From an uncultured Actinomycetota bacterium (GTDB lineage: Bacteria > Actinomycetota > UBA4738 > HRBIN12): a DNA stretch of 64,000 bases. The translations under genes were made by a program, and so were the position numbers. The DNA lies in contig CAVPCM010000011.1 of NCBI GenBank assembly GCA_963702405.1, positions 97,683-161,682 of the forward strand, given 5' to 3'. The first letter of the stretch is position 1. Every line of letters starts with the position of its first letter. This document shows positions 1 through 64,000 of the stretch, in pieces. The notes beneath the pieces are model-generated. The model did no database searches. It had not been told where the DNA came from and saw nothing but the letters and a program-made list of their open reading frames with translations.

Positions 1-402
1 CAGCGCTCTGTGACGGGGCGGCGTCAGGACGACGACGTTCACCCGTCAAGGTTCGCGATCCCTACTTGCGGGGGTCGGCGACCCTCAGGAAGCGCCGTGA
101 GCCGTAGCTCCTGGTTGGTGGGGCCGCGGCTTGTCGCCCCGCCGAAGCATGTCGGATCGCCTCTAGCCGCCCGCCCCACCTCGTCAGTGTGGCCTGCCAG
201 ACGAGAATGGGTGCTGCTGGGGCCGATCGGAATCGTCGTTCGGGTGGCGCGAAAGCCACTCCCATATGCTCACCACCAACGACATGACCCACTCCACTAT
301 TGAGAGGGTATACCCCCTGCCCTGGGGAGGTCGGTGACTTCGACCCCGACGGCATCCGGCGCTGGACCGGATCGGCATCAACGCCGACCGCGTACGCTTC
401 TT

Positions 403-422
403 GGTGTGTGTGTGTGTGTGTG
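403..422. repeat. (GT)10 dinucleotide microsatellite
   Basis: ttggtgtgtgtgtgtgtgtgtgagg read directly; sits 10 bp beyond the stop of the minus-strand ORF 433..948. Confidence 0.9.
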
Positions 423-432
423 AGGTTGTCGC

Positions 433-948
433 CTAGATGCACTGACTGGAGAACTGGAACGTGATGGGGTGGGACGCGTCGTACCGCCACGCGGTCGCGG
501 ACCCGTCTTTCCAGAAGATGCGGTACTGAGCCCGGACCCACATGGTGTCACCGTCCCTCACCCCGCCGAAGTTTTCTACGGGGTGCAGGCAGGGCGCCGG
601 GTTCGTCGCGCGGAGGAACCAGCTCGCAGAGTAGTTCTTCTGGTCGAAGGGCGATTCCTTGAGAACCGACGTCGACCCGCCCCGGGGAGCACGGTCGATG
701 ATCATCTGCAGGCTCTCAAGGCGAACGTGGTCAGTGTTGTCCATGCCGTAGTCCTCGAACAGGAACTCACCTCGAACCTCCTGCGGCTCGATCTGCGGGC
801 CGCCGATCGAGTGAAGCCGCAGATAGACCAACACGTCCTTGTTGGGCCACTCGATACGTTCGGTCCCCAGGATCTGAGCCTGAGCCACGCTCGGCATGGT
901 CACTAGCGCGGCCAGCGCCAACGCGAGGACAACAAGCCTTCTCTTCAT
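433..948 (-). CDS. secreted hypothetical protein (signal peptide MKRRLVVLALALAALVTMPSVAQA)
   Basis: ORF track 433..1191 trimmed to the first Met that is followed by a signal-peptide-like segment. Confidence 0.5.
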   Translation of the reverse strand: MKRRLVVLALALAALVTMPSVAQAQILGTERIEWPNKDVLVYLRLHSIGGPQIEPQEVRGEFLFEDYGMDNTDHVRLESLQMIIDRAPRGGSTSVLKESPFDQKNYSASWFLRATNPAPCLHPVENFGGVRDGDTMWVRAQYRIFWKDGSATAWRYDASHPITFQFSSQCI

Positions 949-989
949 CTCTGATCTGCCTTCCTCCCGTGGCACGCCCGCGTGGGGGC

Positions 990-1604
990 CTAATCCACGA
1001 CCTCCGATGTGCATGTGCCGCGGACGTTCCGGAGCACCTGAATGCGTTCCGCCTGAGCGGCTGCCTCCGTGAGGGAGGGAACATCGATGTCGCCCTCGAC
1101 GTACTGGCCTCCGTTCGGACGCACGTCGGTAGCCGTCAGGTCGACGGTGCCGATGACATCTCCTTCCGGACCGAGCACCTCGAGCTGGCACGTGACGGTG
1201 GCTGTGCGCTCCTCATAGTTGTGCACACGACCCGCCCACTGCGATCCGTCGTACCCGGGGCCGAGATAGTCGAAGTTGCCGACATGGGTGACGGCGTCGA
1301 TCGAAGCTCCGTCGCGGAACTGCTCCCAGACCCAACCGCCGAAGACGCCGACCGCTATCAGCACCGGCGCGACGATGCATCCACGGACCCCCATGAGCGA
1401 AGCGATCGTCAGTCCTAAGAAGGCCGCGAGTCCTCCCGCGAAGAAGTCCCACCTGCCCTCGACCTCACCCGCGAAGATCGAGGTGAAGAGAAGGAACCCG
1501 CCGCCCAGCAAGAGCAAGAGAGGCACCAGCGCCCACATCCCGGCGTCGCCCAGCGACCGGCGAGGGAAGATGTCATCCCATGGATCCTCGACGCGAACCC
1601 GCAT
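990..1604 (-). CDS. membrane-anchored hypothetical protein
   Basis: ORF track 990..1613; hydrophobic N-terminal segments. Confidence 0.4.
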   Translation of the reverse strand: MRVRVEDPWDDIFPRRSLGDAGMWALVPLLLLLGGGFLLFTSIFAGEVEGRWDFFAGGLAAFLGLTIASLMGVRGCIVAPVLIAVGVFGGWVWEQFRDGASIDAVTHVGNFDYLGPGYDGSQWAGRVHNYEERTATVTCQLEVLGPEGDVIGTVDLTATDVRPNGGQYVEGDIDVPSLTEAAAQAERIQVLRNVRGTCTSEVVD

Positions 1605-1720
1605 CCCGTGCACCCGCCGTCAAGTATCGCCGGAACGCTCGGAGAGGCGCAGGCTGAGGCTGTTGCGATCCGATGACTCTTCGAGTAGCTCGCCGAGCGC
1701 GGCGACCGCGCGCTCCTGGA

Positions 1721-1887
1721 TCAGCGGCGGATCCCGGATGGAAACGTCTGCGGCCAGCCGAACAGCTGACAGATCCGATCCCTCGTCTCCCACGACGGCG
1801 AGCGCTCGCCGGCCTCGATCTCCCGGTACTCCCGGATGCTCATCGCCGAGGCGCCATGCCACTTGCCCCATCGACCAGCCCGCTCGG
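1721..1887 (-). pseudogene. family-1 XRE-type HTH small gene, copy 1 (N-terminally truncated, no start codon)
   Basis: hand translation ...TLDAERAGRWGKWHGASAMSIREYREIEAGERSPSWETRDRICQLFGWPQTFPSGIRR*; in-frame stop upstream; contains the core repeat aacgtctgcggccagccgaacagctgacagatccg. Confidence 0.6.
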
Positions 1888-1921
1888 CGTCGAGCGTCCT
1901 CGATTCGATCGTTCGCCCGGA

Positions 1922-2689
1922 CTAGCGTCCCCGATCCCCCGCCTGAAGCCAGAACGCATCGAGTCTTGCGTGGATGTCTTCCTGATCCATCAGCTTGCCG
2001 ACATGCGCATGTAGCCCCCGGGTGGCCCGGAGAGTTGCGGCCCTGACCGCCTTCACGGGTGCCCCCGCTATGGCGGCGAGTGCACGGTTCAGCAAGTCAG
2101 CCCGGAGTGGGAGTAGCTCCTCCGCCGTCAGATGGTCGGGCAGGATCCCACGCTCGGCCAGACTGGCGAGCGCCTCCTCGTGGTACTCGAGAAGGTGCTC
2201 TGCCCTCGCCCCTGGGAAGACCTGCCGCAGCTCGCCCGGCCAGAAATACAAGCCCAGTCCCGATGTTGATGTGGCGAGAGTCCCTTGGCGTCCCGCCAAC
2301 GATGAGGTCAGTTCAAGGACGATGCTGTCCTTGCGCTTCGGGTGAACGTAGAGGACCGTCTCTGCAACAACCCCGTCTCTCGGTCGAAGCCGGATCGCGT
2401 AGGTCGTGTTGGTCTTGTTGGTTTGATCGTGGGTAATCGCGATCGGTTCGAACCCCAGTGCTTCGAAGATGCATCCCCAGGTTCCAGCTCGGGGGGCAGC
2501 GGAACCTGAGTCGCGCTGTATGCATCCAGTCCCCGTCGCCTCAGTCGACGCCCGTTGACGATCTTCTCGAAGGGCCTGCTCACATAGTTGGCGACGATCA
2601 GGAGCACGATGAGGCCGAATGCCCCAGCTAGCAGGAGAGCAAGTCTCGTATCGAAGAATTCGGCCACGGTCATTGCGATCACCAAGCAA
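1922..2689 (-). CDS. hypothetical protein (the C-terminal 180 aa or so is credible; start unclear; alternative small TM ORF 2308..2685)
   Basis: ORF track; stop lies immediately next to HTH copy 1. Confidence 0.3.
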   Translation of the reverse strand: MLGDRNDRGRILRYETCSPASWGIRPHRAPDRRQLCEQALREDRQRASTEATGTGCIQRDSGSAAPRAGTWGCIFEALGFEPIAITHDQTNKTNTTYAIRLRPRDGVVAETVLYVHPKRKDSIVLELTSSLAGRQGTLATSTSGLGLYFWPGELRQVFPGARAEHLLEYHEEALASLAERGILPDHLTAEELLPLRADLLNRALAAIAGAPVKAVRAATLRATRGLHAHVGKLMDQEDIHARLDAFWLQAGDRGR

Positions 2690-2707
2690 TCCTATGGTCA
2701 GCGATGT

Positions 2708-2783
2708 TCAGCCCGCGAACGTCTGCGGCCAGCCGTACAGCTCGCAGATCCGATCCCATGTCTCGAAGCTTGGAGAGGGTCCT
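2708..2783 (-). repeat. family-1 HTH gene 3'-end fragment, copy 2 (encodes ...PSPSFETWDRICELYGWPQTFAG*)
   Basis: core gaacgtctgcggccagccgtacagctcgcagatccg; flanked by in-frame stops; the stop of upstream cargo gene 2793..3350 is about 10 bp away. Confidence 0.7.
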
Positions 2784-2792
2784 AGCGTCCGG

Positions 2793-3350
2793 TCAGAACG
2801 GCGGCCCGCCATTACCGGAACGACCGATCAACCAGTCCACGAGGGGGTCGTCCTCTTCGTGCTCCCCCGATGACCGCGACGCTCGCCACGCCGGCACCAG
2901 GAACAGCAGCGTGACGAAGGCGACGTTGAACGCAAGCAGCGCCTGGACCCAGAAGTCATCGAACCCCCGGAGGCACGCATAACAGATCCGACCCGCCTCC
3001 GCGTGGATCCGGAGGATCAACAGCGTCCCGACGACGACCGTGCCGAATGCCGGGACCAGCGCCATGGGGTATCGACCCAGCGGGGCGTGGGTTCCCAAGG
3101 CGAGCCCGGCGAGGCCGAACCCGATCAGGCCGATGCTCCCCAGGATGACCGCGCCGTGCACGAGGGTTTCGAGGTGATCGCCTCCGTAGAGCCCGGAGAA
3201 GAGGTAAGCGCAGAAAGAAAGAACCGAGGAGCCGACCAACCCCGCTCCCGCTGCGCGCGCCCCGCCGACGAGAAGGACTACTCCGACGATCAGGCAGCCG
3301 AACACCCAGTGAACCAGGAGGTCCTGAGACGAGCTAGGGAAGTCCATCAC
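2793..3350 (-). CDS. polytopic membrane protein, hypothetical
   Basis: ORF track; several hydrophobic segments. Confidence 0.55.
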   Translation of the reverse strand: MMDFPSSSQDLLVHWVFGCLIVGVVLLVGGARAAGAGLVGSSVLSFCAYLFSGLYGGDHLETLVHGAVILGSIGLIGFGLAGLALGTHAPLGRYPMALVPAFGTVVVGTLLILRIHAEAGRICYACLRGFDDFWVQALLAFNVAFVTLLFLVPAWRASRSSGEHEEDDPLVDWLIGRSGNGGPPF

Positions 3351-3390
3351 TCGGATGGAAGCACGCGTATGCGGCCCTGAGCAACGGCCG

Positions 3391-3570
3391 CTACAGAACC
3401 GTCACGAGGTCTGCGGCCAGCCCGTACAGCTTGCAGATCCGGTCCAACGTCTCGAAGCTCGGCCAGCGCTCGCCGGCCTCGAGCTCCCGGTCCTCGCGAA
3501 CGCTCACGCCGAGCCGCCACGCGGCCTAACCGACCGACCATCCCGCTCGGAGTCGATCGTCCTTGAGCAT
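3391..3570 (-). pseudogene. family-1 XRE-type HTH gene, near-complete 60-codon copy with one in-frame TAG
   Basis: hand translation MLKDDRLRAGWSVG*AAWRLGVSVREDRELEAGERWPSFETLDRICKLYGLAADLVTVL*; the amber codon is read on the plus strand as cta at 3526-3528. Confidence 0.65.
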
Positions 3571-3597
3571 CTGTCGAGCCCCTCGAGATGGTCGATT

Positions 3598-4080
3598 TCA
3601 CTGATCATTGAGCTGGAGAACGATCTCCTCGACGTCGTCGTCGGCTCTCACCAGGTCGATCTCCTCGAACCCACATTTCTCCAAGACCCGGCGCGACCCG
3701 ACGTTGTGTACGGCGACGTGCGCGACGAGCGGCCGCTCGCCCACGATCTCTACGAACCCGGCGAGCGCGGCGGTGGCAACCCCTTTGCCCCAGTGCTCAC
3801 GCCCTACCCAGTAGCCGACCGCTCGCTCCTCGTCGTCCCAACAGGCGATCCAGCCCGCCACGTCGCCGTCGACCACAATGGTCCTCGTGATCACCCGGCG
3901 GATCGGCCCGGATCTTCGCCTGATGCGCGATGAACGCCTCCCTGTCACGCGGTGGAAACGCCGCCATCCCGTTGGCGAGGGGGTCGCGCCGGTGGTCGAA
4001 GAAGGTCGGCAGATCCGCGTCGAGTGTCTCGCGCAGGCGCACGTCCACGATCGCCGATCCTACGCCACGCTCGCCACGCG
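3598..4080 (-). pseudogene. GNAT family N-acetyltransferase with a frameshift near 3945
   Basis: C-terminal GNAT motif ...GWIACWDDEERAVGYWVGREHWGKGVATAAL... in ORF 3598..3948; N-terminal part ...LPTFFDHRRDPLANGMAAFPPRDREAFIAHQAKIRADP in the frame of ORF 3797..4444. Confidence 0.55.
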
Positions 4081-4093
4081 TTAGGCTCGGGTC

Positions 4094-4663
4094 ATGGCGG
4101 CCGAGTCGCAGATGTTGCCCCTTGGGACCGAGGCCCCGGACTTCGCCCTCCCCGACGTCGTGACGGGCGAGACCGTGAAGCTCACCGATCTCTCGGAGGC
4201 GGCGGCGCTCCTCGTGATGTTCATCTGCAGGCATTGCCCGTACGTGGCGCACGTACGCCCCGGACTCGCCCGCCTCGGCCACGATCACACCGACACCGGG
4301 CTCGCGATCGTCGCGATCAGCCCGAACGATCCCCTCACCTACCCCGAGGACGCCCCCGTGAGCCTGGCGGGGGAGGCGCGCGAGGCCGGGTACGTGTTCC
4401 CCTACCTCTTCGACGAGACGCAGGAGGTCGCGAAGGCGTACCACGCCGCGTGCACACCCGACTTCTTCCTGTTCAACGAGGACCGTCGGCTCGTGTACCG
4501 AGGGCAGTTCGACGACAGCCGGCCGGGAGGAGACCGCCCGCTCACCGGGGTGGATCTTCGGGGGGCGATCGATGCGGTGCTCGAGGGCCGCCCAGTTACC
4601 GATGACCAGCGACCGAGCGTGGGATGCAGCATCAAGTGGAGGCAGGGGAACGAGCCCGTGTAG
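4094..4663 (+). CDS. thioredoxin-like thiol-disulfide oxidoreductase (AhpC/TSA/redoxin fold, CxxC = CRHC)
   Basis: ORF track; motif FICRHCPYV. Confidence 0.8.
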   Translation: MAAESQMLPLGTEAPDFALPDVVTGETVKLTDLSEAAALLVMFICRHCPYVAHVRPGLARLGHDHTDTGLAIVAISPNDPLTYPEDAPVSLAGEAREAGYVFPYLFDETQEVAKAYHAACTPDFFLFNEDRRLVYRGQFDDSRPGGDRPLTGVDLRGAIDAVLEGRPVTDDQRPSVGCSIKWRQGNEPV

Positions 4664-4730
4664 GGCTCGCTGATGCTTCCACGGGAGATGGCTGAACGGG
4701 TCGAGACTGCGTCGAGTTCGACCACGCCGG

Positions 4731-4875
4731 TCATCTCGATGGTGTACCTGACGTGAACGTCTGCGGCCACCCGTACAGATCGCAGATCCGGTGGAAGGTC
4801 TCCCAGGTCGGCCAGCGCTCGCCGGCCTCTATCTCCCGGTCCTCGCGGATGCTCACCCGTCGCCGCCCGGTTGGG
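4731..4875 (-). pseudogene. family-1 HTH gene fragment, copy 4 (VSIREDREIEAGERWPTWETFHRICDLYGWPQTFTSGTPSR*), N-terminus removed
   Basis: hand translation; abuts integrase stub A. Confidence 0.6.
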
Positions 4876-4879
4876 CGAC

Positions 4880-4986
4880 ACGATCACGACCATGTTGACG
4901 CACTACGCGCACGTGACGCCGGCCGCCTCGCGTCAAGCGGCGGATCGGCTGGCGGCGGTGCTCGACGAACGTTGACCGCCCCGCTT
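4880..4986 (+). pseudogene. tyrosine recombinase (phage integrase) C-terminal stub A (...LGDTITTMLTHYAHVTPAASRQAADRLAAVLDER*)
   Basis: hand translation of the plus strand; matches the catalytic-Tyr tail of integrases; no upstream integrase ORF found. Confidence 0.6.
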
Positions 4987-5050
4987 GGGGCATCTTTGGG
5001 GCACCCTGACGTGTGGTCGATTCCGAGTGGTTCGCGTTTCCGCAGGTAGA

Positions 5051-5111
5051 TGGTGTCGGAGGGGGGATTTGAACCCCCACCCCCTGTGAAGGGGACTAGG
5101 CCCTCAACCTA
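5051..5111 (-). repeat. direct repeat of the tRNA-Leu(GAG) 3' half including CCA (att-like boundary 1)
   Basis: tggtgtcggaggggggatttgaacccccaccccctgtgaaggggactaggccctcaaccta matches 15664-15733 and the 3' half of the tRNA at 24923-25008. Confidence 0.85.
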
Positions 5112-5362
5112 TGGGGGTACGTGGCAGGCAGTGTCGCTGGGTGTCGTCCGGTGCTCTGGCCTGCACCGATACGGGAGACCTAGTGGCGCTCGTGTCATGC
5201 CGTGGAGTCGTCTGCTTCGTCTCCTGGGGAAATGCTTGGGGAAACGGCTACGCCGGGAAGTCGAGCTGCCCCTGGCCGACTGCCATCTACCCAAGGGCTA
5301 GCGGAAGTGTCGGAACCCCCTCGTATGGTTTCGGGACTTCCCACGAGCAGGAAGGAGCACCC

Positions 5363-5902
5363 ATGGCCGACCAGTGGCCGCCGGTGATCATCTCCATCGC
5401 CGCGCTGCTGTTCACTGTTACGAGCTTCTGGTGGATCCATTGGCGTCGTGGGAAGCTCCAGGTTGCGGCACCACGGACCTACGCGGCGGCCGCAAGCACC
5501 GACAAGATGATCCTGTTGTTTCCGTTCGTCTTCCACAACACTGGCCCACGCGCCTATGTTGTGCGCGACCTACGCCTGCGCTTCACAGATGAGCCGGATG
5601 GTCGTCCGATGAACTGGGAGCGAGTGCGCGAGAGAATCCAGGCACCCGAGATGAGGTTCGCTGCCGGGTTCCCGGTGGCTGGAGGCGCGGCCATCCAGAT
5701 GTTCTGCGAGTTCGAGCGACGGCCTCCTAGTCGCAGCGTGGACGCGCGCGCCCATCCGCTGGTCCTCGAAGCGTTGACGGACAAGAACGATGAGTGGCGC
5801 ACCATCTCGGCGTTCAAGCTGCACATAAGCCCCAAGGACGCGGAGACCATGAAAGGAGGCGCCTTCATCCCGTTTCGGAATGAAGCTGATCATTTGCCCT
5901 GA
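5363..5902 (+). CDS. membrane-anchored hypothetical protein
   Basis: ORF 5111..5902 trimmed to MADQWPP..., which has an upstream ggaaggag RBS; TM helix IISIAALLFTVTSFWWI. Confidence 0.5.
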   Translation: MADQWPPVIISIAALLFTVTSFWWIHWRRGKLQVAAPRTYAAAASTDKMILLFPFVFHNTGPRAYVVRDLRLRFTDEPDGRPMNWERVRERIQAPEMRFAAGFPVAGGAAIQMFCEFERRPPSRSVDARAHPLVLEALTDKNDEWRTISAFKLHISPKDAETMKGGAFIPFRNEADHLP

Positions 5903-6063
5903 CCACGGGGTCTAGGTCGCCGAACAGCTCGCAGATCCGGTGGAACGTCTCCCAGTTCAGCCAGCGAGCGCCGGCGTCGATCTCTCGCCACGCTGATCGC
6001 GACCTCACGTGAGATCCGCCCGGGTGACGTTGTGCTCCCGGTACTCGCGGACGCTCACTCCGA
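5902..6063 (-). pseudogene. family-1 HTH gene copy 5, disrupted by an insertion of about 54 bp that carries an inverted family-2 junction 17-mer
   Basis: LGVSVREYRE ... IDAGARWLNWETFHRICELFG are separated by an insert containing ctcgccacgctgatcgc. Confidence 0.55.
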
Positions 6064-6070
6064 GGCGCCC

Positions 6071-7412
6071 CTACGGACAGGCCGCCCCGTTACAGGTTGC
6101 GAGGCGACCCAGGCGCCGGTGTGATCCGGACGGTGGCTCGTTCCCGGGGACGCCGTCCCGGTAGAGGTTCCTCAGTTGCCTGCGATCGTCGACCATGTCG
6201 TAGGCCTCGTGGGTGAGGTAGGTCCCGTCGAGGCGGTAGTACTCGATGTACTCGAGCGTCGGCGTGATGAACGCCTTCCACGTCGGCACGCGGAAGCCGG
6301 GCCAGCTGTAGAACTCGAGCAGAAGCTCCGAGCGTGGGTTCCCGAAGAGGCTGCGACCGTCGAGCACCTTGGAGGTGGGAACGCCCGCCAGGTCGAGCAA
6401 GGTCGTGGGAAGGTCCAGGAGGGCCACGATATTGGAGCGACGGCCGGGGGCGATCTGGCCGGGCCAGCTCACGTAGAGCGGGACCCTTACCGAGGGGATG
6501 TAGGGCGTGGTCTTGCCGACGAGTCCGTGGTCGCCCCACTGCATCCCGTTGTCGGAGGTGAACACGATGATCGTGTTCTCCTCGCCGGTCTCCTCGAGGC
6601 GCTGGCGCACCGCACCGAGCATGTCGTCGATGGACTTGAGCGAGCGGAGGACCTTATCCCGAGACCTGATGACGTGGTCGACATCCGGAGGTGTGATGGC
6701 TCTCAGCCATGCAGGCTTGTCGCTCCGATTCCTCTCGCTCGGCGGGGTGAACGCTGTCACGGGGAGATCGGCGTAGGCGGGCTCGGGCGTCCCCGGAGCG
6801 TGCGGTGTGATCGGGTCGATGAAGATCAGCCAGGGTGAGGCGTCGTCGGTCTCTGTCGATGCCAGGAAGCTCAGGGCGATCACGGAGGTAGTGGGTCGAG
6901 TACGTCCCATCCTGCGCTTCCTGCTCCCCGTTCACGTTCCACGGCTCGCCGCTGTAGTAGGCGCCGACGGAGGGCATGATGCCCCAGTCGTCGAAGCCCG
7001 CAGGCGCGATCTGCGGCCACCCGTTCAGGTACTTGCCGTAGAAGCCGGTCTGGTACCCGGCCGCCTTGAAGTCCGGGATCACGCTCTTGTCGTTCACGGC
7101 GTTGTACTCGTCATGCGTCAGGCTGCCCTTCGTGACGAGGTGGTTGTGGGTGTAGAGGCCGGTGAAGATGGAGGCGCGAGACGGGCAGCAGAACGGAGTT
7201 GTCGCATAGGCCCTGTCGAAGATCGCCCCTTCGGCGCCGAGCCTTCTAACCTCTGGCATCAACTGGAAGGTGCCGGTCGACCTCTGGTCGTCGGTCACTA
7301 TCACCAAGATGTTCGGGCGCTCCTCGGCGCTGGCCACAGTCGGCAATACGGTGGGGATGGATGCAGTCAAGGCGACCAAGAGGAGGACCGAGACTCTCTT
7401 GGGAAGTCGGCA
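6071..7412 (-). pseudogene. sulfatase (arylsulfatase family) with a frameshift near 6900
   Basis: N-terminal part has the sulfatase signature TTPFCCPSRASIFTG (ORF 6654..7538); C-terminal part ...TSDNGMQWGDHGLVGKT... in ORF 6071..6910. Confidence 0.7.
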
Positions 7413-8046
7413 TCCGAACACGGGACGGCGTTGAGTAGGTAGCAATCCCTTCACTGTTCTCCGTCCGCGGCGCGAGGATGCGTCATGATGTAGCTGTCGG
7501 CATGCACCGAAGGGCAATTGAGTGTGGTGACCACGCATCGGTCCGACCGGCGCGCGAGAGGCTCAGCCGCCGGTCCGTCCAAAGCTTGTTGAACCCTCGT
7601 ACCCCCGCCTTGAGGTCAGTTACCTCGCAAATTGTCTTCGGCCAATGTCTACTCGAGGACAGGCCGGTCTTTCGGTGAGCGCGGCGGCTCTCGTTGGGAG
7701 CACCGTCAGCCGGATGACCGGCGGGTAGGAGTCCGACAGCACCACGTCGAGCAGGTGGCGCGGGACGCTAGCAAGCATGAAGATCCCGGGGCCAGTCCAC
7801 AGATGGCCAAGCGCTGTCGCGATCCTGGTCGAGACGTGAGCGTGGGCTCGACTCGTGTCGCTTCTCTGCGGCTGAGGATCTTCATCCCCAATAGCGGTGA
7901 AGGAGTCCGGCCTCTCGGACGAGATCGACGTCGCGGTACGGCCTCCGGGGGTCTGGATGCCGCGATTTGACCCTCCCTCCCGCTCGGGGTAGCGTGGGGC
8001 TCACGACTTACGACGATCGGCGTAGAACCCGTTTGGGGAGGGACCC

Positions 8047-8583
8047 ATGAGACGAGCTCAGGTTGTTGTGTCACTCATCCTATTCACGTTGGGAGCGTGG
8101 GTATCGGCCGCGGCGCCGGCAGCAGCCGTCGCTCCGATCCCGGAACCGTACGGTCCGTCTTCGGCCGGCGGATCGGTCGCCGGGACGTACCCGGCCGGCG
8201 TCGCCTGCCCCTTCGCCGTCTCGTTGGAGATCGTCTCGGGAGGCACCGGTCAGCAGTTAACGTTCGTCGACCGAAACGGTGACGTCGTTCGCATCTTCAA
8301 CCGAGTGACGCCCTCGACGTGGGTGATCACGAACCTCGACACCGGGGAGTCTCACTCCCTCCAGCTTCCGGCCGGCACAGGCAGGATTACCTTCGCGGCG
8401 GACGGCACCACCACGGTCACCATCACCGGGGGTGCGATCGGGTTCAATTCCCCAACGGACACGCCTCCGGGCCCGTTCTCGCTGACCAACGTCGGTCGGC
8501 TCGTCTTCGTGATCGCCCCGGATGGAACTGGAACGCTCTCTTTGCGGGGTGACCAGACCGACCTCTGTGCCACGGTCAACTAA
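8047..8583 (+). CDS. secreted hypothetical protein
   Basis: ORF track; N-terminal signal peptide. Confidence 0.5.
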   Translation: MRRAQVVVSLILFTLGAWVSAAAPAAAVAPIPEPYGPSSAGGSVAGTYPAGVACPFAVSLEIVSGGTGQQLTFVDRNGDVVRIFNRVTPSTWVITNLDTGESHSLQLPAGTGRITFAADGTTTVTITGGAIGFNSPTDTPPGPFSLTNVGRLVFVIAPDGTGTLSLRGDQTDLCATVN

Positions 8584-8869
8584 CGTCCGACCTCGCGGGA
8601 GCCGTCGCCACCACCTCCGTCAAGCTGCGAGCCCCCGCTCCGCTCCGGTAGAACCGCCGGACGAGGTGGCCGTGCACCAGCACGGCGTCGCCCTTGGCGA
8701 TCCCGTCGATGGTCCGGGCGCCGACCGTCGCGTGCCACGCCGCGACCGGGAGGGGGAGGAGGCGTCGTCCCGCCTCCGGAACGGACAATCGGAGCTCCGT
8801 GACCTCGTCTCCCGACGGCATCCGCCGCTGCACCGGATCCGCGGCGACCGTGCCCGCGAGCACGACCAC
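8576..8869 (-). CDS. short SSB-like OB-fold ssDNA-binding protein (no acidic tail)
   Basis: MVVLAGTVAADPVQRRMPSGDEVTELRLSV...WHATVGARTIDGIAKGDAVLVHGHLVRRFYRSG...EVVA pattern resembles an SSB N-domain. Confidence 0.45.
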   Translation of the reverse strand: MVVLAGTVAADPVQRRMPSGDEVTELRLSVPEAGRRLLPLPVAAWHATVGARTIDGIAKGDAVLVHGHLVRRFYRSGAGARSLTEVVATAPARSDVS

Positions 8870-8973
8870 GTACCCATTAGGGCGCTACGAAGGAGGGACT
8901 AGCGGTCCGACGGACGATGCCTCAGGATGCCCCGGTGAGGGACGGATGGGCGTCCCCGGAGGGGGTCGATCCA

Positions 8974-9086
8974 TGAAGTTCGAGAAGTGGTCTGAGGCAA
9001 GCACGTCAACCCAGGTCGTCCGTATCGTGTCCGCGGTGGCGGTAGTGATGATCCTCTTCATGTTCCTGTACGCCTTCGTCTTCTAG
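8974..9086 (+). CDS. small single-TM protein (MKFEKW...VVMILFMFLYAFVF)
   Basis: inner Met of ORF 8694..9086. Confidence 0.3.
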
Positions 9087-9087
9087 C

Positions 9088-9160
9088 GAACGTCTGCGCT
9101 TCAGGCGCCGAGGTCCCGGATCGCGCGGAGCAGCCGCAGCCGCAGCCGCAGCCGAATAAC
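9088..9160 (-). repeat. chimeric junction: family-1 terminal stub (gaacgtctgcg) fused to a family-2 3' fragment with a (CAGCCG)4 expansion
   Basis: gaacgtctgcgcttcaggcgccgaggtcccggatcgcgcggagcagccgcagccgcagccgcagccgaat. Confidence 0.6.
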
Positions 9161-9177
9161 CTCCTACGCTGAGCGGG

Positions 9178-9561
9178 ATGTTGCGGGGCCTACTGATCGC
9201 GGTGGCGATCGCAGCCGTCCTCTGGGTCGGTGCGATCCTCGTCTTGATCGCGGCGGGCAGGCGAACGCAAGCGCGGGAGCTAGCCGTCCTGATCCCGAAT
9301 CTTCTGTTCCTCTTCCGGGGTCTCCTCAAGGACGAGCGCGTCCCACGCAGCTCGAAGCTCTGGCTCGGCTTCGCGGTGGCCTGGATCGTGTCGCCCATCG
9401 ACCTGATCCCTGAGTTCATCCCCGTCGCGGGGCCGCTCGACGATGCGATCGTGGCCGTCGTTGTCTTGCGCCACGTTCTCAGGCGGAGTGAGCGAGCCGT
9501 GATTGAGGCCCACTGGCGAGGTGATCCGAAGACGCTCGAATCGATCCTTCGCTTCGTGTGA
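9178..9561 (+). CDS. DUF1232 (YkvA-like) membrane protein
   Basis: motif SPIDLIPEFIPVAGPLDD. Confidence 0.65.
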   Translation: MLRGLLIAVAIAAVLWVGAILVLIAAGRRTQARELAVLIPNLLFLFRGLLKDERVPRSSKLWLGFAVAWIVSPIDLIPEFIPVAGPLDDAIVAVVVLRHVLRRSERAVIEAHWRGDPKTLESILRFV

Positions 9562-9563
9562 GA

Positions 9564-9640
9564 TTCACCCGACCGCCGAGGTCCCTGATCGCCCGGAGCA
9601 GCCGCAGCCGGATCACCTCGTCGTCATCGGCCATCGCGAA
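9564..9640 (-). repeat. family-2 gene 3'-end fragment (...MADDDEVIRLRLLRAIRDLGGRVNLT)
   Basis: ccgaggtccctgatcgcccggagcagccgcagccggatcacctcgtcgtcatcggccatcgcg. Confidence 0.6.
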
Positions 9641-9739
9641 CGGAAGAGAGGCCTCACATGCGGGGCGCTTGGACCTTGGGCACGCGAGCCTGCGTTGGCA
9701 CCCGAGATTGGGTCGCGACTAGCATGAGTCACTGCACAA

Positions 9740-10624
9740 GTGGCCGAAGGAGACGGTATGACACCGTCCCAAGGGTTCGACCCAGCCGAATACAAGCGGA
9801 ACATCCGGAGGGAGTGGCGATCCGCCGCCACGGGCTGGCGCAAGTGGCTCGACGTAGTCGAGGCCCAAGAGGGCGGGCAGCGACACAGTGCCAAGTTGGT
9901 CGAGCTCGCCGAGCTACAGGTGGGCGCATCGGTCCTCGACGTAGGCGGCGGCTACGGGGAGCCGAGCCTAGCCGCGGCACGTGTGGTCGGCCCGCAGGGG
10001 CGGGTCGTCTGCACCGATATCTCCCCCGAGATGCTCGCGGTGGCCCGCGAGCGAGCCGCCGACGCTGGAATCACGAATGTCGAGTTCGTTGGGCGGGACG
10101 CGGAGGAGCTCGCATTCGACGAGGGGAGCTTCGATGCGGTCCTCAGCCGAGCTACCCTCATGTTCCTGCCGGACGTGGCAGGCACCCTGAAGCGACTCCG
10201 CGGTTTCCTCAAGTCCGCAGGTCGGCTCGCGGCATCGGTCTGGGGGCCGCAGCCGCTCGTGGAGTTCTCGACCGCTTTCCCCGTCATCGCGGAGGAGCTC
10301 GCTTTGCCCTCTCCACCTCCGGGACGGCCGGGAGCGTTCGCGCTCAGCGATCCCACCTGGGTTGCCGAACTCGTGGCGCAGGCTGGGTTCCGGGACGTCG
10401 AGACCGGCACCGTGTCGGTCATCTTCGTGACCGACTCGCCCGAGCAGTACACGGAGTTCATCCGTGACGTCGCGCCCCAGCTGACCACCCTCTTGGGCGA
10501 CCAGCTGGCCTCCGTGCAGGAGCGCGTTTGGGCGAAGGTTACTGACGCCTACCGTCGGTTCCAGGGCGATGACGGGCGTGTTCGCACCGAGAACCAAGCC
10601 ATCTGGGTCAAGGGGATCAAGTAG
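9740..10624 (+). CDS. class I SAM-dependent methyltransferase
   Basis: motifs VLDVGGGYG ... VVCTDISPEML ... FDAVLSRATLMFLPD. Confidence 0.8.
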   Translation: MAEGDGMTPSQGFDPAEYKRNIRREWRSAATGWRKWLDVVEAQEGGQRHSAKLVELAELQVGASVLDVGGGYGEPSLAAARVVGPQGRVVCTDISPEMLAVARERAADAGITNVEFVGRDAEELAFDEGSFDAVLSRATLMFLPDVAGTLKRLRGFLKSAGRLAASVWGPQPLVEFSTAFPVIAEELALPSPPPGRPGAFALSDPTWVAELVAQAGFRDVETGTVSVIFVTDSPEQYTEFIRDVAPQLTTLLGDQLASVQERVWAKVTDAYRRFQGDDGRVRTENQAIWVKGIK

Positions 10625-10662
10625 GCCGCGCCAGGTCTAAGCCCCCTTCGGGCCAGGGGTAG

Positions 10663-10917
10663 CTAGCGATTCATGCTGTGCCTGAGGTCCCGGATCGCCC
10701 GCAGCAGCCGCAGCCGGACGACCTCGTCGGTGTCAGCCATCGCGATCAGCGTGGCGAGGTCCCCGGCGGCGGGTCGCGCCTTCTGCGCCCGCAGGACCGC
10801 TGTGCGGTAGGTCGAGGTTCTCTCCAGGACGCGGCGCAGCTCGGCGAGCGCCGCAGGACCGAGCGTCGCCAGGTGGGAGCGGATGTCGGCATCCTCGTCG
10901 AAGGGATCAGCGATCAT
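10663..10917 (-). CDS. family-2 small protein, complete copy (MIADPFDEDADIRSHLATLGPAALAELRRVLERTSTYRTAVLRAQKARPAAGDLATLIAMADTDEVVRLRLLRAIRDLRHSMNR)
   Basis: ORF 10663..10965 trimmed to the Met whose ATG overlaps the stop of the upstream gene (ATGATCGCTGA). Confidence 0.6.
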   Translation of the reverse strand: MIADPFDEDADIRSHLATLGPAALAELRRVLERTSTYRTAVLRAQKARPAAGDLATLIAMADTDEVVRLRLLRAIRDLRHSMNR

Positions 10918-11170
10918 CTCGGCGCTCTCTGCGGCGACGGTGCCGGCGCACCACGCCCAATCCAAACCACACCACCGCCCCGAGGATCGCGGAGACCAAG
11001 GCCACGAGCCAAAGAGGCGAGGTGTAGCTCCACACGAGGAAGTCCAGCTGCGCGCTCTCGGTGTTCTGGACCATGAATACGAGCAGGAGTCCTACTCCAG
11101 TGAGCGATGCAATCGCTCCACCACCGAGTCGGCGTCCCTCCGACTTAGAGCTTGGCCTTTGCATGACCAT
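10907..11170 (-). CDS. LapA/DUF1049-like small membrane protein, translationally coupled to the family-2 gene
   Basis: ORF track; two TM helices and an Arg-rich tail. Confidence 0.45.
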   Translation of the reverse strand: MVMQRPSSKSEGRRLGGGAIASLTGVGLLLVFMVQNTESAQLDFLVWSYTSPLWLVALVSAILGAVVWFGLGVVRRHRRRRERRDDR

Positions 11171-11226
11171 CCCCCTCCAGGATCTGGAAGCACGAAGCAG
11201 AGTCTAGGTGGGCGCGATGAGCCGGA

Positions 11227-11319
11227 TCAGCACCCTTTCGCGCGGTCAGCCAACGCCGCAGAGCCGAGCACCGCCAGGTGGGAGCGGACGGCGGCGTCCA
11301 CGTGGTGAGGATCAGCCAT
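11227..11319 (-). pseudogene. family-2 gene 5' fragment (MADPHHVDAAVRSHLAVLGSAALADRAKGC*)
   Basis: hand translation; its start overlaps the stop of HTH copy 6. Confidence 0.55.
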
Positions 11320-11420
11320 GCACGAACGACCGCGGCCAGCCGTACAGCTTGCAGATCCGATCCCAGGTCCGAACGTCGGCGAGCCAACCCGGGTCTGCGA
11401 ATGCATCGCACCCCCGCTCG
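11312..11420 (-). pseudogene. family-1 HTH gene 3' fragment, copy 6 (...ADPGWLADVRTWDRICKLYGWPRSFVHG*)
   Basis: stop TGA overlaps the family-2 ATG (catggctga). Confidence 0.55.
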
Positions 11421-11440
11421 GATCGTGCCAAGATCAACCC

Positions 11441-11731
11441 ATGGGTGAGACTGTGGCAGAAGGCGGGCCCGAGCCTCGTGAGTCTCCTCTCAGCGATGCC
11501 GTCCTCGACACCATGCGCGGAGCTCTGCGTATCTTCGGCGGGATGGTGCAGATGGCGGCGGGCATCACGAGGTTGTTAGCCGTTGCGGTGCTCAAGGCTG
11601 CGGCAGCAGCAGAGGACGCTGTGGAGGCGACGGAGGAAGATGAAGACAAGTCAGGCCGCCCGGTGAGCCCGCGGAGTAGAACCAAGAAGGAAGCGGAAGT
11701 GGTTGAGCCAGATGCCTCCTCCCCCCGCTGA
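11441..11731 (+). CDS. small acidic hypothetical protein
   Basis: inner Met (MGETVAEGGPEPRESPLS...) of ORF 11318..11731. Confidence 0.3.
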   Translation: MGETVAEGGPEPRESPLSDAVLDTMRGALRIFGGMVQMAAGITRLLAVAVLKAAAAAEDAVEATEEDEDKSGRPVSPRSRTKKEAEVVEPDASSPR

Positions 11732-11734
11732 GGG

Positions 11735-11818
11735 CGAACGCCCGCGGCCAGCCCCGAACAGCTTGCAGATCCAGTCCCAGATTCAGTCCCACGTCTCCTA
11801 GTTCGGCGATCGTTCCCT
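11735..11818 (-). repeat. family-1 HTH gene 3' fragment, copy 7 (degenerate)
   Basis: gaacgcccgcggccagccccgaacagcttgcagatccagtccc...tcccacgtctcctagttcggcgatcgttccc. Confidence 0.5.
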
Positions 11819-11974
11819 CTTACCTCGGCATGACAACTGCAAGGGCGGCCACAAGAGCGATGACTGCCACCATGGCGATCAGCATCCCCCGAGCGCTCAG
11901 ACGGCTGACGAGCCTCGGGATCAGGCCGAGCAGTTCGAAGATCGACTCCAAGATCACCACGGGCGAACCCCTAG

Positions 11975-12178
11975 CTAGGTCTGGTCGCGAGGTCCATCAG
12001 CCCCGGCCGCGAACGTCTGAGGCCAGCCGTACAGCTTGCAGATCCGGTCCCACGTCTCGAAGTTCGGCGACCGTTCCCCTGCCTCGAATCTCGCGGTAGG
12101 CGCGGATGGGCACGCCGAGCTCGTGCGCGGCTCGCGCGACCGACCAGCCGGCGCGGCGCCGATCTCCGGCAAGCATCG
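11975..12178 (-). pseudogene. family-1 XRE-type HTH gene copy 8, full length with a single-base insertion frameshift
   Basis: MLAGDRRRAGWSVARAAHELGVPIRAYREI / EAGERSPNFETWDRICKLYGWPQTFAAGADGPRDQT* lie in two frames (gagattcgagg versus expected gagatcgagg). Confidence 0.65.
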
Positions 12179-12193
12179 TCGGGAGTGCGGCCA

Positions 12194-12460
12194 TCAGGTC
12201 AAGCGTGCGGTATCGGACCGAGGCGGTGTAGTTACCCTCCGTCCTCCTGCTCCTCCGCTTCGCGGCGCTCGAGGGCCTCGCGGCGCATCTCCTCGATGAT
12301 GTGGTCGCCGCTGGCCAGCGCCGCCTCCGCCACGAGGATCTGGGAGATGGCGTGTTCCCCATCTCCGCCGTGATCGCCGTCGAGCCCACGATGTCCGTGA
12401 AGAGGACGGCGCCGAGGCCGCGTCCACCCCCACGTCGCTGCACGGGCGGAGTGTAGGTTC
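12194..12460 (-). pseudogene. duplicated 5' fragment of the adjacent adenylate/guanylate cyclase gene (AVLFTDIVGSTAITAEMG...)
   Basis: about 70 bp of near identity between 12395-12460 and 14030-14100. Confidence 0.5.
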
Positions 12461-12486
12461 AGGTCCAGTCCTCCCCCGGTCGAGAC

Positions 12487-14090
12487 TCATGGGAGAGGTC
12501 GGCTCGTTCGCCCGACATAGACCCAGATGCTCTCGCGCTCGTCGTCCACGGCGACCGCGAGCGCAGCTCCATCGACGCGTGCGAACTCGGATGCGGTCAG
12601 CGTCGCGGGTTCGACATGCGTGACGGTCCCGTCCTCGTGCGAGACCCAGATCGCTCCAGCGCCGGCGGCCATCGCCGTGGGATCCGCGGGAAGCGCCTCC
12701 TGCCCGGTCACGCGATCCGAATCGATCGAGATTTGCGTCAGCACGCCGGTGGCGAAGTCGAGGGTCCAGACGTAGCCGTCGAGCACCGCGATCGCATCGA
12801 GGTTGCCGTCGAGGTGGATCTCGGCGACCGATCCCAGCGTCATCCCATCGATCTTCGTCACGACCCCGGCGCCCTGGTCGACGAGCCACACCCAGCCCTC
12901 GCCGACCGCGACCAGATGGATCCCGCCCTCGACGTCCCGTCGATCGATCTCTTCGCCGTTCCGATTCAGCTTGAGCAGGGTGCCGGCGGGCGTCCCGAGC
13001 CAGAGGTTCCGCCGATCCGCCGCCAGGCCGGCCCGGGCCAGGGAGAAGGGCTGAGGGATGGCGAGGATCGAGCGAGCCTCGTCGGTCGCGGGGTTCACCC
13101 TGATCAAGAGATCGGTGGTTGCCCAAAGCGCATCGAACGCGGTCACCATCGAGATGAAGCCGGCGCCGGCGGCGGACGGGAGCCGGACTTGTTCGACCTC
13201 GCCGTGCTCGGGATCCACGTGGAAAACGGGCGATACGAAGTTGGAGGGTGACTCCGCCCAGACCGCGCCCTCTCCGGCCTCGAACTCGTACGACTGACCG
13301 ATGAACGGTGGCCGTCCCGGGTCGATGAAATCGATGGTCTGAAGGGCGTCACCCGTCTCCGGATCCAGCTCCACGACGCCGCGCGATGCGGTCGCCGTCC
13401 GGGGAGGAGGCTCCTCTTCATCCCCGCTCACGAGGAGCCAGATCCCCACGGCGGCGACCGACGCGGCGGCGATCCCCACGATCACCGCACCGGTCCTCCG
13501 TCGACCGACCGGCTCGATACGCGATCGGCGCGCGGCTGCTTCGGCTTCATCCAGCGGCGGTCCGACCTGCGTGTCACCGAGACCGGTGACGACGAACAGA
13601 CGCAACTCCTCGTCCAGTCCCTTGAGCCGATGGACCCCGTGATCCGCGAACGCGATCCCGGCCCCGGGCACGAGGTCACGCACCGCCGCCGGCACGAGCA
13701 CCTCGCCGGGCCCGGCGACCGACATGACGCGCGCGGCGGTGTTCACCACGAGCCCGCCGGGTTTGTGCCCCACGGTTTCGAGCTCGCCGAAGCTCACCCC
13801 TGCCCGGATCTCGATCCCGAGCTCGCGCACGGTGTCCGCGGCGGCGACCGCGCACCTGATCGCGTCCACGGGTCGGTCGAACGTCGCGAAGAACCCGTCG
13901 CCGGCTGTGTCGATCTCCCGCCCGCCGTGGCGGCGGAGCTCGCTCCGGATCAGGCGATGATGTCGAGCGACGAGCTCCCCCAGCGGGCATTGCCCAGCTC
14001 AGCCGCGATCGACGTCGACCCGACGATGTCCGTGAAGAGGACGGCGCCGAGGCCGCGTTCGCCCCCTCGACGTTGCACACGCGGAGTCTA
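12487..14090 (-). CDS. adenylate/guanylate cyclase catalytic domain + TM + periplasmic beta-propeller-like domain; frameshift in a G5/G6 run near 14005
   Basis: LLFTDIVGSTSIAAELG ... REIDTAGDGFFATFD ... VVNTAARV motifs; N-terminal part lies in a different frame from ORF 12487..13869. Confidence 0.65.
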
Positions 14091-14929
14091 GATTCGCGCT
14101 CCAGGGCGGTCGAGGGGCGAGCGATCGCGGTCAGCGAGGATCGTCAAGGCCGTGCAGACGGCGACCCGCGGCCGACATCCCCGCGGCTTCCGCCGCCGTG
14201 ATCGTCCACCCCGCCGCCGCCGCCCGCTCCCCCTTGCGGCGACGCCACCGTGCGCGTTCGGGCGCACGTTCCTCGGCGGGCGGCCTCGGCACGGAGGCGT
14301 GGCCCCGCGTACTTCGGCCGCTCGAGGACGCACGCGTCGCGCTCTTCCCCGACGACGGCGGCGTGCGCGGACGCATCGACCGGCCCAGACCCCAGTCCGT
14401 CGTCGTTCGTCTCGGCGGGCGCTCGGCCTCGGTACTCATCGACCCTCACGCTGAGGCGCCGCGCACCCTCCCGGCCGACCAGCCGGCGCGGTAGCGTCCG
14501 TCACCCCGCGCTTTCCGCGGCGTAGTACGGAACCTGCCAGCCGCAATCGCAGGCGCCGCACTGCACCCACCAGTAGCCCTCCCGGTCATGCACCCGCAGG
14601 ATGGCCCGGAGGATGGCGGGATCGGTCGTGTCTCGGTGCTCGCACCCACCGCAGTGGCCGAAGGTGGCCGGGTCAAGCGGTCGACCCCGTTCATCTCAGT
14701 AGTGTGCACCGACCAGGTCCCTGTGTGAGGCACCGTCAGGTCAACTAACACGTGCTCGGGCTCGGTGAACGTCGCCACCTCAGTGAACCGGCGGACCGGC
14801 CACTATAAAAGGACGGGACTACTTCGCCATCGACTGATGCACAGACGAACGGGCGCGGGCTGTCCCCGCGCCCGTTCTCTACCCGGACGGTTGCCTCTCG
14901 TCGACCCTAGTCGTTCGCCTAACCACTTC

Positions 14930-15125
14930 TCTCGCGGATCCCGGTTTTCAGGTCCGGGAGCGAGCCGGGCTGGCCACCCTGGGCGTAGCCGGAACCTTCA
15001 CGAGTCGCGGTGTTCAGGTCCGGGAACGAGCCGGGCTGGCCACCCTGGGCGTAGCCAGATCCCTCGCGGATCCCGGTGTTCAGGTCCGGGAACGAGCCGG
15101 GCTGGCCACCCTGGGCCGCTGAGAT
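14930..15125. repeat. tandem repeat, period about 63-66 bp, 3 copies (46-bp core ggtgttcaggtccgggaacgagccgggctggccaccctgggcgtagcc with 17-bp variable linkers), overlapping the 5' side of integrase stub B
   Basis: read directly; the last unit continues into the integrase reading frame (GNEPGWPPWA). Confidence 0.8.
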
Positions 15126-15276
15126 CGCATTGGCCGCTGGCGTCCGACTCGATGTCGTCTCGCGGCAGCTCGGCCACGCGTCGATTGCGACGACCGGGGA
15201 CATCTACACGCACGATTCGGACGAGGCCGCGATCGCGGCGGCCGAACTCGTGGCACGGACGATGGAGGGAAGCTGA
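15076..15276 (+). pseudogene. tyrosine recombinase C-terminal stub B (...SRQLGHASIATTGDIYTHDSDEAAIAAAELVARTMEGS*)
   Basis: ORF track; LGHASIATTGDIYTH is the integrase box II / catalytic Tyr region; the previous repeat unit carries an in-frame TAG. Confidence 0.65.
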
Positions 15277-15663
15277 TTGAATCGCTCTCCCTTCGGAACC
15301 GTTGGGTCTTACAGAGGCTCCACGCCGGCGCAAGCTGATTGCATCTCACCAACAGCCACCTCAAACGAGTCGATCTCGCCAGCCGTGAGGGTCTCGAGCA
15401 TGCTCCGCGCCGCTTCCGCGATTCCGGGTGTTTCGGATACTTCCGCCGTGTCCCAAAGATCTTGAAGCCGCTCGCGAAGTTCCTCATCGGTCATAAGATC
15501 GACCTCTCCGGCGATGTCATAGAAATCTCGGCAAGCGAGCTGCGCCGAGGCGTCGCCGCTGCCCGAGTTGTCACCCCCGTCTGGGCCAATGAATCCAGTT
15601 GGGGAAATTCTGGGGAAATTCGAGGGCTCCCGGAGCCGTGGCGTGTTTCCGGGGATCGTATCC

Positions 15664-15733
15664 TCGCAGGTAGATGGTGTCGGAGGGGGGATTTGAACCC
15701 CCACCCCCTGTGAAGGGGACTAGGCCCTCAACC
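15664..15733 (-). repeat. direct repeat of the tRNA-Leu(GAG) 3' half including CCA (att-like boundary 2)
   Basis: cgcaggtagatggtgtcggaggggggatttgaacccccaccccctgtgaaggggactaggccctcaacct, identical to 5041-5110. Confidence 0.85.
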
Positions 15734-16107
15734 TGATTCAGCTCGTCCGTCGGCGTTCACCCTGTCTCTCTCCGTGCTGGTCAGGGCTTGGTGGCGTCCA
15801 TGCGGTGCGGATGCATTCCGGGCGGTTCCGTCCCGTTCGTTAGACGGCACGTTAGACAGGCCGAGAGGTCATGCCTCTCCGCCTCGCAGGACGACGTATC
15901 CGGCGAAGACGTCAGAGCAGCTTTCGAAGTTGGAGCCCGCGGGAATAGAGCGATCCACACTGCGAAGCATGCTCGAACAGGGACTCGTCACTCCATTCCT
16001 CGAGCTCCGCTGGGCGGTCGTTACCCACCGCCCAGCGAACCCCGTGGGACTCTGATCGAGGCCTGAGACGCCGCCCACACGAGTCCGATGATCATTGCGA
16101 GTTCGCT

Positions 16108-16629
16108 CTAAAGCGGATCGCAATGGTGAACGACAGGACCAGTCGCGAAGTCGATCGGATCTCCGTATGCGTGACGCACGTTCCAGCTGAAGATTGCGAA
16201 ATCAGTCGTCAGCTCAGCCACGAAACCGTTGTGCAGGTTCGCCGGGCCAGGTCCGGCAATCGAAAAGGCGTCCGTCATCAGGCCTGAGAACACACCCGGA
16301 TCGGCAACCGTGTTCGAGACCCGAAACGCGTTGCTGTAATTGAACACGTAGACGTTCCCGGCCTGATCGGTCGCCGTACCCTGCGCGTGCGTCGCGTTCA
16401 CAATCGTCGTGACGCCATCGCCCGCGGTTCTCTCCGTCGTGATCGACTTCTCTGTCCCAGAGCCGGTGATCGTGGTTCCGCTCGGCAGGTTCGAGCAGGT
16501 CGCCGAAGAGAGCGTGAAGCTGATGGGGAACGTTTCGACCAACGGTCGTGCCCCTGCCGGGAGCGCTCCTCCAACAGCGAACCCAACAACGATGACGACG
16601 ATGGCCGGCACCACGGCGATCCGTCTCAT
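16108..16629 (-). CDS. secreted hypothetical protein
   Basis: ORF track; signal peptide MRRIAVVPAIVVIVVGFAVGGALPAGA. Confidence 0.5.
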   Translation of the reverse strand: MRRIAVVPAIVVIVVGFAVGGALPAGARPLVETFPISFTLSSATCSNLPSGTTITGSGTEKSITTERTAGDGVTTIVNATHAQGTATDQAGNVYVFNYSNAFRVSNTVADPGVFSGLMTDAFSIAGPGPANLHNGFVAELTTDFAIFSWNVRHAYGDPIDFATGPVVHHCDPL

Positions 16630-16785
16630 CTGGCACCCCTTCCCTTGATCCTCCGGTGGAGGTCAGGCCCGAGCTTGACCCCTCGGGAATCGCTCGTCAA
16701 TCCACAAGCGGCCAGCCCACCGTTCCCGGATCGGGGCGGTGAGTCTAGAGAGCCTGTCGACGCCCCCCCTTGAAGGGGACACCGC

Positions 16786-17385
16786 TCATCGCGGAGCCTC
16801 GCGCCCGGATCTTTTGAATCGGAACACGAAGAAGAACGGGACCAGCATGGCCGAGTAGACCACGAGGTTGTAGACGAAGTGCAGGACCGTGTCGGTAACG
16901 CCGAGGGCCGCGTCCCCGATGCCGGGACAGGGGCAGCCGCTGTTCATCAGGACCCGCGAGATGATGACGAGATGCTCAATCTGGTGCCACGTCTCGAGGC
17001 CGACGGCACCGAAGAGGTATACGAGGTACCCCCATCGCGGGACTATCGACGGGCTTGCGGCCCGGATCGGCCCGAGGAGGATGTAGAGCGACGTCAGCAG
17101 GGCTAAGTTGAACACGAGGTGGAGCCACTCCTCGGTTCCCTGCAGCTCGAAGACGTAGCCGAGGAGGCCGAGGGCGTCGTCATCGGGCACGTTCCACGCA
17201 AAGACCTGGATCAGCTGCAGGACGTGCTCGAACATGTGGATTCCCTGCACAATCATGACCCCGGCGAGGAAGAGGAACGGGCCGCGTTCGAGGATCCGAG
17301 TCGCTCGCCTTCGCTCGACGATCGCGTCCGCGCCTAGGGCGGCGAGTCCCCCGAACGTTGACTCCTCCCTTCCAGCGCGTGACAT
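16786..17385 (-). CDS. polytopic membrane protein, hypothetical
   Basis: ORF track. Confidence 0.45.
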   Translation of the reverse strand: MSRAGREESTFGGLAALGADAIVERRRATRILERGPFLFLAGVMIVQGIHMFEHVLQLIQVFAWNVPDDDALGLLGYVFELQGTEEWLHLVFNLALLTSLYILLGPIRAASPSIVPRWGYLVYLFGAVGLETWHQIEHLVIISRVLMNSGCPCPGIGDAALGVTDTVLHFVYNLVVYSAMLVPFFFVFRFKRSGREAPR

Positions 17386-17847
17386 CCCTGACCCCAGGAA
17401 TGGGCGGTCCTAGCCGGGATTTGACAAGTGTAGCTGGTGGTCCTGGGGCGAGCGTCCTCCGGAGCGCGTCCGCGAGCCGGAGCCGCGCGATCTCGCCCAG
17501 GTCAATCAGGAGCTCGGCGAGCCACGCGGCGTCGTCACGGAGGCTCAGGCGGCCGATCAGCGCCGCCCGGTCGGCATCGGACCGCTCGAGGACATCGAGC
17601 AGCTCCCTCGCCGCGGGCTCTCCGAGCGCGGCGACGACGCGCTGGCCAATGTCCTCCCTCACCGGCGAAGACTAGAAGTCATCCCTACTCCTACGGACAA
17701 CACTCCGAGGGCAGCCTAGGGGCGACTTGGCCCCGCTTGGGGAGAGGAAGCTTGAACGAATTTCCCCTCGACTCCCCCTGGCTGGGGACGCCCCTAGGCT
17801 GTCCATTCCGCCCGAGTCCCACTTCGCCTCTCTGCCTACGACCTTGG

Positions 17848-18399
17848 CTAGCTCAGCAGAGCGCACGCGTCCTGCACGTTGTTCGGCAACTCGGTGAGGA
17901 AGAAGCCCTCATCCGAGATAATCGCCGTGAACGGTCCGTGCACCAGCAAGAGCTCTCCCGGCCGGTCGGTGATGAACAGGTGCAGCCACGTCCCTGAGCC
18001 CCGGAGCTCCGTCGAGCCGTCCGGTAGGAAACGGTACTGACCGGGTCCGGAGATGTTGAAGAGGACGGAGTGCTCGGGTGCCTCCTGGTTTGTCAGTCGC
18101 ACCTGCAGCGCTCCCGTGACGCTCTGGCGGACCACTTCTCCATCCTTGTCGTAGTAGGTGGTGAGCACCTCGTTGTTCTTCACGAACTCGACCGAGATGT
18201 CGAATGTGCAATGCCCCGTCAGAACGAAGTCCTCGACTGGGAGCGGTTCGCGTGTCGGGGGCGTCGCGTGTGCCGCTGCGGGCATCAAGATGATCGCTAC
18301 TGCTGCTGCCGCCGCCATGACGAGTCGTCGCATGGGGTACCCCTGTCGATAAAGAGCTGTCCGATGTCCTGGACGAGCTACTTGATGACGTTCATTCAT
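17848..18399 (-). CDS. secreted hypothetical protein (paralog of 18512..18982)
   Basis: signal peptide; conserved Cys pair and ...DACALLS tail. Confidence 0.55.
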   Translation of the reverse strand: MNERHQVARPGHRTALYRQGYPMRRLVMAAAAAVAIILMPAAAHATPPTREPLPVEDFVLTGHCTFDISVEFVKNNEVLTTYYDKDGEVVRQSVTGALQVRLTNQEAPEHSVLFNISGPGQYRFLPDGSTELRGSGTWLHLFITDRPGELLLVHGPFTAIISDEGFFLTELPNNVQDACALLS

Positions 18400-18511
18400 G
18401 CCAACCCCTGCTAATCAAGATCGAAGATGCTCGCGTGCCGGAAGATAAAGGGATCAGGGCCGGACATCGCTGCCCGGCCCAAACCCCGTTTGGGGGATCA
18501 AACGCGCCCGG

Positions 18512-18982
18512 CTACTTCGTGAGCAGCCGGCACGCACGAGTCGTGTCGACTGTGTGCCGTGGCTCTAGGATGACCTCCCCGGTCGTCAGGTCGACCTTCA
18601 ACACCCCGGTGAAGTCGAACGGGAGCTGGCCCACGACCATCAAGATGACCGTACCGTCGGGAGTCACCCGGACGAGATCGATCCCGACGTCCTTGAACCG
18701 CACCCGGTTGTCGCCAGCACTCGCCAGGAGATCCACGTGGACCGAAGTGATGTCCTGGACCCCGACCGGTCGATCGGGAAAGGCCAGGAATGTGATCCGA
18801 CCGTTGAGCGTCGTCGTCACATCGACCCCACAGGCGTCGCTCAGGAACTCGTCGTCGAACGTGTCGGAGAACGTGATCGTCTCCCGTTCGGGCAGAACGG
18901 CCCATGCTGCAGCGGTCCCGAGAGCCACCGACAGCAGCGCAAGCCCGATCACCAACGATCCGGTTCGTGCGTGTTTCTTCAT
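18512..18982 (-). CDS. secreted hypothetical protein (paralog of 17848..18399)
   Basis: signal peptide; ...DACGVD... and ...RACRLLTK tail. Confidence 0.55.
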   Translation of the reverse strand: MKKHARTGSLVIGLALLSVALGTAAAWAVLPERETITFSDTFDDEFLSDACGVDVTTTLNGRITFLAFPDRPVGVQDITSVHVDLLASAGDNRVRFKDVGIDLVRVTPDGTVILMVVGQLPFDFTGVLKVDLTTGEVILEPRHTVDTTRACRLLTK

Positions 18983-19130
18983 GCCAGACCCCCTATCGCG
19001 CCCACGGCGCCCGAGGCCATGCTGGCTGGTCCCACGCGCTTATGCAAACTGGCTGCACTGCAGCCAACATCAGCGTCCTACGAAGAGCGGCGTACGTATT
19101 TCGCTGTGGCGGAAACAGACAACACCTCGC

Positions 19131-19321
19131 TCAATACGCGGCGGGAACCCCGTCGCGACATTGACCGGTCCGCGGCCTGGGCCGAGCCGTGAGCGCCCGG
19201 AGGATCTCGGTGCGGGCCGTTGAGGGGGCTTCGAGGAGGAGGCGCAGCTCGGCGAGCGTCGCGGGACCGAGCGCAGCCAGGTGGGAACGACGTCGGCGCC
19301 CTCGTCGAAGGGATAAGCCAC
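19131..19321 (-). pseudogene. family-2 small gene copy with frameshift (MAYPFDEGADV / SHLAALGPATLAELRLLLEAPSTARTEILRALTARP...)
   Basis: two overlapping ORF-track frames, 19070..19321 and 19131..19745. Confidence 0.55.
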
Positions 19322-19333
19322 GGAGCGGCGAGC

Positions 19334-19681
19334 CTAAGCCGTGCGGGAGCGCGGCGTGCGGACGACGGCCGGGAGGGCCAGCACTGCCACCAAGAGCGGG
19401 ACGAACACCAGGCTCGTCGGCAGGAGTGAGAACGCGGCCATCATCGCCCACCCCGCCTGCCGAGCCCTCCGAGCGAGCGGGTGCTGCGGGCGTTCGATCC
19501 CGAACATGAACACGAGTGCACCGCCGAAGCCGACGATCGAGATTGCGAGCCAGACGACCGACCCCGTATCTAGGAACGTGGAGAACACGAGCGCCCCGAG
19601 GAGTAGGAAGAAACTCGCGACGAGGCGGGCGACCCACCACCACGCGGTGGACAGAGTCCAAGACTCCCTCGCGGTGTCCAC
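19334..19681 (-). CDS. small polytopic membrane protein
   Basis: ORF track. Confidence 0.45.
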   Translation of the reverse strand: MDTARESWTLSTAWWWVARLVASFFLLLGALVFSTFLDTGSVVWLAISIVGFGGALVFMFGIERPQHPLARRARQAGWAMMAAFSLLPTSLVFVPLLVAVLALPAVVRTPRSRTA

Positions 19682-19697
19682 ACCTGCACGGTACGCC

Positions 19698-19757
19698 TAG
19701 GCGAACGTCTGCGGCCAGCCGAACGTCTTGCAGATCCGGTCCCACGTTCTCGAAAGC
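19698..19757 (-). repeat. family-1 HTH gene 3' fragment, copy 9 (LSRTWDRICKTFGWPQTFA*), flanked by stops
   Basis: gaacgtctgcggccagccgaacgtcttgcagatccggtcccacgttctcgaaagc. Confidence 0.6.
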
Positions 19758-19850
19758 TAGGCGAGCGAGCCCAGGCAGGTCGTCGCGAGTAATCCAACTT
19801 TCCCATCTTCGCGTGTGGGATTAGGTCGGGCAGCTTGTCCTACTCCACGG

Positions 19851-20648
19851 CTAGTCATCCCGGATGGCTGTGCGAGGGACCACGTGGCGCTCCCAGGACC
19901 CCCCGGAACTTCGCCAGACAACCGCACCGCCTTCGGCCGAGGCTGCCACCCAGACTGTGGTGATCTCGGATGGAAGGGACGGGGCTTCGTCGGCTGGCTC
20001 GTCCGTAAGATTCATCCCCAGGCTCGCTTCGAAGAGCCCATCTATCCATATGAAGACGTGCTTCTCGTGCCCACTTGCCCGCTCAAGCTTCGCTCGCTCG
20101 CCGCGCAGTCGATCACCGGATAGTGCGCTCTGTACTGCCTCATGAGTGTTACCAGTCCACGCGACGCCACCCTCGGATGGAGGCATGATCGAGATGTACG
20201 TGTCCCCCTCGGTGCCTGACGAGTTCGCAAGCCGGACCGGCAGCCGTTCGATTGGCATCATTACAGCGTCACGAGGAATCCATCGGCGCTTCTCGAACCG
20301 ACTCATGCCACGTGCCTCGAGATCCCGCAGGGCATCCACGAAGGCTTGAAGCGTCTCCTTGCTCTTGGGCACACCGATCGCTTCATCGGTCAGCGCTACG
20401 TACCAGTTGTGCTCGAGACCGGATCTGGAGCGCACGCCGTGCTTCCCGATCCACGCGATCAGCCGCTGACGATCCTCATCCATCAGCATCGTGACCTCGA
20501 GAGCACCGACGACTTCGGACCCGCGCATCACGTCGAAATCATGAGTGCCACCGGGTGCACCTGCTACGTCGCGGGGTATCAGTTGAACTGGCTCGATGGC
20601 TTCGACAACGCGACGCGCAGCGTCCTCTTCACGGCGTTCGCGGCCCAT
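19851..20648 (-). CDS. hypothetical protein
   Basis: ORF track. Confidence 0.4.
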   Translation of the reverse strand: MGRERREEDAARRVVEAIEPVQLIPRDVAGAPGGTHDFDVMRGSEVVGALEVTMLMDEDRQRLIAWIGKHGVRSRSGLEHNWYVALTDEAIGVPKSKETLQAFVDALRDLEARGMSRFEKRRWIPRDAVMMPIERLPVRLANSSGTEGDTYISIMPPSEGGVAWTGNTHEAVQSALSGDRLRGERAKLERASGHEKHVFIWIDGLFEASLGMNLTDEPADEAPSLPSEITTVWVAASAEGGAVVWRSSGGSWERHVVPRTAIRDD

Positions 20649-20917
20649 CCCCGGGGGACCCTCCCCAAGCGCAGCTCCTAGATGTGAACCGTACAGCTTC
20701 CGAGGTGCCGACCATTCCCTCGCGCGGCCCGACCGACCAGCCCGCCCGCTTCCGATCCTGCTCGAGCATCTTCGAGAGCATCGCTATTGCGAGAAGAGGC
20801 TAGGCCAGGGCGACGATGGGGCGCCTGGGCCAAACGGGATTGGTGAAGACGCCTGCGGCCCACACCCGCTCCTATCGGCCTCCCGCATACGATGAGCCAG
20901 TGGATCGGTCTGGTGAG

Positions 20918-20980
20918 CTCGAAGCCGGCGGCCCTGAGGATCGACAACTCGAAGCCGGCGGCCCTGAGGATCGACAAGCG
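20918..20980. repeat. 30-bp tandem duplication (ctcgaagccggcggccctgaggatcgacaa x2)
   Basis: read directly. Confidence 0.8.
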
Positions 20981-21012
20981 GACCCCGATCGCGTTACGCA
21001 GGTGTTCATCCC

Positions 21013-21936
21013 ATGCCCTTACAAGGGGAGCCCCAGAGTTCTAGGGTGGAGGAGGCATCGAGCGAGGGGGGAACCGCGATGGCAGAGGTCACAGTATCGA
21101 CCAAGCCCGACACGATCGTGATGATCCACGGGCTGTGGATGACGCCTCGCAGCTGGGAGCACTGGAAGGAGCGCTACGAGGCGCGTGGCTACTCCGTCCA
21201 CGCACCGGCGTGGCCCGGTTTCGAGGTCGAGGTCGAGGCGCTGAACGCGGACCCATCCCCGATGAATGAGCTGGAGGCCGAGACGGTCATCGACTCCTAC
21301 GAGACGTTCATCAACGACCTGGACTCGGACCCGATCATCATGGGCCACTCGCTGGGCGGCGCGATGACGCAGGTGCTGCTCAACCGTGGTCTCGGGAGCG
21401 TCGGCATAGGCCTTTCGGCCGCGACGGTAAAGGGCATTCGGGATCTCCCGTGGTCCACCCTGAGAGCTGCGGCCCCTGCCCTCAACCCGTTCAAGCGTGG
21501 GAAGCCCGTCCCCATGACCGAGAAGGAGTTCCACTACGCCTTCGCGAACACGATGAGCGAGGAGGAGTCGAAGCCGCTCTGGGAGCGGTACTGCGTTCCT
21601 GCAGCGACCGGCGTGCTCGCCGACATCGCGCTCGCGAATCTCCATCGGAACCCGCCGACCGAGGTCGACTTCGCTAAGGAAGGTCGCATCCCGTTGCTGT
21701 TCATCGGCCTCAGCGAGGATCACGTCGTACCGCCCAAGGCCACGATGCATAACGAGCGGAAGTACGACGACTCGGTCTCGATCACGGAGTACCGAGAGTT
21801 CGAGGGGCGTCCCCATTTCCCAGGCGCGCCGGGATGGGAGGAGGTCGCCGACTTCGCGATCGACTGGGCCGAGCGCCACGCCGGCCTGACGGTTGCCGAC
21901 CACGCTTCTGCCAAGGATCCCGCGTCGGCGAGCTGA
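21013..21936 (+). CDS. alpha/beta hydrolase fold protein
   Basis: IVMIHGLWMT ... IMGHSLGG nucleophile elbow; true start may be MAEV at 21079. Confidence 0.75.
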   Translation: MPLQGEPQSSRVEEASSEGGTAMAEVTVSTKPDTIVMIHGLWMTPRSWEHWKERYEARGYSVHAPAWPGFEVEVEALNADPSPMNELEAETVIDSYETFINDLDSDPIIMGHSLGGAMTQVLLNRGLGSVGIGLSAATVKGIRDLPWSTLRAAAPALNPFKRGKPVPMTEKEFHYAFANTMSEEESKPLWERYCVPAATGVLADIALANLHRNPPTEVDFAKEGRIPLLFIGLSEDHVVPPKATMHNERKYDDSVSITEYREFEGRPHFPGAPGWEEVADFAIDWAERHAGLTVADHASAKDPASAS

Positions 21937-21939
21937 CGA

Positions 21940-21987
21940 TCAGACGCCGAGGTCGCCGATCGCGCGGAGCAGCCGCAGCCGGATCCC
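21940..21987 (-). repeat. family-2 gene 3'-end fragment (short)
   Basis: tcagacgccgaggtcgccgatcgcgcggagcagccgcagccggatccc, begins 4 bp after the hydrolase stop. Confidence 0.6.
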
Positions 21988-22044
21988 GCAACGCTCCGCT
22001 CACTGGCTGGAGCTATGGTGAAGTCGCCGGGAGAGGGAGTCGGC

Positions 22045-22510
22045 ATGGCCGGAGGCAAGGCGCGCCTACCACCGCGGTGGTTCATCGTGATCTTCTGGCA
22101 CGGGCACCGACTGTTCGTCCGGGCCACCGGGGGGGCGCAAGGGGCTGTGGCCTCCGCGCCCGGGGAAGTATGGCGCCCTGCGACTCACCACGAGGGGCCG
22201 GCGCAGCGGCGAGTCGCGGAGCGTGATCGTCGGCTACTACGAGGACGGGGCCAACCTGGTCTCGATGGCCATGAACGGCTGGGGAGCGGCCGAGCCGGAC
22301 TGGTGGCTGAACCTGCAGGCCAATCCGGAGGCCCTCGTCGAGCTGGCCGGTGGGAGCCGGCGCGAGGTACTCGGAGGGCCGCGGCGGCGAGGAGCATGAG
22401 CGGCTGTGGCGGCGCTGGAGTGAGCTGGACAAGAACCTCGACGACTACGCCGCGCGACGCCCACAGGGAACGGCGGTCGTCGTCCTCGAGCCGCGCGTGG
22501 CGGCCGATTG
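22045..22510 (+). pseudogene. deazaflavin (F420)-dependent nitroreductase family protein (DUF385/PNPOx-like) with at least 2 frameshifts
   Basis: PPRWFIVIFWHGHRLFVRATGG / GKYGALRLTTRGRRSGESRSV...AEPDWWLNLQANPEALVEL / EEHERLWRRWSELDKNLDDYAARRPQGTAVVVLEP in three frames. Confidence 0.5.
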
Positions 22511-22526
22511 AGATCGCTGGAGCAAC

Positions 22527-22617
22527 TAGACGCCGAGATCCCGAATCGCCCGGAGCAGCCGCAGCCGAACGACCTCGTCGGTGTCGGCCATCGCGATCAG
22601 CGTGGCGAGGTCAGCGC
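22527..22617 (-). repeat. family-2 gene 3'-end fragment; its junction lies 3 bp from the stop of the 22621..23226 gene
   Basis: ctagacgccgagatcccgaatcgcccggagcagccgcagccgaacgacctcgtcggtgtcggccatcgcgatcagcgtggcgaggtc, identical to the end of the complete copy at 23712. Confidence 0.75.
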
Positions 22618-22620
22618 CGG

Positions 22621-23226
22621 TCAGATCATCGAGAGGTGCTGTTCAACTGCTGAACGGACGAAGGCCACCCGATCCATGATCGAACCGGGCTGAACGATGT
22701 CGAGGACGTAGCCTGCCCGCTCGTAGACCTCCTTGAGCGACCTGCTGAACGACACCGTGTCTTCGAACGTCATGACCCGCTCCTCGTCGGTCGCGTAGAT
22801 CTCCTCCCAGGGCTCGAGGAGAAGTACGTGAGGGTGATAGCGATAGTCCTCGGCGGCCTCAAGGCTTGGACGGGGGTCTACCCCGGCTCGGACCGCGTAG
22901 ACGATGCAATCAGGAATCCCCCGATCGAAGATGAAGGGGCCTCCTAGTCGGCGCGCCGTCTGATACTTCTCGATCGACCGTTGAAGGAGCAGGTGAGTGA
23001 ACAACGGTGGGTCTTGGTCCCATGTGCCCCTGCCACCGGTCGCACGTTGCTCTGCCAGGATCTCTCGGGCAGGTTCGTCCACGCATCTGAACTGGTCACC
23101 AAGCCGACTCAGGATCTCGGTCTTCCCGGACCCGGGTGCACCCGTGAGGATGAACAGCGCAGATGAAGCGTGACCCACGGAAGGAAGGCTAGTCCGATGG
23201 TCCGCGCGGTCAGGTAGTGCCGTCAC
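22621..23226 (-). CDS. P-loop NTPase (AAA_28-like ATPase)
   Basis: Walker A LTGAPGSGKTE. Confidence 0.65.
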   Translation of the reverse strand: MTALPDRADHRTSLPSVGHASSALFILTGAPGSGKTEILSRLGDQFRCVDEPAREILAEQRATGGRGTWDQDPPLFTHLLLQRSIEKYQTARRLGGPFIFDRGIPDCIVYAVRAGVDPRPSLEAAEDYRYHPHVLLLEPWEEIYATDEERVMTFEDTVSFSRSLKEVYERAGYVLDIVQPGSIMDRVAFVRSAVEQHLSMI

Positions 23227-23255
23227 TAGAGGGTCGTCCTATTTGTTCATCCCAC

Positions 23256-23341
23256 CCCGAAGTCGCGGATCGCGCGGGGCAGCCGCAGCCTGACGACGTC
23301 GTCGGTGTCGGCCATCGTGATCAGCGTGGCGAGATCAGCGA
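23256..23341 (-). repeat. family-2 gene 3'-end fragment; its junction lies directly at the stop of the cupin gene
   Basis: ccgaagtcgcggatcgcgcggggcagccgcagcctgacgacgtcgtcggtgtcggccatcgtgatcagcgtggcgagatc. Confidence 0.7.
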
Positions 23342-23671
23342 TCAAGCGAGCGCCGACCGATAGCGGCCCCACACGGCCTTGCTGTCATCAGCGCTCATCG
23401 GCTGATGGAGCTTGTCGATGAGTTCCGCGATCTCGGGACTCATCACGGCGAGGACATGCGCGCCTCCCCGAGTGGCGAAGGTGTGAACGGCTCCACGAGG
23501 AACCACGATGGACGTCCCCGGGGGAACCTCGTGGCGTACCCCATCGACTTCAACCTCGAGATGGCCGTCGAAGCAGATGAACGCTTCCTCGCCGCCGTGA
23601 TGCACATGGAGTGGAGCTTGATCGCCCTGGCCCGCATCCAGCCGCCAGTCCCTGATAACGAAATCGGGCAT
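23342..23671 (-). CDS. cupin domain protein
   Basis: ORF track; LHVHHGGEEAFICFDGHLEV...HTF two-His cupin motifs. Confidence 0.7.
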   Translation of the reverse strand: MPDFVIRDWRLDAGQGDQAPLHVHHGGEEAFICFDGHLEVEVDGVRHEVPPGTSIVVPRGAVHTFATRGGAHVLAVMSPEIAELIDKLHQPMSADDSKAVWGRYRSALA

Positions 23672-23711
23672 GGGTTCGGATATTAGCTTCGGCGGTGCGG
23701 TCGGCTAGGGG

Positions 23712-23951
23712 CTAGACGCCGAGATCCCGGATCGCTCGGAGCAGCCGCAGCCGAACGACCTCGTCGGTGTCGGCCATCGCGATCAGCGTGGCGAGGTCCG
23801 CGGAGGCAGGCCGCGCAGTGAGCGCTCGAAGGATCTCGGTGCGGTAGGTCGAAGGAGCCTCGAGGACGCGGCGCAACTCCGCGAGCCCCGCAGGGCTGAG
23901 CACCGCCAGGTGGGAGCGGATGTCGGCGTCCTCGTCGAAGGGATCAGCCAT
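23712..23951 (-). CDS. family-2 small protein, complete copy (MADPFDEDADIRSHLAVLSPAGLAELRRVLEAPSTYRTEILRALTARPASADLATLIAMADTDEVVRLRLLRAIRDLGV)
   Basis: ORF track; reference copy for the family-2 repeats. Confidence 0.65.
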   Translation of the reverse strand: MADPFDEDADIRSHLAVLSPAGLAELRRVLEAPSTYRTEILRALTARPASADLATLIAMADTDEVVRLRLLRAIRDLGV

Positions 23952-23969
23952 GCGGTGACGGCCGTCAGG

Positions 23970-24791
23970 CTAGTCCTCAAGCATCCGACGCTTCGCAGCT
24001 TCGAACTCTTCGGGCGACAGCAAGCCCTCCTTTCGGAGGTCGGCAAGCTTGAGCAGCTGATCAGCCAGGTCCGTCTGGGCGGCCTTCTGAGAGACGTTCT
24101 CCGAGGGTTTCCGCACGCGACCGAAGACGGCCGATAGTTGGATCCTCAGCTGATCGGGTGTTGCGTGCCCGTAATGGAAGAACGCCTCCGCATCCGAGGC
24201 TTGGAGCCGCAGGACTGTCTCCATATGTGAGGAAGTCGAAGCAGCGTTGAGTAGCGCGGCTATCGCCATCCCCGTGATAGCGCCTTCGAATCCGAAGCCG
24301 CCTCCGATGAATCCTCCTCCGCTCGTCACCTCCCCCCTGCCAGAGATATCGAGCCCCTCTATCGAGTCATAAGGGATCCGCACTGCCGTGACGTAGTCCT
24401 TGACGACCACGAGACCTTCTTGGTCGAACAGGAGGTCGTAGGCCTGGGCGGGGTTGAGAGCGAGACCATGTCCCCCGAGGAAGAGGCTCTGTCGCATGAC
24501 GGCGAGGCCACTAGCCGCCCGCTGTCGCCACTCCTCCGCTTGCATGTCTCCGCGGACTCTCGAGAGTTCTCTCTCCGCCCGCCTGGGCTCTAACTCAGCG
24601 AACGCTTTGAAGGCTTGGGCCCAGCCTGCTTCGGTCAAAGGGAACTTCTCAACGACCTTTCTCTCGGACGTTCCGGTCCCGATCGAGAAGAAATCATCCC
24701 CCCTTCCCTTCGTGTAGTGGAGCACGTATTTATCTCCGTAGAGCACCCCGTAGAACTTGGTCCTGGGGAGGGGTAGCTTTGGCATCGACAT
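23970..24791 (-). CDS. SHOCT-domain protein (C-terminal ...LADLRKEGLLSPEEFEAAKRRMLED)
   Basis: ORF track; glycine-rich central segment. Confidence 0.6.
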   Translation of the reverse strand: MSMPKLPLPRTKFYGVLYGDKYVLHYTKGRGDDFFSIGTGTSERKVVEKFPLTEAGWAQAFKAFAELEPRRAERELSRVRGDMQAEEWRQRAASGLAVMRQSLFLGGHGLALNPAQAYDLLFDQEGLVVVKDYVTAVRIPYDSIEGLDISGRGEVTSGGGFIGGGFGFEGAITGMAIAALLNAASTSSHMETVLRLQASDAEAFFHYGHATPDQLRIQLSAVFGRVRKPSENVSQKAAQTDLADQLLKLADLRKEGLLSPEEFEAAKRRMLED

Positions 24792-24870
24792 CTACTCCCA
24801 CGTGGTCCCCAGCATGAAGACCGACGCCACGCAGCTCGTCGCTGACGCCTTGACGTCCAAGCGTTAGACC
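24785..24870 (+). pseudogene. tyrosine recombinase C-terminal stub C (...GIDIYSHVVPSMKTDATQLVADALTSKR*)
   Basis: hand translation; matches the ...ITLDTYSHVLPSMQ... integrase tail; about 50 bp from the tRNA 3' end. Confidence 0.5.
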
Positions 24871-24922
24871 ATCCGTTGGACGGGAGCGCCCCGGGCAATC
24901 GTCGCTCGGGGCGTTTGTACGT

Positions 24923-25008
24923 GTCGGAGGGGGGATTTGAACCCCCACCCCCTGTGAAGGGGACTAGGCCCTCAACCTAGCGCGTCTACCAAGTTCCGCC
25001 ACTCCGAC
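24923..25008 (-). tRNA. tRNA-Leu(GAG), class II (long variable arm), CCA not encoded
   Basis: hand fold: acceptor GTCGGAG/CTCCGAC, anticodon stem CTAGG-ttGAGgg-CCTAG, variable arm CCCCTTCACAGGGGG, T-arm GGGGGTTCAAATCCCCC. Confidence 0.85.
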
Positions 25009-25035
25009 GAGGTCCGCGGTGGATGCTACCAAGGC

Positions 25036-25263
25036 CTAGGGGGTCCACTTCCAGGAGAGCCAGAACGTGCAGAGGCCCCACACGATCGCCGTGACGACGG
25101 TCACCCGGTCGAGGGTCCGCTCGAGGGCCGTCCCGCCGGCGAGGGTGGACGATCCGCCGAAGAGCTCCGACATCCCGCTCCCCTTCCCGGAGTGCAAGAG
25201 GATCGACAGGATCAGGAACAGAGAGGCGATGATGTCGATCACGATCACGACTGCGTTCAGCAC
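25036..25263 (-). CDS. secG: preprotein translocase subunit SecG
   Basis: VLNAVVIVIDIIASLFLILSILLHSGKGSGMSELFGG...; GTG start preceded by a ggagga RBS; the long ORF 25036..26271 is an artifact. Confidence 0.75.
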   Translation of the reverse strand: MLNAVVIVIDIIASLFLILSILLHSGKGSGMSELFGGSSTLAGGTALERTLDRVTVVTAIVWGLCTFWLSWKWTP

Positions 25264-25304
25264 GACACGTTCCTCCCGGCGCCGTGAGCCAGCGAACTCG
25301 TGGC

Positions 25305-26474
25305 CTACGGTCCGTCCTGTGGGGTGTCCTGGTTGCCGGACGACCCCTCCTGCATCTCGACGACGCCGTCCTCGAAGCGTGCTTCCGCGTCGCCGCCCTG
25401 GATGATACTTCCCTCCAACGGGAAGTGGCAGGCGGCGACCTGGCCGGCGCCGCCCTGGTCCGACAGCTCCGGCTCCTCCTGGACGCAGCGAGGGTGCGGT
25501 CCGTCGATCCCCTCGGCTTTCGCGATCGCCCGGGACTGCGGGCATCGAGGGTGGAACCGGCATCCCGACGGCGGATCGATCGGCGACGGCACGTCTCCCT
25601 GGAGGATGATCCGCCGCTTCTGCCGCGCGAGCTCGGGGTCCGCCATCGGCACCGCGGACAGGAGAGCTCCCGAATAGGGGTGCTTCGGGGTCTTGTAGAG
25701 CGCCGCGCCCTCGGCCATCTCGACGATCTTGCCGAGGTACATCACGGCAACGCGGTCCGAGACGTGCTTGACGACGGAGAGGTCGTGGGCGATGAAGAGG
25801 TAGGTCAGGTTGAACTCGTCCTGCAGGTCGCCGAGCAGGTTGAGGATCTGGGCCTGGATCGAGACGTCGAGCGCGGAGACGGGCTCGTCGCACACGATCA
25901 GCTTCGGGCGGAGCGCGAGGGACCTCGCCACTCCGATCCGCTGTCGCTGGCCGCCGGAGAACTCGTGCGGGTAGCGGTTGTAGTGCTCGGGGTTGAGTCC
26001 GACGAGCTCCATCAGCTGCTGGACCTCGGACTTGACCCGGTTCTTGGGCACGGTCTGGTGCAGACGGAACGGTTCCGACACGATCGTGCCGACGGTCTTC
26101 CTGGGGTTCAGCGAGGCGTACGGATCCTGGAACACCATCTGCATGTCTTCGCGGAGCTCCTGGAGCTCCTTGCCCTTGAGATGGGTGATGTCCTGCCCCT
26201 GGAACCAGATCGTCCCTTCCGTCGCGTCGTAGAGGCGCATCACGACGCGCGCGAGGGTGGACTTCCCGCACCCGGTCTCCCCGACGAGGCCGACGGTCTG
26301 TCCCGGGTGGATCTCGAGGTCCACGCCGTCGACGGCATGGACGTTGCCGACGTGATGCTGGAAGAGGATGCCCTGCGTGATCGGGAAGTACTTCTTGATC
26401 CCCTCGATCTTCACCAGCGGCTCACCGGAGGGAGCCGGCGGCTGCGCGGGGACGGGCTGCGCCTGGACACTCAT
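25305..26474 (-). CDS. oligopeptide/dipeptide ABC transporter ATP-binding protein (OppF/DppF type)
   Basis: Walker A GETGCGKST, signature FSGGQRQR, C-terminal oligopeptide-ABC extension. Confidence 0.85.
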   Translation of the reverse strand: MSVQAQPVPAQPPAPSGEPLVKIEGIKKYFPITQGILFQHHVGNVHAVDGVDLEIHPGQTVGLVGETGCGKSTLARVVMRLYDATEGTIWFQGQDITHLKGKELQELREDMQMVFQDPYASLNPRKTVGTIVSEPFRLHQTVPKNRVKSEVQQLMELVGLNPEHYNRYPHEFSGGQRQRIGVARSLALRPKLIVCDEPVSALDVSIQAQILNLLGDLQDEFNLTYLFIAHDLSVVKHVSDRVAVMYLGKIVEMAEGAALYKTPKHPYSGALLSAVPMADPELARQKRRIILQGDVPSPIDPPSGCRFHPRCPQSRAIAKAEGIDGPHPRCVQEEPELSDQGGAGQVAACHFPLEGSIIQGGDAEARFEDGVVEMQEGSSGNQDTPQDGP

Positions 26475-27485
26475 CGGCGAGCGAGGATCTCCTGGTCGCG
26501 GATCCGTTCCTTGTCCGCGAGGCTGAGGTGGCACGCGGCCGCGTGGTGACCGTCCACGGGGAGGAGCTCCGGGACGTCGCGATCGCAGGGTTCGAATCGG
26601 TACGGGCAGCGCGGATGGAACGCGCAACCGGGAGGGACCTGGATCAGCGACGGCGGCAGCCCGCGGATCGGGCTCAGCCGTTCCTGCTGCTCCTCGTCCA
26701 GCCGCGGGATCGAGCTCAGCAGCCCCCACGTGTACGGGTGGAGCGGCTTGTAGTAGATGTCGTCGGTGTCGCCGAACTCGGCCGCCTTGCCGGCGTACAT
26801 CACCATGATGTTGTCGCAGTGCTCCGCGACCACGCCGAGGTCGTGCGTGATGATCACGACCGCGGCGTTGAACTCGGACTTCAGGCGATCGATGAGATCG
26901 AGGATCTGCGCCTGCACCGTCACGTCGAGTGCGGTGGTCGGCTCGTCGGCGATCAGGACGTCGGGGTTCAGCGAGAGCGCCATCGCGATCATCGCGCGCT
27001 GACGCATCCCGCCCGAGAACTCGTGCGGGTACTGATCGGCTCGGTCCTTCGGATGCGGGATGTTCACGCGCGCGAGCATCTCGATGGCCTGGTCGAGCGC
27101 CTCCTTCTTCGAGATGTCCTGGTGCTCGAGGATCGCTTCGGAAATCTGATAGCCGACCTTGTAGAACGGATGGAGCGACGTCATCGGGTCCTGGAAGATC
27201 ATCGAGATCTTCTCACCCCGGATCGTGCGCATCTCGTCCTTCGGAAGCTTCAGGAGGTCCTGACCCTGGAAGAAGACCTCGCCGGAGATGGTCGCCTGCT
27301 TGGGGTTGATCAGGCCCATCACCGTGAGGGAGCTCACGCTCTTGCCCGAGCCAGACTCCCCGACGATCCCCAGCGTCTCCCCGGCCGCGAGTGAGTAGCT
27401 CACCCCGTCCACGGCCTTGACGAGGCCGTCGTCGGTCGGGAAATGGACCTTGAGGTCCTTCACTTCGAGCAGTGGCTCCGCCACT
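26471..27485 (-). CDS. oligopeptide/dipeptide ABC transporter ATP-binding protein (OppD/DppD type)
   Basis: GESGSGKS, FSGGMRQR; GTG start overlaps the permease stop. Confidence 0.85.
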
Positions 27486-28518
27486 AGGTGTACCTCACCC
27501 TCGGGTCCACGAACGCGTACGCGACGTCGACCACCAGGTTCGCGACCGCGATGATGAACGCGCCGAGGATCGTGACGCCCATCACGGTCGGGAAGTCGTT
27601 CGTGCCGATCGCCTGGACGGCCTTCTGCCCGATCCCCGGGAGCCCGAAGACCGTCTCGGTGATGAAGGCGCCGCCGAGCAGGAGACCGATGTCGAGGCCG
27701 AGCATCGTCACGACCGGCGTGAGGGCCCCGCGGAGGCCGTGCTTGTAGATCACGCGGCGCTCGGACAGGCCCTTGGCCCGGGCCGTCCGGATGTAGTCCT
27801 CGTTCATCGTCTCGATCAGGTTCCCGCGCACCATGCGAGCGTAGAAGGCCGCGTTGATGTACGCGAGGGAGACCCATGGGAGGATGAACCGGCCCTCGAG
27901 GGCGGCGCGGATCGCCCCTCCCCAGCCGCTGTACCCGATCGGGATCCCGGATTCGGGTAACAGCTCGAGCTTGAACCAGAACGCGTACAGGAGGAGCTGC
28001 GCGAGCCAGAAGATCGGCATCGAGACGCCGATGATCGCGAAGATCATGGCGGCGCGGTCGGCGACGGATCTTCGTCGGATGCCGGACAGGATGCCGATCG
28101 GGATGCCGAGGAGCAGCCAGATCACGGCGGCACCGATCGCGAGGGTCCCGGTGATGGGGATCCGCCGGGCCAGCTCTTCCCGCACGGGGACGAAGCCGTC
28201 GTAGGAGTAATAGACGTCCTCGTTGAGCCAGAGCCCCTCGTGGCTCCGCGGCGGGTGGCCCGCCAACATGAGCGCCGGATCGGCCGGCGGCCACGGGATG
28301 AATCCCCGGAGGAACCGCCAGTACTGGATGTAGAGGGGCTTGTCCAGACCGAACGCCCTGCGTGCGTTCTCGATCTGCTGGGGCGTGGTGGTGCGACCGA
28401 CCGCCCGGCGAGCCGGGTCGCCGGCCGGGAGCTTCACGAAGATGAGGAACGTGAGGAGCGAGACGATCACGATCACGAGGATCATGAAGAGGGCTCTCCG
28501 GATCAGGTATCGGCCCAT
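27484..28518 (-). CDS. ABC transporter permease (DppB/OppB type)
   Basis: ORF track. Confidence 0.85.
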   Translation of the reverse strand: MGRYLIRRALFMILVIVIVSLLTFLIFVKLPAGDPARRAVGRTTTPQQIENARRAFGLDKPLYIQYWRFLRGFIPWPPADPALMLAGHPPRSHEGLWLNEDVYYSYDGFVPVREELARRIPITGTLAIGAAVIWLLLGIPIGILSGIRRRSVADRAAMIFAIIGVSMPIFWLAQLLLYAFWFKLELLPESGIPIGYSGWGGAIRAALEGRFILPWVSLAYINAAFYARMVRGNLIETMNEDYIRTARAKGLSERRVIYKHGLRGALTPVVTMLGLDIGLLLGGAFITETVFGLPGIGQKAVQAIGTNDFPTVMGVTILGAFIIAVANLVVDVAYAFVDPRVRYT

Positions 28519-28612
28519 GCGCCTCTTCCTCCCTCCGGCCCCCTCGCGGGGGCCTCGGACGGAACGGTGAGGGGGCCGCTCGCGCGACCCCCTCGACCGT
28601 CTGGATCAGGTG

Positions 28613-30505
28613 CTATCCGGTGTTGCCGGGCACGGCCAGCGAGTCGAACGCCGCCAGACCAGCGAACTGGTCGAACGAGTAGTTGACGATGTTCTCCGAA
28701 AGGATGTCGACGCTGTTGTCGAACAGGTACGGCACCATCGGAACAACCTCTTCCATCAACTGCTGGTCGAGCTCGGCCCAGCACTGGAACCGCTCGTCAC
28801 CGGGCTCCAACGCCGCGCACTCGTCCTCCTTGTCATCGATGGACGGAACTTCCGTCACGTCGTAGCCCCACTCGGTCAGCTGCTCGGGCGAGGCTCCCAG
28901 GAGCGAGTAGTTGCAGCAGCTCTCCCACAGACCCGCGGAGGTGAACAGGGGCTCGCCGAACGTGACGCCGTCGGCGTAGTCCTTCCCCCACCCGGGGCCG
29001 GCGCAGAGCGCGTGATGCGAGTTCGCATCGTTGCACTGGTTGTACATCGTGCCGCGCTCCAGCTGCTTGTCGTCGAGCGTCATCCCGAGCGGCTCGAGGA
29101 ACTGCTTCAGGAGGGCCATCTGATCCGGGTACGGGTCCTCGCGATCGGTGATCGTGAGGATGTCCTGGCACGACGGATCATCGCAGACCCCGTCCCCGTC
29201 CGAGTCGTACGCGGACAGGGCCATCTCCTCCTTGGCCTTCTCGGGGTCACCGGACGCGTTCGTGGTCTGGTACGGGTCGTAGTCGGCCAAGAGGTTGTCC
29301 TCGAGGCTGTTGACCATGATGTGTCCCGCGATCTCACCGACCGAGGGGCCGCCCCGCAACTGCCGGAACCCCTGCTTGTCGAACGCCCAGGTGACCGCCT
29401 TGCGGACGTGGACGTCGTCGAAGGGAGGCACCGCCAGGTTGAAGGACACGTACCGGATCGCGTCCGATGCGTAGATGTTGATCTTGTCCTGCAGCTCGGG
29501 GTCCGTCTGGTAGTCGCGGATCTTCTCCGCGGGTACGACGCCATCGACCACGAAGTCGAGGGTCCCCGCGGCGACCTGGTTGTACAGGTCGTCGTTGTCG
29601 CCGCCGATCCGAACCTCGATCCGGTCCGGGTAGGCGTCCCGCAGTCCGTCCGTCGTTGGATCGTAGGACGGGTTGCGGACCAGCACGATCTGGCGACCCG
29701 GGACGTAGCCCGGCGCCTCGGTCTGGTCCTTCGGGTCCGCCGAGAAGTCCATCGTCTCGGACCCCTCGAACATGTACGGGCCCGTGGCCACGAGGAACCG
29801 GCCGTAGTTCCGGTCGTGTCCCTCGGCGACACCCATCCGCTCCCCTTCGTCATCGGGCGGGATCGGCGATGCGGTGCCCATGGCGAGCCGGTAGCTCATG
29901 TCGCCGACCGGTGAGGTCGTGGTGATCTCGAGCGTCTGCTCGTCAGGTGCGCTCAGCCCGGAGATCTCTTCGGCGTCGCCCGCGGCGAAGTCGTCGAAGC
30001 CCTCGATCACCGAGTAGTAGAAGGAGTACCCGCCGACGTTCGCGTCGGGGTTCGCCGTCCGCTCGAGCGCCCGGATGAAGTCCTGCGCCGTGATCTCCAC
30101 GTCCTCCTTCGGAGGCGCGTAGTGGATGCCGGGCTTGATCGTGTAGGTCCAGGTCAGCCCGTCCGAGGACTGCTCCGGTTCGCCGGCCGCGAGGTCCGGG
30201 AAGATGTCGGCACCGCCCTCGTCCGTCGGGACACCCTCATAGGACATCAGGTTCCGGAGCAGACAGCAGCGGTAGTACTCCCACGTGACGGAGTAATACT
30301 CCTTCTGTGGGTCGAACGCCGCGGTGACGTCGGCGAGCATCGCCATGGTGAGCGTCCCGCCCGCGAGCTCCGCGGGCTGGCCCGGCTCATCCGTCGGTGT
30401 GTCGACAGTATCTCCGTCGCCGCCGCACGCGGCGGCGACGATCCCGAGGACCGTCACGACGGCGATCAGTCTGAGTACTCGTTTCAAAGCTACCCCCCTT
30501 CTCAT
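28613..30505 (-). CDS. ABC transporter substrate-binding lipoprotein, family 5 (peptide/nickel)
   Basis: ORF track; lipobox VAAACGG. Confidence 0.8.
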   Translation of the reverse strand: MRRGVALKRVLRLIAVVTVLGIVAAACGGDGDTVDTPTDEPGQPAELAGGTLTMAMLADVTAAFDPQKEYYSVTWEYYRCCLLRNLMSYEGVPTDEGGADIFPDLAAGEPEQSSDGLTWTYTIKPGIHYAPPKEDVEITAQDFIRALERTANPDANVGGYSFYYSVIEGFDDFAAGDAEEISGLSAPDEQTLEITTTSPVGDMSYRLAMGTASPIPPDDEGERMGVAEGHDRNYGRFLVATGPYMFEGSETMDFSADPKDQTEAPGYVPGRQIVLVRNPSYDPTTDGLRDAYPDRIEVRIGGDNDDLYNQVAAGTLDFVVDGVVPAEKIRDYQTDPELQDKINIYASDAIRYVSFNLAVPPFDDVHVRKAVTWAFDKQGFRQLRGGPSVGEIAGHIMVNSLEDNLLADYDPYQTTNASGDPEKAKEEMALSAYDSDGDGVCDDPSCQDILTITDREDPYPDQMALLKQFLEPLGMTLDDKQLERGTMYNQCNDANSHHALCAGPGWGKDYADGVTFGEPLFTSAGLWESCCNYSLLGASPEQLTEWGYDVTEVPSIDDKEDECAALEPGDERFQCWAELDQQLMEEVVPMVPYLFDNSVDILSENIVNYSFDQFAGLAAFDSLAVPGNTG

Positions 30506-30583
30506 GGTGCAGATGTGACGATCAATGGTGCTCCGTGCTCGAGGTCGTCCTCCTTTCGAACCGGGTTCCCCCTGTCGATACGC

Positions 30584-31630
30584 TCAGACGGCCTTCCGAG
30601 GATCGAGTGCGTCTCGGAGGCCGTCCCCCACGAGGTTGAAAGCCAGCGTCGTGAGGAACAGGGCGAGGCCCGGGAAGATCATCAGCCAGGGAGCCCATCG
30701 GAAGGCCGTGCCCGCGTCGGCGAGCATGGCTCCCCAGGACGGTGTTCCGTCCGGGACCCCCACGCCGAGGAACGAGAGTCCGGCCTCGAACAGGATGTTG
30801 CTCGGGATGATGAGCGTGGTGTAGACGATGATCGGCGCGGTCACGTTCGGGAGGACCTCGCGGAGGATGATGCGCCGGTTGGAGGCTCCCAGCGAGCGGG
30901 AGGCTTCCACGAACTCCTTCTCGCGGATCGACAGCACCTGGCCGCGGACGATGCGAGCGATGTACGGCCACCCGAACAGCCCGATGATCAAGATCACCGG
31001 TCGCAACCCCGGTTTGATGAAGCCCCAGAAGCAGCCCTCCTGGTTCGCGCCGCACGCAGAGGCGATCCCGAGCGCCAGGAGCAGGATCGGCAACGCGAGC
31101 ACGACGTCGGTCGCGCGCGAGATGACCGTGTCGATCTTGCCCCGGTAGAAGCCCGACGTCAGACCAAGCAGCACACCGATCACGACGGCGATGCCCGTCG
31201 CGAAGAACGCGACCGTGAGAGACGTGCGTGCGCCGTACGCGATCCGCACGAAGAGGTCACGTCCGGTGTCGTCGACCCCCAGGAGGTACTTGGGAGGAGC
31301 CTTCGCCTCCGGGCCGGGCCACCAGGTGGGCGCCGACGGGAGGCCGAACTCGTCGAGCGCCTCCAGATTGACCTGGTTCGGCTCGTGCCCCGACCAGCTG
31401 GCCACCAGCGGGGCGAAGACCGCCATCAGGATCATCAGCGCGATGATCACCAGACCCATGATGGCGAACTTGTCCTGGCGGAAGTGACTCCAGAAGATCT
31501 CCCAGGGGCTCCGGCCGATGATCGAGGCCGGGGTCTCGGCGGACGGCGCGGCAGCCTCCAGGTCGGCGCGCTCGGCAGCTTCGCGCTGTTCCGCCTGGGA
31601 TACGTCGGTGTCCGTGTCGGATCGACTCAT
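30584..31630 (-). CDS. ABC transporter permease (DppC/OppC type) with an acidic N-terminal extension
   Basis: ORF track. Confidence 0.8.
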   Translation of the reverse strand: MSRSDTDTDVSQAEQREAAERADLEAAAPSAETPASIIGRSPWEIFWSHFRQDKFAIMGLVIIALMILMAVFAPLVASWSGHEPNQVNLEALDEFGLPSAPTWWPGPEAKAPPKYLLGVDDTGRDLFVRIAYGARTSLTVAFFATGIAVVIGVLLGLTSGFYRGKIDTVISRATDVVLALPILLLALGIASACGANQEGCFWGFIKPGLRPVILIIGLFGWPYIARIVRGQVLSIREKEFVEASRSLGASNRRIILREVLPNVTAPIIVYTTLIIPSNILFEAGLSFLGVGVPDGTPSWGAMLADAGTAFRWAPWLMIFPGLALFLTTLAFNLVGDGLRDALDPRKAV

Positions 31631-31733
31631 GCCCGGGAACCGATTCTAGAGAGGTTGCAGGGGACCCGCAATCCAGCAACCCCCTGAGGGGCACCCTCGC
31701 AGCGGCTTTGATGGGCAAGGAAGCGAAAGGACG

Positions 31734-32486
31734 TCACCGGTACCGGGCGATCAGGGCCAGGCTTTCCGGATCGAGGCTCGCGCCCCCGACCAGTGCCCCG
31801 TCGATCTCCGGGTGGGCCATGAACTCCCGGATGTTGCCCGGCTTGACGCTTCCTCCATAGAGGACGCGGACCCCGTCGGCGATCTCCGGGGAGACGCGGT
31901 CCGCGAGCGTGGCGCGGATCACCTCCACGACCTGTCCCGCGTCGGTGGGCTCCGCGTTGCGGCCCGTGCCGATCGCCCAGATCGGCTCGTACGCGACGAC
32001 GGACCCGGCCGCGGCCGTCGCGTCGATCCCGTCGAAGGCCCGCCGGACCTGCTCGGTCACCTTCGTCTCGGTACCGCCCGACTCCCGCTCCTCGAGCGTC
32101 TCCCCCACGCAGACGATCGGCGCCATCCCGTTGCGGATCACCGCCTTCAGCTTCCGATTGACCGTGGCGTCGTCCTCGCCGACGAGCTGGCGGCGCTCGG
32201 AATGACCGACGATGACGTAGGCGACGTCGAGCGCCGCGAGCATCGGCCCCGCCACCGCCCCGGTGAACGCGCCCTCGTCCTCCGGGTGGACGTCCTGCGC
32301 GCCCAACCCGTAGGGCAGGCGATCGGAGTCGATCAGGGTCTGCACGGAACGGAGGGCCGTGAACGCGGGGCAGATCACCACCTCCACGTGCTCGGCGTCC
32401 TTCCGGTCGAGCAGGTACGAGAGCTTCTGCACGGCCTGGATCGCCTCGAGGTGCGTCTTGTGCATCTTCCAGTTCGCCGCGATCAT
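31734..32486 (-). CDS. tpiA: triosephosphate isomerase
   Basis: MIAANWKMH ... GHSERR ... motifs. Confidence 0.85.
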   Translation of the reverse strand: MIAANWKMHKTHLEAIQAVQKLSYLLDRKDAEHVEVVICPAFTALRSVQTLIDSDRLPYGLGAQDVHPEDEGAFTGAVAGPMLAALDVAYVIVGHSERRQLVGEDDATVNRKLKAVIRNGMAPIVCVGETLEERESGGTETKVTEQVRRAFDGIDATAAAGSVVAYEPIWAIGTGRNAEPTDAGQVVEVIRATLADRVSPEIADGVRVLYGGSVKPGNIREFMAHPEIDGALVGGASLDPESLALIARYR

Positions 32487-32505
32487 CGGCGTTCGCTCGG
32501 CCACG

Positions 32506-33695
32506 TCAGCCCTCCAGGACCGTGACGCCGGGGAGCGGCGTTCCCTCGAGGAACTCGAGCGAGGCGCCACCGCCCGTGGACAGGTGGTCGAATGAATCCT
32601 CGAGCCCCTCCCGCTTGACCGCGAGCAGGGAGTCCCCACCCCCGACCACCGAGAACGCGGCCGCCCCCGCGATCGCCACGGCGACGCCCCGGGTGCCCGC
32701 CGAGAACGGCTCGAGCTCGAAGACGCCCATCGGACCGTTCCACAGGATCGTCTTGGCGTCGGCGAGGATCCGGGCGAACTCCTCCACGGTCCGAGGTCCG
32801 ATGTCGAGTCCTTTGAGACCGCGCGGGATCTCGCGCGCCGGCACGGTCTGCGGGCGGACGTCGGCGCTCGCCTCGGCGGCGGCGACGACGTCTTGGGGGA
32901 GCTCGATCAGGGCGTCGCCCGTCCCCTTCATGACGGCACGGACCTCGTCGAAGCGATCGCGCTCCACCAGGCTGTCGCCGATCTCGCCACCGTCCGCCGC
33001 GATCAGCGTGAACGCCATCGCTCCACCGATCAGCAGCGCGTCGGCGCGCTCGGCGAGAGCGCCGAGCACCCCGAGCTTGTCCGAGACCTTGGCGCCGCCG
33101 AGGACGGCGACGTACGGCCGGTCGGGGTCTCGGAGGAGTCGGCCGAGAACCTCGACCTCCCGCTGCAGCAGCCGTCCGGCCGCGGTCGTCCGGCCCGACG
33201 CTCGCATCAGGTCGGGCAGCGCGACGACGCTCGCGTGCGCCCGATGCGCGGCGCCGAACGCGTCGTCCACGTACGCGTCGGCGAGCTCGGCGAGGCGTCC
33301 CGCGAAGCGGACGTCGTTCGCCTCCTCGCCCGGATCGAAGCGGAGGTTCTCGAGGAGGACCACGTCGCCCTGCTCGATGTGGGCGCACACGGCCTCGGGG
33401 CCGTCGCCGACGACCTCGTCGAGCGCCATCACCTCGACCTCGAGCAGTTCGCCGAGCCTGTCGGCGACGGACGCGAGCCGGAGGTCGTCCCGCGCCTCCC
33501 CCTCGGGACGTCCGAGGTGGGACGCCACCACGAGGGCCGCTCCCCGCTCGCGCAGCTCGCGGAGGGTGGGGATCGCGGCACGGATCCGCAGATCGTCCGC
33601 CACGCGGCCGCCCTCGAGAGGGACGTTGAAGTCGACGCGGACGAACACACGGGAGCCGGCGACGTCGCCGAGGTCGTCGAGCGTCCGGAGCGCCA

Positions 33696-33698
<3 letters not shown>
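32506..33698 (-). CDS. pgk: phosphoglycerate kinase
   Basis: RVFVRVDFNVPL ... ; GTG start overlaps the gap stop; the long ORF 32506..34248 is over-extended. Confidence 0.85.
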
Positions 33699-34751
<1,053 letters not shown>

Positions 34752-34797
34752 CTACGAGCGGGCCTCGGGAGCTGTCCGTCCGTGTAGCGTGGCGCCG

Positions 34798-35247
34798 ATG
34801 GGCGACGGCGTGGACGCGCGGAACCGGGCGTCCGCCGACCGCTTGGCGGCGCTCGGCGCGAGGCTCTCCGACGACGAGCTGAGGACCGAGATCGACCCGC
34901 CCTGGACCGCCGCCGGGCTCTTCGCGCACATCGCCTTCTGGGACCGCTTCGTGCTGGAGCGCTGGAGGCTGGCCGCCGAACGTGGCGAGCGGACGCCGAT
35001 GGCCGTCGACGGCGGTCTGATGGATCGGATCAACGACGCGTCGTTGCGCCAGTGGATGTCGATCCCCCCTCGGGCTGCCGTCGAGGAGTGTGCGACCTCC
35101 GCGTCCGATCTCGATGCGTTCGTCGAGGACGTCGCGGATGACGTCCGAGAGGAGCTCGCCGCAGAGGGTCGGGAACGGCTCGTCGATCGCTCGCTCCATC
35201 GCGGCGACCACCTGGGGACCCTCGAGGCGGCCTTCCCCGCGGATTGA
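34798..35247 (+). CDS. DinB-like / mycothiol-dependent-isomerase-like hypothetical protein
   Basis: inner Met of ORF 34288..35247; weak family assignment. Confidence 0.35.
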   Translation: MGDGVDARNRASADRLAALGARLSDDELRTEIDPPWTAAGLFAHIAFWDRFVLERWRLAAERGERTPMAVDGGLMDRINDASLRQWMSIPPRAAVEECATSASDLDAFVEDVADDVREELAAEGRERLVDRSLHRGDHLGTLEAAFPAD

Positions 35248-35253
35248 GTCTGG

Positions 35254-36153
35254 TCAGTCGCGGTCGACGTCGCGGTGGCTCACGGAGACGCGATGCCCGT
35301 GCTCGCGGAACCAGTCGGCGAGGTCGTCCGCGACCACGACGGAGCGGTGCCGGCCTCCGGTGCAGCCGATCGCGATCGTCAGATACGACTTCCCCTCGTC
35401 CACGTAGCCGGGGACGACGACGTCCAGGAGGCCTTCGAGCCGCTTCATGAAGGACCCGTATTCCTCTTGCCCCTCGACGTACTCGCGCACCTTCTCGTTG
35501 CTGCCCGGAAGCGGACGGAGCTCGTCGACCCAGTGCGGGTTGGGGAGGAACCGCACGTCCAGCACGAGGTCGGCGTCGCGCGGGCTCCCGTACTTGAAGC
35601 CGAACGACACGATGGAGACGAGCAGGCCGGCCTCGGGCGGTGTGTCGGCGAACGTCTCCCGCATCCGGTCGCGGAGGTCGTGCGGCGTCAGTCCGGTGGT
35701 GTCGATCACGAGGTCGGCGTCGGCCCGGAGGCTCTCCATCATCAAGCGCTCCTTGCGGATCCCTTCCCCCACCCGGTCGCCCGGAGCCAGCGGGTGACGC
35801 CGGCGGGTCGCCTCGTACCGGTTGACGAGGTCCTCGTCCGACGCGTCGAGGAAGACGATCCTGGATGGGACCCGTTGCTCCCGCAGCTCCTCGAGCGCCT
35901 TCGACAGCTCGCCGAAGAACACGCCGCCCCGCGCGTCCACGACGATCGCCACCCGTCCGGGACCGCCCGGGCTCGCGGCCAGCTCGGCCATCTTCGGCAG
36001 GAGCGCCGGCGGCAGGTTGTCGACGACGAAGTACCCGAGGTCCTCGAGGCTCCGCGCGGCCTCGGAGCGACCCGCCCCCGACAGCCCGGTGATCAAGAGG
36101 AACCCAGGCGCGGCGGTCTCCCGCGCCGATCGCTTCGCGGCCCGTGCCATCAC
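35254..36153 (-). CDS. rapZ: RNase adapter protein RapZ (YvcJ family P-loop protein)
   Basis: LLITGLSGAGRS. Confidence 0.85.
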   Translation of the reverse strand: MMARAAKRSARETAAPGFLLITGLSGAGRSEAARSLEDLGYFVVDNLPPALLPKMAELAASPGGPGRVAIVVDARGGVFFGELSKALEELREQRVPSRIVFLDASDEDLVNRYEATRRRHPLAPGDRVGEGIRKERLMMESLRADADLVIDTTGLTPHDLRDRMRETFADTPPEAGLLVSIVSFGFKYGSPRDADLVLDVRFLPNPHWVDELRPLPGSNEKVREYVEGQEEYGSFMKRLEGLLDVVVPGYVDEGKSYLTIAIGCTGGRHRSVVVADDLADWFREHGHRVSVSHRDVDRD

Positions 36154-38027
36154 GCGCTCTCCCGACGATCCGTCACCGATACCGCGTGCAGCCGGCGATG
36201 GATCTCGTCCGCGAGCCGGGGGCCGACGCCCGGTGTGGCGGCGAGGTCGGCCGCTCCCGCCTGACGGATCTTCGTCAGAGAGCCGAAGCGCTTCATCAGC
36301 GCGCGCTTCCGGGACGGCCCCACGCCGGGGATCTCGTCCAGCGGCGAGGAGAGAGCCCGACGGTCGCGCCGTTGGCGGTGGTACGTGATCGCGAAGCGGT
36401 GGGCCTCGTCACGGATGTGCTGGAGCACGAAGAGCGCCTCCGATCCGCGCGCGATCGACAGCGGATCCGGGCGGTCGGGGAAATAGATCTCCTCGAGTCG
36501 CTTCGCGAGCCCGATGTGCGGGATGTGCAGGCCGAGGTCCTCGAGGACCCTGGTCGCGACGCTCAGCTGGCCGCGACCGCCGTCCACCACCACGAGCGCC
36601 GGTGGGTAGGAGAACCGTCTCCGGCCCCCGGGCGGCTCCGCCTTCTCTTTCAGCAGCCGCGAGAACCGCCGGGTGAGCATCTCCTCCATGCTCGCGAAAT
36701 CGTCCTGCCCGGGCACGCCCTTGATCTCGAACCGGCGGTAGTCGGCTCGCTTCGGGAGGCCGTCCTCGAAGACCACCATGGATCCCACCGTGTCGCTCGG
36801 CCCGAGGTTGGAGATGTCGTAGCACTCGATGCGGAGGGGTGCCTGCTCGAGGCCGAGCTGATCGGCGAGCTCGGAGAGCGCCCGGGACCGCGCCCCGAAG
36901 TCCGAGGCGCGCCGGAGCTTGTGCCGATGGAACGCCTCGCTCGCGTTGCTCCCCACGACCTCCATCAGGCGCCGCTTGGCGCCGCGCGCCGGCACGGCGA
37001 TCGTGACGTGAGAACCGCGACGGGCCGAGAGCCAGGTCTCCAGCACCTCCCGGTCCGCCGGCTCCGTCGGCACCAGGATCCGCGGCGGCACGTCTTCCCG
37101 CTCCATGTAGAGCTGCCGGAGGAACGACGCGACGAGCTCGGGTCGGTCGAGGTCCTCCACGCGATCGACGATCCATCCCTTCCGGCCGAGGACCCGTCCG
37201 CCGCGAACCGTGAAGACCTGGAAGGCGGCCTCGAGGTCGTCCTCGGCGAGGCCGACGACGTCCAGATTCTCGGGCTGGACGAGGACCATCTCCTGGCTCT
37301 CCAGCGCCCGGCGCGCCGCCTGCAGCTGGTCACGGAACCGCGCCGCTTGCTCGTACTCCTCCCGACCCGACGCCTCGGCCATCTCCTCTTCGAGGCGCCT
37401 GAGCACCGGCTTCGAGTTCCCCGCGAGGAAGTCGCCGAGCGCGTCCACGTCGCTTCGGTACGCCTCCTCCGTGATCCCCGTGGTGGTCGGGACGCAGGGG
37501 CCGGAGCACCGGCCGATGTCGTAGTAGAGGCAGGGCCGCCCGGCGCGGGCGCGCTGGTCGAAGAAGTGGTTCGTGCAGGTGCGGATGGGGAACACGCGCG
37601 TCAGGGCGTCCAGCGTGTCCCGGATCGCCCAGGCGTGCCCGTACGGCCCGAAGTACCGGACCTTCTTCCGCTTGGTTCCGCGGAGGACCTGGGCGCGCGG
37701 CCACGTCTCCCCCACCGTGAGCGCGAGGTAGGGATACGACTTGTCGTCGCGGTAGCGGATGTTGAAGCGCGGCAGGTACTGCTGGATCAGGTTGAACTCC
37801 AGCATCAGCGCGTCGACCTCGCCTGACGCGACGATCCACTCGACGCTCGCCGCCGCGTCCACCATGGCCTCGGTCCGCGGATGGAGAGGTCGGGACCAGT
37901 AGTTCGCCAGCCGCTTCCGGAGCGAGCCGGCCTTCCCGACGTAGACGACCCTGCCGTCCTCGTCACGGAAGAGGTAGGCGCCGGGAGCGTCCGGGATGGT
38001 GGACGATGCCAGCTTGGTGAAGCTCAC
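36150..38027 (-). CDS. uvrC: excinuclease ABC subunit C
   Basis: GIY-YIG N-terminus, full-length ORF. Confidence 0.9.
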   Translation of the reverse strand: MSFTKLASSTIPDAPGAYLFRDEDGRVVYVGKAGSLRKRLANYWSRPLHPRTEAMVDAAASVEWIVASGEVDALMLEFNLIQQYLPRFNIRYRDDKSYPYLALTVGETWPRAQVLRGTKRKKVRYFGPYGHAWAIRDTLDALTRVFPIRTCTNHFFDQRARAGRPCLYYDIGRCSGPCVPTTTGITEEAYRSDVDALGDFLAGNSKPVLRRLEEEMAEASGREEYEQAARFRDQLQAARRALESQEMVLVQPENLDVVGLAEDDLEAAFQVFTVRGGRVLGRKGWIVDRVEDLDRPELVASFLRQLYMEREDVPPRILVPTEPADREVLETWLSARRGSHVTIAVPARGAKRRLMEVVGSNASEAFHRHKLRRASDFGARSRALSELADQLGLEQAPLRIECYDISNLGPSDTVGSMVVFEDGLPKRADYRRFEIKGVPGQDDFASMEEMLTRRFSRLLKEKAEPPGGRRRFSYPPALVVVDGGRGQLSVATRVLEDLGLHIPHIGLAKRLEEIYFPDRPDPLSIARGSEALFVLQHIRDEAHRFAITYHRQRRDRRALSSPLDEIPGVGPSRKRALMKRFGSLTKIRQAGAADLAATPGVGPRLADEIHRRLHAVSVTDRRESA

Positions 38028-38075
38028 CCACCTATCGTAGCGCCGTCGGGTGACCCGGCTGGGAACGTGGAGTGG

Positions 38076-39764
38076 CTAACCCCCGCCGCCTCCGCCTCCG
38101 CCCCCGTTCCCGCCCCCGCCGCCGTTCCCCGCCACGATCGCAAGGGTGCCGAACATCACATCGGGGTGAGCCTCGCAGAGGAAGTAGAGGTCGCCTTCCT
38201 CCTGGGGGTCGACCGGCAGGGGGTCCGTGTAGGTGCCGGGTTTCAGGTCCGTGGCAGCGATGTCCTCCCCATCTGCGTCCGGACGGATGGCGAAGTTGTG
38301 GGTCACGCCCTCGTCTTCGTTATTGAAGGTGATCGTGAATTCCTCCTCCGCCGGGGCGACGAGGCAGGTGGGCTCGAAAGCGGTCGTGGGTGCTGTCACC
38401 TCCAGCACCGGTTCCCCATCGTCGCCGCAATCCGGTGCCGGTCCCGCAGGAGCCGGGCTCGGCAGCGGGGTCGGGGCGGCGATCAGCAGTTCTGAGATCT
38501 CCCCGTACGTGCCGAGCCGGAGGTCGCCCTCGTCCGCGTCGTACCAGGCGACCCAGACCGATGAGCCGTCCTCGGTGATGGCCAGACTCGGGTTCACCCC
38601 GCTGCTCGTATCGGGGAGCTCGACCTCCTCGATCGCGCCGTCGGCCTGTGATGCCAGATGGATGCCCTCGCCGTCCTGCCAGGCGACCCAGACCGTCCCT
38701 TGCTGGTCGACCGCGACCCCCGTGCTGGGCGCCGTCGGCACGTCGGCGGACTGCTCTCCTTCGCCCGTCGCGAGCGTGGCGACCTCCCCCGCCGACCACG
38801 ACCCGGGTCGGCCGGTCGCGAGCGCCACCCCCGTCTCCGTGTAATAGGCGATCGCGGCCGTGTCGCCCGTCGTGGAAACCGACGCGCCGCCCGTGGCGTC
38901 GGTGGCCACCACCTCGGTCGTCCAGGCTCCTCCTTGCCGCAGTGCCGCGACCACCTCGCCGGAGAGTGGGTCGGCGGTCACCAGGAGCGGTTCGCCCCCG
39001 AGGAGGGCGAGTTGCGTTGCCGGCGGGCATCCCTCGCCGCACCGGGAGAGGGTGGCCACCGTGGTGACCCTCCAATTCTCGCCGACCCGCTCGGCCACCC
39101 GCACCTCCGGCTGGGCCCCGGCGGTCGTGTAGGCGACGATCGGTGCGCCGGCGCCGTCGACCACGACGGAGGGCGCGCCCGCCTCGGGGGTCTCCTCCAC
39201 GGCACCGATCTCGAACGGCGTGGGGCCGAACCCGTACCAGACGCCTTGGTCCGTGGTCCAGACGGCGTGGACGTCGCTGCCCGCGATCGCGACGTCGGTG
39301 CCCGCGGCCCGCTCCTTCGTCAGGCTCGCCAGCGAGGGTTCGGCGGCGGGCTCGAACGGAACGGGGACACCGGTCGGGGTGTCCCTCGGTTGGGCGATCG
39401 CGCCTCGGTTCCAGATCTGGTCGGGGTTGAGGCTCACCAGCAACACCGCGCCGGCGTCGTCACCGTCCTCGGTCGTGAGGAACGGCGAGCCGACGGGGCG
39501 CGCGATCGGGATCTCCCCCTCTTCCAGCTGCGCCGGGAACCCGTAGTAGGAGATGGTGGGGAGTCCTTCCGAGTCGAGAGCCACCGACGGCGCCAGCCCG
39601 ACGTCGTCGATCGAATCGGGGACCATCGGGATGAACTGCCGTCCCTCCGGGGCCTGCACCTCCGACGGGGGGATGCTTCCGCATGCCGTTGCGAGGACGA
39701 CCAGGGCCAGGGCCAGGGAGCGCGGAGACGGTCTCGACACGACGGGCCGCATCCTAGCAAGCAT
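38076..39764 (-). CDS. secreted lipoprotein with a beta-propeller-like region, C-terminal type-1 copper (cupredoxin) domain and poly-Gly tail
   Basis: lipobox LATAC; ...GVTHNFAI...YFLCEAHPDVMFGTLAIV (His, Cys, His, Met ligands); ...GNGGGGGNGGGGGGGGG*; the upstream part of ORF 38076..40805 is antisense-uvrA artifact. Confidence 0.6.
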   Translation of the reverse strand: MLARMRPVVSRPSPRSLALALVVLATACGSIPPSEVQAPEGRQFIPMVPDSIDDVGLAPSVALDSEGLPTISYYGFPAQLEEGEIPIARPVGSPFLTTEDGDDAGAVLLVSLNPDQIWNRGAIAQPRDTPTGVPVPFEPAAEPSLASLTKERAAGTDVAIAGSDVHAVWTTDQGVWYGFGPTPFEIGAVEETPEAGAPSVVVDGAGAPIVAYTTAGAQPEVRVAERVGENWRVTTVATLSRCGEGCPPATQLALLGGEPLLVTADPLSGEVVAALRQGGAWTTEVVATDATGGASVSTTGDTAAIAYYTETGVALATGRPGSWSAGEVATLATGEGEQSADVPTAPSTGVAVDQQGTVWVAWQDGEGIHLASQADGAIEEVELPDTSSGVNPSLAITEDGSSVWVAWYDADEGDLRLGTYGEISELLIAAPTPLPSPAPAGPAPDCGDDGEPVLEVTAPTTAFEPTCLVAPAEEEFTITFNNEDEGVTHNFAIRPDADGEDIAATDLKPGTYTDPLPVDPQEEGDLYFLCEAHPDVMFGTLAIVAGNGGGGGNGGGGGGGGG

Positions 39765-39784
39765 CCACAGCCGCTCTGTGACCC

Positions 39785-42640
39785 TCACGCGGAGGCGCCG
39801 ACGCCGACCGGCAGGACCCCCAAGACCTCCTCGAGGAACCGGCCCGTGTGGGACTCCGCGTTGGCCGCGATGGTCTCCGGGGGCCCCTCGGCCACGATGC
39901 GGCCGCCCTGGTCGCCGCCTTCGGGACCGAGGTCGATCAGCCAGTCGGCGGTCTTCACGACATCGAGGTTGTGCTCGATCACGAGCACCGTGTTCCCTGT
40001 GGCGACCAATCGTTGGAGGACCTGCAACAGCTTCCTGATGTCCTCGAAGTGGAGGCCGGTCGTGGGTTCGTCGAGGATGTAGACGGTGTTGCCGGTGGCG
40101 CGCTTGTGGAGCTCGCTCGACAGCTTGATCCGCTGCGCCTCCCCGCCGGAGAGCGTGGGGGCGGGCTGCCCGAGCTTGATGTAGCCCAGTCCGACGTCGG
40201 ACAGCGTCTGCATGTGTCGCTTGATCGGCGGGATGTTCTGGAAGAACTCGAGCGCCTCGTCGACGCTCATCTCGAGGACGTCGGAGACCGTGCGACCCTT
40301 GTACTTCACCTCGAGCGTCTCGCGGTTGTACCGGCGGCCCTTGCAGACCTCGCACGTCACGTAGACGTCCGGGAGGAAGTGCATCTCGATCTTGATCTGG
40401 CCGTCGCCGGCGCAGTTCTCGCACCGTCCCCCGCGAACGTTGAACGAGAAGCGCCCGGGCTGGTAGCCCCGGAGTCGGGCCTCCGGGACCTGAGCGAAGA
40501 GCTTGCGGACGTGATCCCAGACCCCCGTGTAGGTGGCCGGGTTCGACCGCGGCGTGCGTCCGATCGGCGACTGGTCGATGTCGATCACCTTGTCGACGTC
40601 TTCCCACCCGACCATCCGCCGGTGCTTGCCCGGCAACACCCGCGAGCGATACACCTTCTGCATCAGCGCGCGGAGCAGGACGTCCTGGACGAGGGTGGAC
40701 TTGCCGCTCCCACTCACGCCTGTGACGCACACCATCACACCGAGCGGGATCTTCACCGTGATGTCCTTCAGGTTGTGCTGCCGCACGCCCTCGAGGCGGA
40801 GCCACCGCTTCGGTGTGCGTCGTGACGACGGCAGGGGGATCGACCGTCTCCCGGAGAGATAGGCACCGGTGAGCGACTCATCGGATCCGAGCAGTCCCTT
40901 CAGGTCGCCCGAGTACACGATCCGACCACCGTGCTCCCCCGCCAGCGGGCCGATGTCCACGATGTGGTCGGCCTCGATGATGGTGGCCTCGTCGTGCTCG
41001 ACCACGATCAGCGTGTTCCCGAGGTCTCGGAGGCGGATCAGCGTGTCGAGCAAGCGGCGATTGTCCCGCTGGTGCAGACCGATCGAAGGCTCGTCCAGGA
41101 TGTAGAGCACGCCGACCAGGCCCGAGCCGATCTGGGTCGCGAGGCGGATCCGCTGCGCCTCTCCTCCCGCCAGCGTGCCCGCCGGCCGGGAGAGGGTCAG
41201 GTAATCGAGACCCACGTCGACGAGGAAACCGAGCCGGGCGCGGATCTCCTTCAGGAGCCTCTCGGCGATCATCTCCTCGCGCTCCGAGAGCGCCATCGAC
41301 TCGAGGAAGGACAGCGTCTTCCGGATCGACAGGTCGGTGAGCGCGGAGATATGGAGTCCGTCGACCGTGACCGCGAGCGTCTCCGGACGGAGCCGTGCAC
41401 CCTTGCACGACCGGCAGGGGGTCTCGCGCATGAACTGCTCGAGCTTCTCGCGCGAGGCGTCCGAGTCCGTTTCCTTGTGTCGCCGTTCGATGTTGGGGAG
41501 CACGCCCTCGTAGCTGGTGTAGTACGAGCGCTGTCGCCCGTAGCGGTTCTTGTAGCGGACGTAGATCTCCTCGTCGGATCCGAACAGCACGACGTCTCGC
41601 GCCCGCTTGGGGAGCTTCTTCCACGGTGTGTCGAGCGAGAAGCCATGGGCCTCGCCGACCGCCTCGAGGACCCGGTACCAGTACTCGAGGGTGTTGCTCG
41701 CCCAGGGCGCCAGCGCCCCTTCGTTGATGGAGAGGGTGGGGTCGGGTACCACGAGATCGGCGTCCACCTCGAGCCGGGTGCCGAGCCCGTCACAGGTAGG
41801 ACACGCCCCGTACGGCGAGTTGAACGAGAAGTTGCGAGGTGCCAGCTCGTCGAACGACAGCCCGCAGAACGTGCAGGCGAGCTTCTGCGAGAACGTCTGC
41901 AGCTCCTCGTGCCCTTCGTGGGTGGTCACCGCGATCGAGGCGATCCCCTCCGCCAGCTCGAGCGCGGTTTCGATGCTATCCGCGACACGCCGCCGGATCC
42001 CCTGCTTTGCGACGAGACGGTCGACGACGACCTCGATCGTGTGCTTGAAGTTCTTGGGGAGCCGGATCGACTCCGACAGCTCCCGGACCTCGCCGTCGAT
42101 CCGCGCGCGAGGGAAGCCCTTGCGCGCGAGCTCCTGGAGGAGCTTCTCGTACTCGCCCTTGCGACCGCGGATCACCGGCGCGAGGACCTGGAAGCGAGTG
42201 CCTTCGGGCAGCTGGAGGACCTGATCCACGATCTGGTCGGGCGTCTGCCGGCCGATCGGACGGCCGCAGTTGTAGCAATGAGGATGTCCGATGCGCGCGA
42301 ACAGCACGCGGAGGTAGTCGTAGACCTCGGTGATCGTGCCGACCGTGGACCGGGGGTTCCGCGATGTGGACTTCTGGTCGATCGAGATCGCCGGCGAGAG
42401 GCCCTCGATGAAGTCGACGTCCGGCTTCTCCATCTGGCCCAGGAACTGCCGGGCGTACGACGACAACGACTCCACGTAGCGACGCTGGCCTTCCGCGTAG
42501 ATCGTGTCGAATGCCAGGGACGACTTCCCGGAGCCTGACAGCCCCGTGAACACGATCAACTGGTCACGCGGCAGGTCGAGCGTGACGTTCTTGAGGTTGT
42601 GCTCACGGGCGCCGTGGATGACGAGTCTCTCGGAGCCCAC
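39785..42640 (-). CDS. uvrA: excinuclease ABC subunit A
   Basis: 951 aa, two ABC modules, zinc-finger Cys motifs. Confidence 0.95.
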
Positions 42641-42755
42641 GGACCGAGTGTACCGGCGGGCCGCGACACGCTCTTTCGTGGTGGGTTCTGGCCCCCCGCC
42701 GGGCCGATCGGCGGCAGTGGCGACGACCCGCTTCCTCCCCGCCTATCCTTCGCCC

Positions 42756-44729
42756 ATGGACAGGGACCTGCGTTCGTCGCCGCTGTACCAGGAGATCGAG
42801 GAGCACTTCCGGAAGGTCTACGAGCCCGGGTTCGGGAACGTCACCGAGGCGTCCGACCCTCGCCCCTCCCCCGACGGGCGGTCGGTCGCGTTCACCGGGT
42901 CCATCTGGGAGAAGCTCGAGGGAACGCCGAAGAGCCGCGTCTGCGTCGCGCCGGCTGACGGCGGCGGCGCCAGACCGGTGACCGCCGGGCCCGAGCACGA
43001 CGCCGGGGCTCGGTGGTCGCCCGACGGCCGGCGGCTCTCCTTCCTCTCCGACCGAAGAGAGAAGGGACGGATGCAGCTCTACGCGCTCGACGCGGATGCG
43101 CTCCGGGAAGCCGAGGCCCTACCCGAGGTGGAGGGGACGATCGAGGAGCACGCCTGGTCTCCGGACGGCTCACGGATCCTCGTGCGGACGGCCGGCATGC
43201 ACGCCGACGGGGCGGGAGCGGACGGCTCCGGTGCGCTCGCGAGCGAGAAGGATCTTCCCGACTGGGTCCCCGCCGTGGACTCCTGGGAGGACCGACAGGT
43301 TTGGCGCCGGCTCTGGGTGATCGAGGCGTCCTCCGGAGAGGTTCGAGCCCTCTCTCGGGAGGGCCTGAACGTCTGGGAGGCCGAATGGTGCGGTGACGGA
43401 GCCGTGGTCGCTGTGGCGTCGGAGGATCCCGGTGAGTCCGCCTGGTACATCGCGTCGGTCGTGCTGATCGATACCGCGACCGGCGACGATCGCGTGGTCG
43501 CCACGAGCAACATCCAGTTCGGGCTCCCGGTCGGCTCGCCCGACGGCTCGCGCGTGGCGGCGGTCGAGGCGCCCTGCAGTGACCGGCAGCTCGTGTCCGG
43601 CCGCGCCGTCGTGGTCGACGTGCCGAGCGGCGAACGTCGGACCATCGAGATGGAAGACGCCGACATCACGTGGCTGGGATGGCGCGCGGACGGCGCGCTG
43701 TCGTACGCCGCGCTGCGCCGGGGGGACACGGTGTTCGGAGACATCGATCCCGTCTTCGGCGACCGGACCGAAACCTGGTCGACGAGCGAGGCCGTGGGCG
43801 CCTGGGCTCCGTACGCGGCACCCCTCGGCGCCGACGGGTTCGCCTTCGTCCGGCAGGGTTTCGATCGGCCGATCGAGGTGGCGGTCGTGGAGGGCGGGGT
43901 GGACCGGACGGTCGCGTCGTTCCGACACCAGGGCCATGATCACGCCCGCGGCTTGGTCGGCCGAGTGGAACGGGTCACGTGGAACGCCCCCGACGGCCTC
44001 GAGATCGACGGCTTCCTGCTGACACCGCCGGGCGATGGACCGTTCCCGTTGATCCTCCACGTGCACGGCGGGCCGGTGTCGTCGTACATGGAGTCGTTCC
44101 CGCGTCCGTCCTTCGCCTGGCTGGTCTCCCGCGGCTACGCGATCCTTTTGCCGAACCCCCGGGGGTCGACGGGGCGCGGACGCGCGTTCCTCGAAGCGGT
44201 GATCGGCGACATGGGCGGTGCGGACGCCCGCGACGATCTCGCGGGCGTCGATGCGCTCGTCGAGCGTGGTATCGCCGATCCGGAACGGATCGGCGTCACC
44301 GGGGGGAGCTATGGGGGCTTCATGTCGTGCTGGCTCCCGGTGGTCGACCAGCGCTTCAAGGCGTCGGTCGCGGTCTCCCCCGTCACCGACTTCTACAGTC
44401 AGCACTGGAACAGCAATATCGGCACGTGGGATGCATGGTTCCTGGGCGGCGACCCGCAGGACGACGCGCCGCAGTACCGCGACCGCAGCCCGGTCTTCTT
44501 CGCGGATCGTGTCACCACGCCCACGCTGCTGACCGCGGGCACCGAGGACCGGTGCACGCCGCCGGGGCAGGCGATCGAGTTCTATCGCGCTCTCCTCGCG
44601 AACGGCGTGCCGGCCGAGGTCGCGATCTACCCGGGCGAGGGGCACGGGGTGCGGAAGCTCCCGGCGTACCTCGATCTCGTGGCTCGGACGACGGCCTGGT
44701 TCGAACGGTTCATGCCGGCGAGGGGCTAG
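42756..44729 (+). CDS. S9 family serine peptidase (prolyl oligopeptidase / acylaminoacyl peptidase-like)
   Basis: beta-propeller N-domain; GGSYGG nucleophile motif. Confidence 0.8.
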
Positions 44730-45874
44730 TGGACCTCACCGCATGGCGGGACGAGTTCCCCGTGCTGGAGCGGAAGGCGTACCTGATCAGCGCCTCCCTG
44801 GGTCCCGTCTCCCGGCGGTCGAGGGCCTACCTCGAGGAGTACCTGGACGCGTGGGGCTCCAAAGGTGCGCCGGATCTCGTCTGGCTCGAGAACATCTTCC
44901 CGCGGATGGCGGGGCTCAAGCGCTCGTTCTCGGAGCTCGCGGGCTGCGATCCCGACGAGGTGGCGCTCACCACGAACATCTCGATCGCGCTGTCGACGAT
45001 CGCGTCGTGCCTCGACCTGTCCGGCGAACGCCGGATCGTGATCCTGTCCGAGCTCGACTTCCCGACCGACGGCCAGGTGTGGATCGCGTGGGCGCGGAAG
45101 GCGGGCGCCGAGATCCGATGGCTGCGCAGTCCCGACGGCCTGACGATCCCGCTGGAGGAGTACGACCGGGCGATCGACGAGCGGACCGCGCTCGTCATGG
45201 TGAATCGGGTCCTCTACCGGTCCAGCGCGATCTTGGACGCGAAGGCCGTGTGCGCGATCGCCCGCGATCGGGGGGCTCTCTCGTTCGTCGACGACTACCA
45301 CGGGCTCGGGATCGTCCCGCTCGACCTCCACGACCTCGGGTGCGACCTCTACACGGCCGGCGTTCTCAAGTGGATGCTCGGCGGGCCGGGGCTCGTGTTC
45401 CTCTACGCGCGGCGCGATCTGCTCCCCTCGCTCGAGCCCGCTATCACGGGGTGGTTCGGGCAGCGAGAGCCGTTCGCCTTCGATGTGGAGCACCTCGACT
45501 ATCACCCCACGGCGCGCCGCCTGGAGCACGGCACGCCCCCGGCCCCCGTGTTCTTCATCGCGCAGGGCGGGATCGACATCATCTCGGAGGTGGGACCCGC
45601 CGCGATCCGCGCCCGGAACGGCGAGCTCTCCGACCACGTCATCGCCCGGGCGGACGAAGCGGGCCTCGAGGTGCGCACGCCGCGGGATCGCCACGCGCGA
45701 GGCGGCGTCGTGAACGTGAAGGTCGGGCCCGAGGCGGAGAAGATCTGCCACGAGCTCCTGGCGCGGGACGTCTGCACGGACTACCGCGGCGATGGCCTGC
45801 GGATCAGCCCGCACTTCTTCAACACCGAGGAGGACGTCGACCGCTGCTTCGACGAGCTCCGGCGGCTCGTCTGA
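44729..45874 (+). CDS. class V aminotransferase-fold PLP enzyme
   Basis: GTG start overlaps the peptidase stop; fold-level assignment only. Confidence 0.65.
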   Translation: MDLTAWRDEFPVLERKAYLISASLGPVSRRSRAYLEEYLDAWGSKGAPDLVWLENIFPRMAGLKRSFSELAGCDPDEVALTTNISIALSTIASCLDLSGERRIVILSELDFPTDGQVWIAWARKAGAEIRWLRSPDGLTIPLEEYDRAIDERTALVMVNRVLYRSSAILDAKAVCAIARDRGALSFVDDYHGLGIVPLDLHDLGCDLYTAGVLKWMLGGPGLVFLYARRDLLPSLEPAITGWFGQREPFAFDVEHLDYHPTARRLEHGTPPAPVFFIAQGGIDIISEVGPAAIRARNGELSDHVIARADEAGLEVRTPRDRHARGGVVNVKVGPEAEKICHELLARDVCTDYRGDGLRISPHFFNTEEDVDRCFDELRRLV

Positions 45875-45877
45875 CAG

Positions 45878-46960
45878 TCAGCGAACGAGGACGTGGACCC
45901 GCTGGGGCATGTTGTTCATGAAGCCCCCGTAGTTCCAAGGCGGGTCCGTCGGCTGGACGTTCCCGGCCTCATCGGTCGCACGGACGACGAGTTCGTGCTC
46001 CCCCGGTGTCGCCTCCCAGTCGAACGACCACGCACGCCACGACGAGGAGGACTCGGGCCTCGGACTCAGCTCCGCCTCGCCCCACGTCTCGCCCCCGTCC
46101 CCGCTCACTTCGACCCGGACGATGTGTGCCCAGCCGGACCACGCCCGGCCGATCAGCTCGGTCGTGCCCGTGTCGACGAACCGCTGTCGCGCAGGGAAGT
46201 CGCTGAAGCCCGGCGGCAACATGAGCGCTCGGACTGCCTTCCTCGTGATGCGCTTGCCAGGGCCGTCCGGCTCCTGTCGGAGCTGATAGGCGGAGACCTG
46301 GAAGCCGTCGAACGGTTGGGCCACGGCCGTGATGCGCTGGAGCCATTTGACGCTGCACATCCCGTACCAGTCGGGAACGAGCAGCCGGACCGGGTAGCCG
46401 TGCTGCGGCGGGAGCGGCTGGCCGTTGACCTCGTACGCGAGCAGGACGTCGTCGCGCACGATGTCGGCCAACGGGAAACCCCATTGGTAGTCCTGCTCGA
46501 CGTCTCCCTGTATCCCGTGGTCGGCGCCGGTGAAAACGATCTCGACGGCCTCGAGCTGTAGTCCGGCTTCCTCGAGGATCGGCGGGAGCGGCGTCCCGGT
46601 CCACTCGGCGTTCCCGATCGCCCCGTCGAGCCACGGCTGGCTCTCGGCACGCGGGGGCATCAGCGCCCGCCCATTGCCGGCGCACTCCATCGTCACGGGG
46701 CGTGTGACCGTCGGCCGTGAGCGGATGTCGTCCATCGAGAGCGTCAAGGGGCGATCGACGAGGCCGTCGACGTCCACGGTCCATGCCGTCTCGTCCGCCG
46801 CGGGGATGTCCCAGTGGATCACGAGGTAGTGCATCCCGATCGGCGTGACGTCGTAGCGCAGTCCCTCGAGTTGCATCCCGTGGTTCCGCGCAGCCTGGCC
46901 GAGCTCGTGCCGGGTGACGCCCTGCCACGTCGTCGTGTCGCTCTGGACCATCCCGATCAC
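45878..46960 (-). CDS. sulfite oxidase-family molybdopterin oxidoreductase
   Basis: Oxidored_molyb + Mo-co dimerisation-like sequence (...PVTMECAGNGR...). Confidence 0.7.
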   Translation of the reverse strand: MIGMVQSDTTTWQGVTRHELGQAARNHGMQLEGLRYDVTPIGMHYLVIHWDIPAADETAWTVDVDGLVDRPLTLSMDDIRSRPTVTRPVTMECAGNGRALMPPRAESQPWLDGAIGNAEWTGTPLPPILEEAGLQLEAVEIVFTGADHGIQGDVEQDYQWGFPLADIVRDDVLLAYEVNGQPLPPQHGYPVRLLVPDWYGMCSVKWLQRITAVAQPFDGFQVSAYQLRQEPDGPGKRITRKAVRALMLPPGFSDFPARQRFVDTGTTELIGRAWSGWAHIVRVEVSGDGGETWGEAELSPRPESSSSWRAWSFDWEATPGEHELVVRATDEAGNVQPTDPPWNYGGFMNNMPQRVHVLVR

Positions 46961-46997
46961 CCCCAGGCGTGTATCGTCCCACGCCTCGTCGAGCGGG

Positions 46998-48033
46998 TCA
47001 GCCCCCGGCGACGACCCGGCCGGCGCGGATCACGAGCGTGACCTCGTCGAACGCTCGCAGATCCTCGAGCGGGCTCTGGCGGAGGGCGATCAGGTCCGCG
47101 GGGGCGTCGGGTGCGAGCGGCGCCCGGATCATCGCCTCGAGGACCTCCTCCGGCTCCAAGCCCGACTCCACCATGAGGAGCGCCTCCCGCGTGTGGATCC
47201 CGGGCGGGATCGAGCCGTTCCCGAGATCCGTGCCGTAGACGATCGTTCCCCCCGCCACGTGGAAGCGACGGAGGTTGTCGAGGGCCGTGCGGATCTCGGG
47301 GGTGTCGCGGCCGAAGCTCGAGATGTCGAGCGTGGAGACGATCCGCATCTGCGCCGCGGCTGATCCGATCACCTGGTCCGACAACCGGGTCCACGGCGTG
47401 TGGGCGAGCTCGTCCACCCCCGCGCCGAGCGCGCGCTCGACCTGCCCCTTGCCCTGCGTGTGCGCGGTGACCAGGAGGTCGGCGGCATGGGCGGCGTCGC
47501 AGATCGCCGACAGCTCTCCGTCCGTGGGCGTGGGGCCGGCGTCCGCGTTCAGCGCCACCTTGATCGCGGCAGCCCCGAGCCGCGCGAGCTCTTCCACGGC
47601 CGCCGCGGCGTCGTCCGTGCCCTTGATCTCGCGCCCGGTCCCGGGCGGCGCCCAGGAGTCCTGGGTGGGGTACCCACCGGGGCCGGTCAGCATCGGCCCG
47701 GCAGCCTTGATCAACGGCCCGTCGAAGGACGGCATCTCGGACGCGTCGGCGAGCGAGAAGATCCGCTCGACCGGCCACGCGAGGTCGCGGACCGCGGTCA
47801 CGCCGCCGGCGAGCACCGCCGCCGGGTCCGACAGCTCGATGTGCACATGGCGATCCGCCACCGCGGGCATCACGAAGCCGTCGACGACGATCTCCCGGTC
47901 GGCCGCGTCGACGCCGGTGGCCGCGCCTGCGTACGTGATCGTGCCTCCTTCACTGACGATCTGGACGTCTTCCAGGAACCCGCCCGGCCCCAGCCACCCG
48001 GCGGGGGCGCGAACGGAGAGGCGGTTCACGCCC
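46998..48033 (-). CDS. amidohydrolase family protein
   Basis: ...[16 protein letters not shown]... metal-binding HxH; the long ORF 46998..49412 is antisense-uvrB artifact. Confidence 0.6.
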
Positions 48034-50050
48034 CGACCCCGGCCGCGCGGAGGGCCTTGAGCTCCTTGCGGAGGTCGACCACCTCGTCGCGCAGCCGAGC
48101 GGCGTACTCGAAACGGAGGTCCTTCGCCGCCTGGTGCATCTCCTCTTCGAGCTCGAGCAGGAGGCGCTCGAGCTCCTCCTGCGGCATCTCCGGCCGGGCC
48201 ACACGCTGTCGCCGCTCCTTCCGCGGCGAGGTGGCGCGCTTGGCCGGATCCTCGGAGATCGAGAGCAGGATGTCGTGCACGCGCCTCCGGATCGTCGTGG
48301 GATCGATGCCGTGCTCCGTGTTGTAGGCCTCCTGGATCATCCGTCGGCGCTGGGTCTCGCTGATCGCGGTCTTCATCGAGTCGGTGACGGCGTCCGCGTA
48401 CATCAGGACCGTGCCGTCGACGTTGCGCGCCGCCCGTCCGATCGTCTGGATCAGCGAGGTGTCGGAGCGCAAGAACCCTTCCTTGTCGGCATCGAGGATC
48501 GCCACCAGGGACACCTCGGGCAGGTCGAGTCCCTCGCGGAGCAGGTTGATCCCCACGAGGACGTCGAACTCTCCCAGCCGGAGGTCGCGGATGATCTCGA
48601 TCCGCTGGATCGTGTCGACCTCCGAGTGGAGGTAGCGCACGCGGATCCCCATCTCGATCAGGTAGTCCGTGAGGTCCTCCGCCATCTTCTTGGTGAGGGT
48701 CGTCACCAGCACCCGCTGCTCCGCCTCGGCTCGGCGGCGGATCTCCTCGATCAGGTCGTCGACCTGACCCTTGGTCGGCCGGATCTCGACCTCCGGGTCG
48801 ATCAGGCCGGTGGGCCGGACGATCTGTTCCACGATCCGGTCCGACACCTTCAGCTCCCAGGGGCCCGGCGTTGCGGACATGTACACGATCTGGTGGACCC
48901 GCTCCTGGAACTCCTCGAAACGGAGCGGACGGTTGTCGATCGCGCTCGGCAACCGGAACCCGAAGTCCACGAGCGTGGACTTCCGCGAGATGTCGCCCTC
49001 GTACATGCCGTGGAGCTGTGGCACCGTCACGTGCGACTCGTCGATCACGACGAGGTAGTCGTCCGGGAAGTAGTCGAGGAGCGTGTACGGGGCGCTCCCG
49101 GCAGCCCGCCCGTCGATGTGCCGCGAGTAGTTCTCGATCCCCGAGCAGAAGCCGACCTCCCTGAGCATCTCGAGGTCGTACATGGTGCGCATCCGGAGCC
49201 GCTCCGCCTCGAGCAGCTTGCTCTGGGACTCGAGCTCGGCGAGACGCTCGTGCAGCTCCTCCTCGATCGTGACGAGGGCGCGCTCCATCCGCTCGTCGCT
49301 CGCGACGTAGTGCGATGCCGGGAACGTGGTGAGGTCGGTGACGGTGTCGGTCAGGAGCTCCCCGGTGAGTGGGTCGAACCGGCTGATCCGCTCGATCGTC
49401 TCGCCCCACCATTCGACCCGGTACCCGACCTGCTCGTAGCTCGGGAAGACCTCGAGGGTGTCGCCCTGTACGCGGAACGTGCCGCGGGCGCGGCTCACGT
49501 TGTTCCGCTGGTACTGGATGTCGACGAGGCGCTGCATCGCGAACTCCATGGGGAGGTCCGTGCCGCGGACCGTTCGCAGGAGCTGTCCTTCGTACTGCTC
49601 CGGCGACCCTAGGCCGTAGATGCAGGAGACGCTGGCCACGATCAGGACGTCGCGGCGGGAGAGCAGTGCGGCGGTGGCCGAATGCCGCAGGCGCTCGATC
49701 TCGTCGTTCACCGACGAGTCCTTCTCGATGTAGGTGTCCGTCTGCGGGACGTAGGCCTCGGGCTGGTAGTAGTCGTAGTAGCTCACGAAGTACTCGACCG
49801 CGTTCTCGGGGAAGACCTCGCGGAACTCATTCGCCAGCTGTGCCGCGAGCGACTTGTTGGGGGCGATCACGAGCGTGGGTCTCTGGACCCGTTCGACGAG
49901 GTGGGCGACGGTGAACGTCTTCCCCGTGCCCGTCGCCCCCAGCAGGGTGACGTGTTCCTGACCCGCCTGCACGCCGTCGACGAGCTGTTCGATCGCCTCC
50001 GGCTGGTCGCCGGACGGGCGGAACTCGGACGTGATCCTGAACGGCGGCAT
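48026..50050 (-). CDS. uvrB: excinuclease ABC subunit B
   Basis: full-length helicase-like [11 protein letters not shown]. Confidence 0.95.
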
Positions 50051-50089
50051 GGGCCGCCAGTGTAGGGCGGCTCGGGGACAACCCCGGAC

Positions 50090-50838
50090 CTACATACGGC
50101 CCGCGGCGATGATCCGGTCGAGGAACCGGCGGGTGGCCTCCTCGCGGGGTTCGGAGAACATCTGCTGCGGCGGACCTTCCTCCAGGATGCGCCCCGCCTC
50201 CAGGAAGGCGACCCGGTGCGCGACGTCCCGAGCGAACCCCATCTCGTGGGTGGCGATCACCATCGTCATCCCCGCGGCCGCGAGCTCCCGTATCGCGTCG
50301 AGGACCTCCGCGACGAGCACGGGGTCGAGCGCGCTCGTGATCTCGTCGAGCAGCATCACGTCGGGGTCCATCGCGAGCGCGCGGGCGATCGCCACGCGCT
50401 GCTGCTGACCGCCGGACAATCGGTCGGGGTACTCCTCCGCCTTGCCGGCGAGCCCGAACCTGCCGAGGAGCTCGGTCGCTTTCGCTCGGGCCTCCGCCGC
50501 CGACCGGCCGAGCGACTTCTCCTGGGCGAGCGTGACGTTCCGCATCACCGTCATGTGCGGGAACAGGTTGAACGCCTGGAACACGATCCCGATCCGCCGG
50601 CGTACCGCGTTCTGGTCGACGCCGGCCGCGGTGACCTCATCGCCCTCGATCCAGATACGGCCGGCGTCGACCTGCTCGAGGAGGTCGATGCACCGCAACA
50701 GCGTTGACTTCCCGGAACCGCTCGCCCCGATCAGGCCCGATGACCTCGTGGTCCTCGACCACGAGATCGATGTCCCGCAGCACTTCGAGCTCCCCGAACG
50801 CCTTGCGCACACCCTGGATGCGAACGGCTTCGGTCATG
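50090..50838 (-). CDS. amino-acid ABC transporter ATP-binding protein (GlnQ type) with an N-terminal frameshift near 50710
   Basis: MTEAVRIQGVRKAFGELEVLRDIDLVVEDHEVIG in the frame of ORF 50637..51380, then [16 protein letters not shown]... in ORF 50090..50812. Confidence 0.6.
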
Positions 50839-51700
50839 TCGTTGCGCCCGCTTGCCGTCGACGACGATCCCGTTCGATCAACCAGTCGGTCAGCCGGGCG
50901 AGCGGGATCGTCATGAGGACGAACAGGAACGCCGCGACGACGAAGCTCGAGTAGTTGAAGCGGTACGCGGAGTAGATCTGCGCCGCTCGCGCCGCTTCGA
51001 CGACACCGAGCACCGCCAGCAGCGCCGTGTCTTTCTGGAGGCTCACGAAGTCGTTCAGGAGCGGAGGGATCACCCTGCGGATCGCCTGCGGGAGCACGAC
51101 GAAGCGAAGCGATTGCAGGCGGGAGAGGCCGAGCGATCTCGCCGCCGCGGTCTGGCTCGGGTGCACGGACTCGATCCCCGCTCGGTACACCTCCGCCACG
51201 TACGCCGAATAGGACAGGACCAGAGCCGCGGTCGCGTACACCACCTCCGATTGCGTCGAGAGACCGCGGATGCCGAGCGCTGGAAGGCCGAACCCGAAGA
51301 GGTAGATCACGAGGAGCAGCGGGCATCCCGCGGAACAGGTCCGTGTAGACGATCGCGATCAGGCGGAACGGGAAGAACACCGGCCCCGGAGGCTCCGGAT
51401 CACGGCGATCACGAGGGCGAGGATCAGGATCAGGACCTCCGCGATCAAGGAAGACCCGGATGTTCAGCAGGAACGCCTGCCCGATCCCCGGGCAGGCCTT
51501 CCTCCGGCACGCCGAAGAACGACTCCTTCATCGCCTCGAGGTTGAAGAAGCTCTCGCGGACGGCATCGAAGCCGGGCGCCGCAACGAGGATGCGACGTGC
51601 ACACGGCGAAGAACACGATCGTGCTGGCCGTGGAGATCAGGACGCCCCGGTTCCCGAGCAGGCGGGACCTCCGTCGTGCCCGGGCAGGGCCTCCGGCGGC
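50834..51700 (-). pseudogene. amino-acid ABC transporter permease, multiply frameshifted
   Basis: permease segments in at least two frames (FFPFRLIAIVYTDLFRGMPAA; ...VLPQAIRRVIPPLLNDFVSLQKDTALL...). Confidence 0.5.
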
Positions 51701-52620
51701 TCGGTCACGGACAGCCCCGGGTGCCGCCTACTGGATGACTGGGACGGCCAGGTAGTCGGCCAGCCACTCGTCCTGGAGGTCCTCCAAGCGTGCCGTCGGC
51801 CGTCATCTCGGCGAGCGCGAGGTTCACGCACATCCACGAGCGGGACTCCCCTCCTCGAAGAGCAGGCCAAGGTACTCGCCCGCGTTCGGGAACTGGCCCA
51901 CCAGCGCGCCGTTCGGCGTGTTGATCGTCGCCTCGAAGTAGGCGGTCGGGCAGATCGAGCACGAGCCCGTCGACCGTCCCGTTCCGAAGCGCGGCCTTCG
52001 CGTCGCTCGTCGAGTCGAACACCTTGGCGGCGTTCGTCGGCTGGATCACCGTGTTGATGAACGCGAGACTCGTGGTACCGATCTGCGCCCCGAAGATCGG
52101 CGTCCTTGATCTCCTCCATCGTCGTCGCGTTCTCGATCGGCGAGCCCTTCAACACCATCAGCGCCTGCGTGAGGTCGTAGTACCTGTCGCTGAAGTCGAC
52201 GGCTTGGTCCCGTTCCTCGGTGACGGAGATGTTGTTGATGTCGAAGTCGAAGTCCTTCGGCCCGGGTGCGTAGGAACGGTTGAACGGGATGTTGACCCAG
52301 TTGACGTGTGAGTCGGCGAAGCCCATCCGCTCCGCCACCTCATAGGCCATCGCGCCTCGAACCCCTTCCCGGACTCCGGCTCCCGATTGAGGATCCACGG
52401 GGGAACATGAAGTCGAAGTCGGTACCCACGGTCAACGTCTCGGTCTTCGAAGAAGTCGGCGGCGTGAGACTCGGCACAGCTGCATTCGGCGGCCGCCTCC
52501 GGATCGGCCGCCGACCCGGTGGGGCTCTCGCCCGCGGTGGGGGGCGTCTCCTCGGCGCAGCGGCAGCGACAGCGACCATCGCCGCGAGCAGCAGGACCCA
52601 CTTCCGCACGGATAGGCACC
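51700..52620 (-). pseudogene. amino-acid ABC transporter substrate-binding protein, multiply frameshifted
   Basis: SBP-like segments across three frames (signal peptide VRKWVLLLAAMVAVAAAA; ...FDSTSDAKAALRNGTVDGLVLD...). Confidence 0.4.
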
Positions 52621-52655
52621 CCCTCGTTCCCGTGGAAGCGCGGAGCCTAGCACAG

Positions 52656-53460
52656 CCCCTTAGCGGCGCGGCTCCCAGCTGAAGAAGCGCGCGGCGAGGA
52701 TCGAGACCGACGATCCCCCAGGCCGCGATGATCGCGATGTCCCACCAGTCGAACGGGAACGCGCGCACCGTGCCGAGCGCGGTTCGGGCCGTCACGTTCC
52801 CGAGGAACCCGGCTCGCATCGCGTCCGCGAAATGCTTCACCGGGAAGATGTCGGCGACCGTCTTCATCCACGTCGGCGCGCCGTCGTCGAGCGGGAAGAA
52901 GATGCCGGAGAGGAATAGCAGTGGCAGGACGACCGCGTTCACCACGGGCGGCGCGGCATCGGCGTTCGGGACGGCGGCCGGTGAGGGCCAGCGCGAGCGC
53001 CGCGAACGAGAGGGCGCCGACCAGGAAGGACGCGATGAACTCGAGGAGCGGGCCACCGGTCGGGATCGGCGAGTCGTAGACGACCTTCCCGAACAGGAGC
53101 GTGATCACCACGAGGATCGCACCGACGACCATCGCGTGGAGCACCCGGCTCGTGAGGTAAGCCCCGGCGGGGAGTGGGGTGCCGCGCAGGCGCTTGAGGA
53201 TCCCCGCGTCACGGTTGAACGTCGTCTGGATCGCGATGTTCGTGAAGCACGCGCTGATCACGCCGAACGCTGCCATCGCTCCCACGTAGTACGTGGTCGT
53301 GGAGAGTTCGACGCCCTGGAACTGCAGCTCGTCGTCCCCCAACAGCGACGTGAAGATCACGAGGAACATCAGCGGGAACGCGAACGTGAAGAACGCGGAG
53401 GCGGGGTTCCGCCAGAACGCCTTGTTCGTGAACCGGAACTGGCGTGCGACCTGTGGAACG
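52656..53460 (-). pseudogene. ABC-2 type transporter permease with about 2 frameshifts
   Basis: N-terminal 190 aa in ORF 52647..53867; C-terminal part PVVNAVVLPLLFLSGIFFPLD... in ORF 52340..53056. Confidence 0.5.
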
Positions 53461-53464
53461 GCGC

Positions 53465-54379
53465 TCATCCTTCGCTCTCCTCCCCTCCGGTCAGCTCCAG
53501 GTACACGTCTTCGAGGCTCGGCTGGGTGACTTCCAGCCCGTCGAACGAGAACCCGCGCCCGAGGGCCCATGCCGTCAGGTCGTGGACGGTCTTCGTCGTG
53601 TCGTCCGTCCGCAGCTCGAGCGTGCCGTCGACGAGCGTCGTCGCGCCCGTCAGATCCGGCGGTGGCGCCTGGCCGTCCGGGACCCGGAACCGCACCCGCG
53701 CCTGCATCCGATCCCTGCCGCCCAGCGTCCCGGGGCTCCCCTCGGCCACGATCTCGCCCTTGCGGATCACGGCCGCGCGGCTCGCGAGGTATTGGGCCTC
53801 GTCCATGAAGTGCGTCGTGAGGAAGATCGTCTTGCCGATGTCCGCCAGGTTCTTCACGATCTCCCACGCGTGACGACGCGCGTTCGGATCGAAGCCCGTG
53901 GTTGGCTCGTCGAGGAAGAGCAGCTCGGGGTCCCCCGCGAGGGCGATCGCGACGTCGAGACGGCGCTGCTGGCCGCCAGAGAGCTTGCTCACCCGGGTGG
54001 TTCGCTTCTCGGCGAGGCCCACCATGTCGATCACCTCGTCGATGTCCCTCGGCGACGGGTAGTAGCCGGCATAGAGATCGACCGTCTCGCGAACGGTGAG
54101 ATAGGGGTCAACGCCCGTGGATTGGAGAACGATGCCGACCCGCCCCTTGAGCTCTGCCCCCGCACGCGCCGGGTCGTGCCCCAGGACCGAGATCTCGCCG
54201 TCGGTCCGCTCCCGGTAGCCCTCGAGGATCTCGACCGTGGTCGTCTTGCCGGCGCCGTTGGGACCGAGGAGGGCGAAGACCTCGCCGTGATCGACGTGGA
54301 GGTCGATGCCGCGGACCGCCTCGACGTCGCCGTAGGACTTGCGGAGCCCGCGGATGTCGATCACGCGCTCTGCCATCAC
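53465..54379 (-). CDS. ABC-2 type transporter ATP-binding protein (DrrA-like)
   Basis: LLGPNGAGKTT, LSGGQQRR. Confidence 0.85.
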   Translation of the reverse strand: MMAERVIDIRGLRKSYGDVEAVRGIDLHVDHGEVFALLGPNGAGKTTTVEILEGYRERTDGEISVLGHDPARAGAELKGRVGIVLQSTGVDPYLTVRETVDLYAGYYPSPRDIDEVIDMVGLAEKRTTRVSKLSGGQQRRLDVAIALAGDPELLFLDEPTTGFDPNARRHAWEIVKNLADIGKTIFLTTHFMDEAQYLASRAAVIRKGEIVAEGSPGTLGGRDRMQARVRFRVPDGQAPPPDLTGATTLVDGTLELRTDDTTKTVHDLTAWALGRGFSFDGLEVTQPSLEDVYLELTGGEESEG

Positions 54380-54383
54380 GCGA

Positions 54384-54755
54384 TCACAGGGGCTTCCTGC
54401 TCGAGAACCCGGACCGTTCGGAGTGGTACCACCGGACTCGCTCTTCCCCGAGCCGCCAACAGAGGAACACCCGTTCCCCGTCGCGCTCGGCCGGGAAGTC
54501 TACGAGCCCCGTGTCAGGATCCCGCAGGAGGATGCCTCGGTCCGCGAGCCACAGGAGCTCCCGCTTGAGCGTCTCCTGCGCCCGGAACCAGTCGCTGCCC
54601 TCGGTCCCGCCTCCATCGATCTGGACGGCCGAGGTGATGCGTTCGCCGGTGTCGATGAGTCGCTGGCGAGCCTCCCGCAGCCTCGGGAGGCGGACGCGGA
54701 GCTCCTCCAGCTCGGCGTCGGCGTCGACGATCGAGAACAGCCGCTCGTCGGTCAC
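54384..54755 (-). CDS. hypothetical protein
   Basis: ORF track. Confidence 0.45.
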
Positions 54756-55456
54756 GCCGTCGCTCCGAGGATCGCGGGGAGCTCCCGGAGATCCGTGATG
54801 CGCTCGCCCGCGTGATCGGGGAATCGGCCGCGGCGGTCGACGAGGACCGGGAACATCCCGAGCGCCGCAGGCGGGTCGACGTCGAACTCGGGGTTGTCGC
54901 CGACGTAGGCGGACTCCTCCGCCGACACGGACGCCCGGTCCAGCGCGAGCCGGAAGATCCGCTCGTCGGGCTTCTCCACGCCCTCGATCCCGGAGATCAC
55001 ACGGACAGGGAACAGCTCGAGGAGCTCGTGAACACCGAACCAGTCCTCGAGCCAGGCCTCGAAGTTCGACACCACGCCGAGGAGCACACCCGTCTCGCGG
55101 AGCGTCATCAGCGTCGGGAGCACGTCGTCGAACAGGACGTAGTTCTCCATCCGGGTGAACTCGCCGTGCAACGAGGTCGCGAGACCGTCACCGTCGGCGA
55201 CGCCGAGCTCGTCGAGCATCCGCTCGTACACCGAGGTCCAGAAGGCGCGGGATCGCTCGGGCGACGTCGTCCACATCGAGCCGTCCCGCGCCGCCTCGGA
55301 GAACCGTGCGTAGACGTGTGCAGAAGCCCCTCGGACGTCGTCCACGGACCGCTCGTGACCCGCGCCGGCGAGCACGGTCACGAAGAGGTCGGCGAAGGAG
55401 GGATCGACGTGCACGAGGGTCTCACCGACGTCGAAGAAGACGGCGCGGAACCGCAT
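54752..55456 (-). CDS. HAD family hydrolase
   Basis: FDVGETL motif I; trimmed from ORF 54752..56128. Confidence 0.7.
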
Positions 55457-55524
55457 GCCCCGAGGATAGGCGTTCGGATCCCTCGGCCGATCGCTCGGCT
55501 GTTCCCCGGGCTGATCCGCCGGGT

Positions 55525-56130
55525 TCACGCGCGGGCCCGGGCCTCGAGATCGCTCCAGAGCCGGTCGATCTGCGGCTCCAGCTCCGCGAGCGCCCCGTCG
55601 TTGTCCACCAGGACGTCCGCCACCTCCATCCGCTGCTCGTCCGTCGCCTGGGCGGCCATCCGAGCGCGCACGTCCTCGGGCGAGAGGTCGCGATCCGAGG
55701 CCACCCGTGAGACCCGGAGGTGGGGTGACGCCGTGACGACCACGACCACGTCGAAGGCGGGTGCGAGTCCCAGCTCCACCAGGAGCGGGCTGACGTAGAC
55801 CACCACACGACCGCTGTCGCGGAGCTCCTCGACGCGCTCGCCGAACCGCTTCGCGACCTCGGGGTGGACGATCGCCTCGAGCGCTGCCCGCCGCTCGGGA
55901 TCGGCGAAGATGATCGCGGCGAGCCGTACCCGGTCGAGGTCCCCATCTGGGCTTCAGGACGCCCGAACCGAAGGTGTCGACGACGCGATCGAACCCGCTC
56001 GTGCCTCGCGCCACGGCCTCGCGTGCGAGGTGGTCCGCATCGATCACGACGGCCCCACGCCGCTCGAGCAGGCGGGCCACCGTGGACTTGCCGGATCCGA
56101 TCCCGCCCGTCAGGCCGACCAGGAGCACGA
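55525..56130 (-). CDS. coaE: dephospho-CoA kinase with an apparent +1 frameshift near 55935
   Basis: [16 protein letters not shown]...GVLKP / [29 protein letters not shown]... in two frames (cccagatgg versus expected cccgatgg). Confidence 0.75.
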
Positions 56131-56138
56131 TCCCGCCC

Positions 56139-57746
56139 CTACTCGGATCTCCCCTCGCGGCGCTTCAGATCCTCGAGGATCGCCTCGAGCGAGACCTCTT
56201 CGTCCGATGCGGGCTCCTCGGCGGCATCCTCCGCCGCGGGCGGTTGCTCGGCGACGTCGGCCGCGGCGTCCGGCTGCTCGTCGGGTGCTGCCTCGGCCGC
56301 CGGCTCCGGCGCGGCTTCCGGCTCCGCGAGTTGGCTCGACCGTCGCAGGCTCCACGGTGGGTGCCGCAGCGGCCGCCGGCTCGTCCGTCTCCGCCTCCGC
56401 GACGGCGTCGAGCACCGCCTGCGGGATCTGCACGGTCTGGACGAGGGGCTCGGCGGGAGCACGCTCGGGCTGCTCGGGCTCGACCTCGATCTCCGTGGTC
56501 TTGGCCGGAGCGGGGGTGACCTGCCGCATCGAGAGGCTCACGCGCCGGCGCGACACGTCCACGTCGACGACCTTCACCTGGACCTCGTCGCCGACGGACA
56601 GCACCGACTCCGGCGTGTCGACGTGCTCGTGGGAGAGCTCCGAGATGTGGACCAGTCCCTCGATCCCCTGGGCGACCCTGACGAACGCGCCGAACGGCAC
56701 GAGCTTCGTCACCTGGCCGGCGATCACCTCGCCCGCCTTGTGCAGCCGCTCGAACTCTTTCCAGGGGTCCTCCTGCGTCGCCTTGAGGGAGAGCGAGACA
56801 CGCTCGCGGTCGAGCTCCACGTCCAGGACCTGGACCTCGACCTCCTGGCCGACCGTGACGACCTCGCTCGGGTGGTCGACGTGCTTCCATGAGAGCTCGG
56901 ACACGTGGACGAGCCCGTCCACCCCGCCGAGGTCCACGAAGGCTCCGAAGTTCACGATCGAGGAGACGGTCCCCTTGCGCCGCTCGCCCTTCTCCAGGTT
57001 CTCGAGGAACTTCTTGCGGCCCTCGGACTGCGACTCCTCGAGGAAGGCGCGCCGGGACAGCACGACGTTGTTGCGGTTGCGGTCGAGCTCGATGATCTTG
57101 CACTCGAGCTCGGTGCCGATGTACGGCTGGAGGTCGCGCACCCGCCGGAGGTCGACGAGCGAGGCGGGCAGGAAGCCGCGGAGGCCGATGTCGAGGATCA
57201 GGCCGCCCTTCACCACCTCGATCACCGGTCCCTTGATCGTCTGGCCCGACGCCATCGTCTCCTCGATCCGGCCCCAGGCGCGCTCGTACTGCGCGCGCTT
57301 CTTGGACAGGATCAGGCGGCCCTCCTTGTCCTCCTTCTGCAGGACGAGGGCCTCGATCCGATCCCCCACCTTGACGATCTCGTTCGGGTCGACGTCGTGG
57401 CGGATCGACAGCTCCTTGGACGGGATCACGCCCTCGGACTTGTAGCCGATGTCGAGGAGGATCTCGTCGCGATCGATCTTGACGACGACGCCCTCCATGA
57501 TGTCGCCATCCTTGAAGTCGCGGAGCGACGCCTCCATCGCGCGGACGAGCTCCTCGGGCGTGTAGTCCTCGCCCTCGGGCTCGGGCGTGGCGACGAGGGG
57601 TGCCTCGTCAGTCGGTGTCGCGGGCGGGGCGCTGTCGCCGGTCGTCTCGATGTCGGTCTCGGTGGCCGCTCGCTCGTCGATGATCGGCTCAGAGGTCTCG
57701 ACGGCTCCGTCGGGGACGCTCTCGGTGGTGGTCTCGGTCTCGCTCA
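56139..57746 (-). CDS. rpsA: 30S ribosomal protein S1 with an apparent frameshift near 56340 in the acidic C-terminal tail
   Basis: multiple S1 domains; C-terminal ...[20 protein letters not shown] is in the frame of ORF 56139..56462. Confidence 0.85.
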
Positions 57747-57884
57747 TGCGGTGGTTCTCCTTCTGACACGCGGGGCTCACCGCATCGCGGGTTGGGATTT
57801 GCGACGCGGCACGCGAGATCCGCGGGCCGGGTGGAAGGGTAGGTGAGCAGCGCAAACGACGTCAATGACGAGGCCGTGAGGACG

Positions 57885-60532
57885 TCAGTGGCCTTCGGGA
57901 GCCGCCTCCGACCAGTTCGGCCCGACGCCGATGTCCGCCCGGAGGTCGACGACGAGCTCCACGGCCCCCTCCATCCGGTCGCGGATCAGGTCCGCGGCCT
58001 CCTCCGCGCGGTCCTTCGCGACCTCGAAGACCAGCTCGTCGTGGACCGTGAGCAGCATGTGGCAGTCGAGCTCCGAGCGCTCCCGGAGCGCCCGGTCGAC
58101 GCCGATCATCCCCACCTTGAACACGTCGGACGCGCTCCCCTGGATCGGCGCGTTCAGCGCCTGCCGTCTGCCGAGATCGCGCACCCGCGGGTTGGCCGCC
58201 TGGAGCTCGGGGATGTACCGGCGCCGTCCGAGGAGGGTCTCGGTGAACCCTTCCACCGTCGCCCGGTCGACCTGGTTCTGGAGGTAGTCCTTGATCGCGG
58301 GGAAGCCGTCGAAGTACGCGTCGATGAACTCCTGCGCCTCGTCCGCCGTGATCCCGAGCCGGGTGGCGAGGCCCCAGGCGTTCATGCCGTAGGCGAGGCC
58401 GTAGTTGACCGCCTTCGCGCGCCGGCGCATCTCCGCGTCGACGTGCTCGGGCGGGAGGTCGAACACCTTCGCCGCCGTCGCCGCGTGGATGTCGAGTCCC
58501 GAGTCGAAGGCCTCGCGCAGCCCGGCGTCCCCGGACAGGTGCGCGAGGATGCGGAGCTCGATCTGCGAGTAGTCGGCGACGAGCAGGACCTGGTCGTCGG
58601 CACCCGGGATGAACGCTCTGCGGATCTGCCGGCCGAGCTCCGAGCGGATCGGGATGTTCTGGAGATTGGGGTTCGAGGAGGAGAGCCTCCCCGTCGCGGC
58701 CACGGTCTGGTTGAACGACGTGTGGAGGCGGCCGTCCTTCGCGTCGACCAGCTTGGGGAGCGCCTCCAGGTAGGTGGAGTTGAGCTTGTCGAGCTCTCGC
58801 CACGACAGCAGCGCGTCGACGATCGGGTGCGCGTCGCGGAGCTTCTCCAGGACGCTGGCGTCGGTGGACAGCTCGCCCTTGGGCGTCTTCTTCCCCGGTT
58901 GGAGGCCCAGCTGGTCGTAGAGGATCGCCCGGAGCTGAGGCGGCGAGTTCAGGTTGAACTCCTGCCCGGCGTGCCGGAACACCTCCGCGTGCAGGGTGGC
59001 CATCCGGTCGCGGACCGACTCCCCCATGTCCTCGAGGTACGGCACGTCGAGTCGGACCCCGCGCGCCTCCATCCGCGCGAGCACCGACGCGAGCGGCAGC
59101 TCGACGTCCTCTAGCAGCGGCCGGAGCCCCTGGCGGTCGATCTGCTCCTCTAGGACCGGCGCGAGGAGGGACACCGCCGCGGCCTCCGACGCCACGTGCC
59201 GCCAGGGCTCTTCCGTGAAGAGCTGCATCTCCGTCTCGGTGGCTGCCTCCCCTTCCCCACCGAAGAGGTCGGTCCCCAGGTAGCGCTCGCAGAGGGTCGC
59301 CAGCGGGTAGTCGGCCGTCCCCGGTTCCAGGAGGTACCCCGCGAGCATCGTGTCGAACGCGACGCCCTCGAGCACCGCGCCGGCGCGGAGGGTGACGCGC
59401 TCGAGCGCCTTCGCGTCGTGGGTCCACTTCCGCGTCGAGGCATCGGCGAGACGGTCGGCGACCGGGCCGGGTCCGGGAAGGGCGGCATAGGCTGCCTGGG
59501 CTCCGCCAGCCGACACCGCCAGCCCGACCAGCACGTCGTCCTCCTCCTGGATCGCGACGCCCACCGGGCCGTCGGCGAGGATGCCGGCGAGGTCCTCCGG
59601 CTCGACGCGCCGGAGGTCGAGCTCCGCCACCTCGACCTTCGGCTTCACGTCCTTGGCCAGCTCCATCAGCCGGTCGAAGAGGCTCCGGAACTCGAGCGAG
59701 GTGAACAGACGGCGGACCTCTTCGACGTCCCACTCCCCCATCACCGCGTCATCGGGCGTGAAGTCGAGATCCACGTCCGTGACGATCCGAGCGAGGTTCT
59801 TGTTGAGGGCGAGCCGGTCCCCGGCGGCCTCGATGTTCTCCTTCAACTTCCCCTTCAGCTCATCGGTCCGGCCGAGGAGCTCCTCGACGGAGCCGAACTG
59901 CTGGACGAGCTTGGCCGCCGTCTTGTCTCCCACACCCGGGACGCCGGGGATGTTGTCGGACGTGTCCCCTTTGAGTGCCACGTACTCGAGGTACTTCGAC
60001 GGCGGGATGCCGTATCGCTCCTCGACGGCCGCCTCGTCCATGAGGGCGATGTCGGAGATCCCTCGCCGGTTGAACAGGACCCGGAGGCCGGGACGGACGA
60101 GCTGGAAGAAGTCACGGTCGGCGGTGACGATCGTCGCCTCGATCCCTTTCTCGGCCGCCCGGATGGCGAGCGTGCCGATCGCGTCGTCGGCTTCGTGATC
60201 GGTGACCAGGAGCATCCGGATCCGAAGGGCCTCGACGACCTCCTGGATCAACCCGAGCTGGGGCCGGAAGTCCTCCGGCGTCTCCCGGCGTCCGGCCTTG
60301 TAGTCGGCGTCCATCGCCAGCCGGGCGGTCGGCTTCCCCACGTCGAAGGCCACGGCGATCAGATCGGGTCGCTCCTCAGCGAGGAGCTTGATGAGCATCG
60401 ACGTGAAGCCGTACACGGCGTTCGTAACCTGGCCCGTGGTGGTGGCGAGCGTGCTCGGCAGTGCGAAGAACGCCCGGTACGCGAGCGAATGGCCGTCGAG
60501 GATGAAGAGCCGGCGGGGCTGATGTCGTCCAT
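57885..60532 (-). CDS. polA: DNA polymerase I with an apparent frameshift in a C-run near 60505
   Basis: MDDISP / RLFILDGHSLAYRAFFALP in two frames; 5'-3' exonuclease, 3'-5' exonuclease-like and polymerase domains. Confidence 0.9.
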
Positions 60533-60749
60533 CGGATCCGAGGGGGGCGCCACGGGCTCATGCTAACCGGGGTCCCCGACGCGCCGGACGGGACCGCGAC
60601 CGGGATCCGGAACCGAGACCGAGCAACGGCGCCGAGGGCGAGATGATTCGGTACCGAATCGGATTGACGTGAATCCGACCTCCTGACTAGGATTCGCGGC
60701 GCCGGCATCCACACGCGGGCCAGCCGCGCGAAACGACGGGAGGGGATCC

Positions 60750-61643
60750 ATGGGAGCGTCCTTCGTCATCGCCCTCCGCGAGGGCATCGAGGCAGCGCTG
60801 ATCGTCTCGATCGTGCTCGCGTACCTGAAGCAGGTCGGGGCGAGCGATCGTTCCCGCTTCGTGTGGTGGGGCGCCGGGCTCGCCATCGTCTTGTCCGCCG
60901 CGCTCGGCACGGCGATCTTCGTCGCCGGCGCGGAGTTCGAAGGCACCGCCGAGCAGGTCTTCGAAGGGTTGGTGACGCTCGCCGCGGTGGGTGTGCTGAC
61001 GTGGATGATCTTCTGGATGCGACGTCAGGGTGCGCGCATCAAGTCCGATCTGCAGGAGAAGGTCGACACGGCGCTCGTCTCGGGCGGATTCGCGCTCGCG
61101 GGCCTCGCGTTCTTCGCCGTCCTCCGCGAGGGCATCGAGACCGCGCTCTTCCTGTTCGCCGCGACGAAGGGGACCGCGGTCGAAGGTACAGCGGTCGCGC
61201 CCGCGACCCAGGTCTTCGGGGCCGTTCTCGGGCTCGCGCTCGCCGTGGTCCTCGGAGTGCTGCTGTACCGCGGTGGCATCCGCATGAACCTTCGGTCGTT
61301 CTTCCGCGTGACCGGGTTGATCTTGATCGTCGTTGCCGCGGGACTGTTCGCCTACTCCCTGCACGAGCTGCAGGAGGCGGGATGGCTGCCCTTCCTCGAA
61401 GCCACCGCGTTCGATCTGTCCGCGAGCCTCCCGGACGATGCCGGGGTGGGTGCGATCCTTCGCGGTCTCGTCGGCTACAACGCGGACCCCACCTGGCTCG
61501 AGGTCGTCGGGTGGACCGCTTACCTCGTGGTGGTCGGTGGGTTGTTCCTACGGCGACCCGTCCAGTCGGGAACGAAGTCTCGACCCGAACACGAGACTTC
61601 CGTGACCAGTGCGAAGCACGCGGAGACCGACACGACCCGCTGA
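60750..61643 (+). CDS. FTR1/EfeU family high-affinity iron permease
   Basis: two REGIE(A/T)AL (RExxE) motifs. Confidence 0.7.
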   Translation: MGASFVIALREGIEAALIVSIVLAYLKQVGASDRSRFVWWGAGLAIVLSAALGTAIFVAGAEFEGTAEQVFEGLVTLAAVGVLTWMIFWMRRQGARIKSDLQEKVDTALVSGGFALAGLAFFAVLREGIETALFLFAATKGTAVEGTAVAPATQVFGAVLGLALAVVLGVLLYRGGIRMNLRSFFRVTGLILIVVAAGLFAYSLHELQEAGWLPFLEATAFDLSASLPDDAGVGAILRGLVGYNADPTWLEVVGWTAYLVVVGGLFLRRPVQSGTKSRPEHETSVTSAKHAETDTTR

Positions 61644-61949
61644 GTCGCCGCGGGAGCAGGTCGAGTCGTGTCACTCTCTTTGCGTGCCCGCGACCTGCGG
61701 CGATGAGAAACGACCCTTGCTCCGCAAAGGTTCTCGCCATACGCCGCTCGGGTTGACATCCCTCAACCTCCCGTTTACAGTCCGCGACGGTTCTCTACGG
61801 GACGCGAGCCCCGACCGGTTCCGACCGGCCGAGGTGGCGGTCCGAGGAGACCATCGCAACGGGCCGCGTCACCATGAAGTGGCGCTCGCGTATGGGGAAG
61901 GCGCGAGCGCCACGGAGCGGAGACGCGGCCCGTTGTCGTTCCGGCCTGT

Positions 61950-62717
61950 CTACAAGACGGCGTCGAGGAACCTTCGGGTCTCAGGTGAGCGGGTCTCCTC
62001 GAAGATCTGCTGAGGGGTCCCCTCCTCCAGGATCACGCCTTCGTGGAAGAACGCCATCCGGTTCGCCACCTCGCGAGCGAACCCCATCTCGTGGGTGACG
62101 ACCATCATCGTCATGTGCATCTCCACGGCGAGGGCCTTCATGACCCCGAGCACTTCTCCGATCAGCTCGGGGTCCAGCGCCGACGTCGGCTCGTCGAACA
62201 GCATCACATCGGGTTCCATCGCCAGTGCGCGCGCGATCGCGACGCGTTGCTGCTGTCCTCCCGACAAGCGGATCGGATACTCCTCGGCTTTGTCGGACAG
62301 ACCCACGCGGTCGAGGAACTCCATCGCGACCCGGCGGGCGGAAGCCTCCTGGAGGCCCTTGACCGTTGCAGGTCCCTCCATCACGTTCTGGACGGCGGTC
62401 ATGTGCGGGAAGAGGTTGAACTGTTGGAAGACCATGCCGCAGCGCATCCGGAGCTGACGGATCTGCTCCCGTTTGCTGCGGATCCGGTGGCCGCCTTCGA
62501 TGCGCAGCCCCGACAACTCGATCGTCCCTTCCGTGGGTTCCTCCAGGAAGTTGATGCACCGCAGCAGCGTCGACTTGCCGGAGCCGGAGCGCCCGAAGAC
62601 CACGATGACCTCGCCCTTGTCGATCTCCATGTCGACGCCCTTCAGCACCTCCAGATACCCGAAGGACTTGTGGAGGTTCTCTACCCGCACGACAGCCTCG
62701 CGGTTCTGGGCGCTCAC
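61950..62717 (-). CDS. amino-acid ABC transporter ATP-binding protein
   Basis: [17 protein letters not shown]. Confidence 0.85.
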
Positions 62718-62759
62718 CGAGGGTCCGTTTCCGTGGGGGGCTCGGGCACCGTGGGAAGG

Positions 62760-63800
62760 CCGGCCCCGTGGACGTGGCCGCCGAGATCGATCGGCTCCTC
62801 TGGAGCGTCCATCACGTAGCCGGAGGCGGCCCCGTGCTCCCCGCCGCCGCCCGAGCCCGTGACGATCAGCTTGCGCCGCTCCCGGGCGCTGGGTCCGCCG
62901 GCGACGGTGCGGACGTATCCCCTGCTCACCCGGCGCTCCAGGCGGCTCTGGAAGGCCGTGAAGACGGCCGTGAGGGCCCAGTAGACGGCGGCGGCCGTCA
63001 CGAGCGCCTCGGTCGGACGGACATCGGCGTTCCCGAGGAGCTGCGCGCGCCGGAAGAGCTCCATCGACTCGATGGCCTGTCCGAGGACGGAGACAACGCT
63101 GTGTCCTTCATCATCGCGATGAACTCGTTGCCGGTCGGCGGGATGATGACGCGGAACGCCTGCGGGAGGACGACCCTGCGCATCTTCTGCCGGTAGGTCA
63201 TCCCCAGAGCATCGGCGGCCTCGGCCTGGCCGTGGCTCACCGACTGGATGCCGGCACGGAAGATCTCCGTCATGTACGCGCCGTAGTTGAGGCCGAGCAC
63301 CACGACTCCCACCTGGAACGAGCTCCACGTGAAGAAGTCGTCGAAGCTCGTCGGGAGGAAGTTGGGGAACTTGTCGATGAGGTTCTGTGCGGTCCTCGGC
63401 ATCGCCAGGTAGAAGAGGAACAACTGGACGATCAACGGGGTGCCGCGGAAGAACGAGGTGTAGAAGCCGCTCAACCCGTAGGCGACCGGGTTGCGGGAGA
63501 GGCGCCCGAGCGCGCCCGACCAGCGCGAGGAGGATCGCGAGGACGATCCCGAGGGCAGCCATCAGGAGCGTGAAGGTGAGCCCTCGAGCGATGAAGCCGA
63601 TGTGTCTCGGCGATCCACCCGTTGTCGAAGGACGCCGACCAGAACAGGAAGCCGAGGACGACGAAGATCGCGGCCCAGACGAAGGCGACTTTCACGCGGA
63701 ACGGCACGTTGGCGCTCGCCAGCGCGAGCCGGTCGCGGCGACGGTCATCCGGACCGGGCGGGGACCGGGTCACCCCGGTCCCCGCGTCGTCCGTCCTCAC
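62760..63800 (-). pseudogene. amino-acid ABC transporter permease, at least 3 frameshifts
   Basis: permease segments in the frames of ORFs 63471..63800, 62998..63474 and 62714..63562. Confidence 0.5.
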
Positions 63801-63821
63801 GGCAATGTCGGCGTCGGCGTC

Positions 63822-64000
63822 AGACCGTCGTGACGTCGATGCCGTCGTACCACTTCATCCGACAGTCGGCTGAGCGTCCCGTCGGCATGCATGTCCGCCA
63901 CGATCTGATCGACCTCTTCCTGGAGGGTCGCCCCGTCGAGCTCGGACTCTTGTCGAAGGCGACCGCGAGCGGCTCCCCGAACACCGGATCGCCGACGACC
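63822..64000 (-). CDS. amino-acid ABC transporter substrate-binding protein, C-terminal part (runs off the window edge; apparent frameshift)
   Basis: ...VVGDPVFGEPLAVAFDK / ELDGATLQEEVDQIVADMHADGTLSRLSDE / KWYDGIDVTTV*. Confidence 0.4.

Follow-up and report, generated by a model that had tools for sequence, protein, structure and literature searches.

Stacked islands with only integrase tails at a tRNA-Leu(GAG) gene of an uncultured actinobacterium

The window analysed here is a 64,000-nt stretch of DNA from an uncultured Actinomycetota bacterium. A complete tRNA-Leu(GAG) gene is located at 24921-25008 on the minus strand. ARAGORN calls it at this position, Rfam (RF00005, 52.6 bits) calls it at 24922-25008(-), and it is also recognised from the sequence itself. 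Its chromosomal neighbour is secG, at about 25036-25266 on the minus strand, which is identified from its translation and from the Pfam SecG assignment in syntenic loci. The order tRNA-secG-opp ABC is common to the loci L002, L005, L092 and L093 (secG of L005 being identified from translation). The complete tRNA gene beside secG that was proposed in the initial annotation is recovered by both programs, with its coordinates corrected to those given above.

The 3' part of the tRNA gene (58-59 nt, 24921-24979(-)) forms the att core at the tRNA-proximal junction. It recurs, displaced, as DR2 (15677-15734(-)), the att core between islands B and A, and as DR1 (5053-5111(-)), the att core between islands C and B. 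The exact repeat begins with the 5' strand of the anticodon stem and runs through the discriminator base of the tRNA, and two non-overlapping 20-25-mers of it match at exactly three places, where 0 matches are expected in shuffles. DR1 and DR2 share 13 extra bases, CGCAGGTAGATGG (5041-5053 and 15665-15677), which extend them to 5041 and 15665, respectively, and are absent from the tRNA copy. The exact recurrence at two distal sites was correctly described in the initial annotation, but CCA, which was placed within the tRNA gene, is not encoded there (...CTCCGACA is followed by CGT) and is present only directly after both distal copies (...ACA is followed by CCATCT). A fourth direct repeat is found neither in the window nor in the 566 nt to the left of it. 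A full tDNA accompanied by displaced 3' fragments is the Islander signature, and all three copies are on the minus strand. The three repeats are real att sites.

Island A (9.2 kb, 15735-24920) lies between DR2 and the tRNA gene, and island B (10.6 kb, 5112-15676) lies between DR1 and DR2. These two islands are bounded within the window as proposed, whereas island C (1-5052) extends beyond the window on the left and is bounded only in L092, a close relative with 98.4% core identity. Among the cargo of island A are genes for an alpha/beta hydrolase, an AAA_28 NTPase and a SHOCT protein, a split F420H2 quinone-reductase ORF, and genes for small proteins that are secreted or in the membrane. Of an integrase backbone, nothing is left in this island except stub 1, described below. 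Island B carries a sulfatase fragment, an SSB-like gene, DUF1232, a methyltransferase gene and a cyclase-like gene, and no Prim-Pol, AAA_25 or HTH_17 backbone remains in it. Homologues of Xis/HTH_17, Prim-Pol and AAA_25 are found in none of the islands, in which integrase stubs alone remain, as in cis-mobilizable elements (CIMEs). Among the scanned proteins, which comprise proteins of islands A and B, three ORFs of island C and 10 ORFs of the intact L005 element, the FtsK/SpoIIIE-type transfer protein and replication module of an actinomycete integrative conjugative element (AICE) are not found, L005 showing Prim-Pol and AAA_25 alone.

An HMM of the integrase C-terminus (205 sequences, 86 positions) was run on all 1398 six-frame peptides of the window. 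Exactly three matches are obtained below E=0.3, and each of them extends to the HMM end. Stub 1 (24778-24867(+) including the stop codon) corresponds to the last ~28 codons of an A-type tyrosine integrase ending in GIDIYSHVVPSMKTDATQLVADALTSKR. Its match (24778-24852, positions 62-86) has an E-value of 1.6e-3, and its identity is confirmed via a longer L092 homologue (54 aa, HMM positions 42-84, E=1.5e-14). It is truncated at the start codon of an antisense SHOCT-domain gene (23970-24791), and its stop codon overlaps the first arm-type site of island A. Stub 2 (15115-15276(+) including the stop codon) corresponds to the last ~53 codons of an L005/P0061-type integrase, beginning with AEIALAAGVRLDVVSRQLGHASIATTGDIYTHD. 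Its match (15115-15261, positions 37-85) has an E-value of 5e-23, and it is 74.5% identical to residues 341-391 of P0061 by tblastn. It is truncated just past the HxxR box, where its 5' junction adjoins a 3 x 66-nt tandem repeat (14931-15116, 2.8 copies by TRF) that encodes 22-aa repeats on the minus strand. Stub 3 (4859-4975(+) including the stop codon) corresponds to the last ~37 codons of a third integrase, which include RLGDTITTMLTHYAHV. Its match (4859-4963, positions 51-86) has an E-value of 1.7e-4, and Asp replaces the conserved His of its LGH box. At 4859 it is joined to an opposite-strand Xre-HTH gene with a truncated N-terminus (F2 HMM match at 4746-4859(-)). Pfam supports stub 2 alone (PF00589 positions 141-171 of 172, E=6e-5, under the gathering score). 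The complete PF00589 catalytic domain (R..HxxR..Y) is absent from all stubs, which retain the Tyr box only, stubs 1 and 3 being shorter than stub 2. These three matches bear out, with corrected coordinates, the earlier proposal that a different integrase tail precedes each att site. The proposed lack of the N-terminal part likewise holds, as tblastn of four full-length relatives against all frames of the window detects nothing of the integrase N-terminus.

Arm-type motifs accompany the att cores. The integrase-proximal pair of island B (15600-15619(+)) consists of two copies of TGGGGAAAT with 11-nt spacing and is homologous to the L005 pair at 11132/11143. The distal pair (5225-5245(+)) consists of TGGGGAAAT and TGGGGAAAC. 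Only 3 exact TGGGGAAAT sites exist in the 64 kb (0.07 expected), all of them at the ends of island B. The arms of island B can be aligned with the arms of intact L005, and the spacing is equal on both sides, the distance from the distal pair to DR1 being 114 nt in island B and 115 nt in L005. In island A, the integrase-proximal pair (24862-24881(+)) consists of CGTTAGAC and CGTTGGAC and is conserved in L092 and L093, and the distal pair (15838-15857(+)) consists of two copies of CGTTAGAC, which has 3 sites in the 64 kb, all at the ends of island A. Islands A and B thus have cores and arm-type pairs at both ends, like the attL and attR of a CIME. The integrase-proximal pair of island C (4985-5003(+), two copies of TTGGGGCA) has homologues in the arms of B, L002 and L005.

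Intact or less eroded counterparts are present in relatives. L005 (Actinomycetota MAG SMAG_U13301) contains an intact 8.4-kb element between a tRNA 3' fragment and tRNA-Leu(GAG)-secG. A complete integrase gene (385 aa) is located at its tRNA-proximal end, where the window has a stub, and its other genes encode HTH_3, HTH_17, Prim-Pol, AAA_25 and HNH proteins. A-type integrase remnants at the tRNA-proximal position measure ~340 aa with one frameshift, which is nearly full length, in L093, a more distant relative than L092; 54 aa in L092; and 28 aa in the window. The integrase family of stub 2 is full length at 7 loci, starts at residues 73-126 at 4, and is represented by about 8 C-terminal-only remnants starting at residues 224-332, several of which adjoin tRNA-Leu(GAG); these counts come from a metagenome survey with C-terminal peptide patterns, to which N-terminal-only remnants are invisible, and hence give no measure of asymmetry. 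Islands B and C have arms and an integrase tail homologous to those of intact L005. An integrase-bearing copy of island A, B or C itself, or an intermediate with the same cargo, is not found.

The junction in L092 reads C-arm, core, A-distal-arm, so that island B is missing there exactly at the att cores, although, L092 being a metagenome contig, there is a small chance of a mis-join across the 70-nt repeat. The att core of L092 does have a private substitution, however, and the locus differs elsewhere too. Islands A and C are present in L092 in altered form. The homologue of island C is 3.1 kb long and ends at one more att copy (DR0), which adjoins a chromosomal amino-acid permease gene. The comparison with relatives that the initial annotation called for shows a strain lacking one island and interiors that vary between strains. 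The integrase tails of island A in the window and L092 are only ~80% identical, whereas the flanks are 98% identical, indicating that the tRNA-proximal element has been exchanged at least once. Simple vertical decay thus does not suffice to describe the history of the islands.

The locus is likely to have arisen by tandem accretion at tRNA-Leu(GAG), followed by decay into CIME-like islands without integrase genes. The reading of three stacked, decayed islands agrees with the exact cores, the arm pairs of A and B, the intact counterparts and the absence of island B from L092. In this actinobacterial lineage, small tyrosine-integrase elements would have the tRNA-Leu(GAG) gene downstream of secG as an integration hot spot. 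The attP of each element would reproduce the tRNA sequence that begins at the anticodon stem and runs to the 3' end, so that integration would rebuild the tRNA and displace the previous 3' part outward. Three or more elements are probably stacked in this way, and they probably arrived in the order C, B and A, from the outside toward the tRNA. C and B would be of the L005 type (TGGGG-A-A arm sites), and A would be of a different type (CGTTAGAC arm sites). Judging from the homologous arms and tails, all three probably once had full integrase genes. After integration, the elements would have been immobilised and eroded through internal deletions and replacements. No L005-type backbone gene survives in the window apart from tails and arms, and the interiors have therefore perhaps been replaced, not merely eroded. 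The end state would be three att-flanked islands with unrelated, partly broken cargo genes, which are probably no longer self-mobile.

The initial annotation regarded the loss of the same integrase part in three islands as unexpected. This judgement finds no support. The integrase gene is the terminal gene of such elements, reading toward att with its stop codon 10-90 nt ahead of the arm-type sites, so that a deletion from the inside that spares att removes it from the 5' side and leaves a 3' tail. The stubs were probably produced by deletions of this kind. The truncation points differ (HMM positions 62, 37 and 51 for stubs 1, 2 and 3), and so do the junction partners (the SHOCT gene start, the 66-nt tandem repeat and the Xre gene fragment), which points to independent events. 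Remnant lengths form a continuum in relatives as well, and since the starts within the stub 2 family vary from residue 73 to residue 341, survival of the tail alone follows from the geometry. The pile-up and decay of islands seen here is an ordinary route that is unusually clearly displayed.

An alternative is that the integrase tails are kept as part of a functional att-proximal module, and that the islands are still mobile in a CIME- or satellite-like manner. A related intact element would supply an integrase in trans, and selection for mobility would keep the core, the arms and the 3' end of the integrase gene. In island B the two 70-nt cores are perfect and both arm-type pairs are spaced as in intact L005, and the island is precisely present or absent between 98%-identical relatives despite its lack of an integrase gene. 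However, its presence or absence is equally explained by integration with later deletion of the integrase gene, or by RecA recombination between the 70-nt repeats. The clade has full-length integrases of both types. The arm sites of the L005 type begin ~10 nt past the integrase stop codon in intact L005 and island C, and the stop codon of island A lies within the first arm site; in island B, however, 320 nt separate the stop codon from the arm sites, which places the tail outside the arm in this island. The tails also vary in length (25, 36 and 49 matched codons), the remnant starts in relatives fix no module boundary, and stub 3 lacks the conserved His. Maintenance of the tails as such a module is rather unlikely. 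It is equally doubtful that island B is a non-autonomous element still moving between att copies by means of an L005-type integrase acting in trans, with F2 arrays recording the cycle. If it were so, the F2-remnant arrays of the window and of contig L027 would represent a long-running cycle of accretion and cis-mobilisation that assembles and shuffles cargo at this tRNA in uncultured members of the Actinomycetota.

It is far less probable that dispersed copies of repeat families 1 and 2 recombine homologously and repeatedly replace the interiors while the ends stay. The initial annotation suggested that an att-proximal recombination module survives turnover mediated by these repeats. The families are diverged paralogous genes for an Xre-type HTH protein and a 79-aa protein, F2 being the Xre-HTH family. 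The window and L092 have island ends in common but differ in the interiors. An F2 copy contains one end of an indel (window 1785), the A/A' breakpoint (window 17667) falls where an F2 gene of L092 has its 3' end, and the unrelated contig L027 has a similar F2 array upstream of an integrase remnant at tRNA-Leu(GAG). However, the repeats are 60-170-nt pieces that are 65-89% identical and hence poor substrates for homologous recombination, and between the window and L092 no breakpoint has both ends in repeat copies at matching positions. Stub 3 alone is joined to such a copy, an F2 fragment, whereas stubs 1 and 2 adjoin neither F1 nor F2. Nor would the integrase gene be truncated if repeats within tandem elements recombined. 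The family repeats are at most putative recombination substrates. There is next to no probability that the stubs reflect an SSV-type partitioned integrase with its N-terminal part at the other island end (integrases spanning attP exist, e.g. those of SSV1 and Mx8, as cited in PMC4383910) or that the triple repeat is a mis-assembly of contigs resembling long-read assemblies with indel noise, since the stop codon of each integrase frame precedes the att core by 50-400 nt, no Int(N) fragment occurs anywhere in the window, the integrase of intact L005 is complete on one side of att, and the structure recurs at 99.5-99.9% identity in the independent assemblies L008, L009 and L010 (99.9% in L010, which covers DR1 and DR2).

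Accretion followed by decay is an already known kind of event, and no new mechanism is revealed here. CIMEs of the ICESt1/ICESt3 family in Streptococcus thermophilus lack int, keep attL and attR and occur in tandem at one site (Pavlovic 2004 and Bellanger 2011, as cited in PMC5704250). The islands in the window resemble them in lacking integration genes, in keeping the att ends, in their tandem arrangement via successive integrations and in the integrase remnants left behind. They differ in host (an uncultured actinobacterium), in target (tRNA-Leu(GAG)) and in having three layers rather than two. Their parent elements would be small Prim-Pol/AAA_25 elements without recognisable conjugation genes, and cis-mobilisation is only putative here. 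The L005 element and the A-type element of L093 share with the window islands the tRNA-secG locus and the core position, and are homologous to them in the arm sites, with their spacing, and in the integrase C-termini. They differ from the window islands in keeping a full or near-full integrase gene, L005 also keeping HTH_3, HTH_17, Prim-Pol and AAA_25 genes, none of which is present in the window islands. Island B is a concrete test case for trans mobilisation of att-flanked islands without an integrase gene.

In the Islander/TIGER collection, 125 of 3919 islands lie in arrays of at least two and 4 in arrays of at least three (PMC4383910). The window shares with Islander islands a full tDNA, displaced 3' fragments in direct orientation and a crossover sublocation centred on the anticodon. 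Islander, however, demands an integrase ORF in each island, and the window islands would fail this filter because only C-terminal tails of 25-50 matched codons are left. This explains how island finders that require such an ORF overlook arrays of this type, in which short integrase tails adjoining tDNA fragments can serve as markers of old integrations. The window is a clean and well-bounded natural example of islands accreting and decaying at a tRNA hot spot of an uncultured lineage of actinobacteria, and its relatives offer the same integrases in intact, half-eroded and nearly erased form side by side. 'Grounded' or defective prophages are immobilised by int loss, after which their interiors undergo mosaic replacement (PMC6379469), and accretion of PAIs is described in Streptomyces (Zhang & Loria 2017, as cited in PMC5704250). 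The window islands are like these in int loss and interior mosaicism, but unlike them contain no phage structural genes. The nearest integrases of IMG/VR viral contigs are at most 53% identical over part of the tail.

The only tRNA gene detected in the window by ARAGORN and Rfam is tRNA-Leu(GAG) (24921/24922-25008, minus strand), which lies directly downstream of secG. The part of it that begins with the 5' strand of the anticodon stem and ends with the discriminator base (58-59 nt) is repeated perfectly at DR1 (5053-5111) and DR2 (15677-15734). Each of two independent sub-patterns of the tRNA 3' part matches the tRNA, DR1 and DR2 and nothing else in the window; shuffled sequences are expected to give no match. 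DR1 and DR2 share 13 extra bases on their left side that are absent from the tRNA copy. The complete tRNA gene beside secG and the exact repetition of its 3' half at two distal sites, both described in the initial annotation, stand, but the inclusion of CCA in the repeated part does not hold for the tRNA gene itself. This gene today does not encode CCA (ACA is followed by CGT, at 24921), whereas DR1 and DR2 both carry it (ACA followed by CCATCT; 5050-5053 and 15674-15677). CCA is also present in the native flank at DR0 (2589-2595), a further copy of the tRNA 3' part in the related locus L092. Because CCA adjoins the displaced ends and the native flank, and CGT adjoins the rebuilt tRNA, integration of an element of the type of island A, which occupies 15735-24920 between DR2 and the tRNA, rebuilt the tRNA gene and turned a CCA-encoding gene into one that lacks CCA.

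Over 10 kb of core, the JGI contig L092 shares 98.4% identity with the window. In this contig, an amino-acid permease gene is followed by DR0, by island C' (3.1 kb, corresponding to 120-1785 and 3766-5052 of the window), by a single att core, by island A' (4.35 kb), and then by a 54-aa integrase tail, tRNA-Leu and secG. The single internal core has the left flank of DR1 and the right flank of DR2. Therefore, the 10.6 kb of island B (5112-15676) are absent from L092 exactly at the att cores, and the stacked islands proposed earlier are, for this one, documented by their absence from a relative. In L092, island C is closed against chromosomal DNA by DR0, which has a TGGGGGAAT pair of its own at a distance of 115 nt; this confirms that the sequence left of DR1 (1-5052) is a third island. 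In the window, island C extends past the left edge; neither the window nor the 566 nt that a near-identical contig adds on the left contains a fourth att copy.

Motif pairs that look like integrase arm-type sites are located at the island ends. TGGGGAAAT occurs three times in 64 kb, as compared with 0.07 expected, and always at an end of island B: 15600 and 15611 form one pair, and the other pair, 5225/5237, includes a one-base variant. CGTTAGAC is likewise found three times, each time at an end of island A (15838 and 15850; 24862, where the partner at 24874 is the variant CGTTGGAC), and a related pair, TTGGGGCA twice, lies left of DR1 in island C. The int-proximal arms of islands C and B can be aligned with the arms at L002 and L005, loci outside the window, and in all four the motif pair is followed, after about 55-65 nt, by CGCAGGTAGATGG and the tRNA end. 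In L005, an Actinomycetota MAG contig that shares the tRNA-Leu(GAG)-secG-opp context of the window, an element of 8.4 kb is bounded by a 73-nt tRNA fragment on one side and by the tRNA on the other. A 385-aa integrase gene, preceded by HTH_3 and HTH_17 genes, is at the tRNA-proximal end of this element and reads toward the tRNA; a Prim-Pol/AAA_25 replication module and an HNH gene come next. The TGGGGGAA pairs of L005 are separated from the distal core by 115 nt and from the tRNA end by about 70 nt, and the corresponding distances in island B are 114 nt and ~70 nt. This agreement suggests that island B, and by arm homology island C, are probably derived from L005-type elements. The DR1 and DR2 repeats are real att sites of discrete elements. 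Only stub 2, one of the integrase tails in the window, is matched when all L005 element proteins are compared with the window by tblastn, so that no other remnant of this backbone is left in the window. Island A is of a type other than L005. In L093 (~75% core identity), an almost full-length A-type integrase adjoins the tRNA (one frame covers residues 32-355, and the tail follows after one frameshift), and the CGTTAGAC pair of island A is carried as well; the upstream region is too poorly coding to characterise the A-type element.

When all 1398 stop-to-stop peptides of the window are searched with an 86-position C-terminal integrase HMM built from 205 database relatives, only three matches fall below E=0.3, and all of them reach the model end with the catalytic-Tyr box. 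These are stub 2 (15115-15276; match at 15115-15261, HMM positions 37-85, E=5e-23), stub 3 (4859-4975; match at 4859-4963, positions 51-86, E=1.7e-4) and stub 1 (24778-24867; match at 24778-24852, positions 62-86, E=1.6e-3). Each is on the plus strand, 50-400 nt left of an att copy. Pfam by itself backs stub 2 only; stubs 1 and 3 run alone give no Pfam match and require the custom HMM and the L092 homologue, a 54-aa protein by which stub 1 is confirmed (E=1.5e-14). No further integrase sequence is detected in any frame of the window by tblastn with four full-length relatives as queries; therefore, the N-terminal ~340 residues are truly lost and not merely frameshifted. The three different C-terminal stubs that the initial annotation had placed before att-like sites, with the Tyr region and without the N-terminal part, are those recovered. 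Each stub has a different partner at its 5' junction: for stub 3 it is a truncated Xre gene on the opposite strand (fusion at 4859), for stub 2 a 3 x 66-nt tandem repeat, and for stub 1 the start codon of an antisense SHOCT gene. The 66-nt repeat (14931-15116; 2.8 copies, 88% matches) encodes 22-aa repeats GYAQGGQPGSFPDLNTGIREGS, and the 94-aa minus-strand ORF that carries them, antisense into stub 2, has no family match.

A word-indexed protein search with stub 2 gives matches of 44-93 aa only, as though all its homologues were conserved mini-proteins. This impression is refuted by exhaustive search, in which the full-length relatives P0061 (392 aa), P0073 and P0086 are recovered. With a short query, the word-indexed search lists almost exclusively short entries, and the short-only matches are largely due to the search method and to fragmentary contigs. 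Such uniformly short match lists are not to be taken as biology.

JGI metagenomes were scanned with C-terminal patterns, and the retained integrase was then measured by tblastn. Of the loci that share at least 50% identity with the stub-2 family and have sufficient upstream sequence, seven have a full-length integrase, four start at residues 73-126, and about eight are C-terminal-only remnants that start at residues 224-332. Several remnants are found beside tRNA-Leu(GAG) (L018, L019, L027 and L028), and the L001 remnant beside tRNA-Met. The remnants in the window start at 341, ~355 and ~366, and the starts form a continuum with no fixed boundary. A separate contig scan with the full-length integrase alignment yielded three loci only, its search patterns having been taken from the N-terminal part. 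Since int lies outermost and is read toward att, a deletion that inactivates int but spares the att core, and for stub 1 also the tRNA, must leave a 3' tail. The Tyr box is, moreover, the most recognisable part of an integrase. Loss of the same part of int three times, earlier regarded as unexpected, follows from this position, with continuous start points and different junction partners; the asymmetry is argued from geometry, the survey patterns being C-terminal and blind to N-terminal-only remnants. Close relatives of the stub-2-family integrase also lie beside tRNA-Met(CAT), not tRNA-Leu(GAG) (L001 9959-11004, L006 10001-11020 and L014 1906-3253). The L001 copy, a stub of 59 aa, lies 43 nt from where an HTH_17 gene starts, a deletion junction of the same kind as that of stub 3. 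In L029 (373-1885) and L030 (2616-4128), a 39-nt repeat GATGTACGCCGCCGTAGCGTGACCGGGGTCACGCGGCCA is present four times across 1.5 kb of a 4.7-kb island at tRNA-Leu(GAG), with the fourth copy at the 5' limit of integrase homology (matches from residues 117-126).

At the tRNA-proximal position, L093 retains ~340 aa of the A-type integrase, L092 54 aa and the window 28 aa. The tails beside the tRNA are only ~80% identical between the window (24778-24867) and L092 (10083-10165), with changes mostly at third codon positions, whereas identity reaches 98% in the tRNA/secG flank and in the distal 2 kb of island A. The tRNA-proximal part of island A must therefore have been replaced, in one lineage, by another A-type element. 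The tRNA-Leu locus has been re-invaded repeatedly. The interior of island A measures 7.1 kb in the window as compared with 2.3 kb in L092, and 1.98 kb of island C of the window, with one breakpoint within an Xre gene copy, are absent from L092; these differences are consistent with repeated re-invasion and exchange.

These results are probably best accounted for by serial site-specific integration into the tRNA 3' half. Elements would have integrated successively, int would have been lost from the inside of each island and cargo replaced mosaically, and int-less islands would remain that still carry attL and attR. Integration, decay to a cis-mobilizable element (CIME) and accretion of a further element have been described in this sequence (PMC5704250), which the window islands match. 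Arrays of three or more account for 4 of 3919 islands in Islander, which demands an integrase ORF per island (PMC4383910); the window shares the tDNA/fragment signature and the tandem array, but its islands would fail the integrase-ORF filter. The array is a further case of this known process, in an uncultured Actinomycetota lineage. The main alternative, that the islands, above all island B, are still mobilised in trans and their ends kept by selection, has a small chance of being correct: B has perfect cores, native arm spacing and presence/absence polymorphism, but tails of varying length, and the 320 nt that separate stub 2 from its arm sites, argue against the tail itself being what is selected. 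A defence-island reading and a phage or satellite origin were also considered and rejected, since PADLOC yielded weak HTH and AAA matches only and IMG/VR contains no close relative of the integrase tail.

Turnover of the islands mediated by the family-1 (F1) and family-2 (F2) repeats, which the initial annotation had offered to explain a surviving att-proximal module, is unlikely, as these repeats are pieces of minus-strand genes and no evidence is found that they act as recombination substrates. F2 encodes an Xre-type HTH protein of ~60 aa (Pfam HTH_31, E=5e-12, measured on the intact L011 copy; L092 also has an intact copy) with the sequence EIEAGERxPxFETWDRICKLYGWPQTF. At least 10 copies or fragments lie in one orientation between 1733 and 20769, all truncated or frameshifted (1733-1904, 2714-2776, 3421-3570, 4746-4859, 5919-6067, 11315-11371, 11754-11817, 12002-12176, 19700-19747 and 20722-20769, minus strand). 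F1 encodes a 79-aa protein with more than 230 homologues in Actinomycetota metagenomes, sometimes annotated as GntR-like, and without a Pfam match. Two copies are intact (10663-10917 and 23712-23951) and eight are fragments (9104-9145, 9551-9640, 11245-11343, 17459-17638, 19176-19289, 21943-21984, 22529-22618 and 23253-23342). An F2 stop overlaps an F1 start at 11312, and C-terminal 30-aa pieces of F1 directly follow unrelated genes, such as the AAA_28 gene at 22621. On the P0061 contig, a 75-aa HTH_31 gene is divergent from the full-length int, in exactly the orientation of the stub 3-F2 fusion, and F2 genes are thus plausibly regulators that once adjoined the integrases. Their copy number suggests more integration rounds than the three surviving cores. 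A similar F2 array (27-2999) lies upstream of the int remnant at tRNA-Leu(GAG) on the unrelated contig L027.

A partitioned integrase is unlikely, because tblastn with full-length integrases found no N-terminal pieces. Mis-assembly of the triple repeat is also unlikely; a private substitution in the internal att core of L092, together with differences in its other regions, argues against a chimeric join in that metagenome contig, for which read-level confirmation is desirable. The source and sister contigs (ENA ERZ250395xx, 'contig_N' names) look like long-read assemblies, and near-identical strains differ by single-base indels inside genes, so that some 'pseudogenes' of the window may be sequencing errors. 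The stubs are independent of this noise, because the missing sequence is absent in all frames. Single-base indels relative to L008, L009 and L010, near-identical contigs of sister samples, are located at 13976, 15975, 21957, 22129, 22372, 22385 and other positions. An F420H2 quinone reductase of 155 aa in L008 is represented by two ORFs in the window, and a cyclase-like gene encodes 530 aa in L010; such split genes suggest long-read homopolymer errors or very recent pseudogenisation. In island A, a perfect 2 x 30-nt tandem repeat (20918-20977) lies between a 265-aa unknown gene and an alpha/beta hydrolase gene.
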